Assembly: GCA_964404855.1 (NCBI GenBank) | Contig: CAYOLO010000001.1 | Coordinates: 530,736-594,735, forward strand | DNA: 64,000 nt | DNA from: an uncultured Gammaproteobacteria bacterium | GTDB taxonomy: Bacteria > Patescibacteriota > Microgenomatia > CAYQLK01 | Reading direction: 5' to 3' | In this document: one piece after another, positions 1-64,000 of the stretch | How positions within the stretch are numbered: the stretch's first letter is position 1 | How the letters are laid out: each line of letters begins with the position of its first letter | Notes under the pieces: model-generated | Database searches by the model: none | What the model was told of the DNA's origin: nothing | What the model saw: only the letters and a program-made list of their open reading frames with translations | Program-made: the position numbers and the translations under genes

Positions 1-780
1 TTTAAACCCGAATCTGTAATTCATTTTGCTTCATATAAATCTGTAGGAGAGGCTGATCGTGAGCCTGATAAATATTTTGATAATAATGTTGGAGGGTTTA
101 AGTGCGTTTTGGAGCTGATGGTTGAGTTTGGAGTTAACCAGTTAATTTTTTCATCTACTGCAGCTGTTTATGGAAATGGTTCTTTGCCGATATCTGAGGA
201 TTCTCCAAAAAATCCAATGAATGCCTATGGACAATCAAAGCTTCAGATGGAAGATTTGGCAAAAGAGTATGTAAGTAAGGGAATTTCGACAGTAGCATTA
301 AGATATTTTAATGCCGTTGGGGCATATCCTACTGGTGAACTTGGTGAGGACCCGTCGAGATCTACAAACTTGTTACCGCTTGTTATGCAAACACTAGCTG
401 GTAGACGGGAAGAAGTCTTGTTGTTTGGAAATAACTTTAATACAGAGGATTGTTCCCAAGAAAGGGATTATATAGATGTTTACGATTTGGCCATGGGGCA
501 CTTAATGGCATTAGAAAAAGATATAAAGGGATTTACTGCCATTAATTTGTCTACTGGCAAAGCAACTAGTTGTTTAGAAATATTTAAACTATCCGAAGAA
601 GTTTCTAAGAAAAAGCTTAATTATCGCGTAGTAGATTCTCGTGCGGGTGATCCTGAGGTATTATATGCCACTAATAAAAAAGCTGAGATGTTGCTTGGCT
701 GGGTCCCAAAAAAATCAGTAAGAGATTCAGTTGTAGATCAGTGGAATTGGACTGAAAAAAATCCTGATGGGTACAAGTAA
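1..780 (+). CDS. galE: UDP-glucose 4-epimerase family (GalE-like), 5'-partial (runs off window start)
   Basis: Frame 1 is open from nt 1 (FKPESVIHFASYKSVGEADREPDKYFDNNVGG...). Tracks the GalE/extended-SDR epimerase C-terminal half. Stop at 778-780. Confidence 0.75.
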   Translation, partial: FKPESVIHFASYKSVGEADREPDKYFDNNVGGFKCVLELMVEFGVNQLIFSSTAAVYGNGSLPISEDSPKNPMNAYGQSKLQMEDLAKEYVSKGISTVALRYFNAVGAYPTGELGEDPSRSTNLLPLVMQTLAGRREEVLLFGNNFNTEDCSQERDYIDVYDLAMGHLMALEKDIKGFTAINLSTGKATSCLEIFKLSEEVSKKKLNYRVVDSRAGDPEVLYATNKKAEMLLGWVPKKSVRDSVVDQWNWTEKNPDGYK

Positions 781-1203
781 TTAATCAAGATTTATATTTT
801 TTGGTTTGGGTTTGAAAATATAATAATTGTAAACAAGATAAGTGTAAGGAACAATAACCCCTGTAACTATTAAGTTTATAAAAAAGATATCCAAATTTGT
901 GGTAAGTAGAATGGTTGTCACTGTTTTGACAACAAACAAATTGAAAGATAGTAATAGTAAATATTTTAATAATTGAACTTTTGACATTTTTGTTTGAAAA
1001 GTAATGAAGTTTGTTGCAATGTAGTTAAATACTACACTTAACAGCCAAGCAATGATTACAGAATTGAGATCAGGAAGTTCGTAAAGTTTAACTAGAATAA
1101 AAAGAAATATATTATTCACCCCCACACTGGCAAAACCGATTAAAATATATTTTAAAAACTTAGATTTGTGCAGGTGGAATAATTTAATCGCTTTTTTTTG
1201 CAT
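781..1203 (-). CDS. GtrA-family small membrane protein (polyprenyl-phosphate-sugar translocation subunit-like)
   Basis: The 781..1560 ORF is trimmed to the internal Met at 1201-1203 because the longer form overlaps the GT2 gene on the opposite strand. The 140-aa product has 4 predicted TM helices and the GtrA-like motif ...NYIATNFITFQ. Confidence 0.6.
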   Translation of the reverse strand: MQKKAIKLFHLHKSKFLKYILIGFASVGVNNIFLFILVKLYELPDLNSVIIAWLLSVVFNYIATNFITFQTKMSKVQLLKYLLLLSFNLFVVKTVTTILLTTNLDIFFINLIVTGVIVPYTYLVYNYYIFKPKPKNINLD

Positions 1204-1237
1204 CGGGTTTGAGTATACAATATCAAGATAAAATTTT

Positions 1238-1933
1238 ATGGTTGTAAAAAAGGTTTTTATTATCGTTCCTGTGTATAACGAGGAGAAATATGTTGGCAGG
1301 TTTATTAAAGATTTGTTTAAGGAAATAACCACTATAAAAAAAATATCGCAAGTGGTTTTTATTAACGATGGATCAAAAGATCGTACTCGGGATATTATCC
1401 TGAGTGAAAAAGTAAAATATTCAAAAATAAGACTTATTGACTTGCCTAAAAATTCTGGTAAGGGTGTAGCAATGAAGCAAGGGCTTAAATATTCAAAGAA
1501 AAACAACGCTGGAGCGATTATTTTTATGGATGGAGATAGACAACATAGTCCAAAGCACATTAAGGATTTTTTGCAAGCAATAGAGGCTTCTCCTATTGTG
1601 TTTGGATATCGAATGCTTTTATCAGATGCTCCTAAAATAAGAAAAGCAGGTAATGTTTTGGCAGGTCTAATTATTAGGTATTTATTTAATATTAAAAGAA
1701 GAGATATTTTATGTGGATTTATCGCAATTAGGGCTGATGTGTTTGATAAGATAAATTGGACTTCTAAAGGTTATGGCGTAGAAGCAGAAATGTCGGCAGT
1801 AGTAGGGAGAAAGAAAATCGATTTTTCTGAATTATTAGTGTCAACAATCTATTTTGATGTTAAAAAAGGTGTAACAATGAAGCACGCTTTAAAAATATTT
1901 TTACACCTTCCCCTTTGGTATTTAAAAAGCTAG
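1238..1933 (+). CDS. GT2 polyprenyl-phosphate glycosyltransferase (GtrB/DPM1-like)
   Basis: IVPVYNEE...FINDGSKDRT...MDGDRQHSP motifs of family-2 dolichyl/undecaprenyl-phosphate sugar transferases. Adjacent to the GtrA-like gene. Confidence 0.8.
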   Translation: MVVKKVFIIVPVYNEEKYVGRFIKDLFKEITTIKKISQVVFINDGSKDRTRDIILSEKVKYSKIRLIDLPKNSGKGVAMKQGLKYSKKNNAGAIIFMDGDRQHSPKHIKDFLQAIEASPIVFGYRMLLSDAPKIRKAGNVLAGLIIRYLFNIKRRDILCGFIAIRADVFDKINWTSKGYGVEAEMSAVVGRKKIDFSELLVSTIYFDVKKGVTMKHALKIFLHLPLWYLKS

Positions 1934-3609
1934 ATTTTTATTTTTCCTGTAACAATAATAATTTTTTGGTGTGTAAATCCCATCATTGAATCTGTGTATT
2001 CTATGTTTTCAATTGTGTTTTGATATTTATTTAGAGTATTGAAGCAGGTGTTTAATATTTTACCTACTTGGTCATCAGGTAATAGTATTGCAAAGGTGTA
2101 CCTTTCTTTGTTAACTGATTTATTTAATCTTTCTCGTACTTTTGATCTGTATTTTTCGTTATTAGCCATAAACTTATATATATTGTTTGATGACTCTTCG
2201 ATATTGATTAATGGTTTGTTTTTTAGGTTAGATAAAATATAAAATCCACTATTTGGTAAGAAACAATTTAGTGTGATATCGATTTGCGTACTATCGATCG
2301 GAAGTTTAATTTGTTTTTCGAATAAATATGGAATTTGTGTTTTGTGTAAAGCAAAATTTCTTTTAAGTGGGGGTCTGAATGCCCAATCGTAGCCAAAGTT
2401 AAATTTAACAATTCGAAGGTTTTGAATCATTAGTATCGAAATTATGCAGAAGAAAGCAAAAAGATAAATCTTTTGTTTTGTGTATTTTAGATCTAAAAAT
2501 TTAAATATTAGTATTCCACCCAAAACTTCTGAATATGTTGCGTATCTACTGTAGCCAAAAACGATAGACCAAAGCAGCATTGAGGAAAAGAAAAGAAAAA
2601 ATAATATTTTTTCTGATTCCCTTAATTTATTTTTTATAGCAAACAACAAACTAATTATTCCAAGTATCCAGTAGAACTGAAGTTTGAAATCATAAAAAAT
2701 AATATGCATCTCACCCAATCTATTGTTCTGAAATATCGATAAGATTGGCCAAACTATTTTGTCTAATAGTGTTTTTCCTCCCCACCGGACATCAGCGAAA
2801 TTTTCGTATTCTAAATATGGAGATTTAAATAAACCACTGTAGAGCGGGAAAAATGGATTTCCTTGGCTTAGTAAATAGTTTTGAAGTGAATGTAATCCTA
2901 AAAGAGACGAAATTAGTATGCCTGTTGAAACAAAGACTAATATTTTTTTTAATATTTTTAAATTGGTAAATTTTGAAGAATAAAAAATTAAATAAAAATT
3001 AACAGCAATTATCGGTAAAATAATAATTGAATTAGTTATTTTTCCATAAAAAACAAACATAAATATTAAGTTGTAAATTACAAAATATTTATAACTAGTT
3101 CCTTTTTGGGAAACAAATTTTAAAAGATAATAAGTTCCTATTAATGGAAGAAGTGTATTGAGAATATCTATTTTGTAAGTTCCGATTTCCAACAGTATTT
3201 GATTACTCACTGTAAGGTTAATTAATAACCCTACAGATAATATTTTGTGTTTTTTAAAAATGTTCGGATAAATTAAATTAACTATTTTGTAAGATACAAA
3301 AGTAATAAAGAAAAAAGCGAATAAATTTGGTAATGTCCCAAGTCTGTACCCAAATATAAAAATGAATGGATAAAGTAGTACATCATAAAATGCTGATAAA
3401 TTGCCTAATGCTAGAGGAAAAAACTCGTTTGGTGAGAATTGCCAGAACCAGTTGTGAAACGCCCTTTGCGCATTAAATAAATGATAAACAAGTGCGTCGT
3501 ATGAACGGTCTGGGATTAAAAACCTGTTTAAAAATAATATAGTGGGTATAAAAAAAGCTACTAAGAATCCCGTAATTATTAAAAAATTGTTCTTTATTTT
3601 ATTAATCAT
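1930..3609 (-). CDS. polytopic integral membrane protein, putative GT-C-type (GtrC/PMT-like) glycosyltransferase
   Basis: 559 aa with >10 hydrophobic helices and a soluble C-terminal ~150 aa. Sits next to the GtrA/GtrB-like pair. Function is inferred from context only. Confidence 0.45.
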   Translation of the reverse strand: MINKIKNNFLIITGFLVAFFIPTILFLNRFLIPDRSYDALVYHLFNAQRAFHNWFWQFSPNEFFPLALGNLSAFYDVLLYPFIFIFGYRLGTLPNLFAFFFITFVSYKIVNLIYPNIFKKHKILSVGLLINLTVSNQILLEIGTYKIDILNTLLPLIGTYYLLKFVSQKGTSYKYFVIYNLIFMFVFYGKITNSIIILPIIAVNFYLIFYSSKFTNLKILKKILVFVSTGILISSLLGLHSLQNYLLSQGNPFFPLYSGLFKSPYLEYENFADVRWGGKTLLDKIVWPILSIFQNNRLGEMHIIFYDFKLQFYWILGIISLLFAIKNKLRESEKILFFLFFSSMLLWSIVFGYSRYATYSEVLGGILIFKFLDLKYTKQKIYLFAFFCIISILMIQNLRIVKFNFGYDWAFRPPLKRNFALHKTQIPYLFEKQIKLPIDSTQIDITLNCFLPNSGFYILSNLKNKPLINIEESSNNIYKFMANNEKYRSKVRERLNKSVNKERYTFAILLPDDQVGKILNTCFNTLNKYQNTIENIEYTDSMMGFTHQKIIIVTGKIKI

Positions 3610-5149
3610 TAATTATTTTGAATAGATTTTTTTTGAAAGCTTTATCGGAGTATGTATTATTTAGAATAGATTTTGTTTTTTCATCAAGTGTAAAATTTGT
3701 TTCGTTATTAATTATTTCTATAGTATTTATGGTTAGTTCATTGATTGAACTAAATAAAGATTTATTGCCAAGTTTTAATGTATTGATTATATCTGGAAGT
3801 CCTCCACCGTTATATAGTACAGGTTTGCATCCAGCTGATATTGCTTCAATTGGGGCAATACCAAAATGCTCAAACTTCATTGGATTTCTTAATTCGTTTT
3901 CTCCAAATCCTGTGGCATGCCAATATATTTTTGACTTTTGAAGAAGTAACACTAAAAATTTCCTACTAACATTAAAATGAAAAAAAATTGGGTAACCATT
4001 TGATATTTCCTTCAGGTGATTCGCAAAGCTTTGACTAGTTGGTTCTTTGCCTAACCCACCTACTAAATGTAATTCCCAATTAGTTTTTTTCTTATCGTGC
4101 ATTTTTTTAAATGCTTCGATTAATATTTCTTGTTTTTTACCATGGCCAAGAGTAAAAAATCTTCCAATACTAATAATGTAGTTCTTTTTTTGGATGTTTT
4201 TACTGTATAGCATATCAACTGGTGGATATAGAATAACCGAATCGTGTCCCCAATAATTTTTGATTCCAAGACGGGTAAATTCAGAGATTGCGATTATTTT
4301 GTCATATTTCTCCATTCTTTTTTTAACGTTGACGAATACTCCTGCTCTTATGCGATCGGTAATTTTTTGTGTAATTGGACTAAGTAGTTTTTCAAATCCA
4401 TATACAGGTTTAATTTTGTCGAGAATTAGTTCAACATTGTCATGTGAGTCGTGATTTTGGTTTAAAAATTTTAAATAGATTGTTTCTGATTTAGGTCTAA
4501 CAGAATATCTAAATATTATTTGATTTCTTGAATGAATTATTTTGTATGTATTACTAATAATGTCAGCATTATCAAAAGTTGCTGAAATATTTTCTAAATA
4601 TGTTTTTGTAAACTCTTTAAATAAAACGGAAAATTTTATTGTGTACGTTTTACCCTTGGTTAATCTATAGTAGGCAACTTTGGATTCTTTGTTTACTGTG
4701 TATAAAAGATGGCCGTGATAATATCGGACAAAATCTGGTTGAATTATAAATTCAATCGGTTTGGAAACTTTAGTAAAAATCGGTGTAATAAGCGAGTTAA
4801 TTACGTATCCCTTAATGTTTTCATGGGCTTTGGTTGGAAAGTAGGTAATGTAAATATTTTTTTTAGCATAGCCCAATGAATAATCCATGAATGAGGCATT
4901 AATAAATAAATCCTTGCCTTTTGTAATATCTTTTAGGCGAAGCTCATCATTCCAAAGTTCAACAAATTCAGCCTTTTCAAGATCAATATTTAATTTCTCA
5001 ATAATTGTTTTTTTCGAAACAAGCTTCCCACAAACAAAAGTAACTTTATAGTTTTCTTCAATCAAACATCTGGCAACTTTACATGCCATAAACTCTCCCC
5101 CGCCCAAAGTATCTAACCATTTATCATAGACAACTGCAGTTTTTATCAT
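3602..5149 (-). CDS. GT4 (GT-B fold) glycosyltransferase
   Basis: N-terminal LGGGEF. C-terminal ...GFGENELRNPMKFEHFGIAPIEAISAGCKPV (E-x7-E region). Confidence 0.8.
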   Translation of the reverse strand: MIKTAVVYDKWLDTLGGGEFMACKVARCLIEENYKVTFVCGKLVSKKTIIEKLNIDLEKAEFVELWNDELRLKDITKGKDLFINASFMDYSLGYAKKNIYITYFPTKAHENIKGYVINSLITPIFTKVSKPIEFIIQPDFVRYYHGHLLYTVNKESKVAYYRLTKGKTYTIKFSVLFKEFTKTYLENISATFDNADIISNTYKIIHSRNQIIFRYSVRPKSETIYLKFLNQNHDSHDNVELILDKIKPVYGFEKLLSPITQKITDRIRAGVFVNVKKRMEKYDKIIAISEFTRLGIKNYWGHDSVILYPPVDMLYSKNIQKKNYIISIGRFFTLGHGKKQEILIEAFKKMHDKKKTNWELHLVGGLGKEPTSQSFANHLKEISNGYPIFFHFNVSRKFLVLLLQKSKIYWHATGFGENELRNPMKFEHFGIAPIEAISAGCKPVLYNGGGLPDIINTLKLGNKSLFSSINELTINTIEIINNETNFTLDEKTKSILNNTYSDKAFKKNLFKIIND

Positions 5150-5151
5150 AG

Positions 5152-6396
5152 TTAATTAAAGTACCAATAACCTTCAAATATTTTTCTAAAGTTCTTATTT
5201 ATCGCATTAGTTGGTAAATTTTTGTTTCTATTAATTCTTCTTAATGAAAGTTTTGGAATGTTTAAAAAGAAATATTTAATTACTTTTATATATTGAAGAT
5301 TTTTTGATCTATTGTCGTAATTTTTGCTGGTTAATAAAAATCTCAAGAATGATGTATAGGAAAAGCAAATATATTCTTTAATAAATACTCTAATTGGAAA
5401 ATTAAAAAAGGTATGTAAAAGTCTACCTTTTTCTGAGTGAAAAATGAATAATGGCGACCATTCTTTGGCTGACAAAGAATGATAATGATATGCAATAGCG
5501 TTTGGGCAAAAAATAATTGAATAATTTAACAGTCTTGCCCTTTCTGATATATCGACATCCTCATAATAGAGAAAAAAATTTTTGTCAAAACCACCTAATG
5601 CCCTAAGTATTTCTTTTCGATAGAGGACCGCGCCTCCACAGGCGGCATAGACTTCTTTAGTTTTGTTATATTGATTCCTATCTATTTCGTAATCTTGAAG
5701 ACTATCTTTAATTAGTGACCCATTGTCTCTTCCGTACCCATTTTGAAATACTGTTATGCCAGCGTTTTGTATTTTGTGATAGAAATCTTTTTTTATAGAA
5801 ACGTTTATTTTTTTTGTATTTATTCCATTTGAAATTTCAATTATATGATCGTTAAATTTATCGAAAGGTATTTCCCTAAAATAATTATTATCTTCGTGAA
5901 TAGTTTTTATAGGTATCTCTGTTTTATTAATAGTCTTAAGAAGGTGACTTTTTGTTAATGATAGATTTACATTATTAGACTTGAGATTGTATTTGTAGAT
6001 TGCTGGGTATAATAAAATTTTCGAATTGACAGCAAACGATTTAGGATTATCTTTAGCAGTTTTTACGAGTTCTTTTAACCAGTTTTTGTCAACAATACAG
6101 TCATTGTTTAATAATGCGACGAATTGACCTTTTGCTACATTTATACCGCAATTGTTTCCTTCCCCAAAACCTAGATTTTTTTCGTTAAATATTAATACAA
6201 GACTTTCTTGAACATCCCTTTTGTACTTCTTTAATAATTTTTCACTTTTATCTTTTGAGTTGTTGTCAACAACGATTACCTCTAGTTTTTCTTTTTCAAA
6301 GTTTTGATTATAAATTGAGTCGAGACACTTATTAATAAGTTTTTCCCCAAAATAATTTAAAACAATAACTGATACTTCTATATTGAATTTTGACAT
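5152..6396 (-). CDS. GT2 glycosyltransferase
   Basis: VSVIVLNYFG...IVVDNNSKD...NNDC. GT-A fold motifs. Confidence 0.8.
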   Translation of the reverse strand: MSKFNIEVSVIVLNYFGEKLINKCLDSIYNQNFEKEKLEVIVVDNNSKDKSEKLLKKYKRDVQESLVLIFNEKNLGFGEGNNCGINVAKGQFVALLNNDCIVDKNWLKELVKTAKDNPKSFAVNSKILLYPAIYKYNLKSNNVNLSLTKSHLLKTINKTEIPIKTIHEDNNYFREIPFDKFNDHIIEISNGINTKKINVSIKKDFYHKIQNAGITVFQNGYGRDNGSLIKDSLQDYEIDRNQYNKTKEVYAACGGAVLYRKEILRALGGFDKNFFLYYEDVDISERARLLNYSIIFCPNAIAYHYHSLSAKEWSPLFIFHSEKGRLLHTFFNFPIRVFIKEYICFSYTSFLRFLLTSKNYDNRSKNLQYIKVIKYFFLNIPKLSLRRINRNKNLPTNAINKNFRKIFEGYWYFN

Positions 6397-7350
6397 TTAA
6401 TTATGAGTGAGAGACCTTTTTAATTTGTTGTAATTTTGCCAAAGTTTATATACTTTGCCTGATTGGATTTTATCTAAATCCGCCTTAGTTTCCCGATATT
6501 TTTTTTCAAGTTCTAAACTCACAGGATTTGCACTATTTGATGATCTTGACTCAAATATTTTATGAAACTCATTTTCGTTTATCTTGGGAAAATTATTAAT
6601 TTCTAAAACCTTTGCTAATTCAATAAATTTGTAAAATTCCATCAACTTACTAAGTATTAATCCGTGAGTGTTATCTTTATAACCTTCTAAATCTAAATAT
6701 CTTCTAAAAAATTCTGACTCATAGTAGCTGATTATGTCTGTTTTTGGATTTTTAGTATCTACAATTATATTTTTTGTAGTGTTGGTGTATCTAATCAATT
6801 TATTTAAAAATTCGTCAATAGTTAGATAATTATTATGAATAACTGCATATTTTTCTTCAGCTGGGAGCGTGAGTTTTTTACCTTTGTATATTGGTAGGGT
6901 GTGAATCGTATCTTGCCATTTGATACAGTTTTTTTTGAATAATCTTATATGATTATCTGGCCACCAGCCAGTGTGTTTAATGTGTTTATTAAAAATCATA
7001 TTTTTGAATGGCATTTCGACTAGGTCGTATTTGTTTTCTGAAACAATTTCAACAATCTTGTCGCATAAGCTTTTTGGTAATCTTTCATCGGCATCTAATA
7101 CAATCACCCATTCGTTAGAAGCTTTGCTCAATGCAAAATTTCTAGCTGGTTCTACATATCCATAATCTTTAACGTTATAAACTTTTGCTCCGAGAGATTT
7201 AGCAATTTTTTTAGTTTGATCTGCGCTGTTCATGTCGGCGACAATTATTTCGCCAACTATGCTTATAGCAGAATTAATACAATCTTTAATATTTTTTTCT
7301 TCGTTTTTAGTGTTGATAACGAGTGAAATATTATTTGTTTTTGTGTTCAT
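6397..7350 (-). CDS. GT2 glycosyltransferase
   Basis: ISLVINTKNEEKNI...VADMNSADQT...VLDADERL. Confidence 0.8.
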   Translation of the reverse strand: MNTKTNNISLVINTKNEEKNIKDCINSAISIVGEIIVADMNSADQTKKIAKSLGAKVYNVKDYGYVEPARNFALSKASNEWVIVLDADERLPKSLCDKIVEIVSENKYDLVEMPFKNMIFNKHIKHTGWWPDNHIRLFKKNCIKWQDTIHTLPIYKGKKLTLPAEEKYAVIHNNYLTIDEFLNKLIRYTNTTKNIIVDTKNPKTDIISYYESEFFRRYLDLEGYKDNTHGLILSKLMEFYKFIELAKVLEINNFPKINENEFHKIFESRSSNSANPVSLELEKKYRETKADLDKIQSGKVYKLWQNYNKLKRSLTHN

Positions 7351-8375
7351 TAAATTCCAATTGAGTTTTTAAGGTGTCGTAGTTTGTTTTTTAACAAATG
7401 ATAGTAACGGTTTGATGCAATAACAAAAAACTGTTTTGGGCCATATGCTCCTAAAAATATTCCTGACAAATATTCCCTAATATTTTCGGTTAATTGAAAA
7501 TATTGGTTGCGAATATTATTTTGAATAATTTTTTTATTTGGTTTGGCAATAAAATATGAAAACATGATTGGTAAATTTTCTAATTCGGTTAGTTTCTTGT
7601 CATAATCAATTATTTTTTTAATTAATTTAAATTTCTCTGGATTTTTTAATTTTGATACCTTTTTATTGTGTGTTAATAGTAGATAGGCTATTGATCCATT
7701 GGTGTCGTTTTGTTCTAATATTTTGAAATATTTTTTTAAATTAGGAATTATTAAATTAGCATGAATACCCTCAGTTGGATCAGTTACCATCATAGTTGGT
7801 AAGTGCGGATAGAATAAGCTATCGTGTTTTATTGATTCTGGTAAAGAGTTATTTATTTTGTTTGCAAGAGCCCATTGTTTTTTGGGATATTGATTTCTGC
7901 CTGGTCCAATATAGTCAAAACTAACAAGTATTCCATTCGGTTTTAATGCCTTAGCAATTTGGAGTGACATTCGATTGATAAATTGAACATGATGAAGGGC
8001 AGCAACATTAACAACTAGATCATATTCGTTTTCGTTAAAATTCGTTTTGTTGGCGTCCATTTGAATGTACGTAATACTCCTCCCCTTTTTTTGTTTTTTG
8101 GCTTGAGCAAGTAAATCTGTTGAATAGTCGAATGCTGTGGCTTTTTTAATAATTTTCTTATCTATAAATTCTCTTTCTACCCAGCCATTGCCGCAATTTA
8201 AGACTAATGCGTGTTCAAATGGTTTTTTGGCAAATCTTTTCTTAAAATCGCTTTGCCAAGTGGTTTTTTCTGATTTGGTAAAGTTCTTGTTCATATACCT
8301 TAAAACCTGAGGTATATCATTCCAGTACATTTGACTGTAATATACTTCGCTGTTTTCGTTAACTACACTTTTCAT
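7350..8375 (-). CDS. class I SAM-dependent methyltransferase with extra C-terminal domain
   Basis: Motif I VLNCGNGW, acidic AFDYS, motif II IQMDA, motif III DLVVNVAALHH. Followed by ~150 aa of unknown function. Stop overlaps the wzt-like start. Confidence 0.6.
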   Translation of the reverse strand: MKSVVNENSEVYYSQMYWNDIPQVLRYMNKNFTKSEKTTWQSDFKKRFAKKPFEHALVLNCGNGWVEREFIDKKIIKKATAFDYSTDLLAQAKKQKKGRSITYIQMDANKTNFNENEYDLVVNVAALHHVQFINRMSLQIAKALKPNGILVSFDYIGPGRNQYPKKQWALANKINNSLPESIKHDSLFYPHLPTMMVTDPTEGIHANLIIPNLKKYFKILEQNDTNGSIAYLLLTHNKKVSKLKNPEKFKLIKKIIDYDKKLTELENLPIMFSYFIAKPNKKIIQNNIRNQYFQLTENIREYLSGIFLGAYGPKQFFVIASNRYYHLLKNKLRHLKNSIGI

Positions 8376-9115
8376 AATGATTGTTTATATTTTTCGATTG
8401 CCTTATCGATGTTTCCAAAAAATAGCTGATTTCCGCTAGATAGAGTGAGTCCGACGTCACAGTAGTTCTTAATTTGTTCGATTGAATGACTAACCATGAT
8501 TAATGTAGATCCTGACTTTTTAAATTCGTTTATTTTCTGTAAACATTTTTTTTGAAAATCTATATCCCCTACAGACAATATTTCATCGACAAGTAATATG
8601 TCTGGTGTTTCTGAAACGGCAACCGAGAAGGCTAATCTCATATACATACCGGATGAATAATGTTTGACGGGTTGATCGATAAATTCCCAAAGTCCAGCAA
8701 AATCTACGATATTCTTAAAGAGCTTGTCCATGTCTTTTTTTCTTTTGCCAAGTATCGATCCGTTTAGATAAACATTTTCTCTGCCTGTAAGCTCTGGGTG
8801 AAAACCTGCTCCAAGTTCTATAAGTGGAGCAACTGTTCCATTAATTGTTATTCTGCCATCAGAAGGTTTTGTAACACCTGCTATTAGTTTAAGGAGTGTA
8901 GATTTGCCTGAGCCGTTACTGCCAATCAAACCAAGGCTTTGGCCTTGTTCTAGTTTAAAATTTATTCCGCTTAACGCTTCAAATCTGTTAAATAATTTAT
9001 CTTTTAAAAATAATGCTGGTAAAAATTCCTTAAACGTTTTATGGCGTTGAAGTGAATATGACTTGTGCAGGTTTTCTGCGATTACTGCGTAATTTTTGTT
9101 AGACATAATCTGCAA
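8372..9115 (-). CDS. ABC transporter ATP-binding protein, polysaccharide/teichoic-acid exporter type (Wzt/TagH/KpsT-like)
   Basis: Walker A GSNGSGKST. Signature YSSGMYMRLAF. Walker B LLVDE. 247 aa with no C-terminal carbohydrate-binding extension. Confidence 0.85.
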   Translation of the reverse strand: MQIMSNKNYAVIAENLHKSYSLQRHKTFKEFLPALFLKDKLFNRFEALSGINFKLEQGQSLGLIGSNGSGKSTLLKLIAGVTKPSDGRITINGTVAPLIELGAGFHPELTGRENVYLNGSILGKRKKDMDKLFKNIVDFAGLWEFIDQPVKHYSSGMYMRLAFSVAVSETPDILLVDEILSVGDIDFQKKCLQKINEFKKSGSTLIMVSHSIEQIKNYCDVGLTLSSGNQLFFGNIDKAIEKYKQSL

Positions 9116-9905
9116 AACTTCTTTCTAATTTTTTAAATAGTAAAAACGAAGCGGTGAAAATCACAATTGATATTATTAATCCTGTTAGTAAGCTTGTAAT
9201 GTTTGGATGGCCTCCCCCAATAATCACTTCACGATAAGCATTAATTATTACCGCCATTGGGTTAAGTGACATTATAAATTGAAACTTTTCTGGAATTGCT
9301 TCGATTGGATAAGCAATTGGAGTTAAATAAAACCATATCAAAAGAAAAAGAGTGAGCAAATATTGAATATCTCTGTAGAAGAGATTAAACGCTGATACAA
9401 ATAAAGAAATACCTAAAGTAAAAATAATTTGAATTGCAAATATTATTGGTACCCAAAGAATTGACCAATAAATTGGTACTCTAAAAATCGCAATTAGGAT
9501 TGCAAGAATTACGAGTGAAAAAGAAAAATCTATTATTTTTGCAATTATAGTTGAGTAAACTAATATTTCTCTCGGAAAATATATTTTAGTAATTAAACTA
9601 CTATTTTGTACTAGAACTCCCGAAGAGCTTGTTAGTGATAATTGAAACAAATTCCATGGCAATAACGCCACAGATAGGAAAACAATATACGGAACTCCAA
9701 GTGAGGGAACTTTTAAGATTGTTGAAAAGACAAAACTTAGAACTACTAATTGAGCTAATGGGTTGATTATGACCCAAGCGTAACCAAGTATTGACTGTTT
9801 GTATCTTGCACTTATCTCCCTTTTTGCTAAATTGATAAGCAGCTCTCTGTAAAACCAAAAAAGTTTAAGGTTTTTTAATAATTTAAAAAATTTTTCTTTT
9901 GACAT
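9099..9905 (-). CDS. ABC-2 type permease (Wzm/TagG-like)
   Basis: 268 aa, 6 TM. Overlaps the downstream ATPase gene by 17 nt. Confidence 0.8.
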   Translation of the reverse strand: MSKEKFFKLLKNLKLFWFYRELLINLAKREISARYKQSILGYAWVIINPLAQLVVLSFVFSTILKVPSLGVPYIVFLSVALLPWNLFQLSLTSSSGVLVQNSSLITKIYFPREILVYSTIIAKIIDFSFSLVILAILIAIFRVPIYWSILWVPIIFAIQIIFTLGISLFVSAFNLFYRDIQYLLTLFLLIWFYLTPIAYPIEAIPEKFQFIMSLNPMAVIINAYREVIIGGGHPNITSLLTGLIISIVIFTASFLLFKKLERSFADYV

Positions 9906-10008
9906 TATTTTTATAAGTTTAAGTTTACCTTATTTTAAGATTGAAGTTTAGATTATTGTGACTTGATATGGTTGGACAAATAAGATCTCTGCGATATACT
10001 TATTTTAT

Positions 10009-10563
10009 ATGAAAACTAAAGATTCACCAATTAAAGTACATGATAGTTTGGGTTCGGAAGTATATATTCAAGATTATTCTCCAAGGAAAATGATAGATGG
10101 GGTTACGATTAATAATCTTAAAAACTTTGTTGGAGAAGAGGGAGATTTTAGTGAAGTTATCCGATTGGATACTAATGGAGAGCTTGAGGCTTATCCAGGT
10201 TTTAAATTGCGTCAGGTAAATCGTACTCGAATGTTTCCTTCGACAATTAAAGCGTGGCATCTGCATCTTAAGCAATGTGAAATTTGGTATATTCCACCCT
10301 CATCAAGAATGTTAGTTGCACTTTGGGATACTAGAGAAGATTCTCCAACTTTTAACGAGACAATGCGAATGGCCGCAGGTGGTGGTAACTCTTTGATGGT
10401 TTATATTCCAAATGGGGTTGCTCATGGAGCATGGAATTACTCCAACGAGCCTGTAGATTTTTTCTATTTTGTAGATTCTCAGTTCGATATTAAAGATCCT
10501 GATGAAAGTCGAATCCGTTGGGACTATTTGGGAGCTGACTTTTGGGATTTTGCGAAAGATTGA
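10009..10563 (+). CDS. RmlC-like cupin (dTDP-sugar 3,5-epimerase / ketoisomerase family)
   Basis: WHLHLKQ...LVALWDTREDSPTFNE...IPNGVAHGAWN parallels RmlC GLHxQ / DVAVDLRxxSPTFG / IPxGFAHGF. Confidence 0.6.
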   Translation: MKTKDSPIKVHDSLGSEVYIQDYSPRKMIDGVTINNLKNFVGEEGDFSEVIRLDTNGELEAYPGFKLRQVNRTRMFPSTIKAWHLHLKQCEIWYIPPSSRMLVALWDTREDSPTFNETMRMAAGGGNSLMVYIPNGVAHGAWNYSNEPVDFFYFVDSQFDIKDPDESRIRWDYLGADFWDFAKD

Positions 10564-10664
10564 TGATAAAGGAGATAGATTTACCCTTTATTTAGATAAT
10601 GATAAAGATTTTTCAAAAAAAAGAATAACTTAGAATTACGCGGTCTTTGCAGATACGGGATTTA

Positions 10665-11246
10665 TCAATTGGTTACGACTGGTCCGATGATATTTCCAAT
10701 AGTACCCTCAACTATATGTTTTTCTGGTTGATTGTCGTCGATAGATTCTAGAGTAACAATAATTCTATCGAAGTCAGGGTGAATATTATCAGTATTATAT
10801 GAAGCATTGTATTGTCCGACAGAATCTGGTTCCATCTTACCTATCGAAAAATACTCTCCAGTTTTTGGGTTACTAACCCAAGCCTGATAAAAGCTGTTAT
10901 TTTTGGGTTTGTCGAGCTTTATTTTGGCATAGACGTTGTATACGCCGAAGTTGCGATATATTCCACCTTCCCCTCTTAATTCTCCACCGTTAACATCCGC
11001 CAGAATTGCGATTTGTCCATCGATAATGTCTTTTTCTTTAACGCTCGCGCTTTTGCTGGCTGCGACATCAATAATATTTGTGAGATTGGAAATATATACG
11101 TCTTTAGGGTCAACAGATGGTGTTGGAGTCGGGGTGGGTTTACCACCAAGTTCACTTGCGATATCAGATGCTTTTTTGCATCCAGAAAGTAATATTGAAA
11201 GCACTATTACTAGGCTTAATGTGAACAGATACGGTTTGACCGTCAT
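10665..11246 (-). CDS. lipoprotein, hypothetical
   Basis: Signal peptide with lipobox LLSGC. Thr/Pro linker. Confidence 0.5.
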   Translation of the reverse strand: MTVKPYLFTLSLVIVLSILLSGCKKASDIASELGGKPTPTPTPSVDPKDVYISNLTNIIDVAASKSASVKEKDIIDGQIAILADVNGGELRGEGGIYRNFGVYNVYAKIKLDKPKNNSFYQAWVSNPKTGEYFSIGKMEPDSVGQYNASYNTDNIHPDFDRIIVTLESIDDNQPEKHIVEGTIGNIIGPVVTN

Positions 11247-11283
11247 ATAGTTTAACTTTAAGAGAAAAGTTCTTGATTGTCAA

Positions 11284-12369
11284 TTGGGTGAGCTTTTAGG
11301 TAATGCTACTATAGGTTATAATGTTTTTAGCACTTTAACTTGGTCCAGAAAAGGAGGTGTGGAATTGGCCATTAAGACCGTTCCAATGCTTACCTTCCTG
11401 AGGTTTTTGGTTACACAAAAAATATTTGTGGTCATAAGTGACCTTGAGTATGTGTTACCAAAAAAACACAGAAAGGGTGAAGTTTCTATCACGCCCGAAG
11501 TCAGAAGCGGAATTGCTGATCGGCTAGTTGCCAACAGTATTCTGCTTAATTTCGGAATTCTGCTTAAAGACGAGAGTGTGCTTGTAGTCACTGATAATTC
11601 AAAACGTCGGTGGCGTAACCTGCATCAAATCAGAAACGGTAGGATTACCGAGCAATCAATGCGCATGAGGCTCTCTGCGCTCCAGTATTTGAGATTTACG
11701 GAGATGGGGGTAAAACTGCTCGAGGAGTACAGTCCGACAACGGTTTTGTACACACTTGATTACTCTTGTTTTCGCTGGCTGACTGATCCGACACTGGTTG
11801 GTAGAATGTATTTTCCGCACGATACCTACTTACAAGCCAAAGCAACGATTGTTGAGCTCGAGGAAAAGCTTCCTTGGGTTGATAAGGAGATGCGCAGGCT
11901 TTCTAAGCAAATCGCATGGCATTACATTGACCGCCCAACATGGCCAAGGGTTTTTCGGAACCCGCAGTTCGAGTACGAATATGGACCTACTGAGCCCAGC
12001 GATTTTGTCGGCTGGCAGTGGGTTCTTGAAACCGGAAAAGAGCCGACGAGCTACTTGTCGATGCCAGATGGACCACTTAGCTACCCAAGCTATGTGAGTT
12101 TGGCAGAAAGTAGGTACCAAATTCTTTATCACCTTCGTCCAGCACTTATGGCAATCGTTCGAGAATTCGAACTGGCAGCTTGGGAGCACAAAGGAAGGTT
12201 TGCTGATAAAGGGTGGAGCAATACTCGTACCAAGAGAACTCTCTGGCAGGTTAGAGAGTTACCTGATGGTAGAGTTCTGAAGCGCCGAGCATTGGTCAAA
12301 TCAGTAAGAGTTAGGGCAGCTTCGAGCCATAATTGGAGATCGAATAGCGGTTCAGTTTCTGCAATTTAA
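11284..12369 (+). CDS. hypothetical protein, compositionally atypical (GC-rich, Trp-rich)
   Basis: Long ORF in a visibly GC-rich patch. Strong SD AAAGGAGGT at ~11350 sits 4-5 nt before an in-frame GTG at 11362, the likely true start. No recognisable family. Confidence 0.5.
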   Translation: MGELLGNATIGYNVFSTLTWSRKGGVELAIKTVPMLTFLRFLVTQKIFVVISDLEYVLPKKHRKGEVSITPEVRSGIADRLVANSILLNFGILLKDESVLVVTDNSKRRWRNLHQIRNGRITEQSMRMRLSALQYLRFTEMGVKLLEEYSPTTVLYTLDYSCFRWLTDPTLVGRMYFPHDTYLQAKATIVELEEKLPWVDKEMRRLSKQIAWHYIDRPTWPRVFRNPQFEYEYGPTEPSDFVGWQWVLETGKEPTSYLSMPDGPLSYPSYVSLAESRYQILYHLRPALMAIVREFELAAWEHKGRFADKGWSNTRTKRTLWQVRELPDGRVLKRRALVKSVRVRAASSHNWRSNSGSVSAI

Positions 12370-12401
12370 GGCTCAGTTTGGCCGAAAGGAAGTGGGTAAT
12401 G

Positions 12402-12437
12402 CCGGAGTCGTCTAAACAGCGTCTCCGGTTTTTTTTT
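12402..12437 (+). terminator. intrinsic terminator
   Basis: CCGGAG...CUCCGG hairpin followed by a 9-T run. Confidence 0.6.
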
Positions 12438-12457
12438 GTATAAAATTACAATTTTGA

Positions 12458-13630
12458 CTAAGTTTCTAGCGTTGGAGTGCTACTCTCTATTTTTGATTGA
12501 AAATATTCCCGTACTGCTTTGGTTCCAAAGGTTTCAATTACGGTCTTAAGTCTGTCTCTACTATCTGGGTCGCTAAATGCTCGGTCGATGACTTCTTTTT
12601 GTACGGCACTTATTTCCCCATTATTAGTTTCAGTACTTTTTTCAGACTCAGAGGTGGGCCCTTGAGGCGTTGAATTAGTTTCGGCGTTGCCACTCTTGCG
12701 GTTTGTAATACTAGTAAGTTTTTCGATTACGGAATTGCCGAGTGTCGCAAGTAGTTCACTATTACTGCCAGTACTTATACCTGCTCTTGCTTGAGTCGCT
12801 AGTTCCCTAGCTAAAGTTGAATAAATAGCAGAAATTGATTCTGGTGGGAGTGGTTGACCGTCATTAACGACTTGAATAATTTGTCTTTCTTTCTCCACCG
12901 CTTCTCTTTCAGCTTGTGTAATTATCGCCAAAATTGCTTTCTTTTGCGCTTCATTTGCTTTTTGCTTATTTGCAAGTTCTTCAGCTTTTGCTATTTGGTT
13001 TTTTACTAAAGTTTCTGCCTCGCCTATAAGTCTTGATCTTTCTGTTCGATCCTCTGAATCTCGAAGTCTAGAAAGAGTTTGTTGAAGCTCATCTTTAAAA
13101 GATGGAATTGGAATATGATTACCATCGCCATCAACTAAAGATTTGTAAAATGGATTTTGGGTTAGTGATGCTGTTAGGGTATCTACAGATCTTTTAATTG
13201 GAGCAAATCCTGCCTCGTTTGGATTACTAGATCTTAATCTATCTTGGATTTTTGAAACAGCAATTCTAATTTGGTCACCAAGGGTTTTATCGGCTTCACT
13301 CGCCGCTCGAAAAGTAGTTTCAAGTTTTTCAAACATGCTTACCAACTCTTCGATATCGCTATCATCTAACTCTGGCGACACATCTGTTTCTGGTTGGGGT
13401 GGTGTGTCATTTTTTACTGCTTCGAAAGTTGGGTTTTGAGGTTCAGTATGTTCAACTTGAACAGGTAAAACATCTGGGGTAGTCAAATCAAGGTGTTCTG
13501 GAAGTGGTTCTGGTTCGTGTGGAGTTTGTAATTCTACTGGAGTTTGACCGTAAACGGTTTGGTGAAGCGGATTCCCCTCACCTGATCTGTAAATTGGTGG
13601 TTGATGTTCGTCGGGCAAGATCTCAGACAT
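12458..13630 (-). CDS. hypothetical acidic protein with Pro-rich N-terminus and coiled-coil region
   Basis: 390 aa. Low-complexity PE/PQ-rich N-terminus and K/E/A-rich predicted coiled coil. No enzymatic motifs. Confidence 0.45.
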   Translation of the reverse strand: MSEILPDEHQPPIYRSGEGNPLHQTVYGQTPVELQTPHEPEPLPEHLDLTTPDVLPVQVEHTEPQNPTFEAVKNDTPPQPETDVSPELDDSDIEELVSMFEKLETTFRAASEADKTLGDQIRIAVSKIQDRLRSSNPNEAGFAPIKRSVDTLTASLTQNPFYKSLVDGDGNHIPIPSFKDELQQTLSRLRDSEDRTERSRLIGEAETLVKNQIAKAEELANKQKANEAQKKAILAIITQAEREAVEKERQIIQVVNDGQPLPPESISAIYSTLARELATQARAGISTGSNSELLATLGNSVIEKLTSITNRKSGNAETNSTPQGPTSESEKSTETNNGEISAVQKEVIDRAFSDPDSRDRLKTVIETFGTKAVREYFQSKIESSTPTLET

Positions 13631-13737
13631 AGTTGTAACCTATTATGCCAAAAAAACCATACTTAAAAAAGAGAGAACGTGATTATTTTGCGTTTTTTCA
13701 TAATTAAAGCAAGTTAATTATTCGTTTTGTGTAATTC

Positions 13738-15006
13738 TTATTTAAGGACGATGCTTGCCAAGCCAAGAAAGACAAAAAAACCAATTACATCTGTGGCGGT
13801 GGTTATAAAAATTGTTGCTGAACTAGCTGGGTCTTTGCCGAGTGTTTTCATAATTAGAGGAACTAGAGCACCAAAAAAGCCTGCAACAACAAGGTTAACG
13901 ACCATTGCTGTTCCGATAACAAATCCAAGTGATGGGCTTTGATTAAAGATAATTGCGACTGCAGCGACAATTAGACCATTAATTAAACCGTTAGTTGCAC
14001 CTGCTTTCATCTCGTTTAAGATTAGTCTATGGCCGCTTTTAAGGTCGACCTCTTTTAGTACTAGCCCACGAATAGTTACAGCCATGGTTTGTGTGCCTGC
14101 ATTCCCCCCCATTCCAGCTACAATAGGCATATAAACTGCAAGGAGTGTAAATTTTGAAATTGTATTCTCGAATAAACCAACAACCGAAGCGGCCAAAAAT
14201 GCGGTACCGAGGTTAATAATTAACCATTTGTAGCGATATTTTACTTTGGTAAATGCGGAATCTAAGGCGTCTTCTTCACTGTCAACACCTGCAAACCCAT
14301 AAAGATCTTTCATTGAGTGTTTATCGACAAGGCGCAGAATGTCGTCAGAGTGAATTATTCCTAAAATACTATCGTCTTTGTCTAAAACAACGACTTTGTC
14401 GTGTGGGTGTTTAATAAAGGAATTGACGACTTTATGTTCATCAGTATCATAAGCGAGTGCGGGTAGTTTTTTGATAAGTGAAGATATTTTTTCGAGTTTG
14501 CCGGTGGGGTGAGTGATTAGAACGTGACCAGGAAGTTCCCCTAATAACTTACCATCAGCCACGATTAAAATTGTTGGGAATTTACTATTTCTTTTTTCAT
14601 GATTAATAACTGATTCTATAATTTTGTGAATACTTTCATCGGGGCCAGCAACCACATAGTCTAGGTTCATAAGCCCCGCTGCAGCCTTTGGATTAAATCT
14701 TAAAAGAAATTCTACTTTTTCTTTAATACTTGAACTAAGTTTTTCAAGGATATTTTCTGCTCTTCTTTCGTCAATAAGTTGGAGAATGTCGGTGACTTTA
14801 TCAGGATCAGGGTAGTTAAGTAGTGTAATTAATTCGTCGTCGGTTAATTTGGATAAAATTTCCTTTTGTATTTTGGTTGGTAGTTTAAGGAGAGCTATAC
14901 CTTGGTTTTTTGGATCAATTTCTAAAAAAACCGTTAATCTTTCTTGTGGGGAGGTTTCTATTTTTTTGACTGCTTTGTCGACCGATGCGCCGAAGGTGTT
15001 TGGCAT
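13738..15006 (-). CDS. mgtE: magnesium transporter MgtE
   Basis: MgtE-N domain, tandem CBS region and C-terminal TM domain ...ATDVIGFFVFLGLA. Confidence 0.9.
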   Translation of the reverse strand: MPNTFGASVDKAVKKIETSPQERLTVFLEIDPKNQGIALLKLPTKIQKEILSKLTDDELITLLNYPDPDKVTDILQLIDERRAENILEKLSSSIKEKVEFLLRFNPKAAAGLMNLDYVVAGPDESIHKIIESVINHEKRNSKFPTILIVADGKLLGELPGHVLITHPTGKLEKISSLIKKLPALAYDTDEHKVVNSFIKHPHDKVVVLDKDDSILGIIHSDDILRLVDKHSMKDLYGFAGVDSEEDALDSAFTKVKYRYKWLIINLGTAFLAASVVGLFENTISKFTLLAVYMPIVAGMGGNAGTQTMAVTIRGLVLKEVDLKSGHRLILNEMKAGATNGLINGLIVAAVAIIFNQSPSLGFVIGTAMVVNLVVAGFFGALVPLIMKTLGKDPASSATIFITTATDVIGFFVFLGLASIVLK

Positions 15007-15365
15007 ATGACAGTGATTTTATGGTTATTTACAATTATTACCAAATTTTCACTTTGTTTGCTTACTTTACGTGTTAAAAATAACTACAGGTTACGAATTT
15101 CTATTAATTTGTACCCAAGAATATTTACTATAGTCTTATAGTTAGTTTGCGATTTAAACGAAGACATGTTATACTAGTTCAATATTGAGGCAGATTGAAG
15201 CAATAAATCTGCTTATATTTTTAGACATATTCTTTTGTCAGTTTGGATAAAGATACTCTGTTCCATTTAAGTTTAATTAGTATCTTTAAATCTTTGATAA
15301 TGATTGTTGTTTTCCTATGTAAGCGGTTTTATTGCCTTGATTTTTCCCTCACAAGAAAAAAATAA

Positions 15366-16607
15366 ATGAATCGAAATAGTTACAGTTCAAGACCGTCTTT
15401 TGGCGGCCGAGATAAACCTCGGGGTGGCTCTCGCGGGAATTTCCATCAATCACGTTCTGGTGGTGGTTTTAGTTCTGGTGGTCAAAACCATTTCAGAAAT
15501 AAAATCAAATATATGGACCCAAGGCTAATTATTAAAAAAGAGGCCGAATTTGTTAAATCTGACCCATATATTGCAACCAATACGTTTGCTGACTTTAATA
15601 TTGCTGAAAAAATTAAACAGAATATTATTTCCAAAGGTTATACCTCCCCTACTCCCATTCAAGATCAGGCTATAAAACCAGCTTTAGAAGGCAAAGATGT
15701 AGTTGGAATAGCTAATACCGGTACAGGAAAAACAGCTGCATTTTTAATTCCTTTAATTAATAAAGTCTATATTGATCGTAACCAAAAAGTATTAATTGTT
15801 GCTCCAACTCGAGAACTAGCTGTTCAAATCAGAAGTGAGTTTGCGGATTTTACAGAAAATGCTGGTTTAGTTTCAGTCCTTTGTATAGGTGGAGTAAATA
15901 TTCGCCCTCAGTCTCAAGCGCTCAAAAATCCATATCATTTTGTAATTGGTACACCAGGAAGAATCAAAGATCTTAAAAATCAAAATAAATTAAATATTGC
16001 TGGATTTTCAACAATTGTTTTGGATGAAGTAGACAGAATGCTTGATATGGGTTTTATTAATGATATTAAGTTTATTATTTCGCATCTTCCAAAATTCCGA
16101 CAGTCGTTATTTTTCTCAGCGACAATGACTCCAGGTGTAACAGAGGTAATGAAATCACTTTCTGATAACCCTGTGACGATTTCTGTTAAGAAACAAGAGA
16201 CTTCCTTAAACGTTGATCAAGATGTGATTAATGTAAGGGGTGCAAATAAGCTTGATATTTTACATGACCTACTTATTCAGGATGGTTTTGGCAAAGTTTT
16301 GATTTTTGGCCGAACCAAATGGGGGGTGGAAAAATTATCGCGTGCTTTGGAACAAAGAGGATTTAAGGTTGCTGCTCTACACGGAAATAAAAACCAAAAT
16401 CAAAGACAGAGAGCTTTGGACTCGTTTAGAAATGACAAAATTAATATTCTTCTTGCGACAGATGTTGCAGCTCGTGGGCTTGATATTGATAACATAACTC
16501 ACGTAATTAATTACGAACTACCCGAAAGTTATGATGACTATGTTCATCGTATTGGACGAACTGGTAGAGCTGAGAAAAAAGGGTCTGCTATTACATTTGT
16601 AGATTAA
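15366..16607 (+). CDS. DEAD-box ATP-dependent RNA helicase with RGG/Gly-rich N-terminus
   Basis: Q-motif, TGTGKTAAF, DEVD, SAT, HRIGRTGRA. Confidence 0.9.
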   Translation: MNRNSYSSRPSFGGRDKPRGGSRGNFHQSRSGGGFSSGGQNHFRNKIKYMDPRLIIKKEAEFVKSDPYIATNTFADFNIAEKIKQNIISKGYTSPTPIQDQAIKPALEGKDVVGIANTGTGKTAAFLIPLINKVYIDRNQKVLIVAPTRELAVQIRSEFADFTENAGLVSVLCIGGVNIRPQSQALKNPYHFVIGTPGRIKDLKNQNKLNIAGFSTIVLDEVDRMLDMGFINDIKFIISHLPKFRQSLFFSATMTPGVTEVMKSLSDNPVTISVKKQETSLNVDQDVINVRGANKLDILHDLLIQDGFGKVLIFGRTKWGVEKLSRALEQRGFKVAALHGNKNQNQRQRALDSFRNDKINILLATDVAARGLDIDNITHVINYELPESYDDYVHRIGRTGRAEKKGSAITFVD

Positions 16608-16776
16608 TTATTGTGCTTAGGAAAAATTTAGATATAATTATTAGATAAATATATTTTAAAGTATTAAGTTAAGTTGTGTTGGTAATCGTAATTCCGAAAG
16701 AATCATCTCCAAAACATCTAGAATTAAATATGAAAGTTAATAGTAAAAATGTTTGTAAAGGGGGTGAAATCAATTA

Positions 16777-17064
16777 ATGGCAACTAAATTATTTGTTGGA
16801 GGACTAGCTTGGGGTACCACTGAAGAGTCTTTGAACTCAATGTTCGCTGAGGCTGGATCAGTTGTTTCCGCAGTAGTAATCAAAGACAAATTCACCAATC
16901 GTTCTAAAGGTTTCGGTTTTGTAGAGATGTCTTCGCAAGAAGAAGCTGACAAAGCAGTCGAAATGTTCAACGGAAAAGAACTCGATGGTCGTGCAATCAC
17001 GGTCAACGAAGCTCGTCCAATGGAACCTCGCGAAAACCGTGGTGGATCTGACAGAAGGTACTAA
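16777..17064 (+). CDS. RRM-type RNA-binding protein (Rbp-like)
   Basis: RNP2 LFVGGL and RNP1 KGFGFVEM. RGG tail. Strong SD AAGGGGGTGA. Confidence 0.85.
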   Translation: MATKLFVGGLAWGTTEESLNSMFAEAGSVVSAVVIKDKFTNRSKGFGFVEMSSQEEADKAVEMFNGKELDGRAITVNEARPMEPRENRGGSDRRY

Positions 17065-17287
17065 TTAGTACCGACAATTAAAATTCCCCAGTTTAGCTAA
17101 AACTAAATATGGAAGTATTGCAAGTGCCGCTTGGTTGTGGAGATTTTTTTTGGCTACTGAAAAACGTAATTGCAGTGATTGAAGTAATATCCGATTTGTT
17201 TTAAAGACTGGTGGGGTGTCGATAATCAAAGTAGTTTTGGTAGAGCAATGAGAAATACCTTAAGGTTTCTGACTCAGTATTAAAGAA

Positions 17288-17761
17288 TTATTTTTTGGAT
17301 TTTGTGATTTGAGCAGATTTTTTCATGACTAACATACTGGCAATAATTACCGAAAAAGCAATAAGTGCCATAACTGGAATTGACATAAATCCAAAATAAT
17401 TAACATATTTTGATCCGCATGAAGCTGTAATATCACAAGTAATTGATGTTTCGGATACAATACCGTTCTGAAGTAAAACGTGATAGAAAGCAATTAGCCA
17501 GCCAATAATGCCAAGTGGAAGTACATATAGATATAGTTTTTTATCATTTCGAATTAGGCCAACAATTATGATTACCACGATTGGATAAATCAAAATTCTC
17601 TGATACCAACAAAGTTGGCATGGGATATAACCTCTTACCTCGCTGTAGTAAAGACTGCCTAACATTGAAATAATAGCTTGCATAAGAGCAATGTAAGCGA
17701 TGTTTTCGGTGATGTAAGATTTAATTTTTTTCAACCTTTTATTGTTTGTATTTATACTCAA
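17288..17761 (-). CDS. disulfide bond formation protein B (DsbB/BdbC family)
   Basis: 4 TM. PCQLCWYQR and a second Cys pair CDITASC. Confidence 0.75.
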   Translation of the reverse strand: MSINTNNKRLKKIKSYITENIAYIALMQAIISMLGSLYYSEVRGYIPCQLCWYQRILIYPIVVIIIVGLIRNDKKLYLYVLPLGIIGWLIAFYHVLLQNGIVSETSITCDITASCGSKYVNYFGFMSIPVMALIAFSVIIASMLVMKKSAQITKSKK

Positions 17762-17957
17762 TTAAATTGTATTAGGATTGTACACTAGGTTTGTTAAGAA
17801 CTGCTTAATGTTTTCGATTATATCAAATACTTACAGCTGATAAAAGGCCCTTTGTAAACTAAATGCGCACCAGAATATCTGTGTTTTTTTGCATTAATCT
17901 CACCTTATTTGTTTTAAAAGAGTTGCTCTGAAGAAAAAAAAGTTTTTGTGATATGGA

Positions 17958-17986
17958 TTGACAATAATTGAAGCTTATACTAGAAT
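17958..17986 (+). promoter_or_regulatory. sigma70-type promoter
   Basis: TTGACA - 17 nt - TAGAAT. Confidence 0.5.
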
Positions 17987-17989
17987 GCC

Positions 17990-18226
17990 TCAAAACGTTG
18001 AGTTGGGAGAATGGGCCCAACGAAGCTGTTAGGGCTACGTTGATTGGTGAATTAAATAGTAGCCAATACGGAATTCAACCGTTAAACAGAGTGGCCAATG
18101 TCACTAAATGTGGAGTTGGTTAAAGAGGTTGCTAGCTGTAAGGCTGGCAACGAAAGCAAGGTGGCAACACGATATAGATCGTCCTTGCAGGATTTACACG
18201 CGTAAGTTCTGCAAGGACGATTTTTT
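17990..18226 (+). promoter_or_regulatory. T-box-type riboswitch leader (putative) with antiterminator/terminator
   Basis: Stem III hairpin GUUGCUAGCU-GUAA-GGCUGGCAAC (18128-18151). AAGG-[UGGCAAC]-ACGAU-AUAG-AUCGU-CCUU (18158-18186) matches the T-box antiterminator layout. Overlapping terminator stem 18179-18190 / 18209-18220 plus U6. Confidence 0.55.
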
Positions 18227-18272
18227 GTTCTTTAACATCACCAAACAACTAAAAAGAAGGTAGGAAAGAAAA

Positions 18273-19610
18273 GTGATAACGAAGATTAGTTTACTAGGTC
18301 ATTACACTGCCAAGCAGGCAGCACGCGAAAAACTTTATGACCAAGTTGGTTATAAGGTTCCGCTTCTTAGCTTGTCTGCAGATCAGCGGCTTGGGATTGG
18401 GCCAATCGATCGAATTGTCAAAAGCGGCAAAAGTCTAACTTATGAGCAGGCCTATGGCGGCATGCTCTTGGTTTTGGCTGCCACCAACCAAATGATCGAG
18501 GCCGAACTACGAAGGGTATGGTCCGAATTCCCATCGTCGGAGGCTCTCAAGTACAAGGCTGTTAGTTTTTTGCAACTAATGGCTACCAAAGAGGCGCTTC
18601 AGTGTATTACCGCTGAAGAAGTGGCTGGGTGCGTTGCTGCAACCCTGCTAGATGTTGTGCCGCTTGATCTGACTGACGAGCCAATCGTCGAAACCTGTGG
18701 AATGGGTGGGGATCAGGGATTCCTAATTGGTGGCCGGCCGTTTAAGACTATCAATGTCTCAACGCTGACCTCGTTTGTGCTAAGTGCGCTCGGGCATCTA
18801 GTCGTCAAACACGGGTCGTATGGAAACACCACAGCCGTGGGATCCACTGATGCCCTAGACCTTCTGGGTGCTCGGACAACACAACAGAGTTTGAAGGAGA
18901 TTGAAACTCTCTTTGCGGCCACAGGGTACTACTACGCAGACGCGCACAACTTCAAAACAGTTCATGATTTGTCGCATCTGCTGGGTCACGAGACGATCAA
19001 CCACATCATTGGTCCGATGACTTTGCCGCTTCGCTTGAACCAGCCGATCTACAAGATCATGGGTGTGAACGATAAGGTGAGTCCTCAGACTGTCGCCCTC
19101 AGCTACCAGATCTTGGTAGAGAAAGGATTAATAAATCTAGTCAACGGTGCAATCGTTGCCGGCTTGGCCGATGACGTTTCCGGTCAGAACTTGGAAGAAT
19201 TGGGTTTTGCAAACCAGGTAATTCTGGATGAGCTTAGCCCAGCCAGCTCGGTTGTTGCGTTCATTCGCGCCGGCCGTTTCGTGGATCAGAAAATCATTAC
19301 TCCAAGAGACTTTGGAATAAGTTTGTCTTGGGATGATATTCTGGTTGATTCCGAAATCGCCAGCGTAAAACAAGCCAACTTGACTGCGTTGGAATCCGGT
19401 TCTGCTGGACATCCATTGCAGAGTTACTTGGCCATGAATGCCGCACTCGGACTTTTTGTCATCAAAGATTTGGGGGGACTTGATGACGACTCAGAGTGGA
19501 CAGAAAGGCTGAAGGTTCGATATCAGGAGTGCTTAGCGGTACTTCAGTCCGGAGCAGTTAGGGGGTTGGTCAAGAGTTATTCTGGTATATCGCGCAGAAT
19601 TAGTTTTTAG
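18273..19610 (+). CDS. trpD: anthranilate phosphoribosyltransferase-like (glycosyl transferase family 3)
   Basis: ETCGMGGDQG...INVST...VVKHGSYGNTTAVGSTDALDLLG matches TrpD GTGGDG/NxST/KHGNR...GSADxLEALG. GTG start with SD GAAGGTAGGA. ~60-aa N-terminal extension. GC-rich. Confidence 0.7.
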   Translation: MITKISLLGHYTAKQAAREKLYDQVGYKVPLLSLSADQRLGIGPIDRIVKSGKSLTYEQAYGGMLLVLAATNQMIEAELRRVWSEFPSSEALKYKAVSFLQLMATKEALQCITAEEVAGCVAATLLDVVPLDLTDEPIVETCGMGGDQGFLIGGRPFKTINVSTLTSFVLSALGHLVVKHGSYGNTTAVGSTDALDLLGARTTQQSLKEIETLFAATGYYYADAHNFKTVHDLSHLLGHETINHIIGPMTLPLRLNQPIYKIMGVNDKVSPQTVALSYQILVEKGLINLVNGAIVAGLADDVSGQNLEELGFANQVILDELSPASSVVAFIRAGRFVDQKIITPRDFGISLSWDDILVDSEIASVKQANLTALESGSAGHPLQSYLAMNAALGLFVIKDLGGLDDDSEWTERLKVRYQECLAVLQSGAVRGLVKSYSGISRRISF

Positions 19611-19620
19611 TGCGATATGG

Positions 19621-19659
19621 GGTCGTAGTTGAGTAAAATCAACTGCGGCCCTTTTTTTT
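19621..19659 (+). terminator. intrinsic terminator
   Basis: 12-bp stem (GGUCGUAGUUGA/UCAACUGCGGCC, with G-U pairs) followed by a T8 run. Confidence 0.6.
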
Positions 19660-19699
19660 GACCAATACAAAATTAGACTGTTGTTTATTCCTTAAAAGT

Positions 19700-20530
19700 C
19701 TATTTTTTGGCTTTACGAACAAACTCTTTTGCTTTTTTTCTAACCAGCCGATTTTGCCAAGGAAATAAATTAGGCTCAATTTCCTTATTAGAAACAGTAC
19801 CTTCTTTTAATGCTGTGCCGACAATAATGACGTCAGCATATTTTTTAAGTTCCGTAATGTTGATTTTGTCTGCACCACTGCCGACAATTATTGGCACTTT
19901 GGTTGTTTGGCGAGCTGATTCTAAATCATTTGTTAATGGTCGATCCCCTGTCCACTTGCCAGTGATAATTATTCCATCACTTCCCTCCTTTTCTGCTTCT
20001 TGGACGGCTTCTGAAAGAGGTCGCGGATTTAATAAAGTTGAGTGCTTGACTTGAACATCAGTAAAAAGGCAGATTTCTGTGGCATTATGATCAGCTTGGT
20101 ATTTTTTGATAGCTTTATGATTGGGATGAATAGTGAAACCGTACATGGTTTCGATTTTATCAACAAAAACAGGTATTCTTACAAAATCTAAATTTTGCTC
20201 ACTCGCAATATCAATGGCAGTTTTGTAGTCATTCCACAACACACATAATCCAATTGGTAAATAAGTAACTGTTTTAATTTTTTTGATTACTGCATTTAGC
20301 TGCTTCTTTGCCTTATCAGGAATAAATTCTGTATGAGGAATATCATAATTATTTTCGATTAAAATAGCATCAAAACCGGCTTCATTTAATACTAAAATAT
20401 CTTCTATGGCTAGCTTGGTAATTGTGTTTAATCCTGGGGAGTTGTCATAACCAATTAGTGGTGCAAGATGAACCATCCCAATTATATATGGGTGTTGTTT
20501 TTTAATTGAGTCTAAGAGTTTGTTCTTCAC
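19700..20530 (-). CDS. BtpA/SgcQ-family TIM-barrel protein (putative)
   Basis: N-terminal IGMVHLAPLIGYDNSPG resembles the BtpA family signature. Assignment from memory only. Confidence 0.5.
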   Translation of the reverse strand: MKNKLLDSIKKQHPYIIGMVHLAPLIGYDNSPGLNTITKLAIEDILVLNEAGFDAILIENNYDIPHTEFIPDKAKKQLNAVIKKIKTVTYLPIGLCVLWNDYKTAIDIASEQNLDFVRIPVFVDKIETMYGFTIHPNHKAIKKYQADHNATEICLFTDVQVKHSTLLNPRPLSEAVQEAEKEGSDGIIITGKWTGDRPLTNDLESARQTTKVPIIVGSGADKINITELKKYADVIIVGTALKEGTVSNKEIEPNLFPWQNRLVRKKAKEFVRKAKK

Positions 20531-20726
20531 GCCCTAAATTATAGCAGTATGATTTCTCAATGATTGTTTTACTGGACAAGTTCATTGAGTTTTATGTGTT
20601 ATTATGAGCTACAAAATTAAGGAAATTTAGGGATGGTGTAATTGAGTCGGAAATGAACTTTAAAACAAATGATCCACAGTGGAATTAATTGCCGCCAAGT
20701 GAAGATGTTAGGTTAAGGAGAAGGAC

Positions 20727-21296
20727 TTGATAAAGGTTATTATGTTTGATTGGTTTGGAGTGTTGTGCTCTAAGGTTTTTCAAGACTGGGTAGATCAAAA
20801 TACTTTGGATCCGGAGGGGCTTCGGAAGTTGCGGAATCTGGCCGATCAATTGGATTTAGGTCGAATCAGTCTGGATGCCTTTTATGATTCGATTGGTACA
20901 GTCGTAAACAAATCGGGTTCGCAATGCGGAACCGAGCTCTACTCGATGGTTCGAATCGATGGGGAAATGAGCGAGATAGTTAGGCAATTGCGTAAGCAAT
21001 ATGTCGTTTCTGTTTTGTCTAATATCCATGAAGAATTCTTGGCTAGACTTCTTTCTGATCACCCAGACATTAATCCCGATGTGGTTATGACCAGTTCAGA
21101 GCTTGGAGCTCTTAAACCAGATCCGCTGATTTTTGAGCGGGCATGTGAGAGGCTCCGGGTTAGTGCCGGCGACATTCTATTTGTTGACGATTCGGAGCTT
21201 AATGTCTCAGCAGCCAGACGAGTAGGATTGTTGGGCATCCTTTTTACTACTCCGTCTGAGTTAAGGGCTGAACTAAAAATTAAAGGAGTACTTTAG
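20727..21296 (+). CDS. HAD-superfamily hydrolase
   Basis: TTG start with SD AGGAGAAGGA. Motif I-like VIMFDWFGVL. ...FVDDSELNVSAARRVG motif IV region. Confidence 0.65.
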   Translation: MIKVIMFDWFGVLCSKVFQDWVDQNTLDPEGLRKLRNLADQLDLGRISLDAFYDSIGTVVNKSGSQCGTELYSMVRIDGEMSEIVRQLRKQYVVSVLSNIHEEFLARLLSDHPDINPDVVMTSSELGALKPDPLIFERACERLRVSAGDILFVDDSELNVSAARRVGLLGILFTTPSELRAELKIKGVL

Positions 21297-21315
21297 CAAA
21301 AAGATGACGAAGTTA

Positions 21316-21347
21316 AGGCGTCCACAAACAAGTGGGCGTCTTTTTTT
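21316..21347 (+). terminator. intrinsic terminator
   Basis: GGCGUCCAC...GUGGGCGUC hairpin followed by a T7 run. Confidence 0.55.
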
Positions 21348-21499
21348 AGCTTTTTTCTAATCCTTTTTAGAGAATAGCTTATAATTTTAAAATCACAATA
21401 TTATTGACAAACTATTCCAAGTATGCTAAATATGTTCCTCAAGAAGAAAGAAAGGATTGTTGGGACAGCTAGTCTAGTGACACGAAAGTGTCCAAAGGT

Positions 21500-21573
21500 G
21501 CAAGTGTGGTCCAATGGAAGGGTGTCGGTCTCCAAAACCGAAGATAGGGGTTCGATTCCCCTCACTTGTGCCA
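21500..21573 (+). tRNA. tRNA-Trp (anticodon CCA)
   Basis: Hand-folded cloverleaf. Acceptor GCAAGUG/CACUUGU. Anticodon loop CUCCAAA. T-arm AGGGG-UUCGAUU-CCCCU. Discriminator G. 3' CCA is encoded. Confidence 0.85.
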
Positions 21574-21650
21574 AAACACATAAGCGTTCGAGTCTGTCGA
21601 GCCAACAACGAAGCGGGAGTTATAGCAACTACCTATTTGACCTTCTGAGC

Positions 21651-21686
21651 GCCCAGTAGTTGATTTCAACTGCTGGGCATTTTTTT
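21651..21686 (+). terminator. intrinsic terminator between tRNA-Trp and trpS
   Basis: 12-bp stem GCCCAGUAGUUG/CAACUGCUGGGC with a 4-nt loop, followed by a U7 run. Confidence 0.7.
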
Positions 21687-21738
21687 AGCTCTTTAACACC
21701 ACCAACAACAAATTCAAAATTGCAAAGGACAAGGAAAG

Positions 21739-23271
21739 ATGATCAATCTAGGCGTGGAACCGATGCCGTTGGAGCTCGCTCGTTTAAGGCTAGATGGTCT
21801 TGACGGCGAGATTATTACGCTAGTCGCTGCTCGACTGAAAATGGTGCAGCGTGACAGCGTTTTTCTGCAGAAGCAGATACAAGATCTGGTTAATTTGGGC
21901 ATGAGCCCAGGTTTTGCAGAAGCCTATTATCGTCTTCTGACGGAAGAAGGATTGAGGTCTCAGTTCGAGACACAGGACGTTGGGCAACTGGACGAGGTTT
22001 TTCAGCTCAACGAAATCGACCGCCAGCTTCTGGCTTTGGTTGTGGAGAGGATGGATATTTCCATCGCTTTAACCAAGACCAAACTGAACAACAACATCGC
22101 CATCGTTCATCCTGAACGGGAAGAGGCAGTTCTTCAAGGTCGTGCAGAGAAAGCTCAGAATCTGGGAGTTAACGCTGACTTCACGAAACGTTTGTTCCGC
22201 CTCCTCATGGATGAGGGTGTGCGAATACAACGGGAAGTGTGGCAAACGTCAACCCTCAAAAAAAGGATTCTGACGGGAGTACGTCCAACTGGACCGCTGC
22301 ACCTTGGTCATTATGTCGGTGCTCTGAAAAGTTGGCTTGAGTTTCAAGAGACTTACGAGTGTCTTTTTCTCATCGCTGACTATCAGGCACTGGGAAGCCA
22401 CATCGATAAGCCGGAGCTGATCCGAGACTCTGTCTTCCAGGTCACACTTGACTGGTTGGCTGTCGGTCTCGATCCCAACGCGTCGTCGTTCTTTGTTCAG
22501 AGCTACATTCCGGAGCATGCTGAGCTTGCACTGCTGCTTAGTATGCTGATTCCCTGGAAACGGCATATTGGCAACCCGACACTCAAAAGCGAAATGGCAG
22601 ACATGGAGTCTGAACATAACGCCATGAGTCTCGGATTCGTCAATTATCCCGCTAGTCAAGCGGCCGATATTCTTCTAATGAAGGGCGATCTGGTCCCTGT
22701 AGGTGAGGATCAGCGTCCGCACATCGAGGAAACTCGGCGAGTGGCACGGGAATTCAATCGACGGTACGGCGAAAACCGTACTATCTTTCCAGTTCCGAGA
22801 ATTTACACTGGAGAAGTATCGCGATTGGTGGGTCTGGATGGTGATGCGAAGATGAGCAAAAGCAAGGGCAACACCATTGATTTGCGTGATGACCCTGAAA
22901 CAGTTCGAAAGGCCGTAATGCGGATGTTCACCGACTCAACCCGTCTCCGCGCGACCGATCCTGGTCACGTGGAGGGAAATCCAGTCTTCATCTACCACGA
23001 TATCTTCAATCCTGACGTGGATGAAGTTGCAGACTTGAAGGCGCGCTATGTTCTCGGCAAGGTCGGCGATGTTGAGGTGAAGGTCAAATTGGCTAAAGCC
23101 CTCAACCAGATGCTCGATCCTATCCGCGAGCGGCGTGCGTACTTCGAGGCGCATCCAACACAAGTAAAGGATGCGCTGATTGCAGGCACAGATCGGGCAA
23201 GGAAAATTGCCGAAGAAACAATGAGAGAGGTTCGCGAAGCGATGCGCATCACGCGCTACGCCGAAGGTTAA
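21739..23271 (+). CDS. trpS: tryptophanyl-tRNA synthetase with ~180-aa N-terminal extension (two AroQ chorismate-mutase-like helical repeats)
   Basis: C-terminal ~330 aa carries HIGH (TGPLHLGH) and KMSKS (KMSKSKGN) of class-I TrpRS. The N-terminus has LELARLRLDGLDGEIITLVAARLK and IDRQLLALVVERM...HPEREEAVL...RLFRLLMDEGVRIQRE. SD AAGGA. GC-rich. Confidence 0.8.
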   Translation: MINLGVEPMPLELARLRLDGLDGEIITLVAARLKMVQRDSVFLQKQIQDLVNLGMSPGFAEAYYRLLTEEGLRSQFETQDVGQLDEVFQLNEIDRQLLALVVERMDISIALTKTKLNNNIAIVHPEREEAVLQGRAEKAQNLGVNADFTKRLFRLLMDEGVRIQREVWQTSTLKKRILTGVRPTGPLHLGHYVGALKSWLEFQETYECLFLIADYQALGSHIDKPELIRDSVFQVTLDWLAVGLDPNASSFFVQSYIPEHAELALLLSMLIPWKRHIGNPTLKSEMADMESEHNAMSLGFVNYPASQAADILLMKGDLVPVGEDQRPHIEETRRVAREFNRRYGENRTIFPVPRIYTGEVSRLVGLDGDAKMSKSKGNTIDLRDDPETVRKAVMRMFTDSTRLRATDPGHVEGNPVFIYHDIFNPDVDEVADLKARYVLGKVGDVEVKVKLAKALNQMLDPIRERRAYFEAHPTQVKDALIAGTDRARKIAEETMREVREAMRITRYAEG

Positions 23272-23310
23272 CCCTGACTCAATCGCTCTAGGGCCACAAG
23301 TAGCAGTGAT

Positions 23311-24390
23311 GTGATTTTGTGGCCCTTTTTCTTGAAAGGAAAAACGGTGAAAAAATCCATAGGGGGATGGCTCAATTCAGTAGCGGTTTTGGCGGTAATA
23401 TCCGGATTCGCTGCCGGTATTTACAGCTTGTCTGACACCCATGTGGTTGTCAGGTATTTCACTGACTCGACAGACAAAACAATCGGGTCATTGATCTACG
23501 TCGTCGTCGGTTCTTGGATCGGCTGTCTCTTATTTTTGCCTCAAGGGCAATTTCTGGGGCGCTGGCTAAGCCGTGATCAATTCCAGGGATGGCAAAGGCC
23601 TCTCGGAAGGGATTGGTTGTATGTTTGTGGCGCTGGTTTTACCGGAGCCGGAGCAACCTTTTTCTATCTTTTAGGTTTGAGCCGCTATGGCCCATCGCGA
23701 GTAGTGGTACTTTCCTCTGCGGTGCTGGTCTTGCTGCTCATGCTTGATTTTGTTAGGAGGAGGATAGATCTGTCCATGACTTTTCCAGCCTCAATCGTTT
23801 TCTTGGGAATACTATTGTCGAGTATTAACTTCGAGGATGGTATCAAGATCTCGGTAGGGCTGATTCTAATCGTGCTGATTGCACATAACTTTCTGTACGT
23901 GATCTCTATTTGGTTTTTCCAGGCTGGATCACGACGAATGGACTCAATCAATTTCACCTTCTGGCGATTTCTGTCTTTCGCAGTCTTTGCCACAGTCTTT
24001 GTCGTAATTTGGGTCGTTGTCGCCGGTAAGGTTGGAATTTTCCAGGATGTTCTTTTTGGGGGATTTACCGGTGCGCTGCCCTTTATTCTTTTTACTATGA
24101 TCTTTGGGTTCCTTGAGGTTGTCTTAGAATCTCAAGCTCGAAGAGACGGTGGAAAGATGTCAATGGTGAGCTTTCTAAAGCAGAGTGCCATCATTCCGGC
24201 GATGTTTTTGACCTACCTGTTGAACTGGATCTGGGTGGGGTCCCTCGGTGACGTTGCAACTGATACTCAATCGGTTGTGATCAGAGTCGGTGCAGCAGCG
24301 ATTGTTCTCTTGGGACTTTACCTCTTGACCAGACGAAAGCTGGTTGAGGAGCAGGAAATAGAAAGCGAGGAGATATTAGTCGTCGTTTAG
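23311..24390 (+). CDS. 10-TM integral membrane protein, possible DMT/EamA-type transporter
   Basis: Hydrophobicity pattern of two 5-TM halves. GC-rich. 40 nt downstream of trpS. Confidence 0.45.
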   Translation: MILWPFFLKGKTVKKSIGGWLNSVAVLAVISGFAAGIYSLSDTHVVVRYFTDSTDKTIGSLIYVVVGSWIGCLLFLPQGQFLGRWLSRDQFQGWQRPLGRDWLYVCGAGFTGAGATFFYLLGLSRYGPSRVVVLSSAVLVLLLMLDFVRRRIDLSMTFPASIVFLGILLSSINFEDGIKISVGLILIVLIAHNFLYVISIWFFQAGSRRMDSINFTFWRFLSFAVFATVFVVIWVVVAGKVGIFQDVLFGGFTGALPFILFTMIFGFLEVVLESQARRDGGKMSMVSFLKQSAIIPAMFLTYLLNWIWVGSLGDVATDTQSVVIRVGAAAIVLLGLYLLTRRKLVEEQEIESEEILVVV

Positions 24391-24395
24391 TGTCT

Positions 24396-24425
24396 GGGGA
24401 ATGCATAAAGCATTCCCCTTTTTTT
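24396..24425 (+). terminator. intrinsic terminator
   Basis: GGGGAAUGC-AUAAA-GCAUUCCCC followed by a U7 run. Confidence 0.7.
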
Positions 24426-24492
24426 ATGAAAAAAAATAAATTTTGAAGTAAAATATGCAAAATAAACAAGGCTTGTTATTAAAAGTTGTAAT

Positions 24493-25230
24493 TTGAAATA
24501 TCTTCAGATGATTGTCGTTCAAAAACAAGATAAAAAAATTTCAGTATTCTCAACATATTCGACTGATAAAATAATTAAAGATGGTCGAGTAACCACAAAT
24601 ACTGGTGGGCCTCTATTTTTTATCGAAAAGGCTCTAGAAAATTGCAGCGTTCCGTATGTTTCGCACCATGGAGAGACAGTAAATGTTGAGATTAAGGTAA
24701 ATAAAGATGGAGAGGTTGGTCGTGTAATTGGTATACAAAATAAAACTAAAAAAGTGGAAGACTTAAATGCCAAATTTCTTCTGATATCAACAATTTTTAA
24801 TGAATGGAATCTGCAAAAAATCGGCAAATCGAAAGCTAAAATTTTTGTGGATATACAAGGGTTTGTTAGGGGTGTTAATAAATTTGGGGCTAAAGTAGTA
24901 TGGGAAGACAGTATCAAATACTCTAAGCAAGTATATTGTCTAAAAGGAACAGAGGAGGAAATGAATTATTTGCCTAAAAATGTTTATGAAGACCAAAAAA
25001 ATCGCTTACTTGTAATAACTAAAGGTAAAAAAGGGGTTGAATGGTATTTAAAAGGAAAAAAATATTTAGCACTGATACCAAGAGAAATAAAATCTCCAAA
25101 TGCTGTGGGGGCGGGAGATACTTTTTTTGGGTATTTTGTGGCAAATATTTACAAAGGCAAAGGAATAAAATTTTCGATAGATAATGCTATAAGTAAAACT
25201 TCAGAATTTTTGGAGTCGAAAAATTATTAA
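24493..25230 (+). CDS. PfkB-family carbohydrate kinase-like (short)
   Basis: C-terminal NAVGAGDTFFG (PfkB signature 2). 245 aa. Confidence 0.5.
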   Translation: MKYLQMIVVQKQDKKISVFSTYSTDKIIKDGRVTTNTGGPLFFIEKALENCSVPYVSHHGETVNVEIKVNKDGEVGRVIGIQNKTKKVEDLNAKFLLISTIFNEWNLQKIGKSKAKIFVDIQGFVRGVNKFGAKVVWEDSIKYSKQVYCLKGTEEEMNYLPKNVYEDQKNRLLVITKGKKGVEWYLKGKKYLALIPREIKSPNAVGAGDTFFGYFVANIYKGKGIKFSIDNAISKTSEFLESKNY

Positions 25231-25411
25231 CCTATATTAACTAGTTGCGGGACTAGTGTGACATATGAATTTTAATTTAAATTCATAGATTTTTGGCGTC
25301 AAATTATCGTAATCGAAGTTACGATAATTGCCAAAAAGAGCGAACCTTGCGGTTCTTGCTGGTCACAATATTTTCTGCGCTCGGCAATTTATTGCCAAGC
25401 ACAGATAAATG

Positions 25412-25482
25412 CTGCGGGACTAGGACTCGAACCTAGAAAATCGCCTTCAAAGGGCGGTGTGATACCATTTCACCATCCCGCA
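25412..25482 (-). tRNA. tRNA-Gln (anticodon UUG)
   Basis: The reverse complement folds as a cloverleaf with a U1:A72 pair, anticodon loop CUUUGAA and T-loop UUCGAGU. CCA is not encoded. Confidence 0.8.
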
Positions 25483-25552
25483 AAGGATGTTGGCTAAAAA
25501 ATAGCCTGCTGATTATATTTTATAAAACACTTTTTTCCAACCAATAGAACAA

Positions 25553-27628
25553 TTATTCATAACGCATTGCGTTAAGCGCAGAAATTTTGGTGGCACGACG
25601 AGCTGGGTAAATTCCGGTTACTACTCCGACAAGTAAGGATAAAATTACAATAAAGAACACAAAAGTTGTTGGGATAACAGCAATATCAATAAATCCAACA
25701 CCTTTTGAAATGGCAACAATCGAAATAATTACACTGAGCAATTTACCAATAGTAAATCCAAACATTACTCCTAATACTCCACCAAAAAACCCCATGATCA
25801 TTGATTCTGTAAGAAATAATTCCTTAACTTCTTTAGACTTCATTCCCATGGCTTTCATAAGCCCCACTTCTCTGGTTCTCTCGAGTAGTGAAACGGTTAA
25901 GGTGTTAAACATTCCTAATGCTGCCACAGCTAGCGCAACCATACCTAGTAAGGCAAGGACTGTGCGAACTGTGGCAAATAAGGAGTTAATTTGTTCAACA
26001 GTGTCAGCTACCGATCTAGTGTTAAAACCCATGGCTTCAATTTGTTTTCTAATCTTTGGTAAGACATTTTGGTTTTCGGCGACAATTTTTATTTGTGAGT
26101 AGTTTTCAATCCCCAGCGATCTTAGGTCAATAAAAGGAACGTAAAAAACTGGAGATTTTTCATCAGGTGTTACACCAACGATTGTGTAATCTGCAGGTAC
26201 AGACTCAATTTTTTCTGTCGCGTCTGCGAGCAGATTACCTACAACTACGAATGATGAAGAAAAAGTTTTACCAACCGCTTCAGTTTCGACGATACCTAAA
26301 ACTTTTAACATCGCTCTATTTACAACGGCTTGTCTTACTGCATTAGTACTTAGTGGTACTGTTTTGGTTTTTTGATTACTAAGGGCGGCTGCCTCTGAAG
26401 CAATAAGCGCAAGTTCTAAGTCTGCTGCACTGGTTGACTCGCTTGGTGATACGATTGTTGTTGTTGAAGCAGATGAAGTTGATTCACCCAGAACTTGACT
26501 AAGTGTAACTAGATCTGAGCCGAAGGTGCGAACATTAACTTGCGCAAAATAACCTTCTAGTTGTTTTTGTTTACCATTATCTTGTGTCACTATGTACTGA
26601 CCATCAATACAATCTGGATTTTTAGTGTCACAGATTTTCTTGTCCCAAACATAAACACTGGCTTTTATCCATTTGCCTAGCAATTGGCCGTTAGATTCTG
26701 TTCCGCTTGTCCCGTCTTTATTATCAGGGTAACTCCCTCCCCAAAAATATTGTCCTTTTTGATTACCTTCAACTCGTTTGGTGTATCCGATGATTGGGGA
26801 TGTTTTGTCTGGCTTGGATCTAACTTTGATCCAGATTGATGGTTCAATTTCAAAATCTATATCACCGATTAGTTGTCCAGATTTTGCAGAAGTTGTGTTG
26901 ACTCCAGCCACTTCAGGGCTTTGTTTTGGAAGACGACTGACAGGCTTACTTAAATCGTTACTCTCAAAGATTTTACCCTGAATGGGTTTGATAGCACTTT
27001 GACTTAAGTATTCACTGGTAACTCCGTAGACGGCCATATCTGAAATGGAGTTTTGAAAGTTAACTCTCCCGACGACTGCAATTTGGGGTAACACATCCTT
27101 AATATCATTGATAGATTTAAATTCCGTAATTGTCTTGTCGGTAATTTTAAGATTACTTCCTGATGCGACAGTTACATCAGCCTGTTTCATTTCTTCTAAT
27201 CTGGCGACTCTACCAACCACGAGATCTTGTACGCCGTATCCAAGTGAAACTAAAAATACAATTGCGCCTATACCAAGCGACATTCCCCCGACTGTGATTG
27301 TGGTTCGTGATCTTTTGACCCTCATGTTTCTGAGTGCCAGTTCAATCAACATTATTCTATTAATACTGTTACTGTCAGACTTGCGATGAAAACTTAGAAT
27401 TTTTCGATAAATTTTTGACAATGGGTTTCGAAATGCTCTTTCAATCGGTCTTGGAAAGAATCTAAATGATCCAATATGGTCCAGAATTAACCCAGAAATA
27501 TAGGTGACTAACAATATCGTGAATGTAATTGTTTCCCAAGTCCACACAACAAAAAAATAATGAACATAAAGCGGAAGATGTTTAATTATTTTTATAAAAA
27601 TTGATGGTCGAGGCAGGGGTAATCTCAT
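25553..27628 (-). CDS. ABC transporter permease, MacB/FtsX family, with enlarged extracytoplasmic domain
   Basis: N-terminal TM, ~420-aa extracytoplasmic region and a C-terminal FtsX 3-TM module ending ...GIYPARRATKISALNAMRYE. Start overlaps the ATPase stop (ATGA). Confidence 0.8.
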   Translation of the reverse strand: MRLPLPRPSIFIKIIKHLPLYVHYFFVVWTWETITFTILLVTYISGLILDHIGSFRFFPRPIERAFRNPLSKIYRKILSFHRKSDSNSINRIMLIELALRNMRVKRSRTTITVGGMSLGIGAIVFLVSLGYGVQDLVVGRVARLEEMKQADVTVASGSNLKITDKTITEFKSINDIKDVLPQIAVVGRVNFQNSISDMAVYGVTSEYLSQSAIKPIQGKIFESNDLSKPVSRLPKQSPEVAGVNTTSAKSGQLIGDIDFEIEPSIWIKVRSKPDKTSPIIGYTKRVEGNQKGQYFWGGSYPDNKDGTSGTESNGQLLGKWIKASVYVWDKKICDTKNPDCIDGQYIVTQDNGKQKQLEGYFAQVNVRTFGSDLVTLSQVLGESTSSASTTTIVSPSESTSAADLELALIASEAAALSNQKTKTVPLSTNAVRQAVVNRAMLKVLGIVETEAVGKTFSSSFVVVGNLLADATEKIESVPADYTIVGVTPDEKSPVFYVPFIDLRSLGIENYSQIKIVAENQNVLPKIRKQIEAMGFNTRSVADTVEQINSLFATVRTVLALLGMVALAVAALGMFNTLTVSLLERTREVGLMKAMGMKSKEVKELFLTESMIMGFFGGVLGVMFGFTIGKLLSVIISIVAISKGVGFIDIAVIPTTFVFFIVILSLLVGVVTGIYPARRATKISALNAMRYE

Positions 27629-28458
27629 GAGGTTGTCGTTGTTGCTGTTGGATTATTGTCTTTTGGTTTGGCTTGTTCTGGAAGATTAGTGACTGAATCC
27701 TTGTCGCGCAAAGAAACTTTTAGACGTTTGCTCTTAAGGCTGCCTCCCAGTTTGGATTTTTGGTCGCCGTGGAGTTTTTCTATTATTTGCCCATCGAGCA
27801 TACGAACGGCAGTTTTGGCAAATTTCATATATTCCAAGTCATGAGTGACCATAATAATAGTTTTACCTTGATTTTTGTTGACATCGTATAAAAGCTGCAT
27901 CATTTCTTGACCAGATTCGTAATCAAGATTGCCAGTAGGTTCGTCGGCGATAATAATTTTAGGGTCATTAATTAATGATCTGGCAAGAGCAATCCTTTGT
28001 TGTTGTCCGCTACTAAGTTCTGTGGGATAGTAGTCTGCCCAATCTTGCATTGAAACGCTTTTGAGCACCTCAACAGCTTTTTGATAGGCTTCTGCTTTTT
28101 CATGTCCTAGTAGCATTAGTGGAAATCCGACGTTTTCGGCAACTTTTAGTGATTTGATCCAGTTCGGCTGTTGATAAACCATACCAACAAGTTGTTTGCG
28201 TATTGTTGACCTGTCGTCTTCGGTCGTGGATGTATACATATCACTACCAGAGAACATGACTTTGCCTGTAGTTGGTGATTCAAGGCCGAGGATAATGTGA
28301 AGTAATGTTGATTTTCCACAGCCAGAGGGTCCAAAAATAATCATAAAATCGCCATCATCCACCTCCAAGGTTACGCTTTTTAATACTTGAACATCTTGCA
28401 TTCCAACCTTAAAAACTTTGACGATATCGGTAGCTGTAATAATTTTTTTGGTTTCCAT
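27625..28458 (-). CDS. ABC transporter ATP-binding protein (MacB/LolD-like)
   Basis: Walker A GPSGCGKST, signature LSSGQQQR, Walker B IIADEPT. Basic low-complexity C-terminal tail. Confidence 0.85.
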   Translation of the reverse strand: METKKIITATDIVKVFKVGMQDVQVLKSVTLEVDDGDFMIIFGPSGCGKSTLLHIILGLESPTTGKVMFSGSDMYTSTTEDDRSTIRKQLVGMVYQQPNWIKSLKVAENVGFPLMLLGHEKAEAYQKAVEVLKSVSMQDWADYYPTELSSGQQQRIALARSLINDPKIIIADEPTGNLDYESGQEMMQLLYDVNKNQGKTIIMVTHDLEYMKFAKTAVRMLDGQIIEKLHGDQKSKLGGSLKSKRLKVSLRDKDSVTNLPEQAKPKDNNPTATTTTS

Positions 28459-28460
28459 AT

Positions 28461-31400
28461 TTAGTTAGTTAGTCCTCCTAGGAATCCAAATATTTGACTA
28501 AGGTTGCTGATAACAAGATTTAGTGCGTTATCAGTTGCCTTGGGTGTGATTGTGACAGTGTCGATGGAATTACCAACATTAGCAGCTGAGTCTTTTGATA
28601 ATGCTCTTAAGTGATAAACCTTCGATGGTGATAATCCAGATATAACAACTAAATGGTTGGTTGTCCTTGAAGTGTCCTCTTGAGTTTTTTGAGAATATGT
28701 CGTGCCTGTTCCCTCACCAAATTCGACTTGGCTGGTTGATGCCTCATCGGTGTTCCAGCTGATAACAAGTTGGGCTGTCGCTTCTTGATTATTGTTGCCT
28801 GCCGTAGTTGACCCTTCAATGTTAAGTTCCGTAATTTGAGGTGCTCTGGTGTCTGTAGCAGTTGTGACCTTTTGAGGTTCAGAGACTGCTTCGTTGCCTG
28901 CTTTGTCTCTGCCTTTGACCAGAAGTGTGTAGTTGGTTTGAGGAAGCAGGTTTTTGATTATCATTTTGTGTTCTCCGGTAATTAAGGCTATGTTGATTTC
29001 GTCTTTGGCATCCGATGGGGAGTTTTCTGGATAGTAAGTGACGATAGATGAAGTATCAGTATTAGTAGACCATGTGACGAGCAAGGTCGATTGGGCTGTT
29101 CCATTGACTTGCTGTACTCTAACATTGGCAATTTTGGGTCTAGGAAGAGTTTCGAAACTGAGAATATTTCCTTCATATTCAGCTGACTCTGTGTCTAGGG
29201 TGTTAATCTTGTAAAAATACTTTGTACCGTCTTCTAGTTCTTCTAGCTCGGTATTGTAAGTGGTTGAAACAGTCGAAGTCGAAATTTCTTTCACTCCGCC
29301 AAATGCTGAGGTTTTGCCATAGTAAATTTTGGCTTTGCTTGCACCAGTAACCGTAAATTCCAGAATCGCAGAGGTAAGAGAGGAGGATTTTACTTTTGGA
29401 TCGGTAACCGTTGGAGCGGGTTCGGTGGTAAAAGTTTTTTCCGCACTAAATCCGGTATTTCCATCTTCGTCAGTCCACTTGGCTTTGTAGTAGTAAGTGG
29501 TACCTGGCGTTAGATTGGTGATATTGATTGTGTGAGCGGTCACTTGGGTTGAATTACTAGGTTCTTCAGAAAAATATGATCCAGATGCTGTTCCGTAGCT
29601 GACTTTGGAGTCGCTGGTTCTGTCCGTTGACCAGGTAATCGTTGCTTTTTTGGTAGTTACACTGGTACTGACTGGACCAGATGATAGCGCTGGGGCGTCG
29701 GTGAATTTGCCGGTTGGTATTAAATCAACGGCTGAAGTGTAAGCACCACAATTGCTAACACTGTCACAGGCTCTGACTTTGTAATAATGAGCTGCTTGCG
29801 TGAGTCCCGTGTCGACATAAGCAATACCAGATGTTGTGGCGATTTCAGTATAGGTAACATCGTCAGTTGAGTGAAAAATTTCGTAATTTTCAATCCCAGA
29901 TCCAACATCGCTTGGAGCTTCCCAGCTGATTGCAAGTTTCCAAGAGCTTGTGCTTTTGACAGAAACGTCTGCAATATCAATGTTACCTGGAATGCCTGGT
30001 GCTGAAGTGTTGGCGGTAAAAGTTACAGAAGCATAAACTCCGTAGTTAATGACACCTCCAAGGTCTTCGGGATTTTTTGCAGAAACATAAAACGTATTTA
30101 ATCCTTGTTGTGTGGCAAACGAGTCAGCGGAAAGAGACGTTGCCCCTGCACTGGTGAAGGTACAAGAATTTTCTGATGGTAGCGTGTTGACTGTATAGCA
30201 ATATGTCAGGTCGGATGCGCTACCTGAGTAGCTACTTGGTGCCTGCCATGAGAAGCCAAAAGAGTTGGTGGTGTTGGTCGATGGGGTGGCGGTAAGCAAC
30301 TGAGGAGCTGAAGGTCCTTCGCCTGCGAAATAATAGTTGACGGTTACACAAGCGCTGGCGGTATTGCCCGCATTATCGACGGTTCTTAGGTAGAAAATAT
30401 TTGCACTGCTTCCTTCGAGGTATGCTGCATCAGGAATGTTGACGGAGTTGGAGGTAGTAGAGGTCCATCCGGAAACACTGCTGCAGTTGGCGCTACTTGC
30501 GCCGGTTTGATATTGGTAACCAAACGATCCGCCGCTTAGTCCGGAGTGTGCGTCACTTGCTCCGCCTTCGGCGCCGGCGGCTGCCCAAGAGAATGTAAAG
30601 TCATTGGTTGTTGCGAATCCTGCTGGATTGACCGATACAAGCGATGGGTTGGTTGGAGATGTGGAGTCGTATTTATATATGAAGGCAGCGTAAATACTTG
30701 AGGTGTTGCCAGCATTATCTGCAGATTTGATTCTCAGGTAGTATGTGGTTCCGCTACTCATTCCACTTGCTGTATAAGTTGTGCCTGCTTGAAAACTGCC
30801 AGCAGTTTGAGGATCAGCGGTATTGTCGGTTCCGTAATATACGTAATATCCGGAAACACCAGATCCGCCGGTGTCTGTTGCGCCACTCCAACTAAAGTAA
30901 GGACCTGTGTGTTTGTACCAAGTGTTAGTTGTAATTGAGGACCCACCTGATTGGTTGAGTGCCGTTAGTGTGTCGGGTGGTGTTGGCGCTGTGCTATCGG
31001 CTGTGGCGGTAAGAGTGACCGAATTAAGGGTAACTAGTTGATTGCCGTTTCCGTCTAGTACGCCTTGCCAGACAAAACCTCCTGTGCTTACTGGAAATGT
31101 GGAGATATTGGTGTTAATCACAGCTGCTGTATTTGTTTGACTTGTTGAGTTACTGGTAACCCATCCCGAGTTGTAATATTTCCAAGTTGATCCGTTGTCG
31201 TTACTAAGTCTGTAGGTGATTGTGCCTCCGTTTGTAGTTTCGTCTGCAGTAAATCCATCCCAAGAAAGAATTCCAGAAGTTCCATAAGCTGTAGTTGGTT
31301 TGACTGTTTGAGCTGAAGCGGTATATGGGGTGGTATTGAACTCGGTTCTTCTGATATTGCTGATTCTGACTTCGTCGATTCGGCCGTCAAGAAAACCCTG

Positions 31401-34400
31401 ACCAATCCCAGTTTCGTTGCCGCCAAACTTCGTACCAATTAATACTGGATGTGCTGTATCAAGAAGTGTTAAAGATGTTGATAAAGAATTATCAAGCACC
31501 CCGTCGATATACAATCGCATTGTTGTTCCGTCGTATGTAGCTGCAATGTGATGCCAGTTAGTATCCTGAGAAGATGTTGTTGATTGCAAAACAGAGTTGT
31601 TTCCGTAAGCCCAAATAGTGGCATCTGCGTTTGCGGTGTCGCCAAGACCTGCATAAAGCTTGCCTTTATAAACTGACATAGAGGCTACACTTTCATTGAC
31701 TGTGGCCCAACCATTATTGAGGCTATCTCCACCGACTTTAACCCAGCTTGAATCATTCCAGCGCCAGACTTCACCATCACCAGCGGTTAAACCTAAGCCG
31801 GCATATAGATCGCCATTGTAAACAGTTAAATTACGGACTCTTTCGTATGTTGCAGCTGTCCAACTATTATTAAGCCCATCGCCACCGACTTGTGTCCAAA
31901 TTCCACTTGAGGTAGTGTATTTCCAAACTTCTGCGTCGTCAGCGGTAAGGCCAAGTCCAACATATAATCCACCATTGTAGGGGACTAATTGTTCAATTCT
32001 TTCATAAACAGTGTTCCAACTGGAGTTAAGGCCGTCGCCACCCATTTTGGTCCAGCCACTAGTTACTGTGCAACTCCCAATTGTACAGGTCCAAACTTCA
32101 GCATCGCCGGCTGTTATACCGAGACCAACATATAAACTATTTCCATAGACTGCCATACTAATAACTTGTTCAAAACCAGCTGCCCAGCTTTGTCCGCCGG
32201 TGCCTGTGCCATCTCCTCCAATTTTGGCCCAAGTGTCAGCTGTGCCATCGTATGCCCAAACTTCGGCTTCTCCGGCGGTGTCGCCAAGACCAGCAATTAG
32301 TTTGTCGCCGGCAACAGCCAGGGATCGGACATTGTCATAGTTAGTTGTCCAGCCTAACTTAAGACTGTCTCCGCCGATTTGAGACCAGACTGTACCGTTC
32401 CATTTCCAAACTTCGGCTTCGTTGGCTGATAATCCTAAAGCAACATACAGATCTCCGCGATAATCGATCATATGGTTAACGATTTCGTAGGTGTTAGCTG
32501 CCCAGCTAGAGTTGAGACCTTGCCCGCCAATCCTTGTCCAGCTTGTACCGTCATATCGCCAAACTAAAGCATTACCTGCTGTACTTAATCCAGTGCCAGC
32601 ATATAAATAGCTACCGGAAATTGTCATTGTTTCAACACTTTGCAGGTTGGTATAACCCCAAGAGTTGTTGATATAGTTACCACCGATTCTGTTCCATATT
32701 GAACCATTGAATCGCCAAACTTCACCGGATGTGGCTGTACCCTGAAGTCCGACATAAACGTTACTATCAAAAACAGTGATTGTTCTGATATTGGTGTGAG
32801 TGTTGGTAAAACCAAGAGCAGTTCCGTCGCCAGTTCCGTCACCACCGATTTTTGCCCAGGTTGTACAAGTTGCAGCAGTACAACTCCAAACTTCGTTGTC
32901 TCCAGCCGTATTACCTAATCCAGCATAAAGCGTTGATCCTGAAATTGTCACCGTCCAGACTTGTTCATAGGTTGTGTCTGCCCAACTAGAGTTAGTTCCG
33001 TCACCACCGATTTTTGTCCAGGTGGTACAACTACTTGTAGTGTCGCATCTCCAAACTTCGGCTTCTCCGGCGGCACTGTTTCCAATACCTGCAAAAAGAT
33101 AAGTCCCATCATTAGCAAGAGAAGTAACAATTTCATAAGTTGCGTCTGCCCAACTAGAGTTAATCGCATCTCCGCCTATTCTGGTCCAAGTTGAACCTCC
33201 CCATCGCCAAACTTCAGCATCGCCAGCACTATCTCCCAATCCAATGTGTAATGTGGTGCCAACGACCGTCATACTCCTGACGGCTTCGAAGTTGGTGTTC
33301 CAGCCTGAGTTCAGGTTGTCTCCGCCGATTTTTGTCCAACCAGATGTAACAGTACAGCTGCCGATTGTACAGCTCCAAACTTCGGCATCGTTTGCGCTTG
33401 ATCCTAGACCGGCGTAGAGTGTGGTCCCTGAAACGGCTAAAGCAGAAACATATTCGTATGTATTAGTTGCCCAGCTTTGGCCAGCTGATCCGCTTCCATC
33501 TCCACCGATTTTTGTCCAGGTTGAGCCGTTGTATTGCCAAACTTCACCTTCCCCTGCAGTAAGTCCTAGTCCAACAAAAAGGTTAGTTCCGTCAGTTGCC
33601 ATAGCATAAACTTCGTCATAGGTGGCATTGGTCCAGCTAGAGTTGATTCCATCTCCGCCAATCATGGACCAGACTGTACCATCCCACATCCAGACTTCTG
33701 CATCAGACTGCCCATTACCTAATCCAACATACAAGTCACCACTAATTTCGACTGATGATTCCACAATTAATTTACCGTTAAGATCCCAGCTTGCACTGCC
33801 GTTCATTTCGGTTCCAGTTGATATTCCGCCAGCCACCTGTGTCCAGCTGTCAGCATTACTTGGTGCTAATTCGTAGGTAAGTTTACCTTGAACTCTATCG
33901 TAGTAGAGCTGGTACTCGCCTTTATCGATAATGCCTTGGCGCTGTTGATTTGAGTTAGCGGAATATGCAGTATCCAGCTTGACCCAGGCTTCGAGGGTGT
34001 GAGACTGTGACAAAGATAGTGAGGTTGAGTCAGATACTGAGACATTACTTAGTGCCCCATTAAATTCGATTGAGTTATTGAGGTTCCCAGTAGTGTATGT
34101 TGCATTACTTGCTGTGGCTGCATTGGCATTTGAACTAGAATCGACAGGATTGCCAGAACTTTCATCAAAGTGAAAAAGAGCGGCAGTATTTGCGTCTGAG
34201 GCGTAGTTTTGGACTGCAAGTTTGGCACTATTGCCGGAAACGGTGATCATATTAGAGTCAGAAAGAGTGTAATCTCCCCCAACTGAAAAATCCCATTCTT
34301 GAGTAAGATCAGAGGCAAAAATTTTAGGAATAATTGTGTTGAGAGTTGTGTAAGCTCCAAATCCAAAACCAATACCAATACAAATTACTCCAAAAAGGTT

Positions 34401-34598
34401 GAACTGCCATTTGGCAATCGTAATTTTTTTCGTAAACAGAGTCTTGATTGTTTGAGGGTTTTTATTGATAACTGCGTTGCCAAGTTTTGGGATTAGGAAG
34501 AATGTTTTTGAAAAATGGTTTTTGGTACTAATTTTGAGGCCAAAAGTTTTGGACTGGGCTGGTTTATTTTTAATGTGGTTTATCGAGTCGTTAGTCAT
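28461..34598 (-). CDS. giant (2045 aa) signal-anchored cell-surface protein with LamG-like domains, a tandem-repeat array and FN3 domains
   Basis: TM at aa ~67-89. ConA/LamG_3-like region (ALFHFDE...TLEAWVKLD...QGIIDKG). ~14 tandem repeats of VW.W.G..W..IGGDG.NSSW...YE.V......LY.GLG.TAGDAE. Second LamG-like segment (...RLYIDGVLDNS...FLDGRIDEVRISN). At least 6 FN3-like modules. Confidence 0.8.
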   Translation of the reverse strand: MTNDSINHIKNKPAQSKTFGLKISTKNHFSKTFFLIPKLGNAVINKNPQTIKTLFTKKITIAKWQFNLFGVICIGIGFGFGAYTTLNTIIPKIFASDLTQEWDFSVGGDYTLSDSNMITVSGNSAKLAVQNYASDANTAALFHFDESSGNPVDSSSNANAATASNATYTTGNLNNSIEFNGALSNVSVSDSTSLSLSQSHTLEAWVKLDTAYSANSNQQRQGIIDKGEYQLYYDRVQGKLTYELAPSNADSWTQVAGGISTGTEMNGSASWDLNGKLIVESSVEISGDLYVGLGNGQSDAEVWMWDGTVWSMIGGDGINSSWTNATYDEVYAMATDGTNLFVGLGLTAGEGEVWQYNGSTWTKIGGDGSGSAGQSWATNTYEYVSALAVSGTTLYAGLGSSANDAEVWSCTIGSCTVTSGWTKIGGDNLNSGWNTNFEAVRSMTVVGTTLHIGLGDSAGDAEVWRWGGSTWTRIGGDAINSSWADATYEIVTSLANDGTYLFAGIGNSAAGEAEVWRCDTTSSCTTWTKIGGDGTNSSWADTTYEQVWTVTISGSTLYAGLGNTAGDNEVWSCTAATCTTWAKIGGDGTGDGTALGFTNTHTNIRTITVFDSNVYVGLQGTATSGEVWRFNGSIWNRIGGNYINNSWGYTNLQSVETMTISGSYLYAGTGLSTAGNALVWRYDGTSWTRIGGQGLNSSWAANTYEIVNHMIDYRGDLYVALGLSANEAEVWKWNGTVWSQIGGDSLKLGWTTNYDNVRSLAVAGDKLIAGLGDTAGEAEVWAYDGTADTWAKIGGDGTGTGGQSWAAGFEQVISMAVYGNSLYVGLGITAGDAEVWTCTIGSCTVTSGWTKMGGDGLNSSWNTVYERIEQLVPYNGGLYVGLGLTADDAEVWKYTTSSGIWTQVGGDGLNNSWTAATYERVRNLTVYNGDLYAGLGLTAGDGEVWRWNDSSWVKVGGDSLNNGWATVNESVASMSVYKGKLYAGLGDTANADATIWAYGNNSVLQSTTSSQDTNWHHIAATYDGTTMRLYIDGVLDNSLSTSLTLLDTAHPVLIGTKFGGNETGIGQGFLDGRIDEVRISNIRRTEFNTTPYTASAQTVKPTTAYGTSGILSWDGFTADETTNGGTITYRLSNDNGSTWKYYNSGWVTSNSTSQTNTAAVINTNISTFPVSTGGFVWQGVLDGNGNQLVTLNSVTLTATADSTAPTPPDTLTALNQSGGSSITTNTWYKHTGPYFSWSGATDTGGSGVSGYYVYYGTDNTADPQTAGSFQAGTTYTASGMSSGTTYYLRIKSADNAGNTSSIYAAFIYKYDSTSPTNPSLVSVNPAGFATTNDFTFSWAAAGAEGGASDAHSGLSGGSFGYQYQTGASSANCSSVSGWTSTTSNSVNIPDAAYLEGSSANIFYLRTVDNAGNTASACVTVNYYFAGEGPSAPQLLTATPSTNTTNSFGFSWQAPSSYSGSASDLTYCYTVNTLPSENSCTFTSAGATSLSADSFATQQGLNTFYVSAKNPEDLGGVINYGVYASVTFTANTSAPGIPGNIDIADVSVKSTSSWKLAISWEAPSDVGSGIENYEIFHSTDDVTYTEIATTSGIAYVDTGLTQAAHYYKVRACDSVSNCGAYTSAVDLIPTGKFTDAPALSSGPVSTSVTTKKATITWSTDRTSDSKVSYGTASGSYFSEEPSNSTQVTAHTINITNLTPGTTYYYKAKWTDEDGNTGFSAEKTFTTEPAPTVTDPKVKSSSLTSAILEFTVTGASKAKIYYGKTSAFGGVKEISTSTVSTTYNTELEELEDGTKYFYKINTLDTESAEYEGNILSFETLPRPKIANVRVQQVNGTAQSTLLVTWSTNTDTSSIVTYYPENSPSDAKDEINIALITGEHKMIIKNLLPQTNYTLLVKGRDKAGNEAVSEPQKVTTATDTRAPQITELNIEGSTTAGNNNQEATAQLVISWNTDEASTSQVEFGEGTGTTYSQKTQEDTSRTTNHLVVISGLSPSKVYHLRALSKDSAANVGNSIDTVTITPKATDNALNLVISNLSQIFGFLGGLTN
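31570..33850 (-). repeat. tandem coding repeats (~156 nt / 52 aa, about 14 copies) inside the giant gene
   Basis: Periodic protein motif VW(R/K)W.G..W..IGGD..NSSW....YE.V......LY.GLG.TAGDAE read from the translation. Coordinates are approximate. Confidence 0.6.
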
Positions 34599-34812
34599 AA
34601 AGTCAACCCAATAAGATTTGGGCAGATTTAATGTAGGAAATGTTAAAAAAATACAAAGAAGCCCAACACAACCCTACATAATTGTGTCGAGAAATCTACG
34701 CAAAACTCTATCTCCATTATATATACTCGTCCTAGCTGATGTCTATGTTATTCCAATAATTTAAAGATATTTTTGTATTACTTGTAATTAATTTTGTTAG
34801 TATTTAAAAGTT

Positions 34813-35994
34813 ATGTTCAAAAATAATCGTAATTTATTAGTTATCGCCGTAATTGCTTTTGTTAATGCATTAGGTTATGGGATTATTATTCCAATAATGT
34901 ATAGCTATTCTCAAAAGTTTGGACTATCTGATTTTGAAAGTGGTTTGTTGTTTGCTCTTTTTTCTTTTTGTTCTTTTATTTCAACACCCTTTATTGGCAG
35001 ATTATCAGACAAATATGGTCGCAAGCCACTTCTTATGGTCTCAATTACAGGTACTGCGGTCTCTTTTTTTATGGCGGCTTTTGCACCTAATGCAATTTTT
35101 TTGTTTTTAGCTCGGGCATTAGATGGAATTACAGCAGGTAATATTCCAGTAGCAGCTGCAGTGATTTCTGACACAACAGAACCAAAGGATAGGGCTAAAG
35201 GGTTTGGAATAATTGGTGCGTCTTTTGGTTTTGGCTTTGTGTTTGGCCCTGCTATTTCTGCTTTAACCTTAGGATTTGGTGACCATGTACCATTTTTAAT
35301 AGCAGGAATAATTTCAGTCGGTGCAGTAATCCTAACTGGAATTATTTTGCCAGAAACGAATAAACACATTGGAGAGGTAGCCAAGGGGAGAATTTTTGAC
35401 ATGGTCAAATTAGTTAAAGCACTAACTGATGACAAGGTCGGGCTGACATTATTAATTTCGTTTTTGATTAATTTGGCATTTGGAATGTTTATCTTTGCAT
35501 TCCAGCCATTTAGTGTAAAAGTGATAGGTTTAGAAGCAACACAGATTTCAATTATTTTTACCGTTTTTGGTGTAGTAGGTTTAATTGCGCAAGCTTTAAT
35601 TGTTGCTCGTGTTACTAAAAGATTTGGAGACAAAATTACTTTGAGATCTTCACTTTTTTTGTCGGCTATAGGGTTTGTCGGTTATATGTTTACAAGTGAC
35701 TTGTACGGCTTAATTTTTGTTTCAATTATATTAGCTCTAGCTAATTCGTTTAATGCCCCACTTATTCAAACTATTCTTTCAAAAGAAACAGATGCAAAAA
35801 GCCAAGGTACGATTCAGGGGCTGAATGCAGCATATGTAAGTCTTGGAACGGTTTTTGGTCCAATTATTGCTGGAGTGATTGCAACTTTAGCTATTCCATT
35901 GCCTTTTCTGGCAGGCGGTATAGTTATGTTCGTCAGTTGTTTGTTGTCGTTTAAGGTGCTTAAAAAGGGTGTGGGTAAAGAGTCAGCCTTTTGA
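34813..35994 (+). CDS. MFS transporter
   Basis: 12 TM. Motif A GRLSDKYGRKPLL. Confidence 0.85.
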   Translation: MFKNNRNLLVIAVIAFVNALGYGIIIPIMYSYSQKFGLSDFESGLLFALFSFCSFISTPFIGRLSDKYGRKPLLMVSITGTAVSFFMAAFAPNAIFLFLARALDGITAGNIPVAAAVISDTTEPKDRAKGFGIIGASFGFGFVFGPAISALTLGFGDHVPFLIAGIISVGAVILTGIILPETNKHIGEVAKGRIFDMVKLVKALTDDKVGLTLLISFLINLAFGMFIFAFQPFSVKVIGLEATQISIIFTVFGVVGLIAQALIVARVTKRFGDKITLRSSLFLSAIGFVGYMFTSDLYGLIFVSIILALANSFNAPLIQTILSKETDAKSQGTIQGLNAAYVSLGTVFGPIIAGVIATLAIPLPFLAGGIVMFVSCLLSFKVLKKGVGKESAF

Positions 35995-36080
35995 TTTATT
36001 TATCCGGTAGCAAATGTTTATAACTTATAGTAAAATGGGTCAATCGCAGCTATAAAAGGCGGCGATTTTTTATTGCGATT

Positions 36081-37907
36081 ATGGATACAAAGAATATTAG
36101 AAATATAGCGGTTATTGCACACGTTGATCACGGCAAAACTACTTTGGTTGATGGTTTGTTAAAACAAGCCAAGGTTTTTCGTGAAAATGAGCAAGAATTT
36201 GCGATGAGTACAATTCTTGACAGAAATGATTTAGAGCGTGAGCGTGGTATTACGATTCTTTCCAAGGTTGCTTCAGTTACTCGGGGAGAAATTAAAATTA
36301 ACATTATCGATACGCCGGGACATGCTGATTTTGGAGGAGAAGTGGAACGTGTACTTAATATGGCTGAAGGAGCTTTGTTAATCGTTGATGCTCAAGAGGG
36401 TCCAATGCCGCAGACAAAATTTGTATTAAAAAAAGCATTTGAGCTTGATCTAAAAGTTATTGTTGTAATCAATAAAATTGACAAAAGAGATGCAAGAGTT
36501 AGTGAAGTCGAAAAAGAAGTTGAAAATTTGTTTTTGGAATTAGCAACAGATGATGCGCATTTAGACTATCCTCTTCTCTACGCTATAGGTCGTGATGAAA
36601 AGGCATGGACAAAGATGCCAAATGATTTTAATGAACCAGCAGATCTGTCAGTTTTGTTTGAAAAAGTAGTTGAATATATTCCTCACCCTAAAGGAGAACT
36701 AGATCAACCATTCGGAATGGTTATTACTGATTTGGATTTTGATAATTTTAATGGAAAATATGTGATTGGAAAAATAAGTTCGGGAAAAGTTTCAAAAGGA
36801 ATGAGATTAGTTTTGAGAGGAAGAGACGGAAAAGAGACAGGATTTAATGCAGTAAAAGTAATGGTTTATGAAGGGTTGGGGAGGATTGAGGCGACTGAGG
36901 CAATTGTAGGTGACATTGTTGCCATAACTGGAATTGATGGAAAGATTGGGGATGCAGTGATCGAGTCTGGAATGAAGGTTGTTTTGCCGGAAATTAATAT
37001 TGAAGAACCTACCTTAAAAGTTACATTAGGTGTAAACACTTCGCCTTTTTCTGGTCGTGAGGGTAAATATTCAACATCAAGACAAATCGGAGAAAGATTA
37101 AAAAAAGAGTTAGAGGTTAACTTGGCGTTAAGAGTTGAAGAATTAACAAGTGGAAATGAGTTTTTATTATCTGGTCGAGGCGAATTGCATCTGTCGATTT
37201 TGATGGAAAATTTGAGGCGTGAAGGGTTTGAATTTCAAGTTGGTAAACCAGAAGTTGTGTTAAAAGAAGAAAATGGTTCGAAACTTGAGCCTGTTGAAGA
37301 AGTAACGATTGATGTTGCTGATGAGTATGTTGGGGCTGTTACTAGTGAAATGTCAAAAAGGCGTGCAATACTGGCTGACATGCAGCCTGACCATAAAGGA
37401 AATACGAGACTAAAATTTACTTTGACTACAAGAGGAACCTTAGGTCTTAGAAATGCGCTGTTATCTCAAACAAGAGGTACTGCAATTGTTAATACAATTT
37501 TTGATTCTTGGCAGCCATTAGGAGCTGAACTTCCTAAGCTTAGAAGCGGAGTATTGATAGCTTCCGAAGGTGGAAAAGCTGTGACTTATGGGTTAAATAA
37601 TGCGCAACAAAGAGGAATTACCTTTATTGATCCACAGACAGAGGTTTATGAAGGGATGATTATTGGACAAAATCCTAGAGAGGAAGATATAGAAATTAAT
37701 GTAACAAAAGAGAAGAAACTAACTAATGTTAGGTCTTCAACTTCTGATATTTCCGTAATACTTACACCTTCGAAGAAGATGAGTTTGGAAGAGTGTTTAA
37801 ACTTCTTGGAGGCTGATGAATTGTTGGAAATAACACCCGATAATTTAAGACTAAGAAAGAGGTTTTTAACTCAGAACGAGAGATCAAAGGCTCGAACTAG
37901 GCTTTAA
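36081..37907 (+). CDS. typA: translational GTPase TypA/BipA
   Basis: AHVDHGKTTLVD, DTPGHADF, NKIDK. 608 aa and collinear with BipA. Confidence 0.9.
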   Translation: MDTKNIRNIAVIAHVDHGKTTLVDGLLKQAKVFRENEQEFAMSTILDRNDLERERGITILSKVASVTRGEIKINIIDTPGHADFGGEVERVLNMAEGALLIVDAQEGPMPQTKFVLKKAFELDLKVIVVINKIDKRDARVSEVEKEVENLFLELATDDAHLDYPLLYAIGRDEKAWTKMPNDFNEPADLSVLFEKVVEYIPHPKGELDQPFGMVITDLDFDNFNGKYVIGKISSGKVSKGMRLVLRGRDGKETGFNAVKVMVYEGLGRIEATEAIVGDIVAITGIDGKIGDAVIESGMKVVLPEINIEEPTLKVTLGVNTSPFSGREGKYSTSRQIGERLKKELEVNLALRVEELTSGNEFLLSGRGELHLSILMENLRREGFEFQVGKPEVVLKEENGSKLEPVEEVTIDVADEYVGAVTSEMSKRRAILADMQPDHKGNTRLKFTLTTRGTLGLRNALLSQTRGTAIVNTIFDSWQPLGAELPKLRSGVLIASEGGKAVTYGLNNAQQRGITFIDPQTEVYEGMIIGQNPREEDIEINVTKEKKLTNVRSSTSDISVILTPSKKMSLEECLNFLEADELLEITPDNLRLRKRFLTQNERSKARTRL

Positions 37908-37912
37908 TTTAA

Positions 37913-38605
37913 TTACTCAAATATTTTTGGATCGATTTCTTTAACTTCTCCTGCTTTTATTTTTAAATCGGATAATTTTAGAGGACCGATACTTGTTCTA
38001 ATAAGGCGAGTAACCTTGATATTAAAATAGCTAAACATTTGTCTGATTTGTCTTTTTTTTCCTTCAGTTAAAATTATTCTATAGGTTTTTGGTGCAACCT
38101 TAGTAATAATAACTGGTTTGGTGACATATCCAGATTCTATTTTGACACCTGTTTTGAAAATATGTAACTGCCTTGATTCAAGTTCGTAGCTTACAACCAC
38201 TTCATATTCTTTTTGTTTTTCATATTTTGGATGAGTTAGTTTTTGTGATAAATCACCGTCGTTTGTAAGAATAAGTAAACCTTCTGACTCATAGTCCAAT
38301 CTTCCAACTGGGAAAAGTCGTGATTTTGCGTATTTTTGAGGAATAAAGTCAACGATTGTTTTACGGTCAAAAGGATCATCTAAGGTCGTTAAAACTTGGC
38401 GAGGTTTATACAAAACTAAATATGTAGGTTGAGAGGTAAATGTAACAACTTTATTATTTATAGCTACTTTGTCGCCTAGTTTTACAACTGCATTAAAGTT
38501 AAGCTCTTTTTTTCCATTGATTGACACCTCGCCATTTTTGACATGGGTAAATATTTTTCTTCGCGATAACTGGGTTGCTCCAGCAATAAACTTATGCAAA
38601 TACAT
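37913..38605 (-). CDS. rRNA pseudouridine synthase, RsuA/RluB family
   Basis: N-terminal S4 domain. Catalytic RLDYESEGLLILTNDG. Confidence 0.8.
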   Translation of the reverse strand: MYLHKFIAGATQLSRRKIFTHVKNGEVSINGKKELNFNAVVKLGDKVAINNKVVTFTSQPTYLVLYKPRQVLTTLDDPFDRKTIVDFIPQKYAKSRLFPVGRLDYESEGLLILTNDGDLSQKLTHPKYEKQKEYEVVVSYELESRQLHIFKTGVKIESGYVTKPVIITKVAPKTYRIILTEGKKRQIRQMFSYFNIKVTRLIRTSIGPLKLSDLKIKAGEVKEIDPKIFE

Positions 38606-38644
38606 TGAGTGATTATATCCTATTTTGATAAATTACAGGTTGTA

Positions 38645-39655
38645 TTAAAAAATGTGTTTGACGTCGCGATATGTACCGTCTTTTAGTTTGTATTCTGCTT
38701 CTTTAAAGCCTTTTATGCATTCATTCTTCCCTAATTCTAGAGTAATATTCTCACAATTTTTAATATTGGTTGATAGTAAAGTTTGATAACTTTCGACGTT
38801 TTCTGATTTGACATATGATTCGCTCCACATCATAAGTCCAAGTCCCCAAAAGCATTTTTCTTGAGCCGTTTGGTTAGGGGCTTTGGTGCAGTAGGAAACG
38901 ATTTGGCTAACAGGAAGTTTAAGTGTTCTTAGCCAATATTCAGGTTTTAATGTGTAACAGTTGGAATTATCAGTTAAATAACAAGGGTAATAAGGGTTTT
39001 TTGGATCAAATTCGAGCTTGGGCACTAATCCCCTTCCGTCAGGTCCAAGGCGTGCAAATGTCGATTCCATGACAGTTCCATCTTTGCATCTGTTGGCTGT
39101 ATCAAGATCTGAGGCTTGGTCGCAAATTTCGTTTGCTTTAATAAAAGCTTCGTCAGTAAAGCCCAAATTATGCAATATACTGTGTCCAATAATGTGAAGA
39201 CAATTAGAAGCGTGGTTGCCTAGTGTGATGGTTCTACAGCCTTCTTCTATTTTACGCATATCATAGTTTGTACCCCTAACTGCTTCGCTTAAAAATCCGT
39301 GAGCACACCCAAAATAAGGATCTTGGAGGTTACTATCAAAGCATTTTGCCACGCCACCTACTCCAAAGGATTTAAACATTTCTTGACCAATATAATGAGA
39401 GATTGAGTGATACTCTCTATAAGTAATGGGAAGATTTTCAGCATAAATTAAGGCTTCTTTATATGAATATTTTTTAAGAATGTCTTTAACTTTTGTAATT
39501 TGTTTGTCGTAATCAAATGGGCCTGATGATTTTGACTCGGCAATTAGTTGGCTGATTTCTGAGTTATAGTTAGATTGAGATTTGATTGAATAAACAGCTC
39601 CTGTTACAAATAAAACTAATGATAATAGTAATAGTTTTTTGTAGCCAATTTTCAT
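38645..39655 (-). CDS. secreted Cys/His-rich protein, hypothetical
   Basis: Signal peptide. 14 Cys. CAHGF...HIIGHSILH His-rich cluster. Confidence 0.5.
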   Translation of the reverse strand: MKIGYKKLLLLSLVLFVTGAVYSIKSQSNYNSEISQLIAESKSSGPFDYDKQITKVKDILKKYSYKEALIYAENLPITYREYHSISHYIGQEMFKSFGVGGVAKCFDSNLQDPYFGCAHGFLSEAVRGTNYDMRKIEEGCRTITLGNHASNCLHIIGHSILHNLGFTDEAFIKANEICDQASDLDTANRCKDGTVMESTFARLGPDGRGLVPKLEFDPKNPYYPCYLTDNSNCYTLKPEYWLRTLKLPVSQIVSYCTKAPNQTAQEKCFWGLGLMMWSESYVKSENVESYQTLLSTNIKNCENITLELGKNECIKGFKEAEYKLKDGTYRDVKHIF

Positions 39656-41373
39656 TACCAGCTCCCTCCGCCCCCGCCGCCAAATCCTCCACCAGAAAAT
39701 CCCCCTCCACCACTGCCGCTGCTGCTTGGACGGGAAGCTGAAGTTGAGGAGAAAGAATTAGAAAAGCTTGTGATATTAGAGCTAAATAAAACTGGGTTAA
39801 AATGATGTGAGCCTGTATACCATGAATTGTTCTGCGGTTTTAACCCCATTTCTTTAGCAGCGTTGGCGAATTTTTCAACAACCCCGAACATAATGGCATA
39901 AGGCAACACTTCGTTAAATAAATTGTTATCCTCATAAAATTTTTGAGGATATTTTTGAGCTTTTTCAATGAATTCTTTATATCCTCTTGATCTTTGATAA
40001 AGCTCAAATCCGTATGAGGTTCTGCTTGGCATAATTCGACTAGATATAATTATTATTAGACCACAAATACTTAACCACCACATTAGAAAAAACCCTAAGA
40101 AAAATAATACAAAGCCAATGGCAAGATATTTTTTTCTAATTTTGTCTGGATTGGAGTTAAAAATGGTTTTGCTGGTCATATCCTTGTAGGCTTGGTCTTT
40201 GATATTTTTTAGATCGGTGTAAAAAGTATTTTTTAATGAGGATAGCTCAACCTTATCTTTTGTTTTAAATAATTTATCAATTAACATTTTTTCATACGGA
40301 ATAAGTTTGCTTTTAGTGTTTTTTTGGGTAATTTTTATTAAAGTATAGTCTGTTTTGTCTGGAAGAAGAGAGCGCTTGGTTTTGGTTTCTTTTATTTGTA
40401 GATAACCACGAACTGCTAAATCAATAATTGTGGCAGTGATATCTACCGTATCTGCTTTTTGATCAAACAAAATTCCAATTTCAGCTGGTCTTAGTTTGTC
40501 GGGTGGAGAAAATTCAGCAGCAATTGACCTGCTAAAAAAAATTGACTTGTTTCTATTTCCTTCGACCTTGTCCCTACCTGATTTGAACCAAAGCAGGAAA
40601 ATAACAATAAGAGTAATTATCGGAGCAACTGGTATTAGGAAAATATTTAATAAAAGTAAAAACTCTATCAGTTTTTCTGAAAACGTTTTTTGTTCGGTAA
40701 CGGATAAAATCGGAATTATTCCAGCCTGGTAGCTAGCTGCAATCGTAAAATTGTCACCGTAATGTAGCGGTTTTGTGGTTGAGAAACTTGTTAAATTTTT
40801 ACCTTGATCAATTCTGCAGTTTTCGCCTGATCCGGTTGGTCCTTGATAACAGGCCGTTGATACAATTTCAGTATTATTGATAGTTATTGTAGCTTTAGCT
40901 TTTGTAATGTCGACTGGCCACTGATTACCTGTAACATTCCAATACAGTTCGTCGTAATTGTCAAAGTTTTGAAGTATTCCCTTTTGAGAATAATAAATTG
41001 TGTAGATTTGTTTACCCGAAATTTTTTTGTCTGGATCCCCAATTTTTATAACCAAGTTGTTACCTTCCTTATATGTAGAAAATTTTTCAGGCTTACTATT
41101 TCTTATGACCGAGGAAACAGAGATATTTGTGAAATGCTTAGACCCGTCGTTATTGAAGTAATTTAATGGGATTTTTCTGAATATTCCGTGTTTTTCAACA
41201 AAGAAATCGGCTTCTATTGTTTCAGAAATTAGCACATCGCCTGTGGGTTCAATACTAATAGCTGATAAAAAATTGTTAATTATCCATTGCGATTGTTCCT
41301 GTGCGAAAGTGTTTTTTGCAAAAGAGAATAAGGTAATAAAACTTACAAAAATCACTAAAAGTTTTCTGTACAT
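39655..41373 (-). CDS. membrane protein with extracytoplasmic N-domain, TM pair(s) and Gly-rich C-terminus (DUF2207-like)
   Basis: Signal peptide, large N-terminal domain, TM helices, C-terminal ...SGSGGGGFSGGGFGGGGGGSW. Stop overlaps the upstream gene start by 1 nt. Confidence 0.5.
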   Translation of the reverse strand: MYRKLLVIFVSFITLFSFAKNTFAQEQSQWIINNFLSAISIEPTGDVLISETIEADFFVEKHGIFRKIPLNYFNNDGSKHFTNISVSSVIRNSKPEKFSTYKEGNNLVIKIGDPDKKISGKQIYTIYYSQKGILQNFDNYDELYWNVTGNQWPVDITKAKATITINNTEIVSTACYQGPTGSGENCRIDQGKNLTSFSTTKPLHYGDNFTIAASYQAGIIPILSVTEQKTFSEKLIEFLLLLNIFLIPVAPIITLIVIFLLWFKSGRDKVEGNRNKSIFFSRSIAAEFSPPDKLRPAEIGILFDQKADTVDITATIIDLAVRGYLQIKETKTKRSLLPDKTDYTLIKITQKNTKSKLIPYEKMLIDKLFKTKDKVELSSLKNTFYTDLKNIKDQAYKDMTSKTIFNSNPDKIRKKYLAIGFVLFFLGFFLMWWLSICGLIIIISSRIMPSRTSYGFELYQRSRGYKEFIEKAQKYPQKFYEDNNLFNEVLPYAIMFGVVEKFANAAKEMGLKPQNNSWYTGSHHFNPVLFSSNITSFSNSFSSTSASRPSSSGSGGGGFSGGGFGGGGGGSW

Positions 41374-41485
41374 ATTAATTTTTTACAGGTATTTGTAACA
41401 TGTATAAAAATATTAATAATTGAGATTTGAACATACCGAGTTTAATTATAGACTAAATTGTGATGATTATTTGAGGTTTTAGTCA

Positions 41486-41520
41486 TAAAAAAAGCAGCTA
41501 TTTAATTTGCTGCTTTTTAA
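41486..41520 (-). terminator. intrinsic terminator (hairpin flanked by A-run/T-run; reads as terminator on the minus strand after tRNA-Pro)
   Basis: AAAAAGCAGC-N10-GCUGCUUUUU. Confidence 0.5.
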
Positions 41521-41525
41521 TATTG

Positions 41526-41599
41526 TCGGGGTGAAAGGACTTGAACCTTCGGCCTCTGAGTCCCAAACTCAGCGCGCTAGCCAGCTGCGCCACACCCCG
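41526..41599 (-). tRNA. tRNA-Pro (anticodon UGG)
   Basis: The reverse complement CGGGGUG...anticodon loop UUUGGGA...CACCCCG folds as a cloverleaf. CCA is not encoded. Confidence 0.85.
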
Positions 41600-41748
41600 T
41601 TTTTTAAGACAAAACTAATTCTGTAATAGTTGAATCGCCCTATGCTTTTTTCTTAAGACATTAGAGTAGGAAGATTTTATCAGAAATATTCAAAAATTGG
41701 ATTGCACTTTGAATATATTTTTCTAAACCCTTTTTACTACTCTACATG

Positions 41749-41832
41749 TGGGCAAGGAGGGACTCGAACCCTCAAGACCTTGCGGCCAACAGATTTTAAG
41801 TCTGTCGCGTCTACCAATTCCGCCACTCGCCC
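41749..41832 (-). tRNA. tRNA-Leu (anticodon UAA)
   Basis: Reverse complement GGGCGAG...anticodon loop CUUAAAA... with a long variable arm. T-arm GGGUUCGAGUCCC. Confidence 0.85.
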
Positions 41833-41887
41833 TAAACGCAATTAATTCTGCAAACGATATTTTAGCCTTAAAACGATAAAAAAGCGA

Positions 41888-42826
41888 TTAGTTAATAATC
41901 GTATGCAGATGATCAAGTATTTGTCGCATTTCTTCTCTACGATTTTGACTGTTAAGCATCGTAATAATTATTTCATGGCCATTGATGTCTGCGACTGTGA
42001 TTAAACAATATCCTGCCTTTGGTGTGTAGCCGGGCTTTAAACCCTTTACGCCTGGGTAAGTAGTAAGAAGATTGGTTTCATTATATAAGTCAAAAGATTT
42101 GTGATAGTCGTTGGCTGGGATTAGATAATTATATGTTCCAGAAATTGTTTGCATAATTGGATAGTTGGACCAAACATATGCGGCAAGTTGGGTCATGTCT
42201 CTGGCTGTTGAATAATCTTCCCCATCACCCTCAAGTCCCGATGAATTAACAAAATATGTATTATCCATACCTATATATTTTGCTTTTTGATTCATGAGAT
42301 CCACAAAATTTTGCTCACTTCCAGCAATACTTTCAGCGAGTGTGATGGCTGCATCATTACCGGACGGAAGCATAAGACCATAAAGTAACTCTTCAACGGT
42401 TAGTTTTTCATTTACTGAGAGAAGCATAGAATCTTCGCCAACATTAGCTGCTTTTTCTGAAACTGTAAAAATTGATTCTAATGGTGAATTGTCTAATGCA
42501 ACTGCACCAGTTAGGATTTTGAGAGTACTTGCTGTCGGCATTTTAGTATTAGGGTTTTTGGCAAGAATCGATTTTTTGCTAGTTATGTCATAAACATATA
42601 TCGACTGAGCTGTTAGCTGGTCCAATAGTCCGGATGAGGTTGCTTCTTTGGCAACATTAAGCGAATTTTTAGGACCAAAGTTATATTCTTTGGCTCCTGC
42701 GATTATAGGATTGAATTGAAAATTATTATTGATTGGACTGTCGGAATAAATTTTTATGCCAGCGATAATAAAGAAAAACACTAAAACTGGAGCGAGTATT
42801 TTAAATATTTTAGTTTTTTGGAACAT
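41888..42826 (-). CDS. D-alanyl-D-alanine carboxypeptidase (peptidase S11, DacA-like)
   Basis: SxxK (ASTLK), SGND, and KPGYT (KTG-like) motifs. Signal/TM at the N-terminus. Confidence 0.8.
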   Translation of the reverse strand: MFQKTKIFKILAPVLVFFFIIAGIKIYSDSPINNNFQFNPIIAGAKEYNFGPKNSLNVAKEATSSGLLDQLTAQSIYVYDITSKKSILAKNPNTKMPTASTLKILTGAVALDNSPLESIFTVSEKAANVGEDSMLLSVNEKLTVEELLYGLMLPSGNDAAITLAESIAGSEQNFVDLMNQKAKYIGMDNTYFVNSSGLEGDGEDYSTARDMTQLAAYVWSNYPIMQTISGTYNYLIPANDYHKSFDLYNETNLLTTYPGVKGLKPGYTPKAGYCLITVADINGHEIIITMLNSQNRREEMRQILDHLHTIIN

Positions 42827-42902
42827 AAGAATTATCCTATCAATTTATAAAAACTTTTTTTAGTTTAATTGACTAATTATTAGGATTGGTTACAATTTGT
42901 GA

Positions 42903-43160
42903 ATGGAAAGAGCAGAGATAGGTAGACTAAGAGGTAAAGAGTTAGTTGAAAAAGTAAATCGTGCGCTTAATCTTGGTTTAGGGGTGGACGCTAATACATA
43001 TTTTGAAGCCATAACAGAAGGGTTGGACGCCATAGAGATTAAAAGAGATTCTTGGCCAACATTTCAGGCTTTAGGGGAGTTCCAAAGAAGTATTGGGGCA
43101 TCAGCTATTCTTAATGAAGATAACAAACCAATTAGGAACTCAAAAAGAAGACAGTCGTAA
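42903..43160 (+). CDS. small hypothetical protein
   Basis: 85-aa ORF in an otherwise empty gap. No motif. Confidence 0.3.
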   Translation: MERAEIGRLRGKELVEKVNRALNLGLGVDANTYFEAITEGLDAIEIKRDSWPTFQALGEFQRSIGASAILNEDNKPIRNSKRRQS

Positions 43161-43223
43161 TTGCTGTCAACTTGAAAGTAGGACTTAATAATTGATAGAA
43201 TTCTGCCGGTCACAGTAATACTT

Positions 43224-43297
43224 GCGGGTGTGGTTCAATGGTAGAACATTGCCCTTCCAAGGCGAAGACAGGGGTCCGATTCCCCTCACCCGCTCCA
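43224..43297 (+). tRNA. tRNA-Gly (anticodon UCC)
   Basis: GCGGGUG...anticodon loop CUUCCAA...CACCCGC-U-CCA. CCA is encoded. Confidence 0.85.
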
Positions 43298-43390
43298 GAT
43301 TTTTTGCTGAAAAATTTTTCATTAAATATTTACTATTGAATTTTATCTTATAGTATTATATGATGTGTGCCCTGAATATATTACATTTGG

Positions 43391-44779
43391 ATGTTATTTC
43401 TGGCTTATAATTATATGAAAAAATTGAATAATCAAAAAAATTCTGTAGCTTCTTATTATTTAGATGATTTTTTAGGAAAAAAATTACATAAAAATTTAGG
43501 TAAAATTTTAGTAATATCGGATGATTTGGGTGTAAATATTGTCCAAAAACATATTAAATCATTTGATTTGATTTTGGTTTCTCCAAAATCTAATTTGATT
43601 ACCAAAATTTCTAAAATAAAGTCAGGATTTTACTCCACAATTGTCGTCTTGAATGCTTTTAATTCAGTTTTTGATTACGAAAATTTATTAATTGAGTTAG
43701 TTAGAATTTTAAAGAAAGACGGAAAAATATTTGCAACACTTAATTCAAATCCATTTGATCAAAAAAAGTCTGTTGGGTTTTGGGGATTTACTGAAGCTTC
43801 GACTAGATACTTGTTTAGTAAATATTTTAAGAGAAAGGATTTAGTTTTTTCAGGTTACGGCAATGTATTAATGGGCAGATATCATCTTGATGGTTTGGAT
43901 GTGTCTGATTTAAACCAAGACCAGTTAAGTTATTACGATCCATATTATCCAATTATTATTGGGGTTGTTGCGATAAAAACAACAAGCCAAATTACCAGTA
44001 ATAAACCAGCTGTATCCATAGAAGACAAAAAGACTCTCAAACTTGGAGTAGCGGCAAAGTTTAAACGTGCGTACTATTTTTTAGACACGCCTTTGGATAT
44101 TGCAAGATTTGTGAGAGGATTTTTTGTTAGACGACTAAAAACTAGATCCTCGTATTTAAACAAAAAAGGTTTAAATCCAATTAGCGACATGTATGGATTT
44201 GATCGCGGTAAGCCAGTTGATCGTGTATATATTGAACAGTTTTTAGCAGAGAACAAAAAATATATTAAGGGGGCGTGTCTTGAGATTGTTGATAGTCATT
44301 ACACAAAAATGTTTGGTACAAAAAAAGTAACTCGATTTGATGCTTTAGATATTTTTCCCTCAAAAAAAGCAAATATTCATGGAGATTTAAGAAATCTTAC
44401 CCAAGTTAAATCAAATGAATACGATTGTTTAATAATTACCCAGACATTTAATGTTGTGGATGATTATTACTCTGTAATTAGCGAATCATATAGAATTCTT
44501 AAGCCTGGTGGAGTACTTCTTGTAACAATGCCAACAATTAGTCCATGTCAAAATTTGAAGGTAAATATGTGGAGATTTAGTAATGATGGAATGAAATATG
44601 CGATTTCTAAATATTTTGGAAAAAAGAATGTTTTATCCTCTGGATATGGTAACTCAGAAGCTGTTAAGGCTTTTTGGGTTGGCTTAGCAAAAGAAGATAT
44701 GACTGAAAAAGAGATTAATTTAAAAACGAATGAGTTACCATTAATAATTGGAGCAGTTGCTATTAAAAATAATGCTTAG
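43391..44779 (+). CDS. protein with two tandem class I SAM-methyltransferase-like domains
   Basis: Both halves end in a Methyltransf_11-like segment (...LKKDGKIFATLNS / ...LKPGGVLLVTMPT). Confidence 0.5.
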   Translation: MLFLAYNYMKKLNNQKNSVASYYLDDFLGKKLHKNLGKILVISDDLGVNIVQKHIKSFDLILVSPKSNLITKISKIKSGFYSTIVVLNAFNSVFDYENLLIELVRILKKDGKIFATLNSNPFDQKKSVGFWGFTEASTRYLFSKYFKRKDLVFSGYGNVLMGRYHLDGLDVSDLNQDQLSYYDPYYPIIIGVVAIKTTSQITSNKPAVSIEDKKTLKLGVAAKFKRAYYFLDTPLDIARFVRGFFVRRLKTRSSYLNKKGLNPISDMYGFDRGKPVDRVYIEQFLAENKKYIKGACLEIVDSHYTKMFGTKKVTRFDALDIFPSKKANIHGDLRNLTQVKSNEYDCLIITQTFNVVDDYYSVISESYRILKPGGVLLVTMPTISPCQNLKVNMWRFSNDGMKYAISKYFGKKNVLSSGYGNSEAVKAFWVGLAKEDMTEKEINLKTNELPLIIGAVAIKNNA

Positions 44780-45530
44780 AAACCTAAAAAAATCTATATT
44801 TAACTCAATTTTAGATCAGGACTACCACAGTCCTACTACTACTGATTTGTCGAACAAAATCGTAGTTGTAACAGGGGCGAGTCGTGGGGTAGGTAAGGCA
44901 ATTTCAAAGGCATTATTAAACGAAGGTTCTAAATTAGTTTTGATTTCAAGAAATATTGAAGAACTTAAGGCTGATTTCTTGGGAGTTGATAATGTTTTAT
45001 TGATAAATGCAGATTTGACTAATGAATCTGATCTTGATAAAGCGATTGAGTTAATACTCAAAAGGTTCGGAAAAATCGACGTTTTGGTTAATAACGCTGG
45101 AATTAACATCCATAAATCAATTGAAAATGTGACCAAGAATGAGTTTGAATCCGTAATTAATTTGAATTTAACCGCTGTTTTTATGTTGTGTAAAAAGGTA
45201 ATTCCTTTGATGAAAACGCAAAAATCAGGATTAATAATTAATATTGGATCGAAAATTAGTCACAATACTAATGTTGGACCAAATAAAGTGACGTATGCAG
45301 CATCTAAATATGCATTAGAAGGTTTCTCTCTTGCTTTAAGTAAGGAACTTTATTCCTTTAATATCAGGGTTAGTTGTTTAATGCCTGCAACTATTAATAC
45401 CTTTCTTAGTAAAAAAGCTAAAGATTTTATGTCGCCATATGATATTGCTTCAGTTGTGATTATGTTAATTAAGTTTAATAAAATTAGCTTTGAAAGTGTG
45501 GTTTTTTCCTCGAGTAAACAAAATATTTAA
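44772..45530 (+). CDS. SDR-family oxidoreductase
   Basis: TGASRGVGKA (TGxxxGxG), NNAG, YAASK (YxxxK). The ATG at 44772 is preferred over the upstream ATG at 44748 that overlaps the preceding gene. Confidence 0.8.
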   Translation: MLRNLKKSIFNSILDQDYHSPTTTDLSNKIVVVTGASRGVGKAISKALLNEGSKLVLISRNIEELKADFLGVDNVLLINADLTNESDLDKAIELILKRFGKIDVLVNNAGINIHKSIENVTKNEFESVINLNLTAVFMLCKKVIPLMKTQKSGLIINIGSKISHNTNVGPNKVTYAASKYALEGFSLALSKELYSFNIRVSCLMPATINTFLSKKAKDFMSPYDIASVVIMLIKFNKISFESVVFSSSKQNI

Positions 45531-45558
45531 TTTGTTTTTATAGCAACAATTTAATAAA

Positions 45559-45588
45559 TTGGTAAAAACAAAAAAACTCGTTTATAAT
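45559..45588 (+). promoter_or_regulatory. candidate sigma70 promoter
   Basis: TTGGTA - 18 nt - TATAAT. Confidence 0.35.
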
Positions 45589-45714
45589 ATCCCGACCGCT
45601 AGAACAAGCAAATACATACTACAAGTAATATTAAGAATATTAGATAGGAAAGAATAAAACTTAAGACCCAAGTTTAGGAATAATTTCCGCTGCTCAACTT
45701 TAGGTTAATAAAAT

Positions 45715-46191
45715 ATGAATTTACCTTACGAGGATAAAACCTCGACTGTGACAATATTCCCCTTTTTGCTCATTAGCTTGCTTTCTGGCGTGAGTGGGTT
45801 TTTTATATACAAAATTATGTTTTCTGCTCGAGGTGTTGATTGGATGACCTTCGGACTATGGGTATTTGTTTCAGTGTTTTGTTTGTTTTTCTTGACTAAA
45901 TTTGTATATTTGAATGTACGTGTTGAGCGAAAAAATCTTCTTGTTTCGTGGGGTGTTTTCGGTGAGTCGATTCCAGTATCAGAAATTTACAGGTTAAAAA
46001 TTAAAACCGCTGGTTTTACTGATTTTTTTACAGCGTTTTTTAGCTTAGGATTATCCAAAAATCGTAAAGAATTTGTAAACAGAAAAGGTGTAGGCGTGGA
46101 GTTAAAAGTTAAGGGTGGAAAATCGTATTTTATATCGACCGATAGACCCGAAGAGCTGGTTTCTATAATACTCAAAGCACAATTGTTGTAA
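45715..46191 (+). CDS. small membrane protein, hypothetical
   Basis: Two N-terminal TM helices and a ~90-aa soluble C-domain. Confidence 0.45.
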   Translation: MNLPYEDKTSTVTIFPFLLISLLSGVSGFFIYKIMFSARGVDWMTFGLWVFVSVFCLFFLTKFVYLNVRVERKNLLVSWGVFGESIPVSEIYRLKIKTAGFTDFFTAFFSLGLSKNRKEFVNRKGVGVELKVKGGKSYFISTDRPEELVSIILKAQLL

Positions 46192-46214
46192 TTAAAATTT
46201 GTTAGAATTGAGCA

Positions 46215-46577
46215 ATGAAAGCTTTTTGGTTGGTTTTTGCGATTACAATTACTTTTTTTGTTCTTGGTTGTTCTAAAGCTGGTTCGAACGCAGAAACTAA
46301 TAAGTTTGAGAGTGTTGTTTTAACTGTGGAAGAGGTTGCAAAACACGCATCAGAGGAAGATTGCTGGATATTAATTAGAAATAAGGTTTATGGTGTTACA
46401 GATTTTATTAATGAACACCCAGGTGGTAGTTTTAGAATAATCCCAAGCTGCGGTAAGGACGCAACCGAAGGGTTTGAGACACAGGGCGGTCGAGGATCTC
46501 ACAGTCAAGATGCATATCAATTATTGCCGGAATTTTTGCTAGGTGAAATAGGGGCAACAATTGAAATGAAAAGATAA
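46215..46577 (+). CDS. cytochrome b5-like heme-binding domain lipoprotein
   Basis: Lipobox LGC. EHPGG and a downstream GSHS His as the two axial ligands. Start is 24 nt after the previous stop. Confidence 0.6.
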   Translation: MKAFWLVFAITITFFVLGCSKAGSNAETNKFESVVLTVEEVAKHASEEDCWILIRNKVYGVTDFINEHPGGSFRIIPSCGKDATEGFETQGGRGSHSQDAYQLLPEFLLGEIGATIEMKR

Positions 46578-48224
46578 ATGCAAGAACAACTGCCCAATCA
46601 ACAAATTTCTTTTTGGAACAAACATTTATCTAAGTTTATATTCGTAGGCATTTTTATTGTTGCTAGTGTTATGCGTTTTATTGGACTTTCTGATGGTAAG
46701 AGCTTTGATATTAATAGAGCGGTAATAAAGGAAATTGTTCAAGTTCAACAGATAAACGGTGCGGTAGCTTATCAAAATTGGCCAATGTTGCGCCTAGAGG
46801 GTGCAAGATTTGTGCTGCCCAAGGGATTTGTACACAAAAACAGTGACCCATTTTTTGAGAGCATCTTACCGTCATTTTTGGTTTATCCGATATATTTTCT
46901 TCTAAGTTTTGATCTGGAAAAAATTATATTTGTATACTCAATTGTTGGGGGACTATCTGCTGCAATGGTCTTTTTGGCTGCTCAATTATTTTTAAGCAGA
47001 TTTAAATCACTTTTTGCGGGTATTTTTTACTCGTTTGGCTTTTGGCCGATATTTGAGTCGCATTTGTTACTCAATTTATCTTTTTCCCCGCTTCTAGGCA
47101 TTTTAATTTTTTATTTCACAATAAAAATTATTAAATACGGAAATGGCTTAAAAAATTGGATTTTTCTGACATTATTTTTATCACTCTCGATTCAGTTTCA
47201 GGCGATAAATATTTTATATGTACTCGCAACTTTGATTGCGTTCTTTTTGTTTCGCAAACCAGATACTTTTTTATCTTGGAAAAAAAACTTGTTCGTATTA
47301 ATTATTTTTGTTTTGTGCACACTGCCATTTATTATGGCCGAGGTTTTAGGCGGTTTTGAGCAGACACAAGCATGGCTTAGCTATTTACCTAGATTGTTGT
47401 TAATTAATATTGTCGATATTTATAAAGATGTTTTTGTATCTATTGGTCAAGTAGTATCGGTTTTTGTACTGCCGACTGTAATTGTTGAACCTTTTTATAA
47501 ATGGTTAATTGGGTTGATTTTTGTTTTGGTGTTATTTTTGAGGTTGCGATTTTTAAACCGAAATTCACAAAAACATGTTGTTGAATATTATCTATTAATT
47601 TTGCTCAGTGTATGCAGCATTATGATTTATTTTAACTATTTGGCATATTTTAAAAATTCTACCTATGATTTTACTTTGGTAAAAAGTTTAGGCTTCTTTT
47701 GGCCGATTTTGACAATCTTTTTAACGTATTCAGTTACAAAATCATACAGAGATAAATATTTCCCAATTACGGTGATTGTTGGTTTTTTCGTTTTAATGAA
47801 TTTGTTTGTTTGGGCTAAAAATTTGGACTCAAACAAATTAATAAACACTAGTTACAAATTAAAGACTCAGATTATTGACTTGGTAGCGTTAAATTCTGAC
47901 AATCATAAGTCAGAAATACTTTTGGAGCTAGAGAATTTTGATCAGTCTATCTTTGTATTTTTGATGAACCAACGGAATCATTTTATTTTAGATAAGATAA
48001 ACGGAACCGAAATTTCAACAGTAGATATTAAGTGGTTGGGTAATAATGTGTTGTTTGTTTCATTCATTGGTAGGGATGTAGTTTTTGTGGGCACGCGTCC
48101 GAATACTCCACGAGATAATTCTACTAGCAAGAAATATTTTGTAATTTCAGATCGAAATAATAGTGATCAAATTGGTGAAGAAGTAGGTAGGATTCAAAAC
48201 TTCAGACTGTATCAGCTCAAATAG
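46578..48224 (+). CDS. polytopic membrane protein, possible GT-C-type glycosyltransferase
   Basis: 548 aa, >10 TM. Context only. Confidence 0.4.
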   Translation: MQEQLPNQQISFWNKHLSKFIFVGIFIVASVMRFIGLSDGKSFDINRAVIKEIVQVQQINGAVAYQNWPMLRLEGARFVLPKGFVHKNSDPFFESILPSFLVYPIYFLLSFDLEKIIFVYSIVGGLSAAMVFLAAQLFLSRFKSLFAGIFYSFGFWPIFESHLLLNLSFSPLLGILIFYFTIKIIKYGNGLKNWIFLTLFLSLSIQFQAINILYVLATLIAFFLFRKPDTFLSWKKNLFVLIIFVLCTLPFIMAEVLGGFEQTQAWLSYLPRLLLINIVDIYKDVFVSIGQVVSVFVLPTVIVEPFYKWLIGLIFVLVLFLRLRFLNRNSQKHVVEYYLLILLSVCSIMIYFNYLAYFKNSTYDFTLVKSLGFFWPILTIFLTYSVTKSYRDKYFPITVIVGFFVLMNLFVWAKNLDSNKLINTSYKLKTQIIDLVALNSDNHKSEILLELENFDQSIFVFLMNQRNHFILDKINGTEISTVDIKWLGNNVLFVSFIGRDVVFVGTRPNTPRDNSTSKKYFVISDRNNSDQIGEEVGRIQNFRLYQLK

Positions 48225-48234
48225 CTTAATTGTG

Positions 48235-48308
48235 TGCGCCCGGCAGGATTCGAACCTGCGACCCTTCGGTTCGAAGCCGAATACTCTAATCCACTGAGCT
48301 ACGGGCGC
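48235..48308 (-). tRNA. tRNA-Arg (anticodon UCG)
   Basis: Reverse complement GCGCCCG-UA-GCUCAGUGGAUUAGAGU...loop CUUCGAA...GGUUCGAAUCC...CGGGCGC-A. CCA is not encoded. Confidence 0.8.
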
Positions 48309-48423
48309 ATAAATTACTGAATACAAAGATGAATTATACCCTATATTATTATCATTGATAATTACTACTTTTGATAACCCCATAATATTTTTTAAGCAAT
48401 TGTGCACATTTTTACTCAATATG

Positions 48424-48452
48424 TTGAATTGAGATTAGTTTAATGCTATAAT
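48424..48452 (+). promoter_or_regulatory. sigma70-type promoter for the fusion gene
   Basis: TTGAAT - 17 nt - TATAAT. ~75 nt upstream of the 48529 ATG. Confidence 0.45.
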
Positions 48453-48528
48453 CCCGCATCCAATATTGTGCTGTAGTAGCAGTACATTTTTTTGTGAATT
48501 AATAGTTTATTAAATGTAACTTATAGTA

Positions 48529-51500
48529 ATGAAATATTTAAACAAAATTACCTCTAGAACAAAGAGGATTTTTGTAAACCCTACAATTGAACACATAAAT
48601 CCCTTGAAAAAGGGCTCTATGATCGGTGCAGGTGTAAAAAAGCTCGATAAAGAGTTTATTACCCATACAACACTAATTCACCACAAATCAGCCGTGCACA
48701 CATTCATTTTGTGGCAAAAACTGTTTTTAATGGGGTTAATAGGGATATTTTTAATTGGATTAGCTTTAAATTGGCTGCTTACGTTACAAATATTTGTTGC
48801 ATTTTTAACAGTTATTTATTTTATCGATGTGCTTTTTAATTTGTTTTTAGTCGTAAAAAGCCTACATTTACCACCTGAGCTTGATTTTGATGATAAGGAA
48901 TTAGCCAAAATTAAAGAAAAAGATCTCCCGATTTATACAATCCTCTGCCCAATGTACAAAGAGGCACAAATCATCCCCTCGTTTCTTGAAGCAATTTCAA
49001 AACTTGATTGGCCGAAAAATAAGCTTGATGTACAACTTCTGCTTGAAGAAGATGATTTAGATAGTATTCATACGGCAAAAAATTGGGGTCTACCTAGTTA
49101 TGTCAGAGCGATTATTGTTCCTCATTCACAACCAAAAACCAAACCAAAGGCTTGTAATTACGGATTAAATATCGCTAAGGGTGAATACTTAGTTATTTAT
49201 GATGCTGAGGATATTCCGGACCCAAAACAGCTCAAAAAGGCATATTTAGCCTTTCAGACTGTTGATAAAAATGTCGTTTGTTTGCAGGCTAAGCTTAATT
49301 ATTTCAATCCACACCAAAACTTTATTACTCGATTATTTACTGCTGAGTACTCTCTTTGGTTCGATGTTGTGTTGCCTGGCTTGCAAGGAATTAATACTAA
49401 TATTCCTCTTGGAGGCACAAGTAATCATTTTAGAATCGATGACCTTAAGACTTTAGAAGGTTGGGATCCTTTTAACGTGACCGAAGATTGTGATTTGGGG
49501 GTTAGGCTATTTATGGAGGGCAAAAAAACCGCGGTAATCAACTCAACGACTCTTGAGGAAGCAAATAGTAAGTTTAAAAATTGGCTAAGACAAAGATCAC
49601 GATGGATTAAGGGATATATGCAGACTTATCTGGTCCATATGCGTGATCCCTATCAATTAGTAAAGAAACAAGGAATTCATGCGCTTTTCTTCAATTTAAT
49701 TGTCGGTGGAAAAATCGCGTTTATGTTTATTAATCCGTTTTTGTGGTTAGCCACAATTGGATATTTTGTTTTACATGCGCAACTCGGGGCAATTATCGAA
49801 TCTCTCTACCCTTCTTATATTTTTTATATGGCTTTGTTCAGCTTGGTTTTTGGAAATTTTTTGTACATGTTTTATTACATGATTGGATGTGCCAAGAGAG
49901 GCCACTGGTCGGTTATTAAGTATGTGTACCTTATTCCCTTTTATTGGATTATGACTTCAATTGCGGCAACTATTGCTCTACAGCAGTTGTTTTTCAAGCC
50001 TCATTATTGGGAAAAAACCGTTCATGGATTGCATCTAAGTAACCAAAAAGAGAAAGAACTGGCGGTTGATATGCCGGTATTTATTGATCAAGTAATAGAT
50101 AAAGAAAGAGCGGAAGGCTTCCCTGTTCGAATTATAGGAATCATTGTTTCGATTATCGGTCAACGAAAAGTGATTTTAAGTGGTGGAATGTTGGTTCTTG
50201 CTGGTATTTTTTCAAACTTTGTTAATTTTTTCTTCAACGCCTATCTTGGTAGAAGTTTGAGTTTTGAAGAGTTTGGAGTTTTAAGTTTATTAGGTAGTAT
50301 TTTGTTTATTTCTTCAATACCAATAAATGCTTTAGGATCAACAATTGCACACAAGACAGCGTTTCTTTTTGGAAAACATTCAAAATCATTTGCGCGCTCT
50401 AATTTGGCTTATTATCTAAGATTTTCTATTACATCAGCAATATTAACAACAATTATTTGGATTTTGCTTATTCCCTCGTTGACATCCTACTTTCAACTAG
50501 GGTCATCTATGGCGCTTATTTTATTCACTCCAGTGTGGTCAATTGGACTATTTGGTAGTACTGTGGGTGGTTTTATTGATGGAACCTTGTCTTTCGGTGT
50601 AGCAGCTATAGCATTGGCAGTTGAGGCGGTAACTAAACTTGGATTAGCGATTTTATTTGTTTGGATGGGATTATCTGATTATGTGTTTTTGGCAATTATT
50701 ATTGGATTATTTGTTCATTTGATTATAAATTTAATCTTTGTTCTAAAAGATAAAACGCTTTCAGATGAGCATATCTCAGGTCATTTTGAATTTAAATTTT
50801 ATTTGGCCTCATTTATTAGTGGTTTATCTAAACTAAGTTTTTTAAGTTTGGATGTTATTTTGGCGAAACATTATTTATCACCAGTTGAATCTGGTCAGTA
50901 CGCTCTTCTTAGTTTGACTGGTAAAATTGTATTTTTTGCTGGAACACTTTTTGCTCCTTTTATGCTTCCAATTGTTTCCAAAAAGTTGGGCGCGAACCAG
51001 TCAAGTGTAAAGGTATTTAAATATATTTTTATTTTAACCTTAGTTCCAGTATTACTTGCTTATATTGGACTGGGAGTATTTAGTCAAATCACCATTCCAT
51101 TATTATTTGGTGAGAAAGCTAAAGTTATTATTCCATTCGCCTCAATTTATTTATTTTCAATCGTACTATTTTCTTGTCTTAATCCAGTAATCAGTTACTT
51201 CCAGGCCAAAAGAGATTACATTTTTATTTATCAAGGCATGTTTACCAGCATAATTTTATATATCTTAATTCATTTTTTTCACAGAAGCCTTTCGGAGTTT
51301 GTGTCAATTATTTTTATAGCATCGTCGTTGAATACCATGTTTGCCATTTTGCTTTATATCTTTAATTCACAGGTTAAGTCATTAATTAGTAATTTTAGAG
51401 ATTTAATCGATTTGGCGTTTTCACGGTTTACGAGACAACGAACAAAAGAAAAAGATAAATTACAAATCCTAATTTTTAATTGGAGAGATACAAAACATGT

Positions 51501-52626
51501 TTGGGGTGGTGGAGCAGAGATTTATATACATGAAATTGCTAAAAATTGGGTGCAGAATGGACACCGTGTTACGGTCTTTTGTGGAAATGACAACAAATGT
51601 GACAGAAATGAAGTTATAGATGGTGTTCAGATAGTTCGTCGTGGGGGTTTTTTTACTGTTTATTTATGGGCATTCTTGTATTATGTGCTTAGGTTTCGTG
51701 GCTTGTTCGACGTGGTTATTGATTGTGAGAATGGTATCCCCTTTTTTACACCATTATATGTACGCAAACCAAAGTATTTATTAATTCACCATATTCATCA
51801 GGAGGTTTTTAGACAGCACCTCCGCTGGCCATTTAACTTTTTAGCGATGTTTTTAGAAGCTAGATTAATGCCTGTTGTATATTTTAATCAAAGAGTTATT
51901 ACAGTGTCAGAATCTTCAAAAATTGAAATATTAAAGTTAAAAATTGCAAAGTTTAAATCGATTGATGTTGTTAATCCTGGTGTGAATAATAGTGATTTTA
52001 AAACTAAGGACAAATTTCTAAACCCGACGATTATATATGTTGGAAGATTAAAGCCATACAAAAACATTGATATTGCAATTAATGCTGTTTCGTTGCTAGT
52101 TAAAAAAAATCCAACATTAAAATTTTTAATTGTTGGTAGCGGAGAACATGACATTTATTTAAAAAATATCGTAAAACAAAAAAATCTCACTAGTATTATT
52201 GAGTTTACTGGTTTTGTAGGTGAAGAGAAAAAGAATGAATTATTGGCAAAATCTTGGTTGATGATTCAACCATCGATGATGGAGGGTTGGGGAATAAGTG
52301 TGATTGAAGCCAATGCTGCAGGCACGCCAGTTGTTGCCTCTAATGTTAACGGCTTAAAAGACTCTGTTGTAGATTCAAAAACTGGAATTCTTGTTACTGT
52401 AAAAGACGCTAAAGCTTTGGCTAGTGCAATTGAAAAAGTTATACTTTCAGCTTCACTAAGATCTAGACTGTCAAGAAATGCGTTAGCTTGGGCAAAATTA
52501 TTCGAATGGGATATTAAGTCTAGTCAATTGATTAATATAATTTATAGTAATTTGTTTCTAGATTTACAGAAATCAAAGAGCAAAAAAGTAGCAAAAGAAA
52601 TTTTAAGCTCAGCGACAAATGAATAA
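48529..52626 (+). CDS. 1365-aa triple fusion: processive GT2 synthase (QxxRW) + Wzx/MOP-flippase-like multi-TM module + GT4 glycosyltransferase
   Basis: aa ~120-500 carry D, DxD (DAED) and QRSRW with flanking TMs. aa ~520-990 form ~12 TM with ...SPVESGQYALLSLTGKIVFFAGTLFAPFMLP (Polysacc_synt-like). aa ~1000-1365 carry NWRDTKHVWGGGAEIY...EGWGISVIEANAAGTPVVASNVNG (GT4). Confidence 0.75.
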   Translation: MKYLNKITSRTKRIFVNPTIEHINPLKKGSMIGAGVKKLDKEFITHTTLIHHKSAVHTFILWQKLFLMGLIGIFLIGLALNWLLTLQIFVAFLTVIYFIDVLFNLFLVVKSLHLPPELDFDDKELAKIKEKDLPIYTILCPMYKEAQIIPSFLEAISKLDWPKNKLDVQLLLEEDDLDSIHTAKNWGLPSYVRAIIVPHSQPKTKPKACNYGLNIAKGEYLVIYDAEDIPDPKQLKKAYLAFQTVDKNVVCLQAKLNYFNPHQNFITRLFTAEYSLWFDVVLPGLQGINTNIPLGGTSNHFRIDDLKTLEGWDPFNVTEDCDLGVRLFMEGKKTAVINSTTLEEANSKFKNWLRQRSRWIKGYMQTYLVHMRDPYQLVKKQGIHALFFNLIVGGKIAFMFINPFLWLATIGYFVLHAQLGAIIESLYPSYIFYMALFSLVFGNFLYMFYYMIGCAKRGHWSVIKYVYLIPFYWIMTSIAATIALQQLFFKPHYWEKTVHGLHLSNQKEKELAVDMPVFIDQVIDKERAEGFPVRIIGIIVSIIGQRKVILSGGMLVLAGIFSNFVNFFFNAYLGRSLSFEEFGVLSLLGSILFISSIPINALGSTIAHKTAFLFGKHSKSFARSNLAYYLRFSITSAILTTIIWILLIPSLTSYFQLGSSMALILFTPVWSIGLFGSTVGGFIDGTLSFGVAAIALAVEAVTKLGLAILFVWMGLSDYVFLAIIIGLFVHLIINLIFVLKDKTLSDEHISGHFEFKFYLASFISGLSKLSFLSLDVILAKHYLSPVESGQYALLSLTGKIVFFAGTLFAPFMLPIVSKKLGANQSSVKVFKYIFILTLVPVLLAYIGLGVFSQITIPLLFGEKAKVIIPFASIYLFSIVLFSCLNPVISYFQAKRDYIFIYQGMFTSIILYILIHFFHRSLSEFVSIIFIASSLNTMFAILLYIFNSQVKSLISNFRDLIDLAFSRFTRQRTKEKDKLQILIFNWRDTKHVWGGGAEIYIHEIAKNWVQNGHRVTVFCGNDNKCDRNEVIDGVQIVRRGGFFTVYLWAFLYYVLRFRGLFDVVIDCENGIPFFTPLYVRKPKYLLIHHIHQEVFRQHLRWPFNFLAMFLEARLMPVVYFNQRVITVSESSKIEILKLKIAKFKSIDVVNPGVNNSDFKTKDKFLNPTIIYVGRLKPYKNIDIAINAVSLLVKKNPTLKFLIVGSGEHDIYLKNIVKQKNLTSIIEFTGFVGEEKKNELLAKSWLMIQPSMMEGWGISVIEANAAGTPVVASNVNGLKDSVVDSKTGILVTVKDAKALASAIEKVILSASLRSRLSRNALAWAKLFEWDIKSSQLINIIYSNLFLDLQKSKSKKVAKEILSSATNE

Positions 52627-53518
52627 TTTAAATTTTGTAATTCCATCAACTATTTTCAGAATGTATTACGCATTTATTTTGTTTATTAAGGAATTTACTC
52701 GATCTAAGCCTGTCCTTTTTGATGAAATATCAAATTATAAACTTATTAAGCCTTTAAAACCCTTAAATTCTTTCGACGTATATTCAACTGGATTATATAA
52801 AAAAAATAATAAAAAATTTGTATTAAAAACTTGGAATGGATTATTAAAAGATTCAGCATATTTTAATTTAATAAATGAGTACAAAACACTCGAGCTTTTA
52901 AACGTTTATCTAACTAAATTTAATTTAGGATTCAAAAGTCCAAAAGCAATCGAGATTATATTTGATAAAAACAGTGTTTCGATTGTTATGGAATATATTC
53001 AGGGCATGAATATTAAAAAAGAAAAAATAAATAATAAAATCATTTATTTAAAAAAAATTGAAGATGGATTAAGTCTGTTAAATATCAAAATGAAAAAAAC
53101 AGACACTAGTTTCCTTCCAATTAGAACTCCGTTCTATTTTAGATTATACATAGTTATTTATGGCTTCATTGCATTAGTTTTTAATATAAATAAGACCGTA
53201 GGAATTGTGAAGGTTATGAAATTAGCGTTTTTAAACGTTAATTTATCATCTAAATATTATTTTACTCACGGTGATCTATCGGACGAAAATATAATTAAAA
53301 ACTCTAATGGGCTTTGGTTAATCGATTTTGCTAATTCTGTCATTACAATGCAAGGATTTGACAAGGGGGTAATGTTAACGGGAGCATTCGGCGATGACTC
53401 CATTTGCTTAGTTAAGAGCCAAATAAACCCACTTTTATATGTATTTTTTGTGTTACAAGGATTATTCCCATCAGGAAAATTTTCAAATAATAAAAAATAT
53501 AGTTTAAGCTGCATTTAA
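52619..53518 (+). CDS. protein-kinase-like fold protein (aminoglycoside/LPS-kinase type)
   Basis: VLKTW (beta3 Lys), catalytic-loop-like HGDLSDENII, DFG-like LIDFANS. Confidence 0.5.
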   Translation: MNNLNFVIPSTIFRMYYAFILFIKEFTRSKPVLFDEISNYKLIKPLKPLNSFDVYSTGLYKKNNKKFVLKTWNGLLKDSAYFNLINEYKTLELLNVYLTKFNLGFKSPKAIEIIFDKNSVSIVMEYIQGMNIKKEKINNKIIYLKKIEDGLSLLNIKMKKTDTSFLPIRTPFYFRLYIVIYGFIALVFNINKTVGIVKVMKLAFLNVNLSSKYYFTHGDLSDENIIKNSNGLWLIDFANSVITMQGFDKGVMLTGAFGDDSICLVKSQINPLLYVFFVLQGLFPSGKFSNNKKYSLSCI

Positions 53519-53519
53519 T

Positions 53520-54323
53520 ATGAACTTTTTTAAAGTTAAACAAATTATTTCAATAAGTACACATAGCATATTATTGCCAAAATTATTAGATAAGAATGTT
53601 TTAAGCGTATTGTGTTACCACAGTTTTTCGTTTGACCAAAATCGGTATGCTGTTAATCTTGAAACATTTAAAAGACAGATTAGTGTGATAAAAAAACATT
53701 CGAGAATTATTTCAATCGATGAAGGATACTCAGAAATAAATAATTCAAAGATAAAAAAGCCTGCAGTTGTAGTTACTGTAGACGATGGCTATAAAGATGT
53801 ATTAATGATGGTTGATTTTATGACGAAAAACTCTTTACCAATAACTCTTTTTGTTATTTCTGATCGTAAGAATGCAAATCGAATTGAGTTAGATAACCAA
53901 TTGGAATTATTAACAAATACTGACTTAAAAAAACTTGTGAAGAATCCCCTCGTTACGATTGGATCTCATTCTGTGACTCACTCTAATTTTCTTTCCATTT
54001 CAAAAAAACAATTAGAATTTGAAATTTTTCAATCTAAGAGATCACTTGAGGAACTCTTAGGGGTAAACATAAAATATTTCGCATATCCTAAAGGATTGTT
54101 TAACTCTAGTATCGTTAAAATTGTAAAGAGGGCTGGATATATTGGCGCCTTTACCATTGAAGCGGGATGTATCAGCAAGAATACAGATAAATTTCTAATT
54201 CCTCGGACAATTATTGAAAAGCATCATAATGTATCCGAATTTCCTTCTGTTTATTGTTTGCCAAATTTTTGGCTTAGAAAGGCAACAAATCGATTCAACC
54301 TTTGGGGTAGGCTTCTTAATTAA
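53520..54323 (+). CDS. polysaccharide deacetylase (CE4 / NodB domain)
   Basis: TVDDGYKD (motif 1) and GSHSVTH (motif 2). Confidence 0.7.
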   Translation: MNFFKVKQIISISTHSILLPKLLDKNVLSVLCYHSFSFDQNRYAVNLETFKRQISVIKKHSRIISIDEGYSEINNSKIKKPAVVVTVDDGYKDVLMMVDFMTKNSLPITLFVISDRKNANRIELDNQLELLTNTDLKKLVKNPLVTIGSHSVTHSNFLSISKKQLEFEIFQSKRSLEELLGVNIKYFAYPKGLFNSSIVKIVKRAGYIGAFTIEAGCISKNTDKFLIPRTIIEKHHNVSEFPSVYCLPNFWLRKATNRFNLWGRLLN

Positions 54324-54324
54324 T

Positions 54325-55245
54325 ATGAATTTTAATAATACATATTCTGTTGCTATTCCTGCTCATAATGAAGAGCAAAATATTGCTTTTCTTTTGAAGC
54401 AGGTATTTGCACAAAAAACGGAAAAATTTGAACTAGAAAAAGTCGTTGTCTATTGTGATGGCTGTACGGATAAAACCGTGGAAATTGTAAATTCTCTGTG
54501 TAGTAAATATCCTAAGCTTGTTTGTTTGACCGATATAAAAAGATTAGGAAAGAGTCAAAGGTTAAATATGGCATATAGCGATAATTGTAGTGATTTTTTA
54601 ATTACTTTAGATGCTGACCAGGCTATAGTAGGCATCGATGTATTTACTTGTTTATTAACTAATTTTTCAAATAAGTCTGTTCAACTTGTTTCGGGTAATT
54701 CTTACCCTCTGGAATCAAAAACCTATTTTGGAAAAGTTGTGAGAGCAAAGGAATTAATTTGGTTAAACGCAAGAGAGAATTATAGGAATGGAAACAATAT
54801 CTATAATATTTCTGGATCGATTGTCGTTCTCCGAAAGGGTTTTGCAAAAAAAATAAAATTTCCAAGAAATTTAGTTTCGGATCAACAGTATCTTTTTCTT
54901 AGTTCGAGAAAAATTAACAATGAAGCCTTTGTATTTGAGAAGAATGCAAAGTCTATGTACTACCTGCCGGATAATTTTTTAGATTATATTCAATTCGTTT
55001 CAAGACTAAAAAATGAAAATGATTTGATAAATAAATGTTTTTTGAATATTGAACATGAATATTATATATCTATTAGTTCCAAGATTTTAGGTACGACAAG
55101 ACAGTTTATGCAGGACCCATTATCTACCTTGTTTGCTTTAATTCTGATGTTGATTACCAATAATGTTAATTTGAAGAAATCTAAGCTTAATTCGGCAGTT
55201 TGGGAGCCAGTTATTTCTACCAAAAATATTTATAAGATCAAATAA
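54325..55245 (+). CDS. GT2 glycosyltransferase
   Basis: In-frame ATG at 54325 is preferred over the overlapping upstream start. SVAIPAHNEEQNI...CDGCTDKT...LDADQ. Confidence 0.75.
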   Translation: MNFNNTYSVAIPAHNEEQNIAFLLKQVFAQKTEKFELEKVVVYCDGCTDKTVEIVNSLCSKYPKLVCLTDIKRLGKSQRLNMAYSDNCSDFLITLDADQAIVGIDVFTCLLTNFSNKSVQLVSGNSYPLESKTYFGKVVRAKELIWLNARENYRNGNNIYNISGSIVVLRKGFAKKIKFPRNLVSDQQYLFLSSRKINNEAFVFEKNAKSMYYLPDNFLDYIQFVSRLKNENDLINKCFLNIEHEYYISISSKILGTTRQFMQDPLSTLFALILMLITNNVNLKKSKLNSAVWEPVISTKNIYKIK

Positions 55246-55247
55246 AA

Positions 55248-56165
55248 ATGAAAAAACAAAAACCAACCCTGTCCATTTATTTACCTGCTCACAACGAAGA
55301 GAAGGGAATCGCTCGGACCTTGATGACAATTTTGAATCAGAAGCGGTCGAATTTTACTCTTCAGACTGTTACGGTCCTTTGCGATGGGTGTACAGATTCT
55401 ACAGAGGAAATTGTTAAAAAAATTGGTAAAAAGCATCCTGTAGTTAAGGTAATAAATGATGGCAGAAGACTTGGCAAAGCAGGTAGAATTAGCCATTCTC
55501 ACGCGTTAGCAACAAGTGATATTTTGATAAATATCGACTCAGATTGTTTGCTACCTGACAAGCAATGTCTTGTAGAAGTTGTCAAAAAATTTGATAATCC
55601 TAGAGTTGGATTAGTTGGTGCACATGATTTACCTCTCCCAGCAAGAGGGTTTTTTGAGCATATTGCTGTTTATAATATTAATATCTGGCATCAAATCCGA
55701 AAAAATGTAAATGGTGGAAAAACGTTGCACAATCATCACGGATGCATAACAGCTAAAAGTAAAGCTGTTTACAAAAACGTCATAATTCCCACAAATATTA
55801 TTGCAGACGATGATTTTGTTTTTTTCAGGACACTTGAATTGGGATTTGAATTTGATTATGCTCCCAAAGCGCGAATGTATTATCGTGCACCAACAAATTA
55901 TTCTGACTATATGAAACAACAGGTAAGATTTATTAATCTTAAGAATGAAATCTTTATAACTTTTGGAGAATGGACAAAAGATTATTACCCCATTCCTATG
56001 AATTATAAAATAAAGGGCATACTAGTTTCACTATTAAAAGACCCAATTCTTTTTTCTTTCGCAATATTACTAAATGTATTAATTAGAATGCGAGCAGATT
56101 TAGAAACAATTGACGCTCAAAGTGATGGTACTTGGGAGACGATAAATTCTTCAAAAGATTTGTAA
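55248..56165 (+). CDS. GT2 glycosyltransferase
   Basis: LSIYLPAHNEEKGI...CDGCTDST...IDSDC. Paralogous to the previous gene. Confidence 0.75.
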   Translation: MKKQKPTLSIYLPAHNEEKGIARTLMTILNQKRSNFTLQTVTVLCDGCTDSTEEIVKKIGKKHPVVKVINDGRRLGKAGRISHSHALATSDILINIDSDCLLPDKQCLVEVVKKFDNPRVGLVGAHDLPLPARGFFEHIAVYNINIWHQIRKNVNGGKTLHNHHGCITAKSKAVYKNVIIPTNIIADDDFVFFRTLELGFEFDYAPKARMYYRAPTNYSDYMKQQVRFINLKNEIFITFGEWTKDYYPIPMNYKIKGILVSLLKDPILFSFAILLNVLIRMRADLETIDAQSDGTWETINSSKDL

Positions 56166-56166
56166 T

Positions 56167-57852
56167 ATGAGACATTTTACTAAAACATTACTATTTTTAA
56201 ACAATAGACTGCTAGGCAGAATAACTTATATCACAAGAGCGTTCTCGCCCAATATTAATACAATGAAGAAGTTTTCAAAACCTTATTCGTTCTTTAAAAA
56301 ACTGGTTTTACCAATAATTTTTATATTTATACTGGTAATACTCTTACTTTCTGTTAAAGGAATAAATGGTAATCCAAATGATAATAATCTTAATGACGTT
56401 CAATGGAAGGATTCTGGTCCATTGGAGTTATCGCCAGACAGGGGACGTTTTGCCTTAACATATTCACTTGCAGAAAATCGATCAACTAAGTTTAGTTTGC
56501 CGGTTGCTCGTTTTGCGACTCCTGATTTAGGTTATAAAGATGGAAATTATGTTTCGCTATTTGCACCAGGAGTAAGTTTTATTATCTTGCCTGGATATTT
56601 GATTGGGCGAATATTTGATTTATCCCAGTTTGGATCCTTTCTTATAATTGCGTTTTTTGCATTCATTAATTTTTGGTTAATTTACTTGATTTCAAAGTCA
56701 CTTGGTTCAAAAAAATATTCATCACTTATCGCTGCAGGAATTTTTAGTTTAGCTACTCCTGCATTGGCTTATGGTGGTTCTTTGTATCAGCACCATATTT
56801 CTACATTTTTTATTTTATGTTCAATTTGGATATTATTTCGCTTTAAAAGCGCGTGGTCATTAATACCGATTTGGCTGATGATTGGATCATCTGTAGTGGT
56901 TGATAATCCAAACTTTTTTATGATGTTCCCTATTGGTGTTTTTGCATTGGGACGAGTGGTAAGCTTCGAAAGAATCAGTTCAAGGGTGTCAGTTAAGATA
57001 AAGCCGTTTGTAATTTTTACAGTCTTGATCGTGATATTACCACTAGCTGCGTTTATGTACTTTAATAAACTTTCTTATGGAAGTCCTTTTCAGTTGTCTG
57101 GTACAGTTAAGAGTGTTCAGGAAATTGACATTAATGGCCAACCAGCTAAGTCAAGTTTGATTAGCGAATCGAATGTTGATGTGAGCCTAGATCTGCAAGC
57201 CAGTGAGGAGAAGCATTCTAAGTCGGCGGTAGGTTTTTTCGAATCACGAAACATGTTAAATGGTTTTTATACTCAGTTTTTTAGTCAAGATCGTGGAATT
57301 TTGTTTTTCTCACCAATAATTTTATTAGGATTACTTGGAATAATTATTTCTTACAAAAAATTAAATTCTATTCAAGTACTGTTATTGTCAGTTTTAGCTG
57401 CAAATTTGGCGATTTATGCCATGTGGGGCGATCCTTGGGGAGGTTGGGCTTTTGGTTCTAGATATTTGATACCGGCATATGCCATCCTTGCCATATTTCT
57501 TTCGAGTGTTTTGACAAATTGGAACCGAAAATTCTTGTTTATTTTGCTGATGTATCCAGTGTTAATTTATTCGGTTGGAGTAAATATGGTAGGAGCATTG
57601 ACCTCTAATCGAAATCCCCCAAAGATAGATATTTTGGCATTAGAAAAATTATCAGGTGTGGAGCAAAAATATACAGTTGAGAGAAATTGGGATTATTTAC
57701 AAAAAGACAGTAAGGCGTTTGTTTATAGAGCTTTTTTGAGCGGCAGAGTTAGCCCTATTTTCTATTTTTATACTCTGGCAGGATTATCGGTTGCTATGTT
57801 CACATTTCTGATTGTTGCTAATTATTTTGATAAGACAAAGGAAGAAAAATGA
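56167..57852 (+). CDS. polytopic membrane protein, possible GT-C-type glycosyltransferase
   Basis: 561 aa, ~12 TM. Confidence 0.4.
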   Translation: MRHFTKTLLFLNNRLLGRITYITRAFSPNINTMKKFSKPYSFFKKLVLPIIFIFILVILLLSVKGINGNPNDNNLNDVQWKDSGPLELSPDRGRFALTYSLAENRSTKFSLPVARFATPDLGYKDGNYVSLFAPGVSFIILPGYLIGRIFDLSQFGSFLIIAFFAFINFWLIYLISKSLGSKKYSSLIAAGIFSLATPALAYGGSLYQHHISTFFILCSIWILFRFKSAWSLIPIWLMIGSSVVVDNPNFFMMFPIGVFALGRVVSFERISSRVSVKIKPFVIFTVLIVILPLAAFMYFNKLSYGSPFQLSGTVKSVQEIDINGQPAKSSLISESNVDVSLDLQASEEKHSKSAVGFFESRNMLNGFYTQFFSQDRGILFFSPIILLGLLGIIISYKKLNSIQVLLLSVLAANLAIYAMWGDPWGGWAFGSRYLIPAYAILAIFLSSVLTNWNRKFLFILLMYPVLIYSVGVNMVGALTSNRNPPKIDILALEKLSGVEQKYTVERNWDYLQKDSKAFVYRAFLSGRVSPIFYFYTLAGLSVAMFTFLIVANYFDKTKEEK

Positions 57853-59459
57853 AATTCTCATTAAATTTTTCGTTTGATTTAAAACGATTTTCATTTCTAA
57901 ACCGCGAAAAAGTTTGGGTATTTGTTATGCTCTTGGTTGTTTCTGGAGTTTCGATTGGAAGTTTTATTTTTTACTGGCAGAATGGTTTGGGCTTGTCTTA
58001 TAACGATGCACGATCCCATTTAGATATAGGCAGACGTGTTGTAGAGGGATTGAAGCCTGGTATTGCTCAGCTAGGTTCTGTTTGGTTGCCATTACCTCAT
58101 GCTCTTATGATTCCGACTATTTGGGATGACTGGATGTGGCATTCAGGTTTGTCTGGAGCAATTATTTCAATGCTATCTTTTGTTTCAACTTGTGGAGTTA
58201 TTTATATGTATCTAAAGAAAATTCATGTTGGTCTTTTAGGAAGACTGACAGGGGTTACGGTTTTTGCAACTAACTTAAATGTTTTGTATCTGCAGTCAAC
58301 AGCGATGACAGAACTATTGTTAATAGCTCTTATGACAACTGGGTCTTATTACCTGCTCAACTATATGCAGACAAATAAAATAATTGATTTGGTAAAAGCT
58401 GGATTTTGGGTGATGCTTTCTACTTTGACTAGATATGATGGTTGGTTATTGCTTGCTATAACTGCAGCTCTGGTTACAGGTAGGGCGTATTTTACTAGAG
58501 GATACAAAGCCGCAGAAGGCGTATTTTTGATGTTCTGTACTCTAGCAGGACTTGGCGTAATTTTATGGCTACTTTGGAACCAGCTTATTTTTAAGGACTT
58601 TTTATATTTTGCACTTGGGCCTTATTCAGCAAGATCTCAACAAAAACAACTTGAAGATGCTGGGGTTTTAGCTACGAAGTTTAATATTTTGTTTTCCATA
58701 AAAACTTACACTTATGCGCTGGTCTATAATATTGGACTTGTACCAATTATTTTGAGTGTGGTTGGAGCGATTGTTGCCGTCTGGGATAAAAAGCTTACTA
58801 CAAATACCAAATTTGCGTTAATTGCACTGTTTTCTCCCTTAATATTTAATATTTTGGCTTTGTATTTGGGTCATTCGGTTTTGTTTGTTCAAGGAATTTC
58901 TGGGGACACTTGGTTTAATGTTAGATATGGAATAATGATGATACCGACGGTTGCAATATTTGCAGGATTTTTACTAGATAGACTTGTTAAGTTGAGGATT
59001 GTTTTTATTGGATTATTCCTATTAGTAACGTTTTTCTCTTTTATTAACGCGGATACTGTAACGATTGATGATGCCAGAGTCGGTTCTAGTCAGAAAAATG
59101 TGTCAGAAGTATCTGGTTGGTTGGAAAAATATGCGAAAAACGAAAAGGGTTTTGTGATGATTTCTGCAGCTAGTCATGATGCGATAATTTTTTCATCAAA
59201 TTTACCGATGAAGAGATTTATTCATGAAGGTACGGGCGCATACTGGGACGCTGCTAGCGAGAATCCTGATTTGTGGGCAAGATGGATAATAATGAGAACT
59301 AATGATATGAATGATTCTACATTCAGGAACGTAATGGACAAACCTGGGCTTGCTAATTATGATTTAGTCGGTAAATATCCGTTTGCTGATATTTATGAGC
59401 TAAATGAGAAATATTTAAAGGATTTAAACACTAAGCCAGTTTTTAAGGGGCAAAAATGA
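57849..59459 (+). CDS. polytopic membrane protein, possible GT-C-type glycosyltransferase
   Basis: 536 aa, multi-TM, soluble C-terminal ~130 aa. Overlaps the previous gene by 4 nt. Confidence 0.4.
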   Translation: MKFSLNFSFDLKRFSFLNREKVWVFVMLLVVSGVSIGSFIFYWQNGLGLSYNDARSHLDIGRRVVEGLKPGIAQLGSVWLPLPHALMIPTIWDDWMWHSGLSGAIISMLSFVSTCGVIYMYLKKIHVGLLGRLTGVTVFATNLNVLYLQSTAMTELLLIALMTTGSYYLLNYMQTNKIIDLVKAGFWVMLSTLTRYDGWLLLAITAALVTGRAYFTRGYKAAEGVFLMFCTLAGLGVILWLLWNQLIFKDFLYFALGPYSARSQQKQLEDAGVLATKFNILFSIKTYTYALVYNIGLVPIILSVVGAIVAVWDKKLTTNTKFALIALFSPLIFNILALYLGHSVLFVQGISGDTWFNVRYGIMMIPTVAIFAGFLLDRLVKLRIVFIGLFLLVTFFSFINADTVTIDDARVGSSQKNVSEVSGWLEKYAKNEKGFVMISAASHDAIIFSSNLPMKRFIHEGTGAYWDAASENPDLWARWIIMRTNDMNDSTFRNVMDKPGLANYDLVGKYPFADIYELNEKYLKDLNTKPVFKGQK

Positions 59460-60352
59460 AAACATTAAAACCTCCAAAGGTTTCAATTGTCATTGCTGCT
59501 CATAATGAGGAAAAGAACATTCAAAATATTTTAAATTCGATTGCTCTTCAGGTAATGAATGATTTTGTTTTGTGCGAAATATTAGTATTCTTGGACGGAT
59601 GCACTGATACAACTAAAGAGAAAATATTAAATCTAGAATCGATATTGCCTATTGAAATTATCGATGATAAAAAAAGACTTGGAAAGGCACAAAGAGTAGC
59701 TCAAAGTATTAAAATTTCCAATGGACAAATTATTGTTTTTTTGGATGCAGATGTAGTTTTTATAGGGAAGCATTCATTGCAAAATTTAGTTTTTAGTTTT
59801 AGAAATTCAAGAGTCGGTCTTGTGTCGGGGAATGATTTGCCAAAAATCCCAAAAAATCACATTCAAAAAGTCTCCTCATATTTTTTTGAGACATGGGGTC
59901 AGATAAGAAAATCAAAACAAGATTCAATTCATAATATTCATGGAGCATTTTATGCAATAAAAACTCAAAGTTTTCTAAAAATAAAAATTCCAAAGGATTT
60001 GATATCAGACGATCAGTTTTTCTATATTTTTGCTAAAAAAAACAATATTGGTTTCGTTTTTTGTGAAGACGCTACTGTAAGCTTTGAACTGCCAAGTTCG
60101 CTATTTGGATATCTGCGACAATCTGCTAGATTTATTTTCTTTAATAAAAATATGTTTAAAGAGTTGGACGGTATAAATGAAAAATATCAGAGCCTCCCAA
60201 AACCGCAATATTTCAGTATTTTATTTAAAAGGTTTTTAAGGAACCCAATATATTTAACAGAGGCAATAATTTTGCAAATAATCGTAAGACTGTTTATTCA
60301 TCAGCTTACTAGAGATATTAATAGAGGTAAATGGCAACAGATCAACAAATGA
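59456..60352 (+). CDS. GT2 glycosyltransferase
   Basis: VSIVIAAHNEEKNI...LDGCTDTT...LDADV. Confidence 0.75.
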   Translation: MKTLKPPKVSIVIAAHNEEKNIQNILNSIALQVMNDFVLCEILVFLDGCTDTTKEKILNLESILPIEIIDDKKRLGKAQRVAQSIKISNGQIIVFLDADVVFIGKHSLQNLVFSFRNSRVGLVSGNDLPKIPKNHIQKVSSYFFETWGQIRKSKQDSIHNIHGAFYAIKTQSFLKIKIPKDLISDDQFFYIFAKKNNIGFVFCEDATVSFELPSSLFGYLRQSARFIFFNKNMFKELDGINEKYQSLPKPQYFSILFKRFLRNPIYLTEAIILQIIVRLFIHQLTRDINRGKWQQINK

Positions 60353-61251
60353 AAAGTAAGAACAATATTACAATTACACTTGGTATCCCCACTTGTTATG
60401 GAGGAATTGGTTTGTTGCGAACAGTAAAGAGCATACTAAAGAGTGCAAAAGACTATCCAAAGTTTGAATTTTTGATTTTCGCAGATAGTGTGCCTTTTCC
60501 AGATGAATTAAAGAACAAATTAATAGAACTCGGTGTAAAACTAAAAGAAAATAATGGTTCTGAGAGTCAGCTTGCAAAAATTGGTCAAATTATTTCAAAT
60601 GCTTCTGGAGAAATACTTATTCTTACGCAGGATGACGTAAGGTTTGGCTCAAAAACCGTAGATGAAATAGTCAAGAAGTTTCAAACAAATGATGATGTTG
60701 GTATGGTTACAGTCAATATTCAGCCTGAACCATCCGAATCGTTCATGGAACGAGTTGTTCTTCCAGGGAGCAATATCTCTTATTTAATCAGTCAATTGTG
60801 GAATAAAGGTGATAATTATTTGGCCGCAAATGGTCGATGTTTAGCATTTAACATTGAAGATGCTAGGAAAATGAGAATGCCCAACAAACTAGTCAACTCA
60901 GACGCTTATATTTATTTTGAAATGAAAAGAATTCGATCAAAAGTTGTGCATGCTTCAAAAGCAATAGTATATAATCGCAACCCACAAAATATTCATGATT
61001 TTTTAAAACAAGCCGGAAGATTTCGCATTTCCCAATTTGAGCTTGTGCCCTATTTCAATTTTGATTTGTGTGATTTTTATCGTATTCCAAAATCTATTAG
61101 TTTTAGAGCATTTATTCAGATTCTTATTAAAAATCCTTTTTATACATTTTGTTACATTTTTCTCTTGATATTTAGTAGACAAAAAAAGACAAATTTTGAG
61201 GCTAATTCAAATGTCATGTGGGAAGCTGCTACTTCGACAAAATCTAAATAA
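60331..61251 (+). CDS. GT2-like glycosyltransferase (divergent)
   Basis: ITITLGIPTCYGG...LTQDDV (DxD). Confidence 0.5.
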   Translation: MATDQQMKSKNNITITLGIPTCYGGIGLLRTVKSILKSAKDYPKFEFLIFADSVPFPDELKNKLIELGVKLKENNGSESQLAKIGQIISNASGEILILTQDDVRFGSKTVDEIVKKFQTNDDVGMVTVNIQPEPSESFMERVVLPGSNISYLISQLWNKGDNYLAANGRCLAFNIEDARKMRMPNKLVNSDAYIYFEMKRIRSKVVHASKAIVYNRNPQNIHDFLKQAGRFRISQFELVPYFNFDLCDFYRIPKSISFRAFIQILIKNPFYTFCYIFLLIFSRQKKTNFEANSNVMWEAATSTKSK

Positions 61252-61342
61252 TTATAGGTTTACATTTAAGTAATTATACTATAGAATATCTACAATTAAT
61301 ATTTAACTAAAATTAATAATTAACTAACAAGTATTATAGGTT

Positions 61343-62116
61343 ATGAAAGCATTAATATTAGCTGGTGGGTTTGGAACCCGAATTAGTGAAGAGTCTGGAA
61401 TCAGGCCAAAACCGATGGTAGAAATCGGAGGTAAGCCTATTTTGTGGCATATAATGAAGATATACTCTTCCTATGGCATAAATGATTTTGTCATCCTTTG
61501 TGGTTATAAAAGTCATGTTATTAAGGAATATTTTGCTAACTACCCGCTTTATAATTCAGACGTGACGTTTGATATTGCAAATCATACTCAAATTATTCAC
61601 AAAAACGCCTCTGAAAATTGGAAGGTAACTCTTGTCGAAACGGGTGAAGATACTCTTACAGGTGGACGAATAAAGCGTGCGAAAGAATATATTGGGGATG
61701 AAACGTTTTGTCTGACTTACGGTGATGGCGTTGCAGATATTAATATAGATAAGCTGGTCAAGTTTCATAAGAAAAATGGAACAAAAGCTACGGTTACGGC
61801 CGTTCAACCTACTGGACGATTTGGAGTGTTCAATCTTCAAGCTGATGAAATTAAAGTTGCTAGTTTTAGAGAAAAAGAGGCCGTTGATGGCGGGTGGATA
61901 AATGGTGGATTTTTTGTACTTGAGCCATCTATTCTTGATTATATTGTTGATGATTCGACGGTTTGGGAACAAGATCCAATGAAAGTCTTGGCCAATGAAG
62001 GTAATCTTGCTTCCTTTAAACATTCGGGTTTTTGGCAGTGTATGGATACTTTGAGAGACAAAAATTATTTAGAAGAATTATGGCAAAAAGGAGAAGCTCC
62101 ATGGAAAAATTGGTAA
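61343..62116 (+). CDS. rfbF: glucose-1-phosphate cytidylyltransferase
   Basis: MKALILAGGFGTRISEESGIRPKPMVEIGGKPILWHIMKIYSSYGINDFVILCGYKSHVIKEYFANY is near-identical in pattern to RfbF/DdhA. Confidence 0.9.
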   Translation: MKALILAGGFGTRISEESGIRPKPMVEIGGKPILWHIMKIYSSYGINDFVILCGYKSHVIKEYFANYPLYNSDVTFDIANHTQIIHKNASENWKVTLVETGEDTLTGGRIKRAKEYIGDETFCLTYGDGVADINIDKLVKFHKKNGTKATVTAVQPTGRFGVFNLQADEIKVASFREKEAVDGGWINGGFFVLEPSILDYIVDDSTVWEQDPMKVLANEGNLASFKHSGFWQCMDTLRDKNYLEELWQKGEAPWKNW

Positions 62117-63150
62117 ATCATCAAAAAATATTATTAACTGGTATTGACGGTTATATTGGTGTGCAGCTTGCACAAACTTTGGTCAAAAATGGTTTTAAGG
62201 TCATTGGATTGGATACAGGTTATTACCGAAATGCTTGGCTTTATAATGGAGTGACTGAAATTTTCCCATCAGTCGTGACTAAGGATATACGTGAAGTCAC
62301 AGCTGAGGACCTTAAGGGATTTGATGCAGTAGTGCATCTTGCTGAATTGTCTAATGATCCATTGGGCCAAAATGATCCCGAGTTGACCTTCGACATTAAT
62401 CATAGAGGAACGATGAATTTAGCAAATTGTGCTAAAGAAGCAGGAGTTAAAAAGTTTGTTTATTTTTCATCGTGTAGTGTATATGGAGCATCAGATAATA
62501 TTGCAAATGAAAATAGTCCTGTTAATCCCCTTACTGCATATGCGCAAAGCAAAATAATGAATGAGGAAGCATTAATGAAACTGGCTGATGATAATTTTAG
62601 CCCTACAATAATGCGTAATGCTACGGCGTATGGTGCTAGTCCACGGATGAGATTTGACCTTGTTGTTAATAATCTTGCAGGATTAGCTTGGACTACTGGT
62701 GAAATAAAGATGGACAGCGACGGAACACCATGGAGGCCATTGGTTCATATTCTTGATATATCAAAAGCAGTTGTGTGTATCTTAAATGCAAAGAAGAGTG
62801 TTGTTCATAACGAAATATTTAATATTGGGGATACAAAGGCAAATTACCAGATTAAACAAATTGCTGAGATAATCGGTAAAACATTTACAGATTGCAAAAT
62901 ATCTTTTAATTCAAATTCTTCAGACAAGCGTAATTATAGAGTTAACTTTGATAAAATTAATTCTACATTGCCTGGATTTGCATGTGACTGGACTGTCGAA
63001 ATGGCGGTTAAAGAACTTGAAGACATTTTTAAAAATATTAATATGACGGAAGAAACTTTTAAGTCGAAGAATTTTACAAGATTAAAACAGATCGATTGGC
63101 TTAAAGAAACTGGTCAAATCGATGGAAAATTATTTTGGAGGAATAAATAA
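62101..63150 (+). CDS. NAD-dependent epimerase/dehydratase family protein (extended SDR)
   Basis: Start at the ATG preceded by SD AAAGGAG. LLTGIDGYIG (GxxGxxG variant), SSCSVYG, YAQSK. Not RfbG-like. Confidence 0.7.
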   Translation: MEKLVNHQKILLTGIDGYIGVQLAQTLVKNGFKVIGLDTGYYRNAWLYNGVTEIFPSVVTKDIREVTAEDLKGFDAVVHLAELSNDPLGQNDPELTFDINHRGTMNLANCAKEAGVKKFVYFSSCSVYGASDNIANENSPVNPLTAYAQSKIMNEEALMKLADDNFSPTIMRNATAYGASPRMRFDLVVNNLAGLAWTTGEIKMDSDGTPWRPLVHILDISKAVVCILNAKKSVVHNEIFNIGDTKANYQIKQIAEIIGKTFTDCKISFNSNSSDKRNYRVNFDKINSTLPGFACDWTVEMAVKELEDIFKNINMTEETFKSKNFTRLKQIDWLKETGQIDGKLFWRNK

Positions 63151-63689
63151 TGAAATTTTTAGAGACAAAACTAAAAGGTGCTTATGTTGTCGAGTTAGAA
63201 AAAAGAGAAGACGACCGAGGTTTTTTTGCTAGAACTTGGTGTAAGAATGAGCTAGAGGCAATTGGACTTAATGCTAGTGCTGTTCAAATGAACATGAGTC
63301 GAAGCAACAAAATCGGAACACTTAGAGGTATGCATTATCAGGCGCTGCCTTTTGGTGAAACAAAATTGATTCGAGTAACTAAAGGAAAAGTTTTTGATGT
63401 AATTATTGATCTTCGACCAGAATCAGAAACATATAAACAGTGGTTTGGAGTTGAACTAAGTGATGAGAATTATAAAATGCTATTTGTGCCAGAAATGTTT
63501 GCTCACGGCTTTGTTACATTGACTGATGATGTTGAGGTTACTTATTTGGTAACTCAATTCTATACTCCAGAAGCAGAAAGGGCTGTAAGGTACAATGATC
63601 CACAATTCGCTATTGTATGGCCAGTTCCAATTACATCAGTTTCCGATAAAGATGCAAATGTAGAAGATTATATGGAGGAAATAAAGTAA
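63150..63689 (+). CDS. rmlC: sugar-nucleotide 3,5-epimerase (RmlC family)
   Basis: RGFFARTW...GTLRGMHYQ...KLIRVTKGKVFDVIIDLR...FVPEMFAHGF is canonical RmlC. Confidence 0.85.
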   Translation: MKFLETKLKGAYVVELEKREDDRGFFARTWCKNELEAIGLNASAVQMNMSRSNKIGTLRGMHYQALPFGETKLIRVTKGKVFDVIIDLRPESETYKQWFGVELSDENYKMLFVPEMFAHGFVTLTDDVEVTYLVTQFYTPEAERAVRYNDPQFAIVWPVPITSVSDKDANVEDYMEEIK

Positions 63690-64000
63690 TGATACTTATA
63701 GATTCGGCTCTTGCAAAACTAGAAAAAAGTGGAAAACCGATTCGTGTTGGAATGGTTGGCGCTGGTTTTATGGCAAAAGGCGTTGTTTTGGAAATCGAAA
63801 AATATACTAAGGGAATGAAACTGGTCGCTATTTCAAATAGGCATCCAGAGAAAGCTAAGGAAATATATGAGACGGCTGGTGTTTCTAATTCTGGTCTAAT
63901 TTCAACAGTTGAGGAATTAGAAATTCGGATTGATAATGGTGAATATTCATACACAGACAATGCTGATTTACTTTGCAGAGCAAAAAATATTGATGCCATA
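63689..64000 (+). CDS. NAD(P)-binding oxidoreductase (Gfo/Idh/MocA-like), 3'-partial (runs off window end)
   Basis: ATG overlaps the rmlC stop (TAATG). IRVGMVGAGFMAKG Rossmann motif. Not in the ORF track because it is open-ended. Confidence 0.5.
   Translation, partial: MILIDSALAKLEKSGKPIRVGMVGAGFMAKGVVLEIEKYTKGMKLVAISNRHPEKAKEIYETAGVSNSGLISTVEELEIRIDNGEYSYTDNADLLCRAKNIDAI

Follow-up and report, generated by a model that had tools for sequence, protein, structure and literature searches.

GC-rich tryptophan-related genes in a Candidatus Curtissbacteria genome probably belong to a conserved, T-box-controlled gene island of CPR bacteria

The stretch of DNA analyzed here (64,000 nucleotides, hereafter the window) comes from a member of Candidatus Curtissbacteria, within the CPR, and contains three patches of GC-rich genes, two of which include genes for tryptophan-related functions. 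These two patches (2 and 3) are probably the GC-rich members of a conserved, vertically inherited, Trp-responsive gene island of the CPR rather than a recent foreign import. The island, in which both patches are accompanied by btpA and pfkB, is carried by about 30 CPR species and comprises a promoter, a Trp T-box, a TrpD paralogue, BtpA, tRNA-Trp, TrpRS, a DMT permease, a PfkB-like kinase and a HAD-family protein (Table 1).

Table 1. Features of the GC-rich patches and the tryptophan-related island in the window
Feature	Coordinates	Strand	Evidence and properties
Orphan gene (patch 1)	11365..12369	+	likely 334 aa; mechanical ORF from 11284; GC3 0.457 (over 11386-12369)
Terminator of patch 1	12402..12437	+	CCGGAG...CTCCGG hairpin, then T9; between convergent genes; read from the sequence directly, not in the list from the consensus scan
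Sigma-70-like promoter	17958..17986	+	TTGACA-17-TAGAAT, 11/12 matches; immediately 5' of the T-box leader
Trp-specific T-box leader	17989..18227	+	Rfam RF00230
TrpD paralogue (patch 2)	18273..19610	+	445 aa; Pfam Glycos_transf_3; GC3 0.52
Intrinsic terminator of T-box/TrpD-like unit	19619..19652	+	14-bp stem, T8
BtpA/SgcQ-family TIM-barrel protein	19700..20530	-	Pfam BtpA 1e-48; 258 aa by gene callers; GC3 0.27
HAD-family phosphatase	20727..21296	+	189 aa; Pfam Hydrolase/HAD_2; GC3 0.421
Terminator of HAD gene	21315..21342	+	consensus scan
Putative tRNA-Trp promoter	21404..21432	+	TTGACA-17-TAAATA, read from the sequence
tRNA-Trp	21500..21573	+	anticodon CCA, G73, CCA encoded; ARAGORN and Rfam
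Terminator-like hairpin 3' of tRNA-Trp	21651..21678	+	consensus scan
CM-TrpRS fusion (patch 3a)	21739..23271	+	Pfam CM_2 and tRNA-synt_1b; GC3 0.54
DMT/EamA-like permease (patch 3b)	23311..24418, including terminator	+	10-TM, 347-359 aa; GC3 0.525
Terminator of DMT gene	24396..24418	+	consensus scan
PfkB/ribokinase-family kinase-like protein	24493..25230	+	short, 240-245 aa; GC3 0.23

From a level of about 0.30-0.35, the sliding GC content (200-nt bins) climbs in three places: at 11.6-12.4 kb (to 0.46-0.49), at 18.4-19.6 kb (to 0.49-0.535) and at 20.8-24.4 kb (to 0.45-0.535). The boundaries are abrupt, with a drop from 0.49 (19400-19599) to 0.33 (19600-19799) behind patch 2 and from 0.50 (24200-24399) to 0.245 (24400-24599) behind patch 3, and every patch is a single transcription unit with a terminator at its end. 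The GC3 values of five genes (orphan, TrpD-like, HAD, CM-TrpRS and DMT) lie at z = 5.0-8.9 (6.2 for the orphan) relative to the 37 other genes of the window (mean 0.264, sd 0.031, maximum 0.345). The excess is held in synonymous sites, where G3 and C3 are each raised approximately twofold and equally, in every codon family; amino-acid usage is shifted as well, with K, N and I decreased and R, A and V increased. The genes btpA, pfkB, mgtE (GC3 0.30) and the helicase (0.225) have host-like composition. The preliminary description had reported the three patches, the terminators at their ends and the AT-richness of btpA, mgtE and the helicase, all of which we could reproduce; it erred in listing the HAD gene, which is GC-rich, among the AT-rich neighbors and in treating btpA as a native flank. 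The gene for a 2045-aa surface protein holds one more GC-rich stretch, the fourth (29.5-34 kb), which stems largely from amino-acid composition (GC2 0.52, GC3 0.378).

It is improbable that the excess is a codon bias linked to expression, such that the GC-rich genes are simply more expressed or "core" genes seen against a background lowered by AT-rich accessory genes. The mean GC3 offsets across the CPR are indeed modest (TrpD-like +0.06, TrpRS +0.07, BtpA -0.05, PfkB -0.12), and there is a slight rise for the RRM protein, which is probably abundant (0.354 in the window, 0.43 in locus L007), but z values of 8-9 are far beyond that gene. Furthermore, the housekeeping genes for a GTPase (0.25), the DEAD helicase (0.225) and a 1365-aa protein (0.28) are not raised, no particular codons are favored, and the orphan and the poorly conserved permease are among the GC-richest genes.

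The composition of the island is recurrent. Among the 31 loci with a TrpD-like gene, BtpA is a neighbor in 28, TrpRS in 20, PfkB in 8 (8 loci by clustering, about 10 by tblastn) and DMT in 7; the AT-rich btpA is thus a core member of the island and pfkB a recurrent one. Of 28 other CPR loci, 13 contain a tRNA-Trp gene. The layout of locus L035, TrpD-like(+) BtpA(-) TrpRS(+) DMT(+), is identical to that of the window, and the order tRNA-Trp, TrpRS, DMT is found also in L027, L030 and L036. Neither trpB nor another route to Trp was detected in any island locus. At the loci of the closest unfused TrpRS, a T-box motif precedes trpS in 12 of 72, and trpS is followed by trpE in L108 and by trpE-G-D-C-F in L122; the island resembles a remnant of such a T-box-trpS-trpEGDCF operon of Chloroflexota-type genomes.

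The promoter in front of the T-box leader is the top promoter-like site across the 15-kb region. The match of the leader to RF00230 (17989-18189) is full-length, with 54 bits and an E-value of 1e-9 to 6e-11, where the gathering score is 93. The leader consists of a short Stem I with the UGG specifier (18012-18014) within GAAUGGGCC, the T-box core AAGGUGGCAACACG (18158-18171), an antiterminator (18156-18188) with the bulge UGGCAAC, and a terminator (18178-18221; -37 kcal/mol, z = -7.3) followed by a U-tract, which overlaps the antiterminator such that the two are mutually exclusive. The specifier context is invariant among L007, L008 and L010. A core motif is located 100-250 nt upstream of the TrpD-like gene in 21 of the 31 loci, with a partial leader in L023 in addition, and in all 21 CPR leaders UGG lies within the specifier context; a leader was not seen in 8-9 of the 31. 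Across the 21 leaders, 91% of the antiterminator cells pair, compared to 42-54% in slid controls, with compensatory changes in 7 of 11 pairs, and 0 of 500 shuffles match the observed values. In 11 of 13 loci, the UGGN base fits the discriminator base of the tRNA; in the window, G73 of tRNA-Trp pairs with the C of UGGC. These T-boxes, which score below the Rfam threshold, are a new finding.

The TrpD-like protein scores 97 bits against the trpD model TIGR01245 (cutoff 199). Its AF2 model (pLDDT 91.9) has the AnPRT fold: the top Foldseek matches are all AnPRT (TM 0.8-0.86, normalized to the target, at ~20% identity), and a profile match to S. solfataricus TrpD (1e-26) provides residue correspondences. 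Judging from the family alignment, the PRPP/Mg motifs of AnPRT are kept (GxGGD, NVST, KHG, GS[TA]D and DE-SP) whereas the anthranilate-site residues are replaced, with KHGSY in place of KHGNR and an invariant Glu240 aligned with R164 of S. solfataricus TrpD. In a genome scan, the family was found in CPR MAGs only (L010-L038), the next matches being true TrpD (24-34% identity). In the NJ tree, the window, L007 and L008 form a clade with 100% support and the Curtissbacteria clade is the sister of WWE3/Microgenomates-type sequences, a topology that matches the host group.

Among the other enzymes of the island, BtpA scores 160 bits against TIGR00259 (cutoff 153). The HAD gene is inserted at this site only in the species group of the window, and in L007 and L008 no HAD gene separates btpA from tRNA-Trp; it shows only weak similarity to the HAD-like genes of other loci, and HAD domains are fused to TrpD-like proteins in P0247, P0248, P0265, P0279 and P0281. 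In the PfkB-like protein, the Pfam match is confined to the C-terminal part, and the NCBIfam matches to ribokinases and nucleoside kinases are weak.

In patch 3, residues 1-170 of the synthetase fusion form two tandem chorismate-mutase-type-II-like domains (internal repeat 37-84/126-173), and residues 174-505 are a complete bacterial TrpRS (268 bits against TIGR00233, cutoff 177). Equivalents of R28, K39, R51, E52 and Q88 of EcCM are retained and are conserved in 8 fusions; this chorismate mutase-TrpRS fusion is likewise new. The permease gene is co-directional, 40 nt downstream; the protein matches EamA weakly (22.5 bits, cutoff 28.2), has no NCBIfam match, and has only three relatives among 5.8e9 proteins, all from the same lineage, with homologues directly 3' of TrpRS in L008, L025, L027, L035 and L036. 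ARAGORN, Rfam and Pfam support the annotations that had been proposed for the tRNA-Trp, the T-box and the trpD-like, CM-like-TrpRS, btpA-like and HAD genes and, through the weak EamA match, for the transporter gene.

The orphan gene of patch 1 likely starts at TTG 11365, behind AAGGAGG, and not at the beginning of the 361-aa ORF; the alignments of its relatives begin at query residues 28-50. The protein is rich in Trp (11-12 residues; 12 in the longer ORF, as previously counted) and Arg. It has no match in Pfam or NCBIfam and only three relatives (64%, 46% and 23% identity) among 1.84e9 representatives, all from the same lineage; the L007 orthologue is 57-58% identical and free of stops. The AF2 model (pLDDT 42.8) is not usable.

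The GC richness of these genes is long-standing, given that their orthologues are GC-rich in species with saturated synonymous sites and that TrpD-like exceeds BtpA. TrpD-like and BtpA diverge in step, being, respectively, 75 and 71% identical between the window and L007 and 56 and 52% between the window and L008; four-fold sites show random identity to L008 and, for mgtE, to L007. Despite this saturation, GC3 in L007 is 0.42 for TrpD-like versus 0.25 for BtpA (background 0.32), and the GC-rich genes of L008 have values of 0.47, 0.47 and 0.43 versus 0.27 for BtpA, a weak comparison because in L008 the "background" is made up of BtpA and PfkB alone, both AT-biased across the CPR. The GC3 of TrpD-like exceeds that of the adjacent BtpA in 25 of 27 CPR loci (mean +0.115, Wilcoxon 7e-8), as does that of TrpRS in 16 of 17, in a comparison that takes in genomes with GC3 of 0.7-0.87; in the GC-rich genomes (L017, L021, L026, L032 and L033), TrpD-like is mostly still above both the background and BtpA.

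These observations bear on the proposal of the preliminary description that the patches were recently acquired from a donor of higher GC content and may represent an imported Trp-handling module. In its full form, the patches would have arrived independently from outside the host lineage, for example from Chloroflexota, and would not yet have drifted to the host composition. We consider this scenario improbable, although the general codon shift and the matching amino-acid usage look like those of a gene from a donor with ~50% GC, the boundaries coincide sharply with promoters and terminators, and T-boxes are typical of Chloroflexota and found at the closest trpS loci there. The TrpRS core is also closer to Chloroflexota TrpRS (62-67% identity), with which it groups in the tree, than to that of L008 (54%) or other CPR (48-54% and 31-39%), and all its named close relatives are from Chloroflexota, Dehalococcoidia or SAR202. 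However, the fusions are as similar to Chloroflexota TrpRS as they are to one another (65% in both cases), so that any transfer must be ancient; whether an old transfer or shared ancestry, the split looks old. For TrpD-like, the T-box, DMT and the orphan, import from outside is largely refuted by the CPR-only distribution and host-like tree of TrpD-like, the same layout in other CPR, the inclusion of the AT-rich BtpA and PfkB in the same island, and the GC-rich orthologues in L007 and L008; for DMT and the orphan, which lack relatives beyond the lineage, no donor is visible. A single Trp-related set does exist, as proposed, whereas its recent import is not supported, and a Chloroflexota-like character is seen in the TrpRS core alone.

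The island block has, nevertheless, been recently exchanged among close Curtissbacteria strains: relative to L010, TrpD-like, BtpA, CM-TrpRS and DMT have a four-fold divergence of 0.04-0.16, compared to 0.6-0.9 for the backbone (4-15 times lower synonymous divergence in the blocks), and divergence is negatively correlated with GC3 (Spearman -0.65, p = 0.007). These facts, together with the cassette-like form of the patches as whole transcription units with sharp edges, accord with a rival account, somewhat less remote than the outside donor but still unlikely, whereby the T-box/TrpD-like and tRNA-Trp/CM-TrpRS/DMT units hop between CPR lineages by homologous replacement at the island, and their GC3 remains intermediate (about 0.45-0.63), never equilibrating with any host. 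The GC3 of CM-TrpRS stays within 0.46-0.63 in every context: 0.54 in the window (background 0.26), 0.46 in L089 (neighbors 0.27-0.33), 0.47 in L008 and 0.63 in L090. In L009 the value is 0.51 amid neighbors at 0.60-0.70, so that here the gene falls below its host in GC. The window TrpRS pairs not with L008 but with P0002 (83% bootstrap), its nearest relative, whose gene has a GC3 of 0.63 on its contig; the L009 and P0002 values fit a cassette moving between hosts. The promoter-leader sequence of tRNA-Trp and the hairpin preceding CM-TrpRS are common to the window and L090, and the HAD gene comes and goes among close relatives. However, L009, L089 and L090 are short contigs; the in-step divergence of TrpD-like and BtpA and the host-like TrpD-like tree argue against such hopping, as does the elevation of TrpD-like above the background in most GC-rich genomes, where regression to the mean would predict the reverse.

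Under the preferred reading, vertical inheritance of the island, certain genes (TrpD-like, TrpRS, DMT, the orphan and HAD) would have been GC-rich for a long time, kept so perhaps by GC-biased gene conversion or by selection acting on the composition of codons or mRNA; BtpA is AT-rich although it lies within the block of recent exchange, which speaks against simple regional biased conversion and against mobile cassettes alike. The strong promoter would drive the T-box leader, and uncharged tRNA-Trp would pair with the UGG specifier through its anticodon and with the UGGC bulge through its free G73-CCA end, stabilizing the antiterminator over the terminator and allowing RNA polymerase to read into the TrpD-like gene; the elements are seen in sequence and structure, and the switching is extrapolated from the T-box family. 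The adjoining genes would supply tRNA-Trp, TrpRS and a possible transporter of Trp or a precursor, and the island as a whole looks like the remnant of a T-box-trpS-trpEGDCF operon. The TrpD-like protein, with a predicted AnPRT PRPP/Mg site and a remodeled acceptor site, would most likely act together with BtpA, the PfkB-like kinase and HAD in phosphoribosyl chemistry on a Trp-related precursor other than anthranilate, a step that, we tentatively suggest, may raise the Trp supply of these bacteria.

The preliminary description of three GC-rich patches in AT-rich surroundings is borne out by a sliding GC profile, by 200-nt bins and by the GC content of third codon positions (GC3). Against a GC content of 35.9% for the whole window, raised GC is found at the same three positions, and it drops abruptly at gene ends, from 0.49 to 0.33 at 19.6 kb and from 0.50 to 0.245 at 24.4 kb. 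Analysis of codon-position GC, gene by gene, places the excess at synonymous sites, with GC3 z-scores of 5.0-8.9 for the rich genes relative to 37 other genes within the 64-kb window. All synonymous families are shifted in the rich genes compared with the others: Leu TTA, for example, falls from 0.38 to 0.06, whereas Arg CGG and Lys AAG rise from 0.02 to 0.16 and from 0.21 to 0.46, respectively. G and C at the third position are each about twice as frequent, and amino acid usage shifts in the same direction. GC3 is low, as described, in the genes for BtpA (0.27), MgtE (0.30) and the helicase (0.225), and also in pfkB (0.23); the HAD gene, which had been grouped with them, belongs on the GC-rich side. 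The annotations proposed for the region (tRNA-Trp, Glycos_transf_3, CM_2 plus TrpRS, a weak EamA, BtpA, HAD and PfkB) hold, as do the terminators that close each patch and the 12 Trp residues of the orphan ORF.

Trivial causes of the GC excess were considered and rejected. Assembly chimerism is excluded because the arrangement is present on 12 independent contigs and two other loci, L001 and L003, match the window at 99.9-99.98% identity. Amino acid composition is not the cause, given that the shift is present inside each synonymous family, and neither is strand or replication, given that the rich genes all lie on the + strand but so do the AT-rich pfkB and helicase genes. Patch 1 is not a structured RNA: it has no Rfam match at E <= 1, and an ORF of 334-361 codons is conserved in the related loci L007 and L010. 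It is a real gene confined to this lineage. Both the orphan and the DMT permease have three relatives each in whole protein collections, all of the window lineage; the orphan has no Pfam or NCBIfam match, and its AF2 model, built from a 6-sequence alignment, has a pLDDT of 42.8.

Features of the window, with GC3 of the GC-rich genes and of the reference set
Feature	Position (strand)	GC3	Observation
Orphan gene	11365-12369 (+)	0.44-0.46
RRM gene	16777-17064		synonymous divergence from L010 0.05
Promoter	17958-17986		11 of 12 consensus positions; precedes the T-box leader
Candidate specifier UGG	18012-18014		within GAAUGGGCC / GAAUGGG; invariant in L007, L008 and L010
T-box core			AAGGUGGCAACACG; also found in 21 CPR leaders
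Antiterminator (predicted fold)	18156-18188		bulge UGGCAAC
Terminator (predicted fold)	18178-18221		-37 kcal/mol, z = -7.3; 20 bp, then U-tract; overlaps the antiterminator
TrpD-like gene	18273-19610 (+)	0.52
HAD gene		0.42
CM-TrpRS gene	21739-23271 (+)	0.54
DMT permease gene		0.525
37 other window genes		mean 0.264, sd 0.031, max 0.345
Strain-variable 9.2-kb segment	25549-34793		in the window and L001; missing from L010, where 25549 abuts 34793
155-aa ORF	61556-62023 (-)	0.545	GC1 0.26; inverted codon-position GC

Two other compositional anomalies were noticed in the window. An additional GC-rich stretch, at 29.5-34 kb, lies within the gene for a 2045-aa repeat-rich surface protein and is due mainly to codon position 2 (0.52), with a GC3 of 0.378. 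This fourth GC-elevated stretch is included in the 9.2-kb segment that distinguishes the window from the 96%-related L010; the segment also encodes a MacB/FtsX-type ABC permease and its cognate ATPase, and is an insertion or deletion at the strain level. The 155-aa minus-strand ORF is probably spurious, an antisense reading frame of a real plus-strand gene in the gap 61251-62032.

With regard to composition, the patches resemble recently acquired genomic islands: GC3 is strongly atypical (z = 5-9 against the 37 genes of the 64-kb window), the segments are sharp-edged, codon usage is deviant and a tRNA gene is adjacent, as in the islands of classical horizontal transfer. The distribution of the genes points in a different direction. 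The rich genes are present, syntenic and GC-rich in the related loci L010, L007 (from GCA_039738135.1) and L008, in which the TrpD-like protein is 96%, 75% and 56% identical to that of the window, respectively, whereas a recent island would be absent from relatives. L007 and L008 lack the HAD gene at this location, and their btpA is directly followed by tRNA-Trp. No integrase or transposase was detected among the ORFs between 9 and 35 kb. In L007, GC3 is 0.42 in both the TrpD-like gene and the orphan, compared to 0.25 in btpA and a background of 0.32; in L008, it is 0.47 in the TrpD-like and CM-TrpRS genes and 0.43 in the DMT gene, compared to 0.27 in btpA. Four-fold sites match at the random level between the window and L008 and, in mgtE, between the window and L007. 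The existence of GC-rich orthologues beyond synonymous saturation implies that the anomaly is older than these splits and excludes a recent origin. Unlike classical atypical-GC islands, this one shares its deviation among such distant orthologues and has a gene content and order that are conserved throughout the whole radiation. Thus, the recent gain from a higher-GC donor envisaged in the preliminary description is unsupported, except possibly as an old event at TrpRS.

Proteins of the window have exact matches in MAGs named Candidatus Curtissbacteria (CPR, Microgenomates). Among the individual genes, non-CPR nearest kin were detected for TrpRS only, and solely CPR or lineage relatives for the TrpD-like protein, the DMT permease and the orphan. 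In the neighbor-joining tree of the TrpD-like family, the Curtissbacteria form a clade with 100% support beside WWE3/Microgenomates-type sequences. Identity to the window declines in step for the TrpD-like protein and BtpA (75 and 71% in L007, 56 and 52% in L008), which, together with the tree, indicates vertical descent of the TrpD-like gene.

For TrpRS, the suspicion of relatives outside the host lineage proved correct, although the relationship is old and does not amount to a recent transfer. Over the catalytic part, the best 120 database matches share 61-67% identity with the window protein, and all the named ones come from Chloroflexota, Dehalococcoidia or SAR202; the CPR TrpRS of island loci are 48-54% (WWE3-type) or 31-39% (Parcubacteria-type) identical to that of the window. 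The grouping of WWE3-type TrpRS, the fusions with chorismate mutase-like (CM) domains and the Chloroflexota received 100% bootstrap support, and that of the fusions with the Chloroflexota to the exclusion of other CPR 74%, with no clear support for monophyly of the fusions. The fusions are as similar to Chloroflexota TrpRS as they are to each other (65% identity in both cases), so the tie is real but old; it may go back to an ancient transfer, or to shared ancestry followed by evolution at unequal rates. The genes for the closest unfused TrpRS (59-64% identity, GC 0.48-0.64) are probably chloroflexotal, and a T-box motif is located directly upstream in 12 of 72 loci (L092, L094, L096, L098-L100, L103, L107-L109, L120 and L125). 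In L108 (5129-7677), trpS is followed by trpE, and in L122 (8271-13784) by trpE-G-D-C-F. With this T-box-trpS-trp context, the CPR island resembles a remnant of such an operon. In the AT-rich L122, trpS is not GC-enriched.

Comparison of the window with L010 gives evidence, at the level of sequence divergence, that close strains recently exchanged a block within the region. Four-fold divergence is 0.04-0.16 in the RRM, TrpD-like, BtpA, CM-TrpRS and DMT genes and 0.6-0.9 in backbone genes, and divergence correlates negatively with GC3 (Spearman rho -0.65, p = 0.007). Because btpA sits within the exchanged block yet is AT-rich, these data are not explained by regional biased gene conversion alone. 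The mosaic is likewise evident in synonymous divergence, which is 0.05 in the RRM gene and 0.04 in the DMT gene but reaches 0.94 in mgtE and 0.75 in an MFS gene, even though the proteins are 98-100% identical; it suggests that these Curtissbacteria populations recombine often.

If the anomaly is old, the question is what maintains it. Amelioration alone is regarded as insufficient: a rough estimate of four-fold decay requires an ancestral GC3 of at least about 1 in the window lineage, which is a crude bound. Across CPR loci, GC3 of the TrpD-like gene exceeds that of the adjacent, usually co-directional btpA in 25 of 27 cases (mean +0.115, Wilcoxon 7e-8), and GC3 of trpS exceeds that of btpA in 16 of 17. 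This offset persists over a span of background GC3 that extends from 0.16 in some genomes to 0.87 in others, which favors a gene-specific force over simple mixing by transfer. The CM-TrpRS genes, in contrast, have a GC3 of 0.46-0.63 in all contexts and in one locus (L009) are GC-poorer than their neighbors, a pattern that counts against a gene-specific force and fits a cassette moving between hosts. In L089 (1098-2324), the gene for the CM-TrpRS P0005 has a GC3 of 0.46 among AT-rich neighbors (0.27-0.33), namely PAP2, DUF5674 and GNAT genes, with neither a TrpD-like nor a DMT gene nearby.

The Trp-handling module surmised from the window is recovered as a recurrent CPR island that is larger than originally described. 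Among 31 loci with the TrpD-like gene, BtpA is encoded in 28 and TrpRS in 20; tRNA-Trp is present in 13 of 28 other loci, an AstE/AspA-like hydrolase in 9, a PfkB-like kinase in 8, the DMT permease in 7 (always directly 3' of TrpRS), a methyltransferase with a CM_2 domain adjoining TrpRS in 6 and a PLP decarboxylase in 5. The layout of L035, namely TrpD-like(+), BtpA(-), TrpRS(+), DMT(+), is that of the window. These recurrent neighbors, and the arrangement of L035, indicate that the AT-rich btpA and pfkB are parts of the same island as the GC-rich genes. The decarboxylase is of group II and occurs in the islands of L017, L021, L022, L028, L029 and L009; the AstE/AspA-type deacylase-like protein in those of L011-L013, L016, L018, L019, L022, L024 and L031; and a nucleoside hydrolase and a GNAT acetyltransferase in three island loci each. 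All four are possible additional steps of the island pathway.

The TrpD-like protein itself is predicted to be a PRPP-dependent transferase with an altered acceptor rather than a genuine TrpD. About 170 relatives could be detected, and those with a taxonomic name all belong to the CPR (Parcubacteria, Paceibacterota, Azambacteria, Uhrbacteria and 'Patescibacteria group'); several of them carry a fused HAD phosphatase. When each GTDB species was represented by a single genome, full-length members (33-96% identity) were found only in 29 MAGs, whose CPR status follows from record names or gene content. The next matches are ordinary TrpD at 24-34% identity. In their records, several of the island MAGs (L010, L018, L023, L026, L022 and L037) appear as uncultured Gammaproteobacteria, Saccharibacteria or Woesearchaeota, and are taken to be mislabelled; at least for L010 the label is wrong, since its gene shares 96% identity with one from Curtissbacteria. 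The AF2 model of the window protein (pLDDT 91.9) retrieves exclusively anthranilate phosphoribosyltransferases (AnPRT) among the top 50 Foldseek matches (target-normalised TM 0.8-0.86, about 20% identity), and the family profile matches Sulfolobus solfataricus TrpD (1GXB) at 1e-26. In common with the TrpD of S. solfataricus (1O17/1ZYK) and Mycobacterium tuberculosis (1ZVW), the family has the two-domain NP-II/AnPRT fold, the PRPP/Mg motifs (GxGGD, NVST, KHG, GS(T/A)D and DE-SP, represented in the window protein and the family alignment by GMGGD, NVST, KHG, GSTD and DELSP) and a genomic tie to Trp genes and a Trp T-box. It differs in being about 100 residues longer, with an N-terminal helical extension, in the occasional phosphatase fusion, and in the acceptor site. 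Profile alignment to 1GXB shows that KHGNR is changed to KHGSY, with S182 in place of the Asn, and that the Arg corresponding to SsR164 (MtR193) is an invariant Glu240 inside an invariant ETxNH; both of the replaced residues are anthranilate ligands in AnPRT. C142, H225, H231, H235 and H244 are also invariant. The score against TIGR01245 (trpD) is 97 bits compared with an equivalog cutoff of 199, and the gene has no trpE, G, C, F, A or B in its company. Retention of the fold and the PRPP motifs, combined with replacement of acceptor residues and the sub-cutoff score, argues for a transferase with a changed acceptor. TrpD2/YbiB and the NP-II paralogues (thymidine and AMP phosphorylases) are likewise TrpD paralogues of the same fold outside the Trp pathway; the distinction from them rests on the top structural and profile matches of the TrpD-like family, which are all AnPRT and not YbiB or nucleoside phosphorylases; in addition, the TrpD-like proteins lack a PYNP_C domain and have kept the PRPP motifs. 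We found nothing relevant in the literature on TrpD paired with BtpA or on the function of BtpA.

The TrpD-like gene is preceded by a leader with the hallmarks of a Trp-class transcriptional T-box. The leader of the window matches RF00230 over its full length (E 6e-11, 54 bits), and scores in the window and the relatives L004, L007 and L008 are 37-54 bits compared with a curated gathering score of 93; at that threshold, no T-box is detected in the window or in seven other CPR loci. Standard annotation misses the CPR leaders because they score under the gathering threshold, and they came to light here only when E-value thresholds, searches for motifs and a custom nhmmer profile were applied. 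In 21 of 31 loci, the core motif precedes the TrpD-like gene by 100-250 nt, and each of these 21 leaders has UGG in the equivalent context; the profile search adds a partial leader in L023. In the predicted folds, the antiterminator with its UGGN bulge and the downstream intrinsic terminator are mutually exclusive, as expected of a T-box. Across the 21 leaders, antiterminator pairing is preserved in 91% of cells compared with 42-54% in slid controls, and compensatory changes occur at 7 of 11 pairs; these values were reached in 0 of 500 shuffles. The variable base of UGGN generally agrees with the discriminator base of the tRNA: the window combines a UGGC bulge with G73 in its tRNA-Trp, and UGGN and discriminator are compatible in 11 of 13 loci with a local tRNA-Trp.

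The CPR leaders share with the known members of this class (RF00230; Firmicutes trpS/trp leaders, Chloroflexota) the core sequence, the competing intrinsic terminator, the 7-nt antiterminator bulge carrying UGGN, the UGG specifier followed by a purine and apparent control of a trp-family gene; furthermore, the profile built from CPR leaders also picks up leaders upstream of Chloroflexota-type trpS. They differ in having a far shorter Stem I (37 nt compared to 88 in the model), in a predicted target that is a remodelled TrpD paralogue rather than an aminoacyl-tRNA synthetase, a canonical trp gene or a transporter, and in the host, a CPR bacterium. We found no report of a T-box in CPR/Patescibacteria, probably because the leaders score under the Rfam threshold.

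The synthetase of the island is a complete class I TrpRS (TIGR00233, 268 bits against a cutoff of 177, residues 174-502; Pfam tRNA-synt_1b, 2.6e-62) with two tandem CM_2-like repeats at the N-terminus (Pfam CM_2, 63.9 bits against a cutoff of 27). In the second repeat, R104, K115, R127, E128 and Q164 correspond to R28, K39, R51, E52 and Q88 of EcCM and are kept in 8 fusions; D48 of EcCM aligns with His and S84 with Gly, and the equivalent of R11' would lie in the degenerate first repeat. Like other TrpRS with appended domains and aaRS xenologues, the fusions contain a complete TrpRS whose nearest unfused kin are those of Chloroflexota; what sets them apart is the presence of one or two N-terminal putative CM_2 (AroQ-type chorismate mutase) domains with those catalytic residues kept. 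No report of such a fusion was found in the literature, and matches from a metagenome scan with the fusion alignment were nearly all unfused TrpRS. Upstream of P0002, the nearest relative of the window CM-TrpRS, L090 contains a tandem pair of tRNA-Trp(CCA) genes that clearly differ from each other but share A73 (120-330). Its promoter-leader, CAAGAAG.AAGAAAGGATTGTT.GGAC, and the hairpin before the synthetase gene resemble window positions 21440-21470 and 21651-21678.

In Parcubacteria-type loci, by contrast, a CM_2 domain (27-29% identity) forms part of a methyltransferase whose gene adjoins trpS. Such genes for CM_2 plus SAM-methyltransferase proteins are found in L011 (8192-9325), L012 (668-1795), L013 (8412-9536), L031 (13947-15146), L034 (1189-2565) and L038 (11208-12350), and the catalytic residues of their N-terminal CM_2 domains are apparently intact. 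CmoA makes carboxy-SAM from prephenate for tRNA modification, and we take the methyltransferase next to trpS to be reminiscent of it.

CPR bacteria are thought to be Trp auxotrophs. The mechanism that we propose for the island has two parts. The RNA switch, which is well supported, would sense uncharged tRNA-Trp and induce the remodelled PRPP transferase. The chemistry is speculative: the transferase would act together with BtpA, the kinase and the phosphatase, alongside tRNA-Trp, TrpRS and the permease. As an overall scheme, which we put forward tentatively and consider rather improbable as formulated, CPR bacteria would possess an unrecognised, T-box-triggered Trp-starvation pathway in which the remodelled TrpD, the ribulose-phosphate-type barrel of BtpA, the small PfkB-like kinase and the HAD phosphatase use a precursor taken from the host to produce Trp or a substitute for it. 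Such a pathway would be physically coupled to tRNA-Trp, TrpRS and a dedicated permease, the CM-like domain, on TrpRS or on the adjoining methyltransferase, would sense or supply an aromatic intermediate, and the stable GC richness of the genes would result from selection on their mRNAs.

Several general implications follow from these observations. Sharp, strongly deviant GC islands (z = 8-9) fail to date transfer here, and the gene-specific GC3 offset across the whole radiation calls for caution with composition-based transfer calls in CPR genomes. The CPR appear to join the lineages that use T-box riboswitches, with divergent, short-stemmed leaders missed by the Rfam threshold. The island begins to place the uncharacterised BtpA/SgcQ family in a functional context, and the fusion of CM to TrpRS, along with the CM-methyltransferase encoded next to trpS, suggests an unexplored link from aromatic intermediates to the charging of tRNA-Trp. 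With a conserved TrpD paralogue and BtpA as its probable target, the T-box offers a testable handle on the sensing of Trp shortage in ultra-small, host-dependent bacteria.

Follow-up and report, generated by a model that had tools for sequence, protein, structure and literature searches.

A T-box-class leader with an ultrashort Stem I and a putative tRNA-Trp effector upstream of a TrpD-like gene of the Patescibacteria

The locus and its TrpD-like gene

The window analysed here is a 64,000-nt stretch of contig CAYOLO010000001.1 (positions 530,736 to 594,735 of the forward strand), from a Candidatus Curtissbacteria organism of the Patescibacteria/CPR, a lineage assigned by way of the record MBP6979721.1. 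At positions 17958-18272, it holds a leader in front of a gene for a homologue of the anthranilate phosphoribosyltransferase TrpD (AnPRT). The main features of the locus are:

17958-17986 (+): sigma-70-type promoter (TTGACA at 17958-63, a 17-nt spacer, TAGAAT at 17981-86)
18273-19610 (+): TrpD-like phosphoribosyltransferase homologue, 445 aa, GTG start
19619-19652 (+): the regulated gene's own terminator, a hairpin downstream of the TrpD-like gene
21500-21573 (+): tRNA-Trp, with anticodon CCA, G1.U72, G73 and an encoded CCA end

The promoter, which the original prediction had already placed here, agrees with the consensus at 11 of 12 positions, and the related leaders L002 and L041 carry an equivalent TTGACA-17-TAxAAT promoter at a matching distance. 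Transcription would start near position 17993, ~7 nt past the -10 box.

The TrpD-like protein has the same fold as TrpD. Its AF2 model has a pLDDT of 91.9, and each of its 50 best PDB matches is an AnPRT structure, with a TM of ~0.85 on the target. The GxGGD, KHG and DE motifs are kept, and GMGGD, KHGS and DE are invariant in the family. Nucleoside phosphorylase, AMP phosphorylase and TrpD2 are unsupported as identities of the protein, because the sequence and structure matches are all to TrpD proper. Identity to TrpD is, however, only ~20 %, and the protein scores 97 bits against the TIGR01245 equivalog cut-off of 199. It is extended at the N-terminus by ~65 aa and carries an insertion of 8 aa behind GGD. 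Where the TrpD motif G-x-(R/K)-T-x-F-N has its basic residue, which we take to be in contact with the anthranilate carboxylate, 33 of 33 aligned family members have an invariant glutamate (Glu240, in HETINH).

The gene is monocistronic in the window, as the word "lone" in the original prediction implied, but it is not an orphan. Genes for BtpA and HAD, its conserved partners, adjoin it, and a chorismate-mutase-TrpRS fusion and the tRNA-Trp lie 3.2-3.5 kb downstream, so that the claim of no other trp genes nearby does not hold. Instead of belonging to a trp operon like TrpD, the gene is linked to BtpA, HAD, TrpRS and tRNA-Trp. It clusters with them across the CPR, and genes for a PfkB-like kinase and a deacylase of the AstE/AspA type often accompany this module.

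Architecture of the leader and its relation to the T-box family

The Rfam T-box model RF00230 matched the leader from end to end with a score of 54 bits; the E-value was 3e-11 locally and 5e-9 over the whole window, where this is the sole non-tRNA Rfam match. The E-value is significant and the match full-length, but 54 bits fall short of the curated gathering threshold of 93; at that threshold, Rfam reports no T-box in the window, and the leader is recovered by a permissive search only. The score falls short because Stem I is ~50 nt shorter than in the model. A related leader with a long Stem I, L027, lies ahead of an orthologue of the same gene and reaches 94.3 bits, above the cut-off, which ties the whole leader series to the T-box family. 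The leader has an MFE z-score of -8.5. A second T-box was found neither in the spacer between tRNA-Trp and TrpRS nor elsewhere in the window. The elements of the leader are:

17994-18041 (+): ultrashort Stem I, drawn as a three-way junction
17994-98 / 18037-41 (+): Stem I closing helix, AACGU / ACGUU
18000-01 and 18022-23 (+): K-turn-like GA/GA motif, below the specifier hairpin
18002-07 / 18016-21 (+): specifier hairpin of 6 bp, GUUGGG / CCCAAC
18008-15 (+): specifier apical loop of 8 nt, AGAAUGGG, which divides as A-GAA-UGG-G
18012-14 (+): specifier codon UGG (Trp), with G18015 as the conserved purine on its 3' side
18024-36 (+): variable side hairpin, part of the Stem I junction
18043-48 / 18062-67 (+): Stem II, AUUGGU / GCCAAU
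18049-51 and 18058-61 (+): Stem II S-turn, GAA and AGUA, enclosed by Stem II
18068-71 / 18079-82 (+): Stem IIA, ACGG / CCGU, with an F-box-like CCGUUA
18073-76 with 18089-92 (+): IIB pseudoknot, AUUC with GAGU; the whole IIA/B element spans 18068-18092
18094-18120 (+): extra hairpin between IIA/B and Stem III, GCCAAU (18094-99) / GUUGGU (18115-20)
18122-18155 (+): Stem III element, helix 18128-37 / 18142-51 with the loop GUAA
18156-18188 (+): antiterminator, with helices A1 (18156-61 / 18183-88) and A2 (18169-73 / 18178-82)
18162-68 (+): T-box bulge UGGCAAC, 7 nt, whose UGGC (18162-65) is complementary to the tRNA 3' end GCCA
18178-18226 (+): intrinsic terminator, at least 20 pairs at 18178-18221 and then U6

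The sample for the comparative analysis came from a metagenome pattern scan, in which 117 stretches matched, mostly by chance, and ~40 passed a stem filter. One of the latter, L064, was without the T-box core and was dropped. The final alignment comprises 38 non-redundant leaders that share one architecture, among them that of the window and those of loci identified earlier. From these, RNAalifold independently finds the specifier hairpin, Stem II, IIA, III, A1 and A2; of the 29 pairs, 22 show compensatory changes. The full proposed structure is paired in 82 % of the cells, against 25-47 % with slid partners, and shows double changes in 36 of its 47 pairs; none of 500 shuffles reached any of the observed measures. 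The 38 leaders thus support the T-box helices and place the specifier.

Stem I, folded in isolation, adopts the drawn structure at -14.2 kcal/mol. Pairing reaches 97 % in its closing helix and 91 % in the specifier hairpin, and compensatory changes occur in both. The original prediction had proposed another closing helix (17994-18001/18075-83), which also appears in the single-sequence MFE fold. It was rejected in favour of 17994-98/18037-41: it shows no covariation and is no better than in shuffled sequences (218 of 500 equal or better), and positions 18079-82 within it belong to Stem IIA. The GA pairs flank the specifier hairpin like the consensus UGA...GA, the 3' GA being AA in several relatives, and in the window the side hairpin breaks up the non-bulged strand of this K-turn-like motif. 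A side hairpin of differing sequence is present in L001, L002, L041, L035, L086 and L159, while the other leaders are without it. Stem I stops at the 8-nt specifier loop and counts 37 nt where RF00230 has 88. The distal platform that docks on the tRNA elbow (AG bulge and distal loop) is absent in the window's leader and in 38 relatives.

Stem II is placed by the Rfam alignment, is recovered by RNAalifold, and is 91 % paired with double changes in four of five pairs; for Stem IIA, the Rfam alignment, RNAalifold and covariation agree. MAFFT mis-registered the K-turn GA between the subgroups with 5-bp and 6-bp hairpins, as well as the IIB pseudoknot. The IIB rows of the alignment (43-57 % paired) are therefore uninformative, and the pseudoknot was re-examined on unaligned sequences. 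Across the class, it has 5 bp at a fixed offset, with many compensatory variants; in the clade of the window, it has 3-4 bp and is, taken alone, indistinguishable from chance.

The extra hairpin that follows is not part of the Rfam consensus, where it is scored as a 28-nt insertion. Its outer helix encloses G18100 and A18114 and then UCAC/GUGG, and its consensus motif in the class is CC(G/A)AUGUC...GGAGU(C/U)GG. It is 79 % paired, with double changes in five of six pairs, and CPR leaders with a long Stem I have one too. The GUAA hairpin noticed earlier at 18128-18151 aligns with the Stem III of the Rfam T-box model. Nine of its ten pairs show double changes, and it is flanked by the purines AAAGAG (18122-27) and GAAA (18152-55).

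The specifier and the effector tRNA

Both UGG triplets named in the original prediction were considered as specifier. The one at 18012-14 stands in Stem I's apical loop and was retained, while the one at 18045-47 was ruled out because it is base-paired inside Stem II. We infer that the effector is tRNA-Trp, as had been suspected, and four lines of sequence evidence support this assignment. The first is conservation. Whatever the type of Stem I (long, intermediate or apical-loop), UGG and a purine are kept at the specifier position. Every leader type has UGG plus one base either within the apical loop or directly 5' of the closing helix, and the specifier strands are AUUGGG, GUUGGG, UAGUGGG, AAUUGGA, ACAUGGG and GUGGU. 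Secondly, the same leader class occurs upstream of TrpRS (L048, L086, L140, L141), TrpE (L087) and a TrpD of canonical length (L056). Thirdly, the gene family is physically linked to tRNA-Trp, which accounts for 22 of the 27 tRNA genes in related loci. In the window, the CCA anticodon of this tRNA matches the specifier UGG. Finally, the UGGC bulge complements G73-CCA of the window's tRNA-Trp, in line with the discriminator G that had been predicted from the bulge. G73 is found in 21 of 23 tRNA-Trp copies of related loci, and all bulges are UGGC (19) or UGGU (6); two WWE3 loci have a UGGC bulge alongside a tRNA-Trp with A73.

By itself, the loop sequence leaves the reading frame open. AGAAUGGG may also be read as GAA (Glu), AAU (Asn), AUG (Met) or GGG (Gly), which would make the leader a T-box for another tRNA; in bacteria, G73 is also the usual discriminator of tRNA-Glu and tRNA-Asn. 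However, UGG is the sole codon conserved at the specifier position across the Stem I types. Because the specifier strands vary around UGG, each of the other readings (AUG, GAA, AAU, GGG) has disappeared from several lineages, and with AAU falls the AAU-A option of the original prediction. The identity of the downstream genes and of the linked tRNA also opposes a different effector, which we consider exceedingly improbable. The leader at 17958-18272 is, in our assessment, a genuine T-box-class leader, upstream of a TrpD-like gene, that very probably senses tRNA-Trp.

Transcription attenuation with a short decoding arm

The antiterminator was recognised earlier as AAGG-[UGGCAAC]-ACGAU-AUAG-AUCGU-CCUU (18158-18186), an assignment on which Rfam, RNAalifold and covariation agree. 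Including two further pairs (18156-18188), it has a folding energy of -9.7 kcal/mol. Helix A1 is paired to 98 % and A2 to 85 %, the latter with double changes in all five pairs; the bulge ends in AAC, compared with the usual ACC. The 3' half of the antiterminator, made of the 3' strands of A2 and A1, is also the 5' arm of the terminator, and the two folds are mutually exclusive. The 12-bp terminator with U6 of the original prediction is real and does overlap the antiterminator, but its length was understated (folding energy -33.1 kcal/mol for the full hairpin). With this, the leader as first described (promoter, Stem III, UGGC antiterminator and competing terminator) is borne out by covariance model, covariation and thermodynamics together.

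The literature ties translational control to a short Stem I whose specifier is apical (PMC7583486, PMC7778990, PMC11297988). The hairpin might thus act mainly by occluding the ribosome-binding site, as the sequestrator of the actinobacterial ileS T-boxes does. Against this, with its length, stability and U6 run, it has the form of a textbook intrinsic terminator. It ends ~30 nt before the ribosome-binding site (18256-66), which lies outside it, and 46 nt before the GTG start. Moreover, a hairpin with a U-run, overlapping the antiterminator, is found in 35 of the 38 class members. A translational mode of action is for these reasons very improbable, and control is taken to be transcriptional, because 35 of 38 leaders finish in a terminator.

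The leader could also be a decayed T-box without a distal Stem I or productive tRNA binding, in which the terminator would be constitutive and leaky, or regulated in another way. The missing elbow platform, the sub-threshold Rfam score, the atypical AAC of the bulge and the weak IIB pairing of the clade all fit such a remnant. In opposition, compensatory substitutions keep every T-box helix across dozens of lineages, the loop AGAAUGGG is identical in orthologues with 39-43 % protein identity (L009, L035), and the tRNA-Trp of the same locus still fits both specifier and bulge. A relic would not keep helices, loop and tRNA match, and we regard decay as decidedly unlikely. Judged on sequence and folding data (motifs, covarying helices, mutually exclusive folds, a specifier identified by comparison and a matching tRNA), the TrpD-like gene is very probably governed by a Trp-specific T-box riboswitch through transcription attenuation.

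In the predicted mechanism, Stem I would form almost immediately after the start of transcription, as a K-turn-like junction whose 6-bp hairpin displays the Trp codon in its 8-nt apical loop. The CCA anticodon of tRNA-Trp would pair with this UGG. Because the distal elbow-docking platform is absent, the Stem II S-turn is presumed to clamp the codon-anticodon helix, positioned by the K-turn and the IIA/B pseudoknot, by analogy with the short-Stem-I ileS T-boxes of solved structure. If the bound tRNA is uncharged, its G73-C-C-A may pair with UGGC of the bulge and stabilize the weak antiterminator, resulting in readthrough. If it is charged, the far more stable terminator would capture the 3' strands of A1 and A2, and transcription would stop at the U-tract. 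Binding of the tRNA, its docking on Stem II and the regulatory outcome are thus predictions of the model.

With the Class I transcriptional T-boxes (RF00230; Bacillus tyrS, trpS and glyQS), the leader shares the UGGN bulge between A1 and A2, the mutually exclusive terminator, the purine-flanked Stem III, the S-turn within Stem II, the IIA/B pseudoknot, the K-turn-type GA motif and the specifier with its purine. It differs in the shortness of Stem I, in a specifier carried by an apical loop rather than a side bulge, in the absence of the Stem I S-turn, AG bulge and distal loop, and in the additional conserved hairpin before Stem III. Short or "ultrashort" Stem I elements are known from actinobacterial ileS T-boxes (Sherwood et al. 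2015, after the summary of PMC7583486, which also cites the M. tuberculosis and N. farcinica T-box structures 6UFG and 6UFM). These translational T-boxes have in common with the leader the short Stem I, the apical-loop specifier, the K-turn or K-turn-like motif, the Stem II S-turn, IIA/B and the discriminator logic. In contrast, their platform is a Shine-Dalgarno sequestrator instead of an intrinsic terminator and their specifier is Ile instead of Trp, whereas the leader of the window has a Patescibacteria/CPR host and its clade has an optional side hairpin (three-way junction) and the extra hairpin. The decoding half therefore resembles the actinobacterial translational T-boxes, and the expression platform the transcriptional ones of the Firmicutes.

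The leader is unusual because a very short decoding arm, so far linked to translational T-boxes, is joined to a terminator. Reviews associate a long, elbow-docking Stem I with transcriptional control, which needs fast tRNA capture before the terminator is made, and a short Stem I with an apical loop with slower, reversible translational control. Transcriptional T-boxes generally require the elbow-binding distal motif, and disabling it abolishes readthrough; the K-turn, the S-turn within Stem II and the IIA/B pseudoknot become essential once the elbow contact is absent (PMC7583486). A widespread covarying class that combines a short decoding arm with a strong terminator would represent a natural counter-example to this kinetic pairing. 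On the kinetic argument, such leaders, with no elbow contact, would capture a tRNA slowly during transcription, which counts against the proposed mechanism.

Leaders of the class score 31-60 bits on RF00230, and Rfam-based pipelines miss them because these values are below the cut-off of 93. The literature searched makes no mention of T-boxes in CPR or Patescibacteria; the terminator type with a short Stem I may be mentioned beyond that scope. For the family of this TrpD-like gene, T-box control is the rule across the CPR, and not the unusual case that the original prediction saw in an orphan TrpD. It is conceivable, although we lean slightly against it, that the CPR carry an undescribed T-box lineage that acts co-transcriptionally without elbow contact, perhaps compensating by the Stem II clamp and the CPR-specific extra hairpin. 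It would define a Trp-starvation regulon of these reduced genomes, whose core unites the TrpD-like protein with its altered acceptor site, a HAD phosphatase and a barrel of the BtpA type; this core may be an unrecognised route of tryptophan supply or salvage. The riboswitch serves as a functional label: the CPR-wide TrpD-like/BtpA/HAD module is predicted to be on when tRNA-Trp is uncharged. Through this label, the widely conserved enzyme and its module give a handle on how the CPR, as presumed auxotrophs, obtain tryptophan.

Long-Stem-I leaders of the same gene family are found in Ca. Uhrbacteria (L027, L028, L033, L034). They share with the leader of the window the UGG specifier, the extra hairpin, Stem III and the antiterminator/terminator pair. 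Unlike it, they have a full Stem I with K-turn, AGUA S-turn, AG bulge and distal loop, and the leader of the window looks like a reduced derivative within this series.

Architecture of the leader

Everything that the original prediction described at 17958-18272 is present, and its interpretation of the region as a T-box leader is supported. The layout below was drawn from the Rfam alignment, comparative data and direct sequence reading.

Elements of the leader upstream of the TrpD-like gene
17958-17986, +: promoter-like site TTGACA-17-TAGAAT, as originally claimed (11 of 12 consensus positions matched)
17994-98 / 18037-41, +: closing helix AACGU / ACGUU (Rfam alignment, comparative data, direct reading)
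18000-01, +: 5' GA
18002-07 / 18016-21, +: specifier hairpin GUUGGG / CCCAAC
18008-15, +: apical loop AGAAUGGG
18022-23, +: 3' GA
18024-36, +: side hairpin
18043-67, +: Stem II AUUGGU / GCCAAU, enclosing GAA...AGUA
18068-82, +: Stem IIA ACGG / CCGU
18073-76 with 18089-92, +: possible IIB pairing of AUUC with GAGU
18094-18120, +: extra hairpin
18122-55, +: purine string and Stem III
18156-88, +: antiterminator with bulge UGGCAAC
18178-18226, +: terminator

On its own, the leader folds with far greater stability than its shuffled versions (z = -8.5), and Stem I in isolation folds into a three-way junction (-14.2 kcal/mol). The two competing folds have energies of -9.7 kcal/mol (antiterminator) and -33.1 kcal/mol (terminator). 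The terminator-like hairpin contains at least 20 pairs (18178-18221) followed by U6, and a clear gap separates this U-tract from the ribosome-binding site and the GTG start (18273) on its 3' side.

At the Rfam gathering thresholds, the window contains six tRNAs and no T-box. With relaxed thresholds, the leader matches the T-box model RF00230 over the whole length of the model (positions 1-219; 54 bits, E 3e-11), and this is also the sole non-tRNA match when the whole window is searched with all 4227 families (E 5e-9). The score stays below the curated cut-off of 93 bits because 37 nt align to the 88 nt of Stem I in the model. The 28 nt between the IIA/B pseudoknot and Stem III appear as an insertion. 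Only the Uhrbacteria locus L027, with a full-length Stem I, reaches the cut-off (94.3 bits), and the leaders with a reduced Stem I score 31-60 bits.

Conservation of the leader and its specifier

The 445-aa TrpD-like protein has 171 relatives, with named sources in Parcubacteria, Paceibacteria, Azambacteria, Uhrbacteria and the 'Patescibacteria group'. Orthologous loci were gathered by exact-protein look-up and a scan of species-representative genomes. The T-box core AGGUGGNACC is located 105-255 nt 5' of the TrpD-like gene in about 25 loci, and a class-specific covariance model identifies a single T-box in each of 26 loci out of 41, invariably heading this gene or its operon. Contigs labelled Woesearchaeota (L020, L038) carry homologues too, but no T-box was found on them. 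Metagenome contigs were pattern-scanned for the apical loop and the T-box core; chance matches predominated, and filtering left 38 non-redundant leaders of the window's architecture, including the window and the earlier loci.

Unguided RNAalifold analysis of these 38 leaders recovers the specifier hairpin, Stem II, IIA, III, A1 and A2, with compensatory double changes in 22 of 29 pairs. For the full drawn structure, double changes are found in 36 of 47 pairs, and 82 % of the cells are standard pairs vs 25-47 % after the partners are shifted by 1-3 columns. None of 500 shuffles reached any of the observed measures. MAFFT had mis-aligned the IIB pseudoknot, which was therefore tested on raw sequences: class-wide, its 5 bp keep a constant offset and show numerous compensatory variants, and in the window's clade it has 3-4 bp only, indistinguishable there from chance. 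The side hairpin has unrelated sequences in six leaders (L001, L002, L041, L035, L086, L159) and is absent elsewhere; it is thus an optional structural insert.

A Stem I closing helix had been proposed at 17994-18001/18075-83. It is 71 % paired on the alignment, a value matched by 218 of 500 shuffled-partner sets, and the two segments owe this complementarity to other constraints that conserve each of them separately. ACGUUGA is present in two copies, in the 5' strand of Stem I (17995-18001) and in its 3' strand/linker (18037-18043), both complementary to UCAACCGU in Stem IIA (18075-18082). Because of this complementarity, a different long-range helix appears in the single-sequence MFE fold, and the alignment gives no covariation for it. 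An alternative fold through this pairing is possible in the window's clade.

Three Stem I types precede the TrpD-like family: a canonical long type with K-turn, AGUA S-turn, AG bulge and distal loop; an intermediate type with a small internal loop and the 3' strand A/G-U-UGG-G; and apical-loop stems as in the window. Every type carries UGG plus one base, placed either next to the closing helix on its 5' side or within the terminal loop, and this base is a purine except in WWE3. The other triplets of the window's loop (GAA, AAU, AUG, GGG) are not conserved across the types. Among the candidates originally left undecided, this comparison settles the specifier on UGG 18012-14, with G18015 as the conserved purine; the AAU alternative falls with the unconserved triplets, and UGG 18045-47 is rejected as it is base-paired in Stem II.

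A strong hairpin and U-run, whose 5' arm reuses the antiterminator 3' strand, are found in 35 of the 38 leaders, and the remaining three have weaker forms of the same arrangement. Most tRNA genes in related loci are tRNA-Trp (22/27, over 21/40 loci), with G73 in 21 of 23 copies; every T-box bulge is UGGC or UGGU, both able to pair with G73. As originally noted, the window tRNA-Trp (21500-73) ends in G73-CCA, complementary to UGGC 18162-65. The WWE3 tRNA-Trp genes (L029 8290-8363; L032 9481-9554) have A73, an A-C mismatch with their UGGC bulge, and the specifier strand of these loci, GUGGU, has U in place of a purine after UGG.

A Trp-specific T-box attenuating transcription is the best-supported reading of the leader. 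The motifs, the covarying helices, the competing folds and the matching tRNA are direct findings; we infer tRNA binding, docking geometry and regulation as follows. The CCA anticodon of tRNA-Trp would pair with the apical-loop UGG. As the elbow platform is absent, the Stem II S-turn presumably holds this codon-anticodon helix, with the K-turn and the IIA/B pseudoknot setting the position of the S-turn, an arrangement described in short-Stem-I ileS T-boxes (PMC7583486). Pairing of the uncharged tRNA 3' end with the bulge would shield the antiterminator, which is weak, from a far stronger terminator.

Transcriptional T-boxes have a long Stem I with an elbow-binding motif, mutation of which abolishes readthrough, whereas an apical specifier on a short or 'ultrashort' Stem I characterizes translational, mostly actinobacterial ileS leaders (PMC7583486, PMC7778990, PMC11297988). 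The window leader combines the decoding module of the translational type (short Stem I, apical specifier) with the expression platform of the transcriptional type, without its elbow platform. All CPR leaders, whether with long, intermediate or short Stem I, share the extra hairpin between the IIA/B pseudoknot and Stem III (consensus CC(G/A)AUGUC...GGAGU(C/U)GG). The Rfam T-box consensus has nothing equivalent, and this hairpin might make up for the elbow contact that is lacking. The literature searched for T-boxes in 'Candidate Phyla Radiation' or 'Patescibacteria' yielded no relevant paper, and an earlier description is possible. The leader is of added interest for its unusual architecture, its host lineage and its conserved regulon.

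The TrpD-like gene and the predicted regulon

All PDB sequence and structure matches of the TrpD-like protein are anthranilate phosphoribosyltransferases (model pLDDT 91.9; TM ~0.85 on target at ~20 % identity). It scores 97 bits, below the TrpD equivalog cut-off of 199. The PRPP and Mg motifs GxGGD, KHG and DE are kept. In TrpD, the basic residue of G-x-(R/K)-T-x-F-N contacts the anthranilate carboxylate; the TrpD-like family has an invariant Glu240 there (HETINH), which suggests a different acceptor substrate. Other family features are an 8-residue insertion that follows GGD and an N-terminal extension, helical and ~65 residues long (protein alignment A1).

The gene had been described as an orphan, but over 41 loci it is accompanied by BtpA (37), TrpRS (25), an AstE/AspA-type deacylase (12; absent from the window) and a PfkB-like kinase (12). 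In L045/L046 and L043, a single T-box-headed operon runs TrpD-like, HAD, BtpA in that order, and some TrpD-like homologues are fused to HAD. In the window, both partners adjoin the gene and are transcribed separately:

19700-20530, -: BtpA-family barrel
20727-21296, +: HAD phosphatase

The barrel shows weak similarity to GGGP synthase, and similarity to TrpA without significance. The conserved 'Trp island' also spans 23311-24390 (+) and 24493-25230 (+), and its members include an EamA-like transporter and a short PfkB-like kinase.

Downstream of the class leader, we found the TrpD-like gene in 16 non-redundant cases, TrpRS in four, anthranilate synthase component I in L087 and a canonical-length TrpD in L056. 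Other genes that it precedes encode the AstE/AspA-type deacylase (T-box-controlled in L100, L161 and L022), PPDK_N-domain proteins, a B3_4-domain protein and several unknowns. The predicted induction upon Trp starvation argues for a role of the module in tryptophan supply.

TrpRS, its apparent leader and other window features

At its N terminus, the window TrpRS (21739-23271) bears a chorismate mutase (CM_2) domain (residues 89-164, E 1.6e-17). This fusion is found in a handful of close relatives only (P0121-P0126, P0158), and a CM_2-methyltransferase fusion lies beside the TrpD-like gene in six related loci (e.g. L004 3195-4325). The catalytic domain of the window TrpRS shares 62-67 % identity with its Chloroflexota counterparts; T-boxes are already known in this phylum. 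The 98 %-identity cluster of the window TrpRS includes MBP6979721.1 from a Candidatus Curtissbacteria bacterium (Patescibacteria group, Microgenomates), on which the lineage of the host was assigned.

TrpRS is under direct T-box control in other CPR loci. In the window, tRNA-Trp is placed in the apparent leader of the TrpRS gene (21400-21738), which matches no Rfam family besides tRNA. Its order is a promoter-like TTGACA (21406), tRNA-Trp (21500-73), a spacer, a terminator (21652-86) with U7, and the ORF. The spacer of ~60 nt, GCGGGAGUUAUAGCAACUACCUA...CUUCUGA, is conserved between the window and L002. A possible antiterminator would form if CAACUAC (21627-33) paired with GUAGUUG in the terminator 5' arm.

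Near-identical sequences follow both terminators, GUUCUUUAACAUCACCAAACAAC after the T-box (18227-18250) and AGCUCUUUAACACCACCAACAAC after tRNA-Trp (21687-21712), and their core CUUUAACA is also kept in L002. This repeat could be a shared 5'-UTR element or the trace of a duplication. The GC content of the window is uneven (29-30 % at 1-8 kb and 52-56 kb; 40-45 % at 16-36 kb), and its large ORFs encode 2045 aa (28461-34598, -) and 1365 aa (48529-52626).

Follow-up and report, generated by a model that had tools for sequence, protein, structure and literature searches.

A tryptophanyl-tRNA synthetase with a predicted tandem AroQ-type chorismate mutase module in a CPR bacterium

The additional domains found on bacterial aminoacyl-tRNA synthetases mostly serve RNA binding or editing. 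The gene investigated here encodes a tryptophanyl-tRNA synthetase (TrpRS) whose N-terminal extension resembles chorismate mutase (CM) of the AroQ class. It is unusual to find an enzyme domain from the aromatic branch point on the synthetase for an aromatic amino acid in competition for the same precursor, and the locus raises the question what this extension is, how it became joined to TrpRS and whether the fusion may link an aromatic-pathway metabolite to translation. The gene is located in a 64-kb stretch of DNA from a Candidatus Curtissbacteria bacterium, a member of the CPR with a tiny genome. This stretch was analysed as a whole and is called the window in the following. The relevant features are:

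21500..21573, plus strand: tRNA-Trp gene (anticodon CCA), first element of a conserved cassette (ARAGORN; Rfam tRNA, 63.4 bits)
21615..21634, plus strand: small conserved hairpin in the tRNA trailer, GGGAGTT-N5-AACTACC (RNAalifold)
21651..21687, plus strand: intrinsic-terminator-like hairpin, 12 bp and T-run, between tRNA-Trp and the fusion gene (terminator scan)
21693-21720, plus strand: promoter-like site TTAACA-16-CAAAAT (consensus match only)
21725-21729, plus strand: Shine-Dalgarno sequence AAGGA, 9 nt before the ATG (consensus match only)
21739..23271, plus strand: coding sequence of the 510-aa CM-CM'-TrpRS fusion (ATG start, stop codon included)
21739..21978, plus strand: repeat 1 (residues 1-80), degenerate AroQ unit (weak CM_2 match, BLASTP against repeat 2, AF2)
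21979..22254, plus strand: linker and repeat 2 (residues 81-172), complete AroQ/CM_2 unit (Pfam CM_2)
22255..23268, plus strand: class-I TrpRS catalytic core and anticodon-binding domain (residues 173-510; PF00579, TIGR00233)
22288-22311, plus strand: HIGH motif TGPLHLGH, within the TrpRS part
22849-22863, plus strand: KMSKS motif, within the TrpRS part
23311..24390, plus strand: polytopic membrane protein with about 10 TM and weak EamA/DMT similarity (hydropathy profile, EamA)

The open reading frame (21739..23271, plus strand, 510 aa, ATG) was recovered as given in a preliminary description of this DNA, and the peptides quoted there, namely TGPLHLGH (residues 184-191), KMSKS (residues 371-375), VHPEREEAVL, LELARLRLDGLDGEIITLVAARLKMVQ, IDRQLLALVVERMDISIALTKTK and FTKRLFRLLMDEGVRIQRE, are all present in the translation. 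Identical copies of the protein are found on six further contigs with shared synteny, and one cluster member is annotated as 'tryptophan--tRNA ligase [Candidatus Curtissbacteria bacterium]'. A relative with 98% identity is P0001. The fusion gene has a GC content of 0.511 compared with 0.359 for the 64-kb window, and the GC-rich patch does include, as had been noticed, a gene for tRNA-Trp(CCA) at 21500-21573.

The C-terminal part had been described as an ordinary class-I TrpRS, and this holds true. Both Pfam tRNA-synt_1b (PF00579; residues 175-459, E 2.6e-62) and the NCBIfam trpS model TIGR00233 (268 bits versus a cut-off of 176.75) match, and the two class-I signatures TGPLHLGH and KMSKS are invariant in the alignment. 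The core is 64-67% identical to the TrpRS of Chloroflexota, Dehalococcoidia and SAR202. Judged by its sequence, the region from residue 173 to 510 is a canonical bacterial TrpRS; the strong purifying selection that acts on it (dN/dS 0.023) and the tRNA-Trp gene next to the fusion gene suggest that the fusion protein aminoacylates tRNA-Trp.

The N-terminal part had been interpreted as a tandem of two AroQ-like repeats. For repeat 2 this is documented by the Pfam model CM_2 (PF01817), which matches residues 89-164 (22003-22230) with 63.9 bits (cut-off 27, E 1.6e-17) and places the unit in the AroQ or type II class of CM. Repeat 1 alone stays below the cut-off (residues 15-37 versus model positions 2-24, E 0.021, 15.5 bits), but its similarity to repeat 2 in BLASTP is significant (37% identity over 41 aa, residues 37-77 versus 126-166, E 8e-8). 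The proposed shortening of a helical turn between Arg and the LD pair had to be abandoned: the spacing from R15 to D22 in repeat 1 equals that from R11 to D18 in the E. coli CM (EcCM), and what repeat 1 actually lacks is a segment of about 17 residues that covers the end of helix 1 and the Lys39 loop. In the AF2 model, helices extend over residues 11-33, 40-52 and 57-77 of repeat 1 and 85-117, 125-140 and 146-170 of repeat 2, which corresponds to the three-helix AroQ fold arranged as a dimer-like six-helix unit; the alignment behind this predicted pseudo-dimer geometry is shallow, with 10 sequences. The best match to the module among solved structures is EcCM, and outside the fusion family its nearest CM relative belongs to a DAH7PS-CM bienzyme. 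Both repeats are under purifying selection with dN/dS values of about 0.17 (0.166 for repeat 1, 0.165 for repeat 2).

The catalytic residues are split between the two repeats. The active site of EcCM comprises R28, K39, D48, R51, E52 and Q88 together with Arg11' (PMC5526877), and the site of the yeast CM is likewise split, with Arg16 on the one hand and Arg157, Lys168, Asn194 and Glu198 on the other (PMC5986790). In the window protein, repeat 1 retains R15 (equivalent to EcCM Arg11), R32 (Arg28), R38/D39 (Arg51/Glu52) and Q75 (Gln88), with no Lys39 loop, while repeat 2 harbors R104, K115, R127, E128 and Q164 at the positions of Arg28, Lys39, Arg51, Glu52 and Gln88 and is devoid of an Arg at the Arg11 position (residue 87). 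We compiled these residues for six tandem lineages (the window, P0125, P0002, P0003, P0128 and L011). The Arg11 position of repeat 2 is occupied by Q, A or P, with R28, K39, R51, E52 and Q88 conserved, and repeat 1 keeps its Arg11 equivalent in all six and is missing the Lys39 loop. Arg11 is also preserved in the sole CM domain of all three single-CM fusions. Accordingly, Arg28, Lys39, Arg51, Glu52 and Gln88 plus a partner Arg11 are all present at the residue level, and their partition between the repeats across six lineages implies one predicted composite active site per tandem module. The Asp48 position is variable (H, Q, A or D; His in the window protein), Ser84 corresponds to Gly in the window lineage, and P0004 has Gln at the Arg51 position. 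A Glu at the position of E52 is a mark of CM, and isochorismate-pyruvate lyase has Val there.

The CM-TrpRS fusion is rare and occurs in about eight lineages. Homologues are 44-61% identical overall, and the extension is conserved at the protein level. A scan of species-representative genomes with N-domain peptide patterns retrieved one locus (L013), which belongs to the same lineage as the window. Metagenomes had been proposed as a further source, and the peptide patterns recovered two matches there (L016 and L017), one more locus of this lineage and an unrelated CM protein. The TrpRS proteins with other N-terminal extensions that an exhaustive search recovered (P0167, P0182, P0256 and others) have no CM domain. 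The same patterns had no match in viral contigs, so that the data do not support an origin of the tRNA-synthetase cassette from a phage or giant virus. The architecture had been suspected to be new, and a literature search for it found no previous description.

The genomic contexts bear on the history of the fusion. A tRNA-Trp gene is located directly upstream of the fusion gene also in L007, L008, L009 (two copies), L011, L013 and L018, and is missing upstream of trpS in the unfused relatives L014 and L015. The latter lack a CM domain and share the order T-box, trpS, trpE, trpG; the single-CM fusion L018 exhibits the order T-box, tRNA-Trp, CM-trpS, trpE, and its T-box has a UGG specifier (89 bits, E 7e-20). 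At the window locus, an Rfam scan detected no T-box and no family other than tRNA. The terminator-like hairpin between tRNA-Trp and the fusion gene aligns with counterparts in L009, L011 and L013, and the hairpin in the tRNA trailer shows a few compensatory changes in RNAalifold, which is weak evidence from four sequences only (the window, L013, L009 and L011). The membrane protein encoded at 23311-24390 scores 22.5 bits with EamA, below the cut-off of 28.2. A homologous ORF immediately follows the fusion gene in L009 (45% identity, E 2e-19) and likewise in L012 (34% identity, E 4e-11). Around the cassette, neither att-like direct repeats nor other signatures of mobility were found. The contexts form a series from T-box, trpS, trpE, trpG via T-box, tRNA-Trp, CM-trpS, trpE to tRNA-Trp, CM2-trpS, membrane protein, and document stepwise operon remodelling and transfer between phyla. 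In a neighbor-joining tree of TrpRS cores the nine fusions group together (bootstrap only 19/100), with single and tandem forms interleaved, and a single origin of the fusion is plausible from these sequences.

The explanation that we favor, and consider probable as a whole, is a housekeeping TrpRS with a duplicated AroQ module that has one complete chorismate/prephenate pocket. A bacterial TrpRS would thus carry an AroQ-class (type II) CM module at its N-terminus, which in the window lineage was presumably duplicated internally to give a single-chain pseudo-dimer. Complementary degeneration of the two halves would then have left one complete pocket, with Arg15 of repeat 1 as the counterpart of the 'other-subunit' Arg11 of EcCM and with Arg104, Lys115, Arg127, Glu128 and Gln164 contributed by repeat 2. 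The reciprocal pocket would be catalytically dead, because it has neither a Lys39 loop nor an Arg11 partner. Since one complete pocket remains, the module is most likely a chorismate- or prephenate-binding unit; it is probably at least weakly catalytic, and the chances that it has real CM activity are about even. As part of the same explanation, the fusion probably descended from a Chloroflexota-type trpS-trpE-trpG operon under a Trp-specific T-box (T-box, trpS, trpE, trpG), in which the synthetase would have been co-expressed with anthranilate synthase. The latter enzyme and CM are competitors for chorismate. Later, tRNA-Trp, CM-trpS and the membrane protein gene would have spread together as a cassette to low-GC CPR genomes, e.g., to the Candidatus Curtissbacteria of the window.

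Regulatory coupling between the module and TrpRS is possible, if rather unlikely on present indications, and allosteric coupling of the kind seen in DAH7PS-CM bienzymes, suggested by analogy, is somewhat less likely again. Two modes can be envisaged. Occupancy of TrpRS by Trp or Trp-AMP might switch the tethered CM on, which would be a bacterial fused-domain counterpart of the activation of yeast CM by Trp; alternatively, the binding of chorismate or prephenate might tune the charging of tRNA-Trp. A Trp-activated CM would explain why induction of CM together with anthranilate synthase, through a T-box that responds to Trp starvation, need not divert chorismate.

The most serious competitor, with a real if minority chance of being correct, is a plain bifunctional protein in which an independent, constitutively active CM and an independent TrpRS were neutrally joined within an aromatic/Trp operon and do not communicate. 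The complete set of catalytic residues and the emergence of the fusion beside trpE fit well with this scenario. The same applies to the relative orientation of the domains, which is not confidently predicted: the full-length model has a pTM of 0.67 and a softer junction (pLDDT 75-77), so that no fixed CM-TrpRS interface is predicted. Moreover, a scan of the TrpRS core for fusion-specific substitutions that might mark a docking surface yielded only two weak C-terminal positions. However, the L018 fusion would be co-induced with anthranilate synthase by the Trp-starvation T-box, and an unregulated CM would draw on chorismate just when Trp is scarce. The linker that joins the CM module to strand 1 of the Rossmann fold in TrpRS is also very short (about 5 residues), the QRExW junction motif is invariant or almost so throughout the family, and the module is kept under purifying selection in a CPR host without a visible aromatic pathway.

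This last observation is a puzzle in itself, as a seemingly intact chorismate pocket is under purifying selection in a bacterium that is expected to lack aromatic biosynthesis. The metabolism of CPR bacteria is limited (PMC11809585) and no shikimate-pathway genes were found in the 64-kb window, so that a source of chorismate in the host is not evident. It could hence be argued that the AroQ-like module no longer binds a ligand in this host and serves folding, solubility, oligomerisation or the docking of a partner, e.g., of the co-travelling membrane protein, whose conservation next to the fusion gene would be in agreement with such a structural role. Selection on the N-domain is also more relaxed than on TrpRS (0.165 versus 0.023). 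We nevertheless regard this as improbable, given that K39, R51, E52, Q88 and the trans Arg11, which have no use other than in binding or catalysis, persist in every tandem lineage, even though overall identity is 44-61% and the repeat that provides Arg11 is rearranged.

A different chemistry on the AroQ fold, i.e., that of an isochorismate-pyruvate lyase or a 4-amino-4-deoxychorismate mutase, is distinctly less probable. Secondary matches to the isochorismate lyase model NF005475 (48.5 bits, cut-off 126) and to PchB structures (E 9e-4) as well as the variable position 48 point in this direction, but CM-family models outscore the lyase model on the module, EcCM is the best structural match and Glu128 sits where PchB has Val and true CMs have Glu. 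An appended tRNA-binding helper domain, which the helical nature of the extension, its N-terminal position on a synthetase and the linkage of the gene to the cognate tRNA could bring to mind, is highly improbable: the conserved positions cluster at the residues of the AroQ pocket, and we reject a tRNA-binding appendage because the N-domain has an acidic character throughout the family (pI 4.9-6.1, net charge -1 to -6). That the extension is an untranslated annotation artefact with the true start near residue 175, an a priori possibility only, has a negligible chance, as AAGGA precedes the ATG at 21739 by 9 nt, the sole in-frame start near residue 175 is a GTG at V167 without Shine-Dalgarno sequence, and the extension is conserved in divergent homologues with both repeats under constraint.

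The favored explanation of a TrpRS with one complete chorismate/prephenate pocket would make the fusion family a compact natural case of an obligate homodimeric enzyme turned into a single-chain pseudo-dimer. The family includes both single-CM and tandem forms, the two halves of the latter have lost complementary catalytic residues, and the outcome resembles a yeast-type CM. If the proposed coupling is true, this would be the first aminoacyl-tRNA synthetase directly controlled by, or controlling, a biosynthetic branch-point metabolite, and in the CPR host it might sense an aromatic precursor of host origin.

Comparison with known systems illustrates the position of the fusion. EcCM, the AroQ-alpha CM domain of the P-protein (PDB 1ECM), is an intertwined homodimer with two identical sites and is fused to prephenate dehydratase, whereas the window module consists of two unequal repeats in one chain with one complete predicted site and is fused to TrpRS. 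In the eukaryotic-type, single-chain AroQ-beta CMs (yeast Aro7, 1CSM; maize CM, 6H3P; Ustilago Cmu1, 6FPF), each monomer has about 250 residues folded into 12 helices, and an allosteric site for Trp/Tyr is located at the dimer interface. The module is smaller, with 175 residues and six helices, shares only 13-18% sequence identity with them and gave no evidence for such an allosteric site. According to the model, the module is structurally analogous to the catalytic pseudo-dimer core of AroQ-beta without being a member of this class, and the likeness most likely goes back to a separate duplication in an AroQ-alpha-like lineage of bacteria, as its own repeats are 37% identical. The secreted AroQ-gamma CMs (*MtCM, 2FP2/2F6L; Yersinia, 2GBB) are exported proteins whose helices follow a rearranged topology and which occur either alone or as fusions with cyclohexadienyl dehydratase; the module has neither the export signal nor this topology and matches AroQ-gamma structures less well than AroQ-beta. 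With the Chloroflexota-type T-box operons of L014 and L015 the window locus shares a TrpRS core of 64-67% identity, but it has a CM module and an upstream tRNA-Trp and has lost T-box and trpE, both of which the single-CM fusion L018 retains. A parallel in architecture is provided by the DAH7PS-CM bienzymes, with an N-terminal CM in Bacillus, Listeria and Geobacillus and a C-terminal CM in Prevotella and Porphyromonas, for which allostery is documented (PMC8408635, PMC5526877). Here, too, an AroQ domain is covalently fused to a second enzyme, but the module is a tandem, coupling is a proposal and the partner is an enzyme of translation instead of the shikimate pathway.

The reading frame proposed in the preliminary description is present and encodes 510 aa. 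Its C-terminal part is a tryptophanyl-tRNA synthetase (TrpRS; Pfam tRNA-synt_1b, residues 175-459, E 2.6e-62) that scores 268 bits against the NCBIfam trpS equivalog (cut-off 177), and the HIGH (TGPLHLGH, residues 184-191) and KMSKS (residues 371-375) motifs show no variation in the alignment with relatives. The suggested Pfam search located the chorismate mutase (CM) domain CM_2 at residues 89-164 (E 1.6e-17, 63.9 bits; gathering score 27). The gene lies next to a tRNA-Trp in a GC-rich patch (GC 0.511 vs 0.359 for the window), as had been described, and the locus is organized as follows:

21500-21573: tRNA-Trp(CCA) gene
21651-21678: terminator-like hairpin of 12 bp, between tRNA-Trp and the fusion ATG
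between this hairpin and the ATG: promoter-like site
9 nt 5' of the ATG: AAGGA box
21739-23271 (+): fusion gene
23311-24390 (+): membrane protein with about 10 TM segments and sub-threshold EamA/DMT similarity, directly 3' of the fusion gene

Near the domain boundary, the sole alternative in-frame start, a GTG at Val167, lacks a Shine-Dalgarno sequence. With the AAGGA box preceding the ATG, a start codon at 21739 appears credible, and the objection that translation might begin downstream of the extension is not borne out. Compared with the ortholog of locus L013 (97% identical overall), repeat 1 has a dN/dS of 0.166, repeat 2 one of 0.165 and the TrpRS part one of 0.023; both repeats are translated and constrained, albeit less tightly than the synthetase.

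The claim of two AroQ-like repeats holds for repeat 2, the clear CM_2 match, but repeat 1 (residues 1-84) alone yields just a weak one that covers the first helix (residues 15-37 to model positions 2-24, E 0.021). Within the protein, BLASTP pairs residues 37-77 with positions 126-166 of repeat 2 (37% identity; E 8e-8 in this single comparison); the alignment spans helices 2 and 3 and places QRD of repeat 1 opposite the catalytic ERE. This similarity indicates that repeat 1 is a copy of AroQ from which about 17 internal residues have been deleted, taking away the end of helix 1 together with the Lys39 loop. The supposed shortening between Arg and LD by one helical turn is incorrect, because the spacing of R15 and D22 in repeat 1 equals that of R11 and D18 in the E. 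coli CM.

A confident AlphaFold2 model of residues 1-175, based on ten family sequences (mean pLDDT 86.7, pTM 0.84), comprises six helices in a 3+3 arrangement (11-33, 40-52, 57-77; 85-117, 125-140, 146-170). Its structural comparisons (three values each, the last in Å) gave 14.1, 151 and 2.6 Å for the maize cytosolic CM 6h3p; 13.1, 154 and 2.7 Å for the yeast allosteric CM 1csm; 11.8, 148 and 2.5 Å for Ustilago Cmu1 6fpf; 9.4, 90 and 1.3 Å for E. coli 1ecm, the superposition proposed at the outset, in agreement with an AroQ-type fold; 9.2 and 8.4, 126 and 119, and 3.0 Å for the exported AroQ-gamma enzymes 2gbb and 9bt3; and 7.3, 82 and 2.2 Å for the CM-like domain of the B. subtilis DAHPS 5gmu. 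The predicted module as a whole thus resembles single-chain, internally duplicated CMs, as anticipated by the idea of a fused pseudo-dimer. The tandem form appears to have arisen independently, given the 37% identity of its own repeats.

The active site of the E. coli CM consists of Arg28, Lys39, Asp48, Arg51, Glu52 and Gln88 of one subunit and Arg11 of the other (PMC5526877). We mapped these positions with a HMMER alignment to 1ECM and MAFFT alignments of all family members. In the six tandem lineages (window, P0125, P0002, P0003, P0128 and a reconstructed L011) repeat 2 has consistently lost Arg11 (Q, A or P) and kept Arg28, Lys39, Arg51, Glu52 and Gln88, whereas repeat 1 has kept Arg11 in all six and lacks the Lys39 loop throughout; Arg28 is retained in all five complete repeat-1 sequences, that of L011 being a fragment. 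The single-CM fusions P0004, P0006 and P0038 have Arg11 in their sole domain together with the remaining residues, except for Arg51→Gln in P0004. The equivalents in the window protein are R104, K115, R127, E128 and Q164 of repeat 2 and R15 and R32 of repeat 1; the Asp48 position is His and variable across the family, and the Ser84 position is Gly in the window lineage. These complementary losses would be difficult to account for if Arg15 of repeat 1 did not contribute to the repeat-2 pocket. Such a contribution would sharpen the pseudo-dimer to a single functional composite site, the other site being dead. The yeast CM, with Arg16 acting together with Arg157, Lys168, Asn194 and Glu198 (PMC5986790), shares this split. 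The position of Glu128 is Glu in true CMs and Val in the isochorismate-pyruvate lyase PchB, which favors CM chemistry.

The identical protein is found on at least 12 contigs, the longest of 660 kb, with the same synteny in all six listed. The host is a CPR/Patescibacteria organism, because one cluster member is annotated as 'tryptophan--tRNA ligase [Candidatus Curtissbacteria bacterium]'; the glycosyltransferases, transporters and translation factors of the window are consistent with such a host. The syntenic locus L013 (CAYQLK010000014.1) stems from a MAG that carries the name 'uncultured Gammaproteobacteria bacterium', probably owing to an error in binning or labelling. Searches of about 5.8 billion clustered proteins and, with a junction-spanning query, of 1.84 billion representatives detected only about eight fusion lineages, namely the tandem forms of the window cluster, P0002, P0003, P0128 and P0005 and the single-CM forms P0004, P0006 and P0038/P0127. 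The database protein P0005 lacks repeat 1, because a T-run frameshift cuts its ORF (MDLQYARQKIDDID...) off from the remainder of the gene; this frameshift between the repeats (low-GC locus L011, 790-1100) is an assembly error or marks a pseudogene. Pattern scans added one genome locus (L013) and, as the proposed metagenome search had envisaged, one metagenome locus (L016), both of the window lineage, and none in viral contigs. A literature search found no paper describing a CM-TrpRS architecture, in line with the initial impression; the protein joins two known families in a rare combination.

The nearest unfused TrpRSs are 64-67% identical, and the named ones belong to Chloroflexota, Dehalococcoidia or SAR202. 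In a neighbor-joining tree the nine fusion cores, with single and tandem forms intermingled, cluster within the unfused radiation at a bootstrap of just 19/100. The unfused relatives L014 and L015 (contigs of 3.5-3.6 Mb) harbor a T-box leader, trpS, trpE and trpG, and the single-CM locus L018 (P0127) has the order T-box, tRNA-Trp, 18 nt, CM-trpS, 26 nt, trpE, its TrpE being 56% identical to that of L014 (E 1e-56). The leaders, all slightly below the Rfam gathering score (75-89 vs 93 bits), are:

L014, 3693-3967, and L015, 3694-3967: 75 bits, E ~1e-14 to 1e-16, specifier region GAA-UGG
L018, 5782-6039: 89.1 bits, E 7e-20, GAA-UGG-A

Judged by the specifier UGG, all three are predicted to be Trp-specific. 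In L018 the T-box precedes the tRNA-Trp gene, so that the riboswitch would control the expression of its own effector tRNA; the arrangement recurs in L008, where the contig edge cuts the tRNA. A tRNA-Trp lies directly 5' of the fusion gene in the window, L013, L007, L009 (two copies), L011, L008 and L018, and is absent from this position in the unfused relatives. The two tRNA-Trp(CCA) genes of L009 (133-206 and 247-320) differ from each other. In the low-GC fusion loci T-box and trpE are gone, and the terminator hairpin 3' of tRNA-Trp aligns among the window, L009 and L011. The whole trailer (window 21574-21690, L009 321-440, L011 695-789) can be aligned even though protein identity between the loci is only about 61%; it has no Rfam match, and its small hairpin at 21615-21634 exhibits a few compensatory changes among the few sequences compared. 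The membrane protein has homologues in the distant family members L009 (2057-2311; 45% identity, E 2e-19) and L012 (2058-2258; 34% identity, E 4e-11), there too encoded directly 3' of the fusion gene, and could be a transporter that forms part of the cassette.

Under the most economical scenario, a T-box-controlled trpS-trpEG operon would have gained a tRNA-Trp gene and an AroQ domain, the latter would have been duplicated internally, and a cassette of tRNA-Trp, CM-trpS and membrane protein would have moved into CPR genomes. The GC content of the fusion gene exceeds that of its flanks in the window, L009, L010, L011 and L012; other patches of 0.43-0.49 exist in this genome of about 0.33 (11000-13000, 18000-20000, 29000-34000), and high GC alone is therefore neither fusion-specific nor proof of recent transfer. 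Further genes of the window and of L007 are:

window 18273-19610 (+): divergent anthranilate-phosphoribosyltransferase-like protein of 445 aa, encoded three genes 5' of the fusion in a further GC-rich patch
window 28461-34598 (-): probably a large surface protein of 2045 aa with fn3, laminin-G/concanavalin-like and purple-acid-phosphatase-N domains (GC 0.43-0.49), adjoining a MacB/FtsX-type ABC transporter pair
L007 2839-4308 (-): Pyridoxal_deC (aromatic-amino-acid-decarboxylase family) gene, convergent to the single-CM fusion P0006 and adjoining a DUF4096 transposase-like gene

The TrpD-like protein reaches 97 bits with TIGR01245 trpD, below the cut-off of 199, and its PDB sequence matches are all TrpD (best E 1e-13). 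Its gene is conserved in Curtissbacteria-type loci only, and a Trp-pathway-like enzyme is odd for a CPR genome.

Preservation of the pocket speaks for continued binding of chorismate, prephenate or a close analogue by the module, which may also catalyze the mutase reaction. The module is acidic in all family members (pI 4.9-6.1), which is not what one would expect of a generic tRNA-binding appendage. The proposed metabolic coupling to Trp charging is a hypothesis. The short CM-TrpRS linker of about five residues and the (nearly) invariant Q164-R165-E166-x-W168 at the end of helix 3 count for tight coupling; the full-length model with two well-folded domains, a pTM of only 0.67 and a softer junction (pLDDT 75-77, residues 161-180) counts against it, as does the TrpRS core, in which no fusion-specific substitutions were found. 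The source of the ligand is puzzling, since CPR bacteria are described as metabolically limited and host-dependent (PMC11809585) and, apart from the TrpD-like gene, none of the shikimate or aromatic pathway is present in the window. In L018 the T-box would co-induce the fusion and anthranilate synthase upon Trp starvation, and a constitutively active CM would rival TrpE for chorismate precisely when Trp is scarce. By this reasoning, which is not evidence, bulk catalysis is less likely than a role that is conditional or one in sensing. Outside the family, the sequence is closest to the CM domain of the DAH7PS-CM bienzyme P0278 (37% identity, E 7e-15); in this architecture the AroQ domain catalyzes only weakly and serves as an allosteric sensor (PMC5526877, PMC8408635).
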